Below are positions 1 to 34,136 of a DNA stretch of 34,136 nucleotides, piece after piece; within the stretch, counting starts at the first letter, position 1; each line of letters begins with the position of its first letter. Source of the stretch: Catajapyx aquilonaris (Eukaryota); assembly GCA_000934665.2 (NCBI GenBank), contig JYFJ02004207.1, positions 1 through 34,136 on the forward strand, given 5' to 3'. Both the position numbers and the translations under genes were made by a program. The notes beneath the pieces were generated by a model that was given only the letters and a program-made list of their open reading frames with translations, made no database searches and had not been told where the DNA came from.

Positions 1-179
1 TGTATGTACACGTTATTTTCATTATCTTCGCATTAAAACTATAGAAGTTACAGCCATTTCCCAGTGCCTACTTACTTCCCACCCACCCTGTATATCTTAC
101 CATGTGTTGGTCTGTTTTAATTATGGAGAAAAAACAAATAACAATTTTAAGAAAAAAGAGCACCACGTAGTGATACTTC

Positions 180-380
180 AGGCATTTCATTGCATAATAC
201 ACAGGGACTATTGGGTGGGGAACATACAAAGGGTAGGTTAAATGCTGATCTTTCCTAATAACTTCTACATCTATGTGCAATAATTATGGACACATCCAGC
301 GTCATAAAATGTGGTCATTCAGCCGCATAATATGGTGTGGAACTACCTGACTTTTGCGAAATAGATCAGTGAAATTTTGT
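180..380. repeat. Diverged copy of ~8235-8435
   Basis: Shared gcatttcattgc, gactattgggtggggaacat, caaagggtag and cctaataacttc. Confidence 0.9.
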
Positions 381-699
381 TGTTTTGCACATTCTACGTC
401 ATTTCCCGGTCTTGACTTTTTGAAGTGAGGATGTGTGGACTGGTATTCTTGGCCGGAGGTGGCATCTGTAGTCATCCTTCTCTATTCATTAATATCAAAT
501 AGTTGTTCCTTAGGTGGAGTCTACAATGATGGTGGCTCTAGCACCAATAGTCTCTATGCGAAGCCAGCTTGAACAGTAATCCGGTGGCGGTTCTTTCCCA
601 TCTAATGGCAATGCATTTTATTGACGCTTCCTTGTTCTCAAGCAACACAGCGGCTCAAGTGGCAAAAATTCCATCAGCTGCATGGTGGTAATGGTGTAA

Positions 700-905
700 A
701 ACACAGTCAGGTGTAAAATGTAATTAACTCGTTGATGGATGGAATAGACTTCCAGCTTCTTACTCATATTAAGGGGCTAGATATCGCAATTCAGTTCAAT
801 GTTGCCCATGTTGATCGCCATGTGTGCTGTTTCATATTCGTGTCGGCACACACCAACAGCGTCTCATTCGTCCTGGAGAACACGCAGGACGATTCTACTT
901 ATTTT
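700..905. repeat. Diverged copy of ~8720-8930
   Basis: Shared caccaacagcgtctcattcg(t/c)cctggagaacacg..gga.gattctactta. Confidence 0.9.
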
Positions 906-1004
906 GCAGAAGTGTAAGCATGGCCTCCTGGTTTTTTCAATCTCTTTTAACCAACTAGGAAATTGTTGCCGGTGGTGATGAAGTGTCTATTGGTGTATTT
1001 CCTA

Positions 1005-1200
1005 TCTGCCTCAGCGGCGAGTTTCTCCTCTCTCAACGCTAGCATTTTCTCCCGAAAAATGCTGGAGTCACTTGCCATCCGGGAATGTTACATGTTACCA
1101 GTTACTGCATGTGTGAATAATATTATTATACCCACATAGTTGGACAGGTGTCACTTTGGCAGGCAGGTCTTTATTTAAATATGACAAGTTTAACTGATCC
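1005..1200 (-). repeat. Diverged copy of 16460-16660 (sequence downstream of the L core: KVTPVQLCGYNN...RMASDSSxFREKM)
   Basis: Shared blocks gctggagtcacttgccatccgg, catgttaccagtta and catagttggacaggtgtcactttggcagg occur in both copies in the same orientation. Confidence 0.9.
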
Positions 1201-1699
1201 GCATCCGCTTGCGCATCAAAATCTATGTGCGTATTAACAGGGTCCTTTGCTAATCTGTAATACGATGCTGCAATTCCTTGTCTATTTGTTACCCGCCAAT
1301 AATTTTGGCACATCGAAATTGCACATTTTGCGATGTTTGTTTATAGTTAACAGACCGGAAAACATTTCCGAGCAATATAGTGCATGTACTTACATTCGTA
1401 TATTTTGCAATGTAGCCGTGTTGATTGTTGTGTGGATACATCAAGTGCATTGCTTGTGATGCTGCACTGGTAAGAGAATGACGATATTGTTTCCTTACAT
1501 CAAAGGGTCATTGCTTCCCTGGTTATGCATTGGGAGATGCTTCAATTATTCGTCGACAAAGCCGCAGAGTCAACAATCCTATTGATTTATAAAATAATTT
1601 ACTTAATTTTTAGGCCGCAGTGTACAGTTACGTCAGTATTTAACATGGAATCCACAAAAGGCAAAGGTTCAGCAGCCTCGTCTGATGCTTCATTCCAAG

Positions 1700-2045
1700 C
1701 CAGGCAACCAACCGCTTCAGAAGACACCAGGCGAACCTTATTGTTGCGGGAGCTATTGTGAGTACTTTGATCGTTTGTTATTGTTATCTAGTGGTTCGAA
1801 GCCCACTCTCGCAAGCGTCGCTCATTGGGGGTTTTGTTACACTTTAACTGTACGAGTATGTTATCCAAATGCACCGTAGGTATTGATCTGGAAATGGCCA
1901 ATGTCAATTCACATTTTTGCCAACAAAGCCGTAAGTTCATTTTGCCGATCGAGCCCTCATTTCGAAGGGGATCCTTCTCCTCTGACATCTCGGAAGTGAT
2001 GGAGTTCGCAGGCACGTAGATGCTGCCTTGGTACTGTTGGCAAAG
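1700..2045. repeat. Unidentified module present four times (also ~10600-10900, ~13140-13335, ~19295-19595)
   Basis: Core atggccaatgtcaattcacatttt...caacaa is shared. The flanks (cttcagaag, gtggttc, tgccttg) are shared by most copies. Confidence 0.9.
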
Positions 2046-2189
2046 TTTTTTTTGACACTACTGTACTAGAATACGGTCAAAGGTTACAAAATGTGCTGAG
2101 AATATATCAGTTTGGCTTGGCTTCTGACTGGTAGCGGCGTTGGCAGCGATATGTTCTCTGGGCTTCATGGTATTCTGTACAGGGTGTTT

Positions 2190-2510
2190 CATAATGATAG
2201 CACAAACGTCTGCAGCGATACAGGTCCAAGCAATGACGAACCAAAATATCTTCTTGTTCTTTTGTAAAAATTATCCGATGGCGGCGGCCACCTGTATGCA
2301 TGGGAGTCTATGGCGCCAATCGACGGAGCCGGCAAGTTTGAGGCACACCATATCTGAGAAGAAAGTCGAGGCTAATTATGCCATGGAATACGCATGCTCA
2401 TGTCTGGCTTGCACTTTCTTTCACACTGTTTAGTGCGTTCTCTTTTGCACTTCTGATATGGACTCTCAGAAGGACTTGGATATGTTCTCCCCATTCTCCC
2501 CTACATGCTG
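2190..2510 (-). mobile_element. pogo/Tigger-type transposase N-terminal remnant (HTH_psq + CENP-B-type HTH)
   Basis: Translates RGEWGEH...SEVQK, then YGVPQT..RRL and GGRRHRIIFTKEQEDILVRHCLDL, typical of psq (YGVPKTTLxRR) followed by (T)VFTxEQExxL. Confidence 0.7.
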
Positions 2511-4029
2511 CCCTCGCCTTCACCGGATCTTAATTTGCAGATAAATATCAATAAGAATAATTATCAAATATTAACAAAGTTAGTGCCTTCCAGTCGGTAA
2601 TCTGACAAAATAACCTGATGTTCCTGCGGGTAATCAGGGAAATTTCTTTGGGGAAAAACTCTGCACCATTTCTATTTCATCTAAATCAACTGACGGTCAA
2701 ATGGGCAAATGATATAGAAGAATGGGCCTTGGTGATTCACCTTGCAGTGACACTCTTAATTCGTATTGGTATTAAACCATCAGCTAGGGTACAAGTAAGG
2801 GACGCTTTATCTAGTGTATCATAAAGTTATACGAGTCTCCGGGTCGTGTCCTGGACTATCCCAGTTTTTCTTGGAGGCTGTCGCCCTCTGAACATCGGTC
2901 TATTCTGCTGACTCACCAGGCCAGGAGTGGAAGAAGCCCCTGCTGCATGTGTTTTTGGAAGCGTCTTCATCTTCCATCTCCTGGTTGTCTTTCCCACTGT
3001 TGCCGTGCTAGCTGATGTGCTAGCGTGTGGGTTAAGTGTGCCAATACATTGACAGTCGCACAAATAGTTTCCAATTTGAAGTAAGCCCAAGCGGCAGTTA
3101 TTATTACAAAAGGCTACCTCCAAGGTATGGTAGCGTGTCCATTGCTGCCTAATTCATTCCTGTCTCTTCACTTGGGCATATTCGCCCGGTGTTTTGCATA
3201 ATCTGTGGCCTTGTTGATAGGACTTCAAAGTTGTCACCTTATATCCTCTGTCATGTATATTATACGATTAACCACCAGCACAGTCAATTCTAGTGAGAAG
3301 TTGCGCAACATACCTTCCCTATAATTCAATAATTCGGGAGCGAATTCTTGGAGGCTGGGTTTCGTTTGGTTTATATCCGGTGTAACACGCGTTATAGTAG
3401 GTTTCAGAGCTCCAAATGATATTTCATAGTCATCGGCTTTGCTGAGGTAAAAGAGAAGCTTCCAGTGTAGGTACAATAGATTTTTCTGATGTGTTGTTGC
3501 CCTTCGGCGTCTGGTTTATGACTGACTGTGTGCCTGGCCACCATCAGTCTGTATGGAATAGCATATTCTTTCTTATAAGGCTCTTCAAATTTACTCATTG
3601 CATTCTACGCAAGTGTCATTTATTTTTGTTCTTTTGCAATAACTGCATGGTTATAATTTGGGGCATTATTTGTATGGAATCGGTCATCATTAAGATTTAG
3701 CAAGAGTCCGCAGGGTCATGTACTGCTGCTTCTTCAGTGATCTTGAAGCTCACTTGTTAGAATTCAGGGTAATATAAAAATCCCCCTATTGTAGAGGCTC
3801 AGTTTTCCCGAATTTCATTTACGTAAGTTATATTCTTAATCTCATGAAATATACCTCACCTTGTAGTTCCAATATCTGTAACCTGCTTTTGGCTGTTGAA
3901 TTACGATATGTTGCCGATCCACGGTTAGCTAGAGGTTTCAATATTACCAGTGCATTTCATCACTAGTGTACCGAGATTGTGCGGAGAGATTACATTTCAC
4001 TCTCTACTAATTGGCCGTATTGGCAGTTG

Positions 4030-4466
4030 ATTTGACCTGGAGATGGATGGAGAAGCAGATCTAAGTCCAGTAAACAGACTTGCCAACCTCAAGAGTTTAT
4101 ATGCTACAGAAGTGACATCTTCCAGCCTTCTCTGCTTGTTGGACAAGTGCATGAGTCATCTTTACAGCTTGTCTTTATGCAGTGTGATGAAAGAACTTGA
4201 AGAATCTCAATTAGGATAACAATTTATCTTATTCATTTGTGTGCTGCCAACTTTTTCAAGATATAAGAGTGGAAGCTTTGCAAACACTGATGATAGATGA
4301 CGACTGCATGACAAAGGAAGTCATTCCAGTGATTTTGGGATCAAGTAGAGATGATTTACAATCCGTCTCTTTGTCGAGCAGTGAGTGTGATGAATTGTCC
4401 AACCAATTGCAGCCCTATGACATGAATTTTCGAAATTCGTGGTTTATACACCTAGTTCAAGTATGA
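4030..4466 (+). pseudogene. Possible decayed leucine-rich-repeat (F-box/LRR-like) gene fragment
   Basis: Translates LANLKSLYATEVTSSSLLCLLDKCMSHLYSLSL...EALQTLMIDD...DLQSVSLS, with LxxLxL-like periodicity, a stop and a frameshift. Confidence 0.3.
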
Positions 4467-5071
4467 GTCACATAAATAAGAACACGTCTTGGCAGTTAAA
4501 TTCCCAGGTACCTGTGGCCCAGCCCATGTCAATGTAATAGAAAATGTCATTTATTTTGATATCATAAATATTTAAAATTTAGATAACTGCTAATGTGTAG
4601 CCTACATCACCCCCAGACATAATTTTTTGAGAGTCACCCCAATGACCTGGTCTAGTGATATGTCACAGTGCAATGTGAAACCATAATGTGAAATCTGATA
4701 ATATTATGTAAAATGTGTCTCAGACTGTCCTTAGTAAAATATAAGAGGTAGGGGATAAATCTGCACCTTAACAACACGGTCGGGGTTGGGCGGCGGGGGG
4801 CCTCCCGACGGTTGGCAACGTTTCGTCGCAAACAATCGGGTGCCTATTGATACTGCTGCATGGTTACATGGAACTGTGCTTTATTCTTCTTTTCGGGCTT
4901 TCGGGGATTCAATTCGGTTTGTCTCGGTGTTGCTGTGTGGCTTTTTGCTACCGCAACAGTACTGTACTTTGTTGTGGCCCTGCCAGGCACAGTACGTCGC
5001 CCATGCGTGACATTTTTAGTTTTTGCGGAGCGAAAGCGGATCTGGGCAGTTATTGTGGGTTTGTATACGCG

Positions 5072-5254
5072 CAGGATGTGCAAAAATGACCTGTACAGCC
5101 TAAAATATGGGTCAAGGGGTCAATATGACCAGTTCATTTTATGCACGTTTTGCACCCATTGGGGTGGACTACCTACCCAACAAATTTGGTTAAAATCCAT
5201 TGGAAACTACAGGATGTGCAAAAATGACCTGTAGAGCCTAAAATAGGGGTCAAG
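5072..5254. repeat. 45-bp direct repeat (5072-5116, 5210-5254) inside a probable non-autonomous element (~4600-5500)
   Basis: caggatgtgcaaaaatgacctgta(c/g)agcctaaaata(t/g)gggtcaag occurs twice with 2 mismatches. Nearby aaatttggttaaaatcc and tgacctttgacccc motifs are common in invertebrate non-autonomous repeats. Confidence 0.7.
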
Positions 5255-6278
5255 CACATGAAATAGTATGAAAAATGAAAATACAGGACCTCATTTAAAT
5301 CATATTTCAAATATTCATTGCTATTATTAAAAATAATTGTAACAGTTTTACAGTAGCGGTGTAATGACCCGGAAGGGGGGGGGGGGCAATGACCCCAATG
5401 ACCCAGGTCAGTTTGACCTTTGACCCCTCATAGAACCCGAGATATCGAGGGTCAAAGATTGGTGAGCCACCTTCCAGGTCATTCCTTTTTTTGTGCATCT
5501 GTCATAAGGTGGTGAGCAAATTAATGACTGCTTCAATTCATCACTGAACCCTCATAGGTTTCGTAATTCTATTAATTGTGTTCGCAGGATATTTTGCATT
5601 CTTCCCTCAAGACTCTAATTTCTTCAGCTTTTAGGCCGAGGCGGAGCTCCTCTTCTGCCTGCCGGAGCGCCTCTTCTGCCTGCTCCCTATGGTCAGTCTC
5701 TAGAGGATCCAGAAAATTGGTTAGCAGACTTGTTTTAGTGCTATCAGGAGAATGTAGCTGACTGATAAGGCCGGCATTTGGGAACCTTATAAGTCAAAGT
5801 CTAGATTGTCAAAATCTTGCACTTTATTCTTACTTTGATCAATTATTCATCAATAATAATAATAATTTAATGAGATTTCCATGTCTCCTTACCTATCGTA
5901 ATGATGTTCATGCAATTGTCGATAAATGCACCTATTGTCGTACCTATGGTCGATGTTTCTGTAGTGAACTGCTCTCTGCAATAGGTCAAATTCATTAACA
6001 ATACAATCTGAGTGTTTAGATCTTCAACCCTACCCAGAAGCAGGTTTTGATTGGATGTGTATGAGAGGTAATATACTAATTGGTTCCATCCGCCAGCATC
6101 TCGGCTTCTACACCAGAGGTCTGCACATTTGTCAAAAGGATAGAAGAAAAAAATTGCTGTGTTCACATTACAACTGTACACAAATTAATCAGGCAACTCT
6201 CAAGCAGAAAATCCAAGTTGAGTGGGGAATCCCCTTCACTTTGTCATCCGTTGAGAGGAGAGGAGTAGTGAGGTGGCA

Positions 6279-6609
6279 CCCTTACCGAAATTTTCTCTAC
6301 CTCGCGGCGAGGTCGCGAGACGAGCTTATGGCCACCCAACCGCATACTAGCGGTTGTTTCATTTCGCTATGTCGCGGGCGAGGTCGCGGCCAGGTGGCGG
6401 TCGCGAGGTGGGCGGCGAGGTTGTCGCGATGTGGGCTGCAAGGCGGTCAGCGAGCTAGTCGCTAGGTATACCTAGCGACAACCTCGCCGCCCACCTCGCC
6501 GCGACCTCGCCCGCGACATAGCGAAATGAAACAACCTCTAGTATGCGGTTGGGTGGCCATAAGCTCGTCTCGCGACCTCGCCGCGAGGTAGAGATAATTT
6601 CGGTAAGGG
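6279..6609. mobile_element. Foldback MITE (331 bp) with long terminal inverted repeats
   Basis: Starts cccttaccgaaatt and ends aatttcggtaaggg. Arms of ~110 bp are near-perfect inverted repeats, with an internal perfect 22-bp palindrome gtcgctaggtatacctagcgac (6458-6479). GC-rich compared with the flanks. No clean TSD. Confidence 0.9.
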
Positions 6610-8084
6610 CGTACAATGCAGTCCCATTATTGAGCATATTATAACATGAATGTAAGGACTATGCCTTGGGTTTTCACTCTGAGGCTTTATATGTAATAGA
6701 AAATGATGGCCGGTAAATTTCTTTTTGTGTTCCAACATCACGGTGGCCACTGATAGAGAATCTAGCAGTTTTGGAGCAGGTTCCATGTTCTGCATATGTG
6801 AAAGAGTAATAAAGGTCCTATGCTTGCATTAAAATTTTACATGTTGTCCAAACTGTCGGCATCATCCCTGAGTTATCTTTTAATTTGTTTGAGAGGAATC
6901 CCATGCTTTCTCACTAATTACAAATGCTTTACTGCATTCTTGGAGTTTAAATAACTATATATATTGTTTGGCTTGTTTTCTACATTGCTAGATTACTTTG
7001 GTTGTTAGTCCAAAGAGCAAACAAGTTGTGAGGACCTTTTCTTGACCTTCAGGGCTCCATCTCGTCTAGTGGTTCAGGGAATATGTTGCCTGGAGGGCTG
7101 AAAATGCCATTGTTTGTTGGTCTGTTGCTTTTGCACATTTCCGTCTTAGTTCATCGTGTCTGGAATTACTAGCGAACAATACAACTTGTGATTCCCTGGT
7201 TGTTCCGGCGTCTTCCTGCAATCAAATTGTGCAGGTTACTACACATAATAGTCTGTGAATGAACAATATTAATCCAGTAATACCCATTTGCAATTTTAAG
7301 TATTTTCTCAAGGACTGTAGAAATACATTATTTGACTTAGCGAGTTGTTTATTTTGCGTCCACTTTCACTTCATGGAGGTGCAAGATTTGTTCCCATCCA
7401 ACTAGAACATAGCTCCTTTCCAATTAAAGAAATATCACAGCTATGATTGGGAAGCAAAACCGAACTCATTTTCGCCAAAAATTGAGGGCTAAAGACATTT
7501 CTCTCACCTGAGTCTCTCGAGCTTCTTCGCTGTCCTTTTCTAGCATGTGTTGCTTCAAATTGGCTTCCCGGCGGAGTTTGGAATGTTTCGCAGCAGTGAG
7601 CGCACAGCAGAGGTTCCGTACTTTGTACGCCTGGTTCCTTTGCCTGTCGATAGCCAAGTAGATGCTGGAAATAAATCACCCTATTTGGCAAATCGTTGAA
7701 ATACTTTTCAGGGTTTGAGCCTATACACAGAAGATGTGCGATATCTCCTGGCAAAAAAATCCGCGAAAAATTGATATCGTCCTGGATTAGGATTGACCTT
7801 ACATAGGCATTGAAGTAAATATTTTTACACATTGACCATGAAATGTGTCTTTGCCCTGGTAAATGTCAACAGTGAATTCGTGTGATGTATAATGATTTGT
7901 GGCACCATTTAGGGCAGTTGGAAATCATGAACTGAATTAAACGTCTGCCTCTCATGTCGACTATTGGGTCAGACGAGCTTCGATTTGACTTAATGGTTGT
8001 AACTTCATCCCATGCAGCGTTTCTTATCTTCCCAATCTTGAGATGATGATTCTGACACTGTTCAAACTGTTAAAGTAGCAAGTT

Positions 8085-8205
8085 TATTTCTCAATATAGG
8101 CGCTACTTGATATTTTCAGCTCTGGCTGTAGCACCCGCCAGCTATACACTTTTGCTGATGCCCAGGCCAAAATAGATGGTTGTGGAAGGCCTGCATTATT
8201 GAATG
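8085..8205 (-). pseudogene. Paralogous fragment of the bunya-like L EVE
   Basis: Translates FNNAGLPQPSILAWASAK, matching FNIAGLYQPPILACASAK at ~16.9 kb. DNA at 8170-8205 resembles 16921-16956. Confidence 0.55.
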
Positions 8206-11200
8206 GTAATAATCCCACATGTGTTCCTTAATCTCTGCATTTCATTGCTTAATACACTGTGACTATTGGGTGGGGAACATGCAAAGGGTAGATTAATGCT
8301 GCTCCTTCCTAATAACTTCCACAGCCAAAGAGAATTATTATCATGGCCACATCTAGCGTCACAAAATGTGGTTATTTTTATCCATATAACATTGCTTGAA
8401 ACAACTTGACCTAAAGGTGTTGCGAAATGGATCGAAGTGATCCTGGAGCATTTTCCTTTGGTTTTCATTGGTCACTCTACAACGGATTTTTTATTAGTTC
8501 AATAATTTTCCTCGCCAATTTGGCCTGTTTCGGGTTGTTTCGGGTTCATTCCCCAATCCGCCTCGAATGGACTGAGGGTATTTCCCTATACTAAGCGCTT
8601 GCCCCCAATGATTTGGAATCATATTGGTCCTGGTTCGGTCCAGCTAAATCTGGGATGCGCACTGTTCAAATTGTGTTCCGTATGAAAAAAATTACAATCA
8701 ACTGTATGGTGATAATGCTGTAAAACTTGAGTCGAGATTAAAAAATTAATATTACTCGTCTAAGGATGGCATTGTCTGATTGCTTGTTCTTCCTGGTAAG
8801 GGGCTGGGTGTCCCAATTCGGTGTATTGTTGCCGACGTTGTTGGCCACGTATGTTGTTTCATTTTCGAATCGGCACGCACCAACAGCGTCTCATTCGCCC
8901 TGGAGAACACGTAGGAAGATTCTACTTACGTATTTGGCTTAGATTTTCCTGGCCAGTTTTGGCTGTCGAGGGTCATGTTGAAGAGGAGTCCCCCTATTAA
9001 ATATAATTTTCTTGGTCCCGATTCGGCCCAGCGAAACCACGTCATATGCACTGTACTTATATCGTATGAGGTCTGTCAATATGTGACCCAGGGTTGCATC
9101 CTGATTTTGTGATTGATGTACGAGTATAAGCTACCATGGTCCTCAGGCGTACTTTGTTTTCCTGCACATTCGATGCAGAATTCGCATTGTAAGTAGAAAA
9201 ATTTGCATTCTATCATTGTCTAAGGCCTATGGAATACCCACTCTCGTGTACGTCTTTGGATCATATTGGATTTTCCCGGTAATTCGGCATGGTTCAGTCC
9301 CTGCTGGTGGAAGGCCACAACTGTCCTTCTCTGTAATCATGTTTGCGTTCTGTATGAGTAAACAATTGGGGCCAGTTCAACAATAATATTGCAAGCGCAA
9401 GCTAGTTCTATGCACCGATCATGGTAATCAGCATCTGCGGAACAGTCATATGGCACCAAAGTGACAGTGGATCACATGCTTTCCCTGGATTGTGAGTCTG
9501 CGAGAGAACTTTCCACACAGCTGATGATAATAGTTGAACATCAGTGTCTCCTATGTCCATTCCCTTCCTCTGACTACTACATTCAATTACATTTCTATTG
9601 CAGGGTGCATGAATTTTTATGAACGTGAAATTTATTTGCCCAGAGTGCATAATAGGACTTATCAATTTCCAATGGCACTGAAATTAAATTGTCCACCTTA
9701 CTATTTCTGTTTTACTGAATATAATCATTTTTATTACTGCTATGGAATCCTTTCCAATTGTTAGTGTTCAGTTGTCTTGTGTGAGGAAAGGGCATAATCA
9801 CATGGCCGTTTGTGAACGTAGTAATATTACTTCACTAACAAGGCCAGTTCAGCTTGAAACTGGAAAGTGGAGGAAATATTAAGAATACTATTCAAGATGC
9901 TCCAGCATGTTTAAGCCGGTAATATTTTGGCATACCACGTGGTATCAATACTTCTGTCTAATTCTTCATAATGTGAAGATGGTAGAGTAATTATGTGAAG
10001 TTGGTAGAGTAATTATTATTTGAAATATTATTAATCAGAAAGTGCACGTGACACCTACGGCATTTTTTGTCGTATCAAACAGTTTTGCTTCAGATCAGGG
10101 CATCTCACTATTGTGCCTTTGAACATGAGGGATACTTCTTGCTGATCTGCACTTATGATGGGTGCCACCGGACATCTACGGTGACACCTATCTGGCACAA
10201 TAGAGTTCCACAAGAAAAATTCGCAGGAATTATTGGTGCCGTGGGTCTAATATACGCAGAGTATACATGCTCGACGCCCTTCTTCATGCGGATACGTGAT
10301 CATTGTGTTGGAACACAAGGAATAACAAATGTTTACTAGTATGCAACTTATTAAGCCCTGTGGCACCAATCCAAACGCTTTCACCTTTGTACTGTACAAT
10401 ACAAAGGGATAGTCTTTTTGAATGGACACCTGCAGGATTTTACAAATGAAAATATAGTTGCCTATAATGATCAGCATGGGACTGGCGAATGTCGTCGCCA
10501 CACTTGCTGGAATCACCTTCATCTTGCTGGATTGGTCTTTCTTCAAAAAGGTTTCATAGACCGTCTCTTTTCGACTTGGATCACAGTGGTTACCCTTACA
10601 ATGACAGCCGCTTCAGAAGACAGGAGGCAAGCCTTTTTGTTGCGGGCGCGAGTGTGAGTACTTTGACCATTTGATACTGTTATCCAGTGGTTCATAGCCC
10701 AATCTAGTACTCGTCGCTCTTTGGGGATTTTTTTACACGAAAGCAACTAGTTACTGTCGTCGTAATGTGGAGATGGCCAATGTCAATTCACATTTTCGCC
10801 AACAATGTAAGTTCATTTTGTCGACTGGCCATTTCCAGGGAGCTCCTTATCTTCTGATCTCGGTAGGGATAGAGATGCTGCCTTGATGCTGTTGGCATAG
10901 ATCATTGAAACTACTAGCGTATGTCCAAATTTGGAGAGAACATTGGTGTCCCTGAATAATGGGTGGCCTTGTTCACTAGCTGCTCTGTTTTCCGCTGGTC
11001 GGGTTTATTTTGTCGACTTGCGCGGTGTTATTATTGACTGAACTGATGTTGTCTTTCGTGCGCGTTGAGTTCCCTCATTGTCTGTCGCTTGCTATTAGCG
11101 AGATGGGTTTATCAGTTGACGTATTGCATAGTTGTTCTCATGGTTTTTCTTGTTTCTATTATTAGTGACTTTGTAACATAAGTACAACTGCGATTAGTCT

Positions 11201-11711
11201 TGAGCGTGTTTTTCCTCTGTAGTGCGTGAGGCACTTGATTGTTGATTATTACGGTGTTTCTTGATGGGCGTTTCTGTTCTGAGGTGCCCGGGGTCTAGGG
11301 CCTATTGGCCGGGTCGACCCTTGAATCTTACCTTGGTCGACTTATATAATAATTGAAAACTCTTTTGGTTGAGCCTCGGATGGAATTCCTCATATCCCAG
11401 AAGTACGCGTACTTCTTAATGTCTTTTCCAGAGACCGCGGCATCCGATGCTCTGAGTAGTGCCATGGATGGCGTGTTCTGAATGATTTGTGGCCCATTCG
11501 GCATTGCAAGTCTGTTCCTGTAGTTGTTCTTGGAGGCCGTCGCCCTCTGAACATCGTTCGGGCAGTTGAACTCTTTCTGTCGGAATCTGCTCCGCCGACT
11601 GGACACCTTCCGTTTTCGCCGTGCTAACCTGTGAATGAAACTAATCTGACATATCTTCTTACGCCTCCAGGCAGCCATCTTGTTATGAAAGGCGTTAATG
11701 GCATAAAAACC

Positions 11712-11830
11712 GGCTGTAAATATTGTCTCCCAACAATGGTAACAGTTTACAAGTTTTATTCGGCTCTATTGTGTTCTGTAATTACACAGGATTCTAAACT
11801 TGCTTGTATGTGCAGCACTCAAAATATTAA
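11712..11830. repeat. Diverged copy of ~19093-19215
   Basis: Shared gctgtaaatattg(tg)tctcccaacaatggt..cagtttacaagttttattcggct..attgtgttctgtaatta...tgtatgtgcagcactc. Confidence 0.9.
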
Positions 11831-12505
11831 TTAATATTATAATATCAATAACGTCACGTGGCCGTATCCTGACACATCGAGGGTGAAAAGTTGACGGAAT
11901 GTCTGCAGAGCGGAGAGATTAAAGTCTGAATAATAATTATGATCAAATGCAAAAACATTGTTCTTTCAGATTTTTGAATAAATAGTTTTTTTTTTTTTAA
12001 ATCTGAAACCTTTTATTGTAAAAGCTGAATTTATTCCTTATGGTTGTAATTTGGGCATTATTTGTATGGAATTTATTATCATTAACATGTAGCAAGAATC
12101 TGGAACGAAGAGCTGAAAACTGAAAGTTGACCACTGCTTGGAGATTTATGAAGTGATATTTATGCAATGGTGCCAAGATATGTCCTCCAACGTGCCTATT
12201 TATTTCACCCCGCTGCTTTTTCCAAACGGAACTATGGGCAGAACCAATGTCTAACGAGTTAGAATATTTATTTGGTGACCTTTCAGCTGTGTGAAGCTAT
12301 TGATAACAGAAGTCCTAGATCGATGAGCACCTTTTCGCAATGTTGTAACATCAAATATCCAGTGCCTTTTCTAGATACTCATTCAATCTAGGCTCAGCAG
12401 AGGTTGGTTGTGTTTGTGTATGATTCTTATTGTAGGGGCATCTATTCTTCACCACAGATTGTCGTCATATAGACGTGCTATCTAACTATACTATACTATA
12501 CTACA

Positions 12506-12911
12506 TTCGTCACAGCTTTAATCCCATTCAGGGGTGGCCAGTGATGACCAGATATCTGGCCATCTCGTTTGACCGATATAATCAACCCTCTGGTGACTGG
12601 TCAGACCACGCAGAGATCCCGAGGGTGCTGTTGACGGCTGAAGCCCAGGTGATGGAAAACGACCAGGATGGAAAACATGAAGACTTCTTCACTCGCACAA
12701 CCACTCCAGGCCACTTTTTCGTTGGAATTTGTGGTACATTACCAGTTCCATCTTGACCTGAAGCGTCCCCACGACATGATGAGCCATACTGCGTCTGGCC
12801 TGTTCTCCACCAACAAGTCGCATTCTTCCACTGTCCCATTTGCGTCGTTGCATCGCACTGGGACGCCGGCTTCAAGGCAGGACCCAACGTAGCGCTTGCG
12901 ATCCGGTGAAC
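12506..12911. mobile_element. ~400-bp insertion flanked by a 15-bp target-site duplication, probably a retroposed (LINE/SINE) fragment
   Basis: ctatactatactaca occurs at 12491-12505 and 12912-12926. The paralogous segment at ~24000-24070 lacks the insert. The - strand end (EMAR..WSSLATPEWD*) resembles an RTE-like 3' end. Confidence 0.7.
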
Positions 12912-13399
12912 CTATACTATACTACAGAATATAACAGTATAACCTGATGTTCTAGCAAATCTAGCGTGTATTCAGAGAAATTTTTCGTTAGGAAAACCTC
13001 TGTAGCTTTTCCATGTCATCTAAGTGAGCCAATGGCCAAAATAGGTGAATGATATAAAATAGCAGGAGTTCAAAGAGCACTTTTTTCTTATGTTATATCC
13101 TGCAGGGCTCGCTCTTGTCTAGTTGTTCAGGGGATATGTTGTCTGGGTGGTTCGAGGCCCACTCTTGCACTCGTCGCTCTTTATGTTGTTTTTTTTCACT
13201 TAAAAGGCGAGAAGTTCTTGTGATATGGCCAATGTCAAGATTTTCGCCAACAATGTAAATTAATGTTGCCGATTCGTCCCACATTTTGAGGGAGCTTCTC
13301 TTGACATCTGGGATATGGAGTTCGGAGGCATGTACAATGTATGTCGTAGTGATCATTGGTCAGTTGTTTCTCATTTTGGCCTAGCTGCTGACTGTCAGT

Positions 13400-13690
13400 G
13401 GCCTGTTCTCTGGGCTTCATCCTCTATTGTACGCGGGGTTTCATAATGATACAAACATCGGTACAGTGATACATGTACAAGCAATGAGGAACAAAAATAT
13501 TTCCTTGTTATTTTGTTAAAATTGTCCTATGGCTGCCGCCACCTGTATGGGTCTTTGCATTCAATCGACGGAGAAGACAAGTTTTAGGCACACCATATCA
13601 TTATCCTGAGAAGTAAGTGGAGACTAATTATGCCAGCATTTACCTACGTGGAATAGACATGCTCACGTCTGTCGTGCACTTTTACGATTT
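13400..13690 (-). mobile_element. Second copy of the pogo-type HTH_psq/CENP-B remnant
   Basis: Translates YGVPKTCLLRRLNAKTHTGGGSHRTILTK*QGNIFVPHCLYM. DNA is clearly paralogous to 2150-2420. Confidence 0.7.
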
Positions 13691-14906
13691 ACTTCACTTT
13701 GTCCCGTGCCGTCGTTTTGTTCTGCTGCTATTTGGGCTTGGTGTCGTCCCACATTTCAGGACTGCTTTTTCATCAGGCAATAAACAACAACAGGTTTATT
13801 TTTTATTGTGGTTCTCAAGTGTCTCCAGATGGCCTTCAAATTTCACTTCGCCAGCATCATCAGTTATGATTTTAGGAGTATTATTTTATCAGCTCTGCTA
13901 TAACCTTCTGCAACCTTCTGCACCTTCTGCAAAAGGAAACAGTAGAAATGATTCTTTATCCTACTTCGGGAGGCGAAATATGTCCAGTATTACCTTGCTC
14001 TAATTAAACGATAATTTATTATTAAATACTGTTTTGGTGAAGTGTAAGGCCAGGCGAAATTGGGCCTGAGTTTGGAAGATCATTTCCCCAGAAGTACACG
14101 TACCAGTAGTCACTTCCTGGGAGTATGGCATCTGATGGCTGAGCCTTTGAATATTCCACCATTTGAGTGGGAACCGTGTCCCTCGATGTCCACTCCCAGG
14201 AACTTGTCAACAGGCCCAGCTGTTGCCATTATGACAATATTGAACCAGAATACTTTTAAAAATAGGCTCTTGAGTAGTCAGAGATAAAATGGTGGTGACA
14301 AGATGCATTTGCTGAACTTCTACTTCAATGATCTTGGACCTCACTTTTGAAAGTAAAAGTAATTTTAAAATGGCCCTCATTGTGGATGGAAAGTTTTCGT
14401 TGATTTCATTTACGTACCGTACGGTATATTTTAAATCTTATTAAATATACATCATATTATATTTCTTGTATCTGACCGGCTGCTGCATTGAAATGTTTTT
14501 CGTCCACTTCGCCAGCGACATGGCAGCTGCATTTCGTGTAACTGCATATAGTATGGGTCTTTAACGGTCCCATATCATTTACTTCTAACAGTCATTTTTG
14601 GGCTACTGGCCGACGTGGGGTCATCGATCACTAACGAAGCGCCAAGTGACTTGTCGTCATCCGCTTCGAAGAACTCTGTGTGTTTTATTCTTCTGCCTGG
14701 ACGTCTGATGTGGAGGTGTTAATGGAAGGTAATACGGTGAGCTACCTGGTGTTATCGTCTTCTATATATGGAAAGATGAGGAGGTATTTCCTGGGTTGGT
14801 GACGAAAATTTAGCTGCCTGGTGAGGTGGTCGCCATATTCTTTTTGGCGATACATATATACTTATTTTACTAGATCACACTGACATGTATAATGTACGTA
14901 TAGTAT

Positions 14907-15500
14907 TTAATTATATAAATGCCATTGTACTACACCGTCTGATGGATGTGGATGGGGCAATGAATGGGGCAACCGTGGGGCTGGTCCATTGGAGAGACGT
15001 TCGGCGATGGCTGGGGCCAGGCTTTCGGCGATTGGCGAGACTACTACCACGGCTAGGGGCGGGGAGCGTGGCGGCGCCAGGGTCTGGTCGAGGGTAAGGG
15101 CATCATCAAGAGAATCCGGGAGCTCGCGTTCATCAAAGTCCTGTGGAGTTAAGAACCAAATAGTGACGAGTGTGAGAGAGTGATAATACAATGAAAATAT
15201 GTAAACAACTCGCACACCGTAAAATTGGGTCAGATTGTGCCACTTTTTGAGGTTTTTCATATGAGCAAACCAGAGAGTAATGCATATAGTGTAACTAATT
15301 TTATATACAACATTGCTGCATATCTTACCTTTCAGACCATATGAAAACCTCGGGAGAAAGACACGACTTGATTATTATTATTATTATTACAACGTCCCCT
15401 GCCGGCACCTTTCGCACTATTTGGTCTTCTCGCAGAGCACTGGAGACTCGATTCTCTCGGTTTTGCAGATACGGCTTTTTTCTGCGGGACGGCAGAGGTG
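14907..15500 (-). pseudogene. Two-exon Pro-rich gene/TE fragment with a GT-AG intron (15328-15141)
   Basis: Donor AAG|GTAAGA at 15328 and acceptor ttcttaactccacag|GAC at 15141. The downstream exon reads DFDERELPDSLDDALTL..., and a TGA lies just before the donor in that frame. Product unknown. Confidence 0.45.
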
Positions 15501-16439
15501 TTGAAGGTGGGAATGAAAGTAGTTAATAAACGTCATAAAAAAAGATGTTGAATATATTCACAATCTTGATAGTGAGTACAATAATTACCTATATTTGCAA
15601 GGTTTGTTTTGTTAAAAGTGCAGCTCTTTGCAATGTAGAACGTGTGCTTTTTTCTCATCTGTCATAAGCTAACATGCTCCCTTGCATGAAAGTGTGGATA
15701 AGAGAATGTCCGTTCTATTGATATCTCGTACCGGTATGTAGAAATGGGTGGTAATTGATAGGATATATGGCACTTTCTACTGCATTTAAAATACGTTATC
15801 ATCAAATATGAAGTTCAGAAATTTCGTAGTGGGTAGTGAGGTTGGTAGGTAAGATGTTTCGGCAAGGAAGTGTGGTACTCGGTAAATCCATTAGAGGAGT
15901 GGGATGTGACACCCTTCACACTGATTTTTCGTCCCAGTGACTGATCCATTATCCTTACCGTCAATGTCAGTTATTTAACACTAACCCCATCGCACTACTT
16001 GGTATCCCAGGTTCTAGTTCTCACGCATGATCGTCGTGGTTTAAGATAGCCAAGAGTGTGGGTTGGCCTCAGAGAGATGGAGGAACAATCCATACTTACA
16101 ACTAGTTTACATGGATTAAGATTGTTGAGATTAATTTGGAACTGACAATCATATTCAATATACTGTACTTGATTCTAATGGTGCATTGCAAATATGTGTA
16201 ATGTAGTTACCCGCTATATTAAGTCAATTTCGCTGCTTGATGACGACGTATTTCTAGTTTTCTAGGATACTGTCCAGCTCCAAAACGCGGGAATCACCTT
16301 CAGTGGGTCTGTAATTCATGTTGCGAATGCGATGCAGGCGGAAGACGCGGGTAAAGATGAATCTTCGCCATATGGTCTTTCATAAGCCATTCTATTTCCA
16401 ACAATTAACAAATAAACAGCGAATAGCTTACTTTAATAG

Positions 16440-18330
16440 CTAAATTAGGGAGCTTTTTCTTGCTGCCTCAGCGGTGAGTTCCTCCTCTCTCAACGCTTGC
16501 ATTTTTTTTTCTCGAAAGCTGCTGGAGTCACTTGCCATCCGGTAATAATTCATGTTACCAGTTATTGCATGTGTGCGTAATAATTATACCCGCATAGTTG
16601 GACAGGTGTCACTTTGGCAGGTAGGTCGTTATTGAAACTGATTCTATGACAAGTTATTAAACTGCCAAAGACACTGTGCTGTTATGGCCTGCTACCACTG
16701 CACGTTTTTGTTTTGACCCTTGCAATAGGCGCTAGACTTGATCCCTGGTTATTTTCACCTGCATGTCTGCCATCTGAAATAATATGATGTGCTTGCTCGA
16801 GAGTCTTGCAATAGCATGAGTGACTCGATGAATGGCTCTGCATGTCGTGGTTTTTTGGTACTCTGTACATGTTGCATTGGAGCGAGCTTATTTTTGGCAC
16901 TTTTTGCTGAGGCGCAGGCCAAAATGGGTGGTTGGTAAAGGCCAGCAATATTGAATGTATACGACTCGTCATTGAAATACTTTGGCTATTCATACTGTTG
17001 ATGTTCAGACGAGGTCCTTTGAAGTATTTTTCTTGACATCCACCAAACTCAGGGGTCCTTCGTGGGCTCGCTTCCTTAATAAGTTGGTGTGCCAGGTCTT
17101 CTCTCCCATCCCTTCTGGAACCCGACCGTGGGAGGTAAGGGGACCCAGCACATCTGCATTTTTGCTTGGAGACGTCCATCTGTCGTACTTAGACAGCATT
17201 AGGCTTCCACCCAAAATTATTGGGGACAGCACAGTAAGGGTTCATAGGTATGACTCGCACTGTGGCGAGGAAAAAAAAAGTAGTAATTAGCCAGTTTGGG
17301 TCATAATCTTATTAATAAATAAAATAATTTACTTCGTTTAGGCTATACAGGGTAATGTTCCAGTAGTCCGCCAGCTAATACGAAATTGGTATTCATTTGA
17401 TCGTGTAAAGTTGGCAAGTATGATGACAACTATCACCGATAATTTCATGTAGTTTCTTACAAGATGAATTTATTATGGCAACTTCGTATACAGTTTTGCT
17501 CATACATTGCTAACCTAAATAATAGCATAAAGTATACATAATTATATCACTCAAGCCAGTTTAAGCCTCCAAAATTCCGCCTCATGGTAATAATTAGACA
17601 TGAATGTGACTAGTTCACCCATTCCCATGTTATGGTCGTGTGCTGGTAGTTGGTCTAATTTAGTTTACGTTGGGAATGTTATCCTCAGTGCTGCGGAAGT
17701 TAAATATGTAAACTGGTGTCATAATTTAGGAATGATCTGGTCTCTGGATATCTCTGGCCTTTGCTCTCGCATATTTATGCACCGATGCCGTGACAGGAGC
17801 CAATTCCATAGGACATCAAAATGAAATTACTTGAATCCGACGCATGATGGCACAGGTTTATGAAATTGTACCACTTTTTGTATTGGAGCCATCTTCAGGT
17901 TAGCACGTTCCGGCACGTTCCTGTTTCAAATCTTGCAAAAGTACATTTTGGAAAGAATAGACTCTCCCAGTTGTGTGATCTCCTTCACATCACTAAGCAG
18001 CATCTATTATCATCGGTAGTGATTATACAAATGGGTGTAATGCAGCTTGGGAATGCTCCCACGTGCAGCCTGTGAGATGAAAGAAAAGTGCTTCGAAAAC
18101 TCTTCTTATACTATCATCTCTTCTGGTCTAATCACATCTGATTTCTTCAGGGTATTCAGATAGGGTCTAACATAATACCTAGTCATGCCTTGTCAGTTCC
18201 ACTATCTTGTCTGCCAGATCAGGAAAGTCTTGTGCAGTTTCCCTCACGAAGATTAAGGACGTATTGTCCATCGTTATCAGTTGTTTCAAATTTACTACCG
18301 TGCTTCATTAAGCTGTCAATAAATAAATAA
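16440..18330 (-). pseudogene. Decayed endogenous viral element: bunyavirus-like L protein (RdRp palm/thumb region)
   Basis: The - strand translation shows motifs in bunyaviral L order. Motif A-like ANLK(M)AP is at 17904-17885 (cf. ADxxKWxP). Motif B-like HNMGMGELVTFMSNYYH at 17634-17584 follows 90 codons later in the same frame (cf. nairo/arena MGQGIxHxTSSxxH). Then come motif E-like QMNTNFVLAGG (17399-17367), PIILGG (17223-17206), GPLSLVDVKKNTSKD (~17060-17015) and FNIAGLYQPP (~16955-16926; cf. orthobunya NPELLVTK...SLSIQNP). There are many stops and frameshifts and no intact SDD. Outer boundaries are approximate. Confidence 0.65.
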
Positions 18331-19217
18331 AAAAAAAGTCATAAGTTTATTCAACTTCCATTTTTGCATATCATGCACTGGTCAGAGTCCAAATCGCAGA
18401 CTGTTCCTGGCCATGAATCGTTGAGCCTTCTTTGGTTCAATTCTGTCATCGTGGCAATCATCCATTTCACATTTTTCCATGATTTAAAAAAGCACACATT
18501 ACAGTGCGAGTGACTCGGCTCTGGATGGACAATGTTGACAGCGAAATTTCCGGCTGCTCGTGGAAGGCAACAACCGTCCTTCTCTGTTCTTCAGATGATA
18601 TTGGCATGTGGTTTGAACAAACAATGTGATAAGGTCAGTTCAACAATAATATTGGAGACGCACTGATATAACTAATTGACCTAGCGAATTGAATAGCATC
18701 ACGTCCACTGAAAAAAATTCACGTTACACATGGCATTCTAAAATAACACTTTTTATTTTGAATGGACACCTGCAGGATTTTACAATGAAAATGTTGTTTA
18801 ATGAATTTGACAAAAATTCAGATATTTTTCGCATCTTCTAATTGCAGTAGTTGCAATATAGTATGTCGTCATGTATAATTGGTCACTTCGTCACTTCCAC
18901 CATTTTGTTGCCTCAAACCGGCATGAATTCCGCCAGCTGGCAGTCCTGCCAGCACCATGGCCACTTTCACAATCATCTACACCTCCTCACACCTTCTGCA
19001 TGCTGCCTGGCCTAGTTCTTCCTGATCCTGATGCTCCGGCGGGACAAAAATAAAATAAAATGAAGGACATAATGGTACAGCATAATAACCTGCTGTAAAT
19101 ATTGTGTCTCCCAACAATGGTACAGTTTACAAGTTTTATTCGGCTGCATTGTGTTCTGTAATTATCCTACACATTATTCTAAGATTATTTGTATGTGCAG
19201 CACTCCCAAATATTTAG

Positions 19218-19290
19218 TAGGGGAAGGGGTCCATATTTCGACCATGCGCCTAATTCCGACCACCATGCTTTCTCCGTGGTAATGGGCACG
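19218..19290. mobile_element. Possible single DNA-transposon terminus (Tc1/pogo-like)
   Basis: TA followed by ggggaagggg, with two subterminal near-repeats atttcgacca/attccgacca (19235-19244, 19253-19262). Partner end not found. Confidence 0.35.
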
Positions 19291-19624
19291 ATGGCAGGTG
19301 CTTCAGAAGAAACCAGGCGATCCTTTTTATTGCGCTAGTGTGATAGCTTTGATCGTTTGGTACTGTTATCCAGTGGTTCTAAGCCCCCCCCCCCCCCCCC
19401 CCTCCTCCCCTCCCNGTCGCTCTTTGGTAGTCTTTATCCAATGAATTCTTGTCGTCGTGATGTAGAGATGGCCAATGTCAATTCACATTTTCGACAACAA
19501 TGTAAGTTAATTGTGCCGACTGGGTCCACATTTCGAGGCGGATCCTGCTCTTCAGAGGAGGGATGTCCATGGTGCCTTGGTGCTATTGGCATTCCTGACT
19601 GGCAGCGTGTGTGTCTTTGGTGAG

Positions 19625-19990
19625 ACTACACGCGATATCATGCCGTCTTTTTTTGCACTTCCGATATGGCCTCTCACTTGGATATGTTCTCCCCATTCTT
19701 TCCTACGCTGACCTCGTCTTTATTGGATCTTAATTTGTACATATATAGCAGTAGTAATTATAAATTATTAACAAAGTTGGTGCCTTCCAGTTTGTAATAA
19801 CCTGATGTTCCTGCGGGTAGTGAGAGGAATTTCTTTAGAAAAAACTCTGCACCTTTTCTATTTCATCTAAATGAGCTAATTGCCTAATAGGAGAATGATA
19901 TAGAAGAACTGGACTTGCTCCTTCTCCTTGCCAGTTCGTATATGTATTAAACCCGGCCTCAGCTACGGTACAGTAACGGATGCTTTAAGC
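19625..19990 (-). repeat. Paralog of 2440-2820: psq N-terminal piece joined to a LINE ORF2 fragment
   Basis: Shared ttttgcactt(c/t)..gatatgg, ggatatgttctccccattct, ggatcttaatttg, tgccttccagt and cctgatgttcctgcgggta blocks. Confidence 0.85.
19785..19920 (-). mobile_element. Non-LTR retrotransposon ORF2 post-RT fragment (copies also at ~2590-2740, ~12940-13075, ~24055-24155)
   Basis: Translates ASPVLLYHSPI.QLAHLDEIEKVQSFF-KKFLSLPAGTSGY, matching the LINE post-RT motif P.LLY...W....IEKVQ..F.K..L.LP..T. Four diverged copies, all in the same orientation. Confidence 0.7.
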
Positions 19991-21249
19991 AGACCGCGCA
20001 TACAGTTCACCTGCGTACATTAATTAACAAGTTGTTTCATCCAGTCAATGTGTTTTTGATAACAAATATGCAACTCGGCATGTCTGAAAGCTGCTGCTGC
20101 TTCCGCCATGTAAACAGTTGCCGTTTATCAGTTATGATTTTAGGAGCAGTATTTCTTAGCTACCAGCACCTTCTGGTGTCGACGTTCTTGCAAATTACAA
20201 TCTGTCGTCATGTCTGCAAAAATATTGCCCGACAGTATGGTACGTGATCTTCTTGGTCTTCGCCATCCTCATGTATTAAGAATCTGTGCAGGACAACACA
20301 TGCTCTTGGAACTCTGACTCCGTCTGGCAGCCAGAATACTAATCTCACTAGACGTTCTGCAAAAAGAAACAATAGAGATGATTCAATGAAAGAGTGGAAC
20401 ATATCCAGTCTTATTATCTTACCTTGGTCGAATTATATAATAATTGAAAACTCTTTTGGTGGAGTCTAAGCTTATCGGCGTGGGGAAGGCCTGAAGAAAT
20501 TGGGCCTCAGTTGGTAACTTGTATTACCATTATGACAATTTAATCACATTTCTTTCCTCCCACGCACATGTTTGAAATGCAGTACTGAGAGCTGCGACGT
20601 AATTTAGTTGTTATGAATACGTGGACACCGTCCTGGTGAGTATACAAAAACTGTCCCAATTTATTTCTCTGAATATATGCATAGTAAAAAATTCCACAAA
20701 AACTGGGAATGAGAAAGCACTAGCACCACGACGCTTTTCCTGCCTCTAAGAGTCTTAAGGGTTTAAGTGCACGCAAGATTTCCACATAAAAGGAGAGAAT
20801 AAAAGGGCTGCACATTACATCACTGCAGGAATGTTGTGTAGCAATCCTTATGTTCTGGTAGAAATGTGTAATCTCGTTTGTTATTTGGCTCGCACATTGC
20901 AGAACAGAAACTTGCATGTTCTGGATGCCCAAGTCTTCTTTCATGACCTCTGAAAATCTGTATTTTAGTGAGGAAATAATCTGATGTTTAATAAAATGCA
21001 AGGCAAAGGTCATGATTTGTCTATTCATGCCATTATTTTCTCATTGGTTCTTATCTTCCTTATCTTCCCTTGACCTTGGTCTGTTGTGTCCAAGTCTGAC
21101 GGTGAAGTATATTTGACTTAAACACCAAGTGTAGCTATTTTCTTTGACAGATTTGTGTCTGGGTAAACCAACTTTTCCACTGGTGGGAAACTAGAGGTTC
21201 CTCAAGGTGTGTGTCAAATCATGATTCAGCGAGGCTCATGGTAGAATCA

Positions 21250-22560
21250 AGGAAGAATCTGATTGTTTACAAGAATTATCCATGCTTGCGATATAGGTGT
21301 AGCAACCAAGATGAAAACAGTAATTATAACATAATAATTATTGTCAGTTGTCATACAGAAATGCATCACCTGTCTGGTGGATTGAACCATGTGAATTGAT
21401 CGTGGGTGTGCCATTTCAAGAATTCGTACAACCCTTCTGGAAGAGCACTTCCGAAATGTAAATATATATCGTTCACATTCAGGCGCGATTTTCAATCGTT
21501 CGCAGGAATGTCACTTTGACACACAACCTTTTGAGTCGGCAAGTTATGGAACAGCGCACGCAAGTTATTTTTTGATTGACCTGTCTCCCATAATTCATAC
21601 TCACCAGCTGTCAACCTTCGGAAGCGTATTTCCACCCAGGGGGATTATTAGTTTCAACTTGCAGTACGGTACTGTTTATAATCTACTGTAAATGCATTAT
21701 TCTACAAACTTTGCTCAATTAAGCTGGACTGCCTAGCCTAATGTACGTCCATTTCTGATATCCCGGTAGGTCGTAGTTTACTTGCCGATATAAGTCGATG
21801 TGATTGGATGCTTATGTCCGGAGCAGGTCAGCCAATAATGGTTTCTGTAAAGGTGCAATTTTCGGGGATGTGTAGACACACATGGAAACGGTATTTTGAA
21901 GTGTATAAGGGGGAGCTGATTGTATCGTAGAAAAACTTGGCCGCATGCAAATTGCAAATGCAGTCATACAGGTTTTGAGATGGATTCATCAGTTAACTCG
22001 CCAACTTCTTTCTCATAAATTGATAAGTCTGTTTCATGCAGTACTACTGCAGCATACAAGTTCACTGATGGCAAAATAATTGCGCTGCTCAGTTAAATTT
22101 TTGCATGTATGAATTTATTCTGTCTGTTAATACCACATATTGAGTGCATCACATGTTTGATGATTCCAAGACCAATCCATAAGTACCGTGAAAAGTAAAT
22201 ATTTGCTTGACATGTTCCTTGGTAGGATATTTTGGCCATGGTGGATATACGCTACAGTTCACAACTACTTCTCCAATGGATATGCGAGCTGGCAGGGAAA
22301 AATGCAGCAGAAAAATTCGTCTTTGGATGAGATATTTGGAACGAGTTCTGGATGATTTGCTGTCGTTCCTGTGCGACACCCAAGTCGTCCTTGGTAGGTC
22401 GGTATCTATCCCTCACAATTTATTCCCCTGAAGTTACTGCCAGGAAGTTGCCACAAATTGTACTGCTGTTGTGTCCTTATTCCCACCCAGCATTCCTAGA
22501 ATAATACCAATCAGCTGTCGCAGTCGTTAGTGTACACGAAATGATGACTTCAGGTATCAG
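21250..22560 (-). pseudogene. Possible decayed viral envelope glycoprotein (bunyaviral Gc-like) EVE
   Basis: Cys-rich - strand fragments appear in Gc-like order: DWSWNHQTCDALN (22177-22139, fusion-loop-like W-x-[C]-x4-C), KITCVRCSITCRLKRLC (~21570-21520, domain III-like), then a hydrophobic YYVIITVFILVATPISQAWIILV (~21335-21270, TM-like). Heavily disrupted. Confidence 0.35.
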
Positions 22561-24229
22561 TCCCGTATCAGTATTAGTTCCCGTCTGATTATGACTAATG
22601 TGCTGCATGATCTCACTGATCTCATGATGACGTCTCAGATTGTGTAGGGGAAACATTGAAGGTGTAAATGGGACTGGTTATGAATCACATCTAAAGGTAT
22701 GCGCAGCAGGTACTGATGTTCATCTGACATACAATTATTGGTATGACTTATCCCAGAAAACTCCTAGAGATTCACGTCATAATGCAAAATAATGTGGGAT
22801 ACAGTTGTGTTTGCATGAGGATAGATCAATGTGGAATATAAGCATAACTTAAAATGTATTAACTAGTGACTAATAGTATAGCATGATGATTCCTTTGGTT
22901 TTCATTGGTCACTATATAGATTTATAAACTTCGTAGCACCTCGTATTACTCATATTAGTTATGAACTTCCTAAGATTGAATAGAGCTGCCCTGCCATCTG
23001 CCAACATTATAGTAAATTAAATCCACCCACAATGATTGTTTCGTAGTTCAATAATTTTCCTCGGCAATTTGTCCAGTTTCGGCTGTCGAAGGTCATGTTG
23101 AAGAGGACGCGCCCAATTAAATGGAATCGTCTTGGTGTCGGTCATGCTTCATGTTGCACATGGATGTTCTGAACCTATAATTGTTTCATCGCTCGTCGAG
23201 ATTTTATTCGTCTCCGCACGCACGGATATGTTAGTAGAAAACACTTCGCGCTACTTTCTAACTACTATGGCACGTCGGGACTAATACAACAACCTGCTAA
23301 CACAGCCTCCGAACAACAGTAGTTAACTAACTGTAAGAGCAAGAGTCGAACATTGCGATTATCTTTCGATGGAACGTCAGCCAAGCTGGGAAGAAGTGCA
23401 CTTTCAAGTGGCAAGGCTCTCGTTATTCGAGGTAGAGTGCGTATTCTACCTCGAGTATTGAAACCGTACATTGAAATCGGTGTTACTAAGAATTTCTTCA
23501 GATCGAGGTAACACTGGTCAAAATAATGCATTTAGTGTACTGTACCACACTACACAAGTGTGGTCATGGTAGATGTCCATTTCACTTGATTTCACTATAT
23601 TTTTGACCAATAAAGCTGCGTATTATTAAGCAGTTTGTTTTTAAAGGTTACTTTTATAACCTATCAGAAATAATGTCTGCTAAGATGTGGTTGAATGTTG
23701 GCAGTTAGTTGCAATGAATTTAGAACCCTATCCAAGATTATGACTATTATTATTTACATTTATGGGATTATGGCAAAGTATGCAGATTTCGTCGTCCTGA
23801 TTTTAACTGAACGAACTCTGGGCTTAACTCGATTTTGTCACTTTTGTGGGCAATAATGAGCCATTAATGCGTTTTGCACATTTTCTTATTCTCATATTCG
23901 CAATTAGGAATTGCAATGACGGCATGATGAAAGCAATAATACTCGTAGTTTGTGCAATGAGCACATGGAATTAAAGCCATTTTGTAACAAGAGTCGTCCT
24001 CATATATAGACGGGCTATCTAACTATACAGTATTATGTGATACATATGGCTATACTATAACCTGATCTTCTAGTGTGTATTCAGAGGAATTTCTTCAGGA
24101 AAAACTTATGTAGCTTTTCCATTTCATCTAAGTGAGTCAACTGAAAAATAGGGGCAATTCGTCCTACATTTTCTGGAGGAGTAGGGACCCGCGGAACACT
24201 CGCCATCTGGCAGCCTGAATGCCCTCATT

Positions 24230-24865
24230 GCACCTTTTGCAGAAACCATAGAGATTATTCTTTACCCTGGTTCAATGCCGAAGAGGAGGCGAAACATGTC
24301 CAGTCTTTTTATCTTACCTTGCTCACCTTAAACAATAATTGAATACTGTTTTCGTGAAGTGCAAAGCCCGGGGAAATTGGGCCTCAGTTGGAAAGCCTCA
24401 TCTCCCAGAAGTATACGTACTTCTTGATGTCACTTCCAGGGAGCACGGCATCCGATGGATATACGAACGCCTCCTGGTCTAGGTTATGACCCATGGCTGA
24501 GTCTTTGAAGATTACATCATCTGAGTGGGAACCGTCGTCGTCTAATATCCATTCCCTGGAACTTGTGCACAGCTATTGCCATTATGACAGTTCCATCGGG
24601 ATCCTTTAAAAATATGCTTTGATTAGACAGAGAGGCACTGGTAAAATGGTAGTGACAAGATTGCTTCTTCTACTTCAATGATCTTGAACCCCACTTTTGG
24701 AATTCAAGGTAATTTTAAATATCCTCCATTGTGAATGGTAAGTTTTACTTGATTTCATTTATGTATATAATTTTAACCCCATGAAATATACCCTACCTTA
24801 TGGTTCATATATCTGGAACTGACAAATTTCGGCTGCTAAATTGCAATGTTTTCCATCAACTACGC
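24230..24865 (-). repeat. Unidentified coding-like module (SDAVLPGSDIKKYVYFWEM...), partial copies at ~13920-14520, 11320-11455, 20355-20540, 26020-26240, 3725-3900
   Basis: Shared cccagaagta(t/c)acgtac, aaattgggcct(c/g)ag, tgagtgggaaccgt, ttctacttcaatgatcttg and atttcattta blocks. Several copies end at tcttacctt, a - strand AG|GTAAGA donor-like site. Confidence 0.85.
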
Positions 24866-26241
24866 CACAGCAGTTGGTGGCCAGCAGTTTGGGAAATTCC
24901 ACCCAAGGGGGTGACGACTTCTGGCTTCCGTTGTACACTTTGAGTGGCTACCTTGGTGGCTTCCTGGTTCCGTTGTACGCAAAAATGATGAGTCGTCAGC
25001 CCCTTGATTCCACCTGCTGGAAGTATCCCTCAGCAGCTGTAGCCCATTGCTTTCAGTCACATACCTAAAATGAAATAATAGATATATTTTCAACACATAG
25101 AAAATAAATCGATAATAACAATCATCATTAGTTAAAGTGTGTTAGAGTACTCATGTGCAGTTGTAAGGGCCAGTTTCATCAGTTTTAATAGAAATGTCTG
25201 TAAGCAATGACATTAGTGATTTGAAATGTTTTTGTAACGCGGCAACTATAGCAATGTATCAATTTTTGATAGTGTGTCTAGCCAGTCAGCTGTTGTGATG
25301 GGAGGTCCAGTTCATTCAGACAGGGAAGTGCCTTGAATCCAACAACTCGTCCCGTTGAGCAGGAGACTTTTTCTTCAAGAACAAGCTCTCATCATCAGCG
25401 AAGTTACCGCATCTTGGAGAGTTTTTTATTATCTAAAGCCACGGGCAGTATGATTTGCTATTTATGGGAAAGACCGCATTTATTCCTTAAGGTGGTATTT
25501 TGGGCATTACTTTTTTTATATAGAATGGAAGTTGCGAGCCAAGCGGGCTGCTACTCCTTTTCATGAGGACGTTGCATGAAGAATGTTTCATGAGGTTTAT
25601 CGCTTACCCTCTACGCCAGCTCTGGTCCTTTACTGTTCTAGTTTGGTAAGCCATCATCTTCTAATGTCGGAGTTTGATGACCGTTCCAGGGGATGTGTCC
25701 TCCAACCCACACATTCGGATCCAGGCGACAGACAGGACCCCAACACTTCTCAACCTGATCTTATAGTCATTGCTATTGCCAGTGTACTACATCGGCTGTA
25801 TGACAAATACATCTTGCACACAAAAAGGTTCCTTCCAAACCTTGTCTTCAGGTCTCTTAGAAAAGAACAAGGCTCAGCCCTGAACTGCCACAGCTCTTCT
25901 ACCACACTTTCATCTTCTTTCGTCGTGTCTTGTGATCCCCAGGTGTTGTTGACCATTCCCGCACTAGAAAAGTGTGGAGGACAACACACGCGCTTGCCAT
26001 TCTGTCAACATGTGTACTCCTAGGAACTTGTAATCTGGCCCAGCTGTTGCCATTACAGCAATTATTGCATCTGGATCCTTAAAAAAAAGGGGGGGGGGGG
26101 CTCCGATTAGTCAAAGAGGCGCTGGTGGTGGTGACAAAATGCGTCTACTCCTCCTACTATTGATGCTCACATATTGGAATTCAAGGTAATTCAGTTTTCC
26201 CGGATTTCATACTCTTTTATTTATTAATTCCATAAAATATA

Positions 26242-27165
26242 CAGGGTGTTTCCGAACTAACTTTACAAACTAATAGAGGGGACCAAGACAAACATATTTC
26301 ACATAGGAACACGTGTCCGGAAACGCCATCTAGAAGGGGTTCGTAGACGAGGAACAGGTGCGCTCAGACGCGTCACGCGGGAGTCGCCAGGCAAGCGGAC
26401 TGTTAAGTTAACTAGGTGACGCGCGGATCGTAAACAACTACGCGATACGCCATAACCTGGCAACAGATCCATTGTTGTTCCCAGCTCTTTAATCAGCCAA
26501 CTACGATACAATGAACAAACGCTACATCAGTACTCCGAAACAAGGCGTGACAACTTCACCAACGACAAAGAACAATGTACTACAGTACATAACTAAGTCA
26601 GGGTGTGAGCCACGGTCACAATAGCTGCTCAAAATGACGGCCGCCTCCGGAAATGCAGGCAGTGTAACGTCGCACGATGTTTTCGCTCATCCCGAGTGAA
26701 GCAGGCTTCATCAGTGAAGAGGACGCGGCAAGGGAATCGCGGGCTCCTGTCACATTGCTGCAAATACCATTCGCAGAATGTCACTCGCTGTGCGTAGTCC
26801 GGCGGGCCCAATTGTTGCACCTGTTAGGGTTACCAGTACTGCATGTATGACATTGAACCATGGGTTATTGCTCTGTGTACCTTTTGCCGACAGTAAGGGT
26901 GGAGTTGTTCCTCATGTATAGGACCTTCCACACGCTTACGTGGCCGACGTTCATGTCATGGCCAATGGCCCTTGTACTGGTGGTGTGGTTTGCTGCAATG
27001 CGCTCCAGTACATCTTCGAACTCCGCTGTCCGAACAGTCCTCAAGTACGCGTCGTTGGCAGACCTTCGTATAGCAAGTGACCCCGTTTCACGAAGTCGTC
27101 GATCGACGGATGCAAATGTCGGGTGTGTTTGGCTTCTTCTCAATAAAACCTAAACCTATGGCGTA
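26242..27165 (-). mobile_element. Tc1/mariner-superfamily transposon remnant (DUF4817-type HTH transposase) with one TIR and a 60-nt intron
   Basis: TA|CAGGGTGTTTCC terminus at 26240-26253. Translation reads HPTFASVDRRLRETGS...STRAIGHDMNVGHVSVWKVL..EQLHPYCRQK|VQQLGPPDYAQRVTFCEW...VLFTDEACFTRD (first catalytic D). The rest of the DDE domain is deleted. Confidence 0.85.
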
Positions 27166-27169
27166 TCGC

Positions 27170-27556
27170 GGTTCCACCCCCAGTCAGTTGGGGAGGGCAA
27201 TGCTGGTGCACGAACCAGAGCCTGGCCCAGACATGCCCTTCCTGGTACACAGCTCGTCTTACGTGCTGCTTGAGGTCAGCACTTGTCGGTGGTATGAGCT
27301 GGACATTGTTCTTCTTGGCAAACAGTTTGCAGCGTGCCTTGTCCACATTGGTTGATGTGCTTGTCCTGTCGTAGAGCAGGATGACGAACCTCTCAATGGT
27401 CTGCATGGCATCGTCATCTACTTGAATTGGTGCAGCGGAGAGGTCAACGAGGGCCTGTGTGAGCGCACGTAAAGCTGTCCACACTGCCCATGCTGTCCTC
27501 TTGCCATGTCCGGCGAAGCAGGTGACCGTGTCACACCCTCTCAAAGCATGAAACAT
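27170..27556 (-). mobile_element. XPG/FEN1-like (H3TH) nuclease fragment typical of Academ DNA transposons
   Basis: Translates FHALRGCDTVTCFAGHGKRTAW...IERFVILLY...VDKARCKLF...IPPTSADLKQHVRRAVYQ..VW, then after a frameshift QAL..PALPSPTDWGW. Confidence 0.75.
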
Positions 27557-27561
27557 AATAA

Positions 27562-27614
<53 letters not shown>

Positions 27615-27633
27615 TAATAATAATAATAATAAT
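27555..27633. repeat. (AAT)n microsatellite
   Basis: About 25 near-perfect AAT units. Confidence 0.97.
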
Positions 27634-28209
27634 ATAAAAAAACTAAACCCAAAAACCTTCAGTGCGGGCACTCTTACCACAAGAAGGACATGCATGCCAT
27701 TAACCTCGTCCAGGACAACAGCTCCGTCCATATACCTCTCGGGAGACGACGCGACGCCTGGCTGGACAAGAGCCCTGGAATCGGCCACATCCCTTGTCCT
27801 GCGAACCACCGGACGTCAAATACTGCATCTAGATGCTAGAACATCGTGGCAAGTGTGAGAGACTCGTGGCTGTCATTTCCGGAGACGCTGCATAGCTGAT
27901 TGAAACGCAGATGGTGACAACGGACCGGATTTGGTCTGCGAACCATAATTGGGATCACCACCCTTACCTCCGGCCCTCAGTCCGGATTGGGTCAGCCAAA
28001 CAGTTTTTGGGGAATGAGCAGAGTCGCCTCCTCGTGGTATGCCCTGGTAACGTTTCCTGTGAAATGGCTAAACGACATCAGGCGGCAACAACTTTTGAGA
28101 CAGAGGCGAAGACATCACTGATTCCCCCCTCTGTTAGTGCCTGTTTCCACCAGCATAATTTTTGTTCAGGACAAAATACAAGCCAGACTAATTTATTGTT
28201 GGTAGCCAA

Positions 28210-28910
28210 TTTTTTATTTTTTATTTATTTTTTATTTATTTATTTATCTTACCCCGTTCTGGGCCATATTGGCCCCTTTGGGGGACCTCCTTTCGTTGTT
28301 ACATGACTATTACATAACTGAGCTCTTTATAAACCCAACAATATATTTACAAACTACCCCACCCCATTTCATTCCGCTTGGTCTTCATTGCTGCTCTGGC
28401 CCGTATTTCTGCTCTGGCCCGTATTTCTGCTCACGTTGTTCCCTTCCTCCGATCTATACCAATGGTCCATGTCCCTCCTCTTGTCACGCTGTTGGTTGGG
28501 CTTTGCTCCCCTCTTCGCCATTCCTGCGCTCTCCTTCGTACCTTGCCTCTTCGGGGATGACTGTTGTGACTGTCGTGACGTGAGTTGCCTCTTCTTATTG
28601 AGCGTTTTCCATCCAGTTCCTCCTACGATAGCCTGGGGCTCTCTGGATCCTGCATCCTTCCCCTGGACCTCCACCAGATTATTTCCTTCTTCATTAAGTT
28701 GCAGCATCACTCGGTCTATCATGAGCTTGTCCATCCTCAGGTGGGCTACACTGCCCTTTTCTCTGGCTTCTAACAGGTACGGAGCCAGCTTACGCCTTTT
28801 CTCCCTTGTTGCATATGCGAAATCTTCACCCAGCCGGAAACCCGAATCCTTCAGCAGCACACCCTTTGCTTGTATCATCTGCTTATCCACAAACCGAAGC
28901 CATTTGACTA
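28210..28910 (-). mobile_element. LINE ORF1 (L1-type RRM/CTD as in CR1/L2 ORF1p) C-terminal part + short 3' UTR + A-rich tail; no ORF2
   Basis: ORF 28890-28369 reads DKQMIQAKGVLLKDSGFRLGEDFAYATREKRRKLAPYLLEAREKGSVAHLRMDKLMID (cf. LKGT.I.I.EDF...R..RK.L......R..G..A.LRYDKL.ID). A hairpin gggcca-tat-tggccc lies at 28261-28275 and an (AAAT)n/A tail at 28247-28210. An internal 18-bp tandem duplication is at 28391-28432. Confidence 0.8.
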
Positions 28911-28913
28911 TTA

Positions 28914-29012
28914 CTAGGAAAACCCTCGCTACGCTCGCAATTTCCTAGGGCGCTGGCCTAGAAAACCGCTCGCTTCGCTCGCTCTTTTCTAGGCCTGCGG
29001 CCTACAGCGCCC
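28914..29012 (-). mobile_element. Helitron/Helentron-like terminus with nested hairpins
   Basis: The - strand ends in CTAG|T at 28914. Stems are ctaggaaa/tttcctag (28914-28948), ggcctagaaaa/ttttctaggcc (28955-28995) and gggcgctg/cagcgccc. Loops carry ctcgct(a/t)cgctcgc. It truncates the LINE ORF1. Confidence 0.55.
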
Positions 29013-29401
29013 ACCATATTTTCAATCGCTTCGGACTTATATTGCCGGTGATGATGCCAATCATATCCACACCCCCCACCCTCACCCGTCCCTCCGTGCA
29101 TTCACATATCCGTGATTCCCTATCCTGCGCCCAATCTGCAATTCCACCTTCGCATTGGCTGGGAAATATGCATTTGCCCAGCTCAACATACCCATACATT
29201 ATTTTGCAATTAAAAAAATATATATATTATTGTATGAACAGAAATTCACAACCTCTACCGCCTCTACTCGCATGCACTCGCACACATGTATCTAAATAAT
29301 AATTATATGCACCCTTTCGGACCACGTTTTTCTAACTGCTCATAATAACTTCCCTTTATTATAATCAGCCAATGGAACTTATGGCAGTGTCTGTATTAGA
29401 T

Positions 29402-29460
29402 CAGTGGTTCCAACCTGGGGGTCGCGAAGCCTTCTCCGTGGGGGTCGAGGGTGGCCGCGA
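29402..29460 (+). mobile_element. hAT (Charlie-like) 5' terminus
   Basis: CAGTGGTTCCAACCTGGGGGTCGCGA matches the characteristic CAGTGGTTCCCAACC..GGGGTCGCGA end. No matching right TIR was seen. Confidence 0.6.
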
Positions 29461-29735
29461 TTATTTTAATAAATTTAAAAAGTAATATTAGATTATCAAA
29501 AACTGGTTTCATTCTCCCCGCCACTGTCTTTTGACGTTCTCGGCCTATCCCCATGTTCAGTGTTGAATATCGCGGCTAATCCTGCTTACCAACTCTTCCC
29601 ACTGGGGATGCCAGTACTGCCGTCAGATGTGAGAGGACCGTAACTCAATATCCACTTCCCTTGCGGCGAGAAAAGAAAGCAAGTGAGTAGGTGACTATAG
29701 GGCATCTTACACCAGAAAATTCGACTACACGTGCA

Positions 29736-29980
29736 AGTCACCCTGGTCTTGTCTCTGATTGGTCGAGAAAATCTGAAGCTTCGCTGTGATTGGTCGAGAC
29801 TGGCGAGACTGGCTCATGTAAACTGACCTGGAAGGAAGGGACGACGCTGCAGCTCCTCCCGAATGTCGATGACAAAAAAACAGGAAAAGGAGTCACCCTG
29901 GTCTTGTCTCTGATTGGCCGAGAAAATCTGAAGCTGCGTTGTGATTGGTCGAGACTGGCGAGACTGGCTCATGTAAACTG
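29736..29980. repeat. 90-bp direct repeat (29736-29825 and 29891-29980)
   Basis: agtcaccctggtcttgtctctgattgg...gagactggctcatgtaaactg occurs twice with few mismatches. Confidence 0.95.
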
Positions 29981-30724
29981 CAGTTATCTATTAGATATGT
30001 CTTTATAGTGGACTTCTGCCCTTATCAGTTGACCCTTGACCTCGGCTAATTGGTGGCACGCGCCCGAGCGTGTGGCATATCACTGTAGCTATGTAGGCAG
30101 CAGAGGAGAGGCCCGAGAGCCCCCCAGGTGACAACCAGGTAACCAGGGTTACATTCCCATACGAATATTTTAAATCAAAAAATATAAAAAAGCAATAAAA
30201 GTTTATACCTGAATATCTATGATGTCAAATCTGTTTTTTTTTCAGCATGGTGTTAACCTGGTAATCGCCACACATTTATGGAATGCTGTTTTGTCGCGGG
30301 CACTCTGCAGTGTCACAAGTTCACCCCCCAGTCTGACGAGTTCCTGTAATGACTGCGCTATTGTCTCCAGGTGGCTGTTTTGTCTCTGTTGAAGCTGAAT
30401 CATTTGCCTTTTGCGCTGGCCAGCCTGTGTAGGGGGATGGTGGTAATGAACAATTAGGCATGTGCTCAGATGTAAATAATTCAGCTAGTTGCATAGTTAA
30501 TAAATTATGACACACACTTGCTCCAAGTATGTCTCTATTTGAGTGTTTCGCGTCTGCCTCTCCCTCCTCCTCCTCCTCTGCCGCCTTCCACTTATACGTA
30601 TCTTACCCTTGAGCCAGCAGACAGCTGCTCTTGGGACCGTGCTTGCTGGGGCTGTCCAACTGCTCGAGGGCCTCCGAACAATCCCGCCTTGGATCCCTTA
30701 ACGGCGTTAACGCATTGTCCATGT

Positions 30725-31620
30725 GCAATCGATGATCAATATTCCCGTCAGAGAAAGAATTCTTGTGTGACACTCAAGCACCTTTTTATATCTCATATTC
30801 TACCATATCATACCGTACACTTCAAAGGCGCTGTACGCATAAACTGCTCAACACTTCCAAAAATTTATTGCATATCCCTATATTGGTTTTACGAGTTCTA
30901 TCAGTCTACACCTAGTGCTTATGCAGGAGTTTCCCTTTACTCGGTACACATCATGTTGACGGCAATGCAAGGCAGTTCAATACTTGACATTGGAAATATT
31001 TGCACTTACTTGGCTGCATTGCTGGTGTCCACCCCAAGCTCTTCACCTTGAATATTTTCCATACCCAGGAATGGGAGCACCTCCTGCTCACATGGTGTTA
31101 GGGCCACACAGGCTGCCCCCCTCCCCCCCTCCCCGTACCTCTTTGGTGCTGGTGGATGGCATTCGCCTTCGATTTCACATGTTATGTGTAATAAGGACAA
31201 TAAGTAGCTATCGTGAGTGAAGAGTGGAAAACCAGTTTCCATTTAGGATGGGATAGGGATAGGGATAGGGATAGGGATAGGTATTTGGGGGACGGAGGGT
31301 ATCCTTGCCGAAGCTACCTTCTCACTCCTCTAGCAAACCCTTCCACCCCAGCACAAGCACATTTTAACAATGCACATATTGCTTCCCGTAATATTGTGTG
31401 GAGAGAATGTTTGGGGTTCTGAAAAGGAGGTTCCCAGCACTTAAATATGGTTTGCGCATCAAATTCGATAAAATACCCAATGTCATTGTGGCTACTACTA
31501 ACAGTCCTCCATAACATTGCTCGTGATTTGGGGGAGGAAGATCCACCAGCTGATGGCCTGTTGGCTACAAATATGTATGTATTATTATTATTATTAGCAG
31601 CACTAGCAGCCCAACCTGAC
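30725..31620 (+). mobile_element. PIF/Harbinger transposase pseudogene (HARBI1-like DDE_Tnp_4)
   Basis: Translates GVSLYSV, ...[47 protein letters not shown](fs)[14 protein letters not shown]...VLHNIAR. Frameshifted and internally deleted. Confidence 0.88.
31250..31281 (+). repeat. (GGGATA)5 minisatellite, G-quadruplex-compatible
   Basis: gggatagggatagggatagggatagggatagg. Confidence 0.95.
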
Positions 31621-31739
31621 TCCTCCCACAACTCAACCCCCCATCATTGTTGATTAATAAGAAAATAATGACCTCGGAAGCTGCTAATCTTTATTGGCAA
31701 GGTTTCCACATGCATAATATGCAATCTGCTTATCCATAA

Positions 31740-32100
31740 GCAGCATTTTCTTTGCATGCTCTTCCTGGATGACGGCCATCTTCAAGTTATGTTCTTCACG
31801 GGCTGATTCCAACATAATATGCATAATATTCTGCCTTCATATTGGCGCAACGGATCAATTTTTTACTGGTGTCACTGCGCACTTCAGAGACCGTCTTCCT
31901 TAGTTTCGGTCGCCGCCACATCTTCGTCTTCTTTGCCTTTCCAGTGCTGCTAGTTTGCTTCCCCTCCCCATCTGCTTGAGGCTCTGCATCTGCAGCAGCT
32001 TCGACCACTTCGACACAATCTGAAACTTGTGATTCTTGCCAATCGTCCCCTCCTGTGGACCACTGAAGAGGAACACCATTCCCATTTTCTATCTGGAATG
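31740..32100 (-). mobile_element. Possible Harbinger second ORF (Myb/SANT-type partner) C-terminal remnant
   Basis: A low-complexity, charged ORF convergent with the transposase, as in Harbinger architecture. The Myb domain itself is not visible. Confidence 0.35.
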
Positions 32101-32384
32101 TACCACAATGAAAGTAATTGAAAATATGCAATAGGTGCAACAATGTTGTTAAATTTCAAGTACGTTATATTGGTATTGGCAGGCACAATTGCTTGCACTG
32201 TAGTGTTGGACATTAATCGTGTTGTTCTACTAGCGACATTTTGCTGTGGAAGCAGATGTCATTGGATGGACACAATCATTCAACACACATTGGGATGCGA
32301 TTAATGTCCAACACTGTACAATAAATGTGGCCAGTTGATAATTCACAAATGATGCAGTGTCATGAACATTGCATGGTTAGCTCT

Positions 32385-32713
32385 TGTGACCCGAGCGGGT
32401 TTGATCACACTTGATAGGAATACAACAAGGGCTCCGTCCAACTCCTCCATTTAATAGTCGTAGCCACATAGTACATACCAAGAACAGATAATGGATAACA
32501 AGGAAAGGATCTAAGGGGATGACCAGACCAGGAGTATTCCTCCGGGAACTGGCCTCGAGCTGCGACAGTCACGAGCTTTTATACTCGTGGTTACATGTCC
32601 GTTAACAGTTGTTCACTAAGATTCAAGAAGGGTAGGGGTATTGTGTTTTTAGAAAGAGTCACTAGATGGCAGGTTACTGTTTCATGGGAAGGTTCACATC
32701 CATGAAGGTCACA
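32385..32713 (-). mobile_element. Probable solo LTR (329 bp)
   Basis: TGTGACC...GGTCACA 7-bp inverted termini (TG...CA). On the - strand TATAAAAG (32583-32576) precedes ATTAAA (32455-32450). Flanks ctct/cact would be a 4-bp TSD with one mismatch. Confidence 0.55.
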
Positions 32714-33628
32714 CACTCAACGAAATTTATCAAAATAGAAAATTTGTGGTTGGGTTTTTGATATGATATGCCTGGGTCGAGATTTTTTATTTAGGTCTTG
32801 ACGTGTGGGCCCCTAGATCCTGAATGGTTTGAGGTGTGCTTATAGCCCCATGAGCCATTTGATCTCCGGGCACACATAATGACTGGAATGCTAAACATTG
32901 ACACAGGCCTTTTTAATGCCTTTCTAAGGTGTGCATCGGCAAAAGAGTGAAACGTGCGAAAATGTACATCAAAGAGGAAGGTGGACATCACCTGATTACT
33001 CCAGACCTCGCTGGACTCTGACACTCCTCTGCAGTCGACTCGAGTCCAATCTCTGCGTGGCACATAGTAAACGAGGGTTTGTTTACGCTCGAGAAATGCT
33101 CACACTCGGAAGGGGAGTTGAAACTGCATCCAGCGTGTAGACGCAAACTCAGTTCAAACTGACTTGAACCACTGTTCGAGAAATCGGCCCTAAGTAAGAT
33201 CCTCGTGTCAAAAACAACAATGAGAATTTTACTTGTTCTTGTTGTTGTTGGGAGGACTTTTTCTGTCAAGCATATCTCAAAAACTGTTGCAAGGACAGCC
33301 TTCATAGTTTGAACACGTATCCGGCCCGACGTGCTGCAGTGCCTGATCCCCTACACAAAAAACCCGAGGAGTTAATAGAACCCCGAAATAAAATTATAAA
33401 TTAATAATTCATTATGAGCAGCAATGACCCCGGTGATTCTAGCACCATGGTGCTGCACGGAAGTGCAGGGGTACCAACTTCTGCATTTTACGATTTTCAA
33501 TTTTTTAAATAATTCCACGTATTACGCTTGTAAACAGTGTTGGGATCACTTGTAGATTTATTTCAAAATTTTAAGAATGATACATCTCCCGCAAAAAATT
33601 AAAGTACACATGAAATTATGCAACATGA

Positions 33629-33890
33629 ACAAAAAAAATCACAGCAAATTCCGCGCACCAGATATTGTCACTATTCCACAAGGTATGGACAGGTAGTGAC
33701 CCCAGGCACCCGGTGTCACCAAAAAAGGGAGGGGCAAACGCTTGTGTGTGGCGCCAAATGAGCGCCAGTCCGCCCCCTCCGACTATGTCATACGTGCACG
33801 AGCCTACTGGACAAAAAAAATCACAGCAAATTCCGCGCACCAGATATTGTCACTATTCCACGAGGTATGGACAGGTAGTGTCCCCAGGCA
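33629..33890. repeat. 80-bp direct repeat (33629-33708 and 33811-33890)
   Basis: acaaaaaaaatcacagcaaattccgcgcaccagatattgtcactattccac(a/g)aggtatggacaggtagtg(a/t)ccccaggca occurs twice. Probably internal to a non-autonomous element. Confidence 0.95.
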
Positions 33891-34136
33891 ATTGAACTCT
33901 TTTGGAGCAATCAGTTTTACCAGATTAAATTTAGTTATCGAGATATTAATGTTTCTTTTCAAGGGTACCAAAATCACAATCACGCGAAGACGCACTTTTT
34001 CCCGCATTTTCCATTGCTTTCAATGATTATATCTCGGGAACTGTTCTGAGAACCAACATGAAATTTTAAACTCGTGCTTTTGGAATAACACACTGTCATT
34101 TAATGCATAAATTTACCTCATTTAATGGTACAGTAA

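Follow-up and report, generated by a model that had tools for sequence, protein, structure and literature searches.

Flamenco and the other flam-like piRNA clusters of Drosophila span 227 to 1085 kb, and the portions of PMC10643416 and PMC10495008 that deal with them describe enrichment in antisense-oriented LTR elements of the Gypsy family, a discrete promoter, and piRNAs that come from one strand. A flamenco-like locus of Aedes aegypti, EVE cluster 38, covers about 143 kb and, in the part of PMC7161354 devoted to it, is described as carrying 17 nonretroviral EVEs and 73 TEs and as giving rise to a single uninterrupted antisense transcript and to phased piRNAs.

One-way arrangements of repeats also occur in two other settings, namely the introns of transcribed units and old tandem or segmental duplications in noncoding DNA. 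In introns, the preference for antisense TEs is typically modest or partial and not near-total.

Here we analyze a stretch of 34,136 nucleotides (the window), of which positions 1 to 29,000 had been read in a preliminary description as a strand-biased archive of viral and transposon fragments, and as a candidate uni-strand piRNA cluster or antiviral memory locus.

Strand polarity and duplicated segments

The strand polarity of the DNA over about positions 1 to 26,000 is real. Left of 26 kb, this polarity is accompanied by collinear duplication, and viral or TE domains are not detectable there. The region and its one prominent palindrome are as follows.

1..26000, no strand: polar tract, with more T than A along the whole + strand and with internal repeats that are all direct; its left side continues beyond the window
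6279..6609, no strand: foldback palindrome of 331 bp, G+C-rich, the sole sizeable inverted repeat of the tract

Self-BLAST of the window yielded 48 HSPs, including 46 that are direct and two that are inverted, each of the latter being a self-palindrome (6279–6609 and 28946–29004). All 46 repeat pairs joining different places of the window are in direct orientation. When the thirds of the tract were compared with each other, 40 direct HSPs and no inverted HSPs were obtained, and nhmmer searches with profiles for 12 repeat families recovered copies in the same orientation throughout, with a lone minus match that sits within one copy. The translated self-search produced 143 matches, of which 134 share orientation and nine are opposite, and all nine fall in the palindrome at 6.2 to 6.8 kb.

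Base composition is similarly one-sided. On the + strand of the polar tract there are 8294 T and 6862 A residues, and the AT skew is negative (T > A on the + strand) in all 26 of the 1-kb bins left of 26 kb, with values of −0.110 in the repeated part and −0.089 in the remaining DNA. The AATAAA motif is present 17 times on the + strand and 34 times on the − strand, and the + strand count is above that strand's own Markov expectation (11.2).

The direct repeats are organized into several larger segments and a set of smaller copies, one family of which includes a tRNA-like module.

182..3922, no strand: segment A, with blocks P, Q, R, X, Y, Z and part of V, and with five-block collinear chains to B and C
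1744..1816, + strand: tRNA-like module inside repeat family X (ARAGORN at a relaxed threshold, one of 13 calls at ps80)
8150..12100, no strand: segment B, copied in direct orientation relative to A and C, at an offset of about 8.0–8.9 kb from A
12467..14514, no strand: segment D, a partial direct copy with Z', X, Y and full V
16455..20521, no strand: segment C, a direct copy offset from B by about 8.3–9.3 kb
22890..23136, no strand: short direct copies of 8453–9016, found by self-BLAST and by the comparison of thirds
24004..24867, no strand: segment E, a partial direct copy with Z' and full V
26009..26248, no strand: segment F, another incomplete copy of V, also direct, at the tract's right-hand edge (nhmmer E 8.8e-60)

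Block order is collinear for five blocks between A and B, for five of six between B and C, and for all five between A and C, and the chains from A to B and to C have identities of 71–92%. The offsets of the HSPs cluster, with 10 at 8.0–9.3 kb and five at roughly double that distance. More diverged copies are also present, such as the V copies at 13919–14514 and 24229–24867, which are 68% identical over 677 columns. Two elements, block u (11701–11833 and 19080–19219) and Z', are out of collinear order. The similarity of the copies is equal by frame strand, with 65 translated matches in + frames and 69 in − frames, and thus no coding constraint is visible. Segment C includes a single N, at position 19415, next to a G run.

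A B-box-like motif, which is palindromic, is conserved in four copies of family X, and neither the tRNA scan nor the Rfam scan returned a match under default settings. Family X may be a SINE, a reading suggested by one relaxed ARAGORN call and this palindromic motif. Look-alike searches with family X and with the ORF at 27143–27613 in the index of the scan found nothing.

Collinear multi-block homology in direct orientation between neighboring segments, the mark of tandem or segmental duplication, is what segments A, B and C exhibit, with D, E and F as partial copies, and a few local duplications, arranged head to tail, would therefore account for the shared orientation. The bulk of the same-strand signal would then consist of collinear local duplicates, which are direct by mechanism. 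Once duplicates are collapsed, about four to seven independent units are left, which are too few for a significant bias. The preliminary description had itself cautioned that duplicated copies inflate the apparent bias, a caution borne out by these segments and their exclusively direct HSPs, and it had named an orientation bias no different from background after collapse as an outcome that would speak against its reading; the collapse goes some way in that direction. A strand polarity is confirmed over 1–26 kb, in repeat orientation and in T > A skew; the identities of the named coding remnants were not reproduced.

Coding remnants and viral fragments

Pfam was run on the 352 ORFs of at least 45 amino acids on both strands of the whole window. 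Only three of these ORFs matched a family at E ≤ 0.01, and none reached the curated cut-off. Two of the three are included among the candidate transposon remnants below, and the third, YxzE, is spurious.

23867..24022, − strand: possible pogo/Tc5 C-terminal remnant (Pfam Transp_Tc5_C, E 0.0094, 16.7 bits against a cut-off of 27.4)
26632..27116, − strand: putative remnant of a Tc1/mariner-type transposase, split over two frames and carrying two stops (by resemblance)
27143..27613, − strand: ORF of 157 amino acids, like an unnamed eukaryotic repeat-type protein family (Atlas top score 0.96)
28372..28944, − strand: possible LINE ORF1-type remnant, an ORF of 191 amino acids, a lead only (Atlas top score 0.88)
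31204..31419, + strand: candidate Harbinger/PIF-type DDE remnant (Pfam DDE_Tnp_4, E 2e-4, 21.4 bits against a cut-off of 24.8)

At E 0.0094, chance alone would be expected to yield about three matches among 352 queries. The Transp_Tc5_C match, whose E values range from 0.0094 to 0.028, is below the cut-off and is not significant alone. DDE_1 was absent from the read-through of the three V/W copies, and the combination of DDE_1 with HTH_Tnp_Tc5 or CENP-B-type domains that characterizes pogo/Tigger elements was not found.

The − strand pieces between 26.6 and 29 kb are three in number, decayed, TE-like and weakly supported. The resemblance of 26632–27116 to a Tc1/mariner-type transposase is tentative; this piece has no match in Pfam or in the PDB, and a word-indexed protein search with the mariner-like ORF at 26868–27149 found nothing. 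For the ORF at 27143–27613, all 30 Atlas matches are in eukaryotic clusters that have no Pfam family, and there is a weak lead to XPG_I (14% of members, Atlas score 0.80); this ORF may be what was previously called "Academ." Atlas rows for the ORF at 28372–28944, which has no Pfam or PDB match, include Baculo_FP_2nd (37% of members, score 0.85) and Tnp_22_dsRBD (55%, score 0.83). AlphaFold2 models made without alignments had a mean pLDDT of 42.9 for the ORF at 27143–27562 and 42.0 for that at 28372–28944, too poor for a fold search. The DDE_Tnp_4 match spans positions 75–120 of the 158 in the profile, and this Harbinger/PIF-type piece lies beyond the claimed span of 1–29,000, on the strand opposite to the other TE-like pieces. 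In sum, the − strand carries three or four TE gene pieces with weak support, against a single one on the + strand, beyond the claimed span.

Pfam matches for the 352 ORFs on both strands did not include the bunyavirus L or Gc, RVT_1, DDE_1, mariner or LRR families, and RVT, integrase, gag, protease and env families were absent both from these ORFs and from the read-through scans. Six-frame read-through scans, with X placed at stops, recognized nothing by Pfam. The − strand from 9 to 18 kb and most of the + strand were covered at the ORF level only, and long read-throughs are less sensitive than single ORFs, as the Transp_Tc5_C match vanished in a 3000-amino-acid frame. For the − strand left of 26 kb, larger databases were likewise silent: phmmer with 1200 amino acids of the − strand frame at 6000–9599 gave no matches among 1.84 billion representatives, and word-indexed protein searches with the − strand ORFs at 16685–17188 and 14910–15371 found nothing. 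PDB sequence searches with seven pieces had a best E of 0.37.

The longest stop-to-stop ORFs are 208 amino acids on the + strand and 191 on the − strand, in keeping with the earlier statement that no coding remnant is intact. ORFs of at least 50 amino acids number 144 on the + strand and 133 on the − strand, and there are 20.4 and 20.3 stops per 400 codons, respectively, such that neither ORF content nor stop density separates the strands.

Viral Pfam families were absent from the 352 ORFs on both strands. A scan for motifs typical of bunyavirus polymerases, RT, mariner and endonucleases located one FADD at about 25402 on the − strand and no coherent set. Three ORFs scanned against IMG/VR found nothing, a search that needs exact eight-residue words and so sees close relatives only. 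Sensitivity is low for short diverged viral pieces outside polymerase cores, and few ORFs were taken to large databases. The bunya-like L and Gc-like fragments of the preliminary description were thus recovered by neither Pfam, motif scan, phmmer, word-indexed searches nor IMG/VR, and the domains expected for its LINE ORF2, pogo and mariner pieces (RVT_1, DDE_1 and mariner) and for its weak LRR-like piece were equally missing from the Pfam matches to the 352 ORFs. Because no viral fragment was found, the idea of an antiviral memory is without support here.

Explanations for the one-way tract

The account toward which we lean is that the span is old, noncoding, repeat-derived DNA, and that its one-way look arose mainly through serial local head-to-tail duplication. 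A unit of several kilobases would have been duplicated serially, head to tail, to yield the three larger copies A, B and C about 8–9 kb apart, with the partial copies D, E and F between and after them, and the copies would since have acquired many indels and diverged to 65–90% identity. Direct copies are what unequal crossing-over or replication slippage would generate by mechanism, and the orientation of elements within the unit would therefore be preserved even if strand were not selected. A − strand DNA transposon may be the ancestor of the unit; the pogo-like hint points that way, and such an origin would also explain why the − strand is rich in A. The region at 26.6–29 kb, a more G+C-rich patch, would contain a small number of decayed TE gene pieces that are unrelated and lie on the − strand. 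What we infer from the patterns described above is the mechanism of duplication, where the unit came from, and that the span has no dedicated function.

Several observations do not follow directly from duplication. The T > A skew outside detectable repeats favors a one-directional process or content and is not obviously explained by duplication, unless this DNA includes more undetected copies or one-way TE debris. At ~9%, it is several-fold the 1–3% given for Drosophila introns in the relevant portion of PMC5786239. The breaks in order at block u and Z' suggest that some copies may be separate insertions of shared orientation, and the fact that three or four unrelated TE-like pieces at 23.9–29 kb are all on the − strand counts against duplication alone.

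An unlikely alternative that would address the skew places the tract within a long intron or UTR that belongs to a host gene on the + strand, where transcription-associated mutation bias and selection against sense TEs would have left T > A on the coding strand and antisense TE remnants. The presence of the skew in every bin, non-repeat DNA included, and the lower number of AATAAA motifs on the + strand are consistent with such a gene, and eukaryotes in general have T in excess of A on the coding strand according to the portion of PMC5786239 on this subject, although the skew observed here is several-fold the Drosophila intron value given there. Moreover, no exon-like ORF with any Pfam family is present in the 34 kb.

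We consider it rather unlikely that a + strand Pol II precursor enters from the left of the window and runs through the tract, in which case antisense TE debris would be converted to antisense piRNAs and internal duplication would have enlarged the cluster. This proposal draws on a polarity that is real over at least 26 kb, on the − strand placement of those few TE-like gene pieces in the span that have some support, and on an AATAAA count that is half as high on the + strand, but this count is not depleted relative to the Markov expectation, the orientation can be explained by duplication without selection, and no test run recovered a viral fragment. The tRNA-like repeat module also reads on the + strand, a weak point against the proposal. 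Active piRNA clusters typically contain younger insertions, whereas the material of the tract is old (65–85% identity). Internal tandem blocks are known in clusters, as in the 5-kb block present four times in an Aedes cluster (in the part of PMC7161354 concerned) and the R1 tandem duplicates in flamenco of the simulans clade (in that of PMC10495008). LTR or Gypsy domains are absent from the 352 ORFs, whereas Gypsy enrichment drives the bias of flam-like clusters in the account that PMC10643416 gives of them. Doubtful to a greater degree is the more specific version in which what is seen of the tract would belong to a + strand uni-strand piRNA source in a non-model arthropod, made of very old DNA-transposon debris rather than Gypsy and grown by internal head-to-tail duplication, in a lineage that would rely on many flamenco-like loci of other composition.

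Finally, the notion that there is no real polarity, and that the earlier list combined chance ORFs with over-reading of raw sequence, would fit the failure of most named remnants to reappear and the equality of ORF counts and stop density between strands, but it is highly improbable given a repeat orientation and AT skew that are strongly one-sided independent of protein identities.

If the tract were a piRNA source, it would represent a one-strand cluster outside Drosophila and mosquitoes that grew by internal duplication. On the duplication account we prefer, the locus calls for caution, as a few local duplications can yield the look of a same-strand archive in raw sequence. Claims of strand bias need collapsed duplicates and checked element identities before piRNA function is inferred.

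Comparison with known systems

With flamenco and flam-like clusters, as portrayed in the parts of PMC10643416 and PMC10495008 cited above, the tract shares repeat-rich content, fragments in one orientation, and internal tandem duplication, which takes the form of R1 arrays in the Drosophila loci. It differs from them in that it has no LTR or RT domain, and hence lacks the LTR/Gypsy enrichment that carries the strand bias of these clusters in PMC10643416, in that 26 kb is visible, and in that its orientation would come largely from duplication. The likeness to Aedes aegypti cluster 38 lies in a near-uniform coding strand and a tandem-repeated block, as covered in the same part of PMC7161354. 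Nonretroviral viral gene fragments, which mark EVE-rich clusters of the Aedes type, were not found in the tract, where no EVE was detected.

The antisense TE bias of introns resembles the tract in its one-way TE orientation and in the excess of T over A on the coding strand of a transcribed unit, and differs in that no exon or gene model is present in the window. Old tandem or segmental duplications in noncoding DNA are alike in their collinear direct multi-block homology, few-kilobase spacing and decay by indels. Nothing essential differs from these, the tract-wide T > A outside the detectable copies alone being left unaccounted for, and we take the tract to be an ordinary decayed repeat array.

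Strand polarity of the tract

The tract spanning approximately positions 1 to 26,000 has a real strand polarity. Self-BLAST returned 46 direct and 2 inverted high-scoring segment pairs, wherein the inverted pair consists of self-palindromes (6279–6609 and 28946–29004), and a comparison of thirds of the tract yielded 40 direct and 0 inverted pairs. Searches by nhmmer with 12 repeat families recovered 4, 2, 4, 6, 4, 2, 2, 2, 2, 2 and 2 copies in one relative orientation; the single weak minus match is located within a copy. Of these families, Zp belongs to Z and W to V. When 580 ORFs were used for a translated self-search, 134 matches shared one orientation and 9 were opposed, all nine of the latter lying in the palindrome at 6.2–6.8 kb. 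Base composition points the same way regardless of repeats: each of the 26 1-kb bins up to 26 kb has more T than A on the + strand. AT skew is −0.110 within repeats and −0.089 elsewhere, and its sign flips near 26 kb. AATAAA occurs 17 times on the + strand and 34 times on the − strand (Markov expectations, 11.2 and 19.0). Where the preliminary description saw a − strand archive of viral and transposon fragments, the 46 direct pairs and the uniform skew uphold the polarity, and the named identities were mostly not reproduced by Pfam.

The sole sizeable inverted repeat of the tract is a 331-bp G+C-rich palindrome (6279–6609) with arms of approximately 165 bp that are 83–86% complementary. G+C is 0.39–0.49 across the 34,136-base window, which holds a single N (19415), only ten short tandem arrays, no match to an Rfam family and no tRNA gene at the default threshold. 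Composition switches near 26 kb, with G+C rising to 0.46–0.49 (26000–31000). The + strand is pyrimidine-rich at 27–31 kb, with GC skew down to −0.17, and the + frame at 27902–29101 has just 3 stops per 400 codons; these features probably reflect a purine-rich coding remnant on the − strand, seen here from its antisense side. Three young two-copy direct repeats (29736–29980, 33626–33890 and 5072–5254; 45–90 bp, 95–97% identity, 138–182 bp spacing) are unrelated to the old duplicated unit.

A unit present in several direct copies

Repeat copies lie in collinear chains rather than scattered. Repeat comparison defines three larger copies (A to C) and three partial copies (D to F) of one unit:

182–3922, direct: segment A, five blocks shared with B in the same order
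8150–12100, direct: segment B, collinear with C in five of six blocks
16455–20521, direct: segment C, collinear with A in five of five blocks
12467–14514, direct: segment D, partial
24004–24867, direct: segment E, partial
26009–26248, direct: segment F, partial

Copies are 65–94% identical, and their offsets group at 8.0–9.3 kb and approximately twice that. This pattern probably records repeated head-to-tail copying of an old unit followed by erosion through indels; copying of that kind by itself generates direct repeats. The earlier caution that duplicates inflate the bias is therefore, given the collinear A-B-C chains and their offsets, the main explanation. Collapsing the copies leaves perhaps 4–7 independent units, and a shared orientation across all of them would still not amount to a strong bias. 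The placement of two blocks (u and Z′) departs from collinearity; these may have inserted separately, in the shared orientation. Similarity between copies is alike in + frames (65 matches) and − frames (69 matches) of the translated self-search, and thus gives no sign of a conserved coding frame. The reading of the span that we favor, with slightly better than even confidence, is that of an unremarkable array of old repeats that arose by local duplication.

One repeat family of the tract includes a tRNA-like module:

1709–2062, 10581–10915, 13137–13336 and 19271–19592: four copies of family X
1744–1816, +: tRNA-Thr(TGT)-like cloverleaf (ARAGORN, relaxed threshold only)

A B-box-like GGTTCGAA motif is kept in all four copies, and the module may represent either a SINE of tRNA origin or a tRNA pseudogene borne by the duplicated unit. 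It reads on the + strand, counter to a uniform − strand picture. The copy in segment C carries a long G run (19397–19428) that includes the only N and is missing from the other copies, likely a homopolymer or assembly problem.

Gene remnants on both strands

Because long read-throughs are less sensitive than single ORFs, a Pfam scan (E ≤ 0.01) of all 352 stop-to-stop ORFs of at least 45 amino acids, on both strands of the whole window, is taken as the main result. Three ORFs matched a family, each under its curated cut-off; by chance alone, 352 queries should yield approximately three matches at E 0.0094. A bacteriocin match over a microsatellite is spurious. The other two are as follows:

23867–24022, −: Transp_Tc5_C (E 0.0094; 16.7 bits, cut-off 27.4)
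31204–31419, +: DDE_Tnp_4, Harbinger-type (E 2e-4; 21.4 bits, cut-off 24.8)

Only the Harbinger-type match is credible, and it lies beyond the claimed span (1–29,000) on the strand opposite to the claimed bias. Among the 352 ORFs there was no Pfam match to bunyavirus polymerase or glycoprotein, reverse transcriptase, integrase, pogo DDE_1, mariner transposase or LRR. Read-throughs with X at stops (− strand 1–9002 and 18001–27002, three frames each; 42 tiles of 283 amino acids over 24900–29944, both strands; three copies of repeat V/W) gave nothing beyond low-complexity noise in Pfam, including no DDE_1 match in V/W. Signature motifs of bunyavirus polymerase, reverse transcriptase, mariner and endonuclease were also sought; the yield was a single FADD near 25402 (−), with no coherent polymerase set. 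In − strand translations of V/W (24490–24560 and 14350–14420) there is a short motif that may resemble the DGH.SH region of pogo DDE_1; it lies upstream of the weak Tc5_C match, in the expected order.

Left of 26 kb, the ORF survey yielded four unusually long ORFs:

7371–7865, −: long ORF
11328–11765, −: long ORF
14907–15371, −: long ORF
16682–17188, −: long ORF

Against 1.84 billion representative proteins, a 1200-residue read-through of the − frame at 6000–9599, which holds the first, had no match at E ≤ 0.001. Word-indexed searching of longer proteins gave no match for the last two, comparison of three of the four with PDB sequences returned noise only, and IMG/VR scans of three ORFs, by a method that sees close relatives only, returned no match. 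Stop density is equal between strands (20.4 versus 20.3 per 400 codons; minima 8 and 9), with 144 + and 133 − ORFs of at least 50 residues. The bunya-like L, Gc-like and LINE ORF2 pieces were thus not reproduced on either strand by Pfam (352 ORFs) or by large-database searches of a few ORFs, which would miss short, diverged fragments lying outside conserved cores; this does not prove their absence.

Remnants with some support cluster at the right edge of the claimed span:

27143–27613, −: 157-residue ORF (protein atlas 0.96; 30 of 30 matches are unnamed, Pfam-less eukaryotic clusters)
28372–28944, −: ORF, a lead only (atlas 0.88; rows with Baculo_FP_2nd and an L1 ORF1 dsRBD-like family)

The first resembles chordate and arthropod clusters annotated as “hypothetical protein”, with XPG_I as a weak atlas lead, and is probably a widespread repeat-encoded domain that lacks a curated family; it may be the piece previously called Academ. 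It starts within an (ATA)n microsatellite (27555–27634). Predicted structures of both ORFs are too poor for use (pLDDT 43 and 42). At 26632–27116 (−), two frames show a possible likeness to a Tc1/mariner-type transposase; Pfam, PDB and word-indexed searches of this region gave no match.

Residual skew and known piRNA clusters

The T>A skew continues into tract DNA that lacks detected copies, and there it is not explained by duplication. It may stem from copies that escaped detection, from decayed transposable elements whose A-rich sense strand lies on the − strand, from transcription in the + direction, or from several of these together. That the tract is an intron of a + strand gene is unlikely: the direction fits, because T generally outnumbers A on the coding strand where DNA is transcribed, whereas the skew outside the detected copies, approximately 9%, is several-fold larger than the 1–3% of Drosophila introns (both points from the excerpt of PMC5786239).

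That the tract is a piRNA cluster is improbable, and the antiviral-archive reading has lost its viral leg: viral gene fragments (EVEs) like those of Aedes-type clusters were not found by Pfam on 352 ORFs or by large-database searches of a few ORFs. As excerpted from PMC10643416, flam and flam-like clusters extend over 227–1085 kb from a discrete promoter start and produce one-strand piRNAs, their bias being carried by antisense Gypsy elements; Pfam matched no Gypsy/LTR element among the 352 ORFs of the window. The copies here are all direct, yet they lie in collinear duplicated segments. Internal tandem blocks are tolerated in an Aedes EVE cluster (excerpt of PMC7161354) and in flamenco (excerpt of PMC10495008), and duplication is therefore compatible with a cluster.
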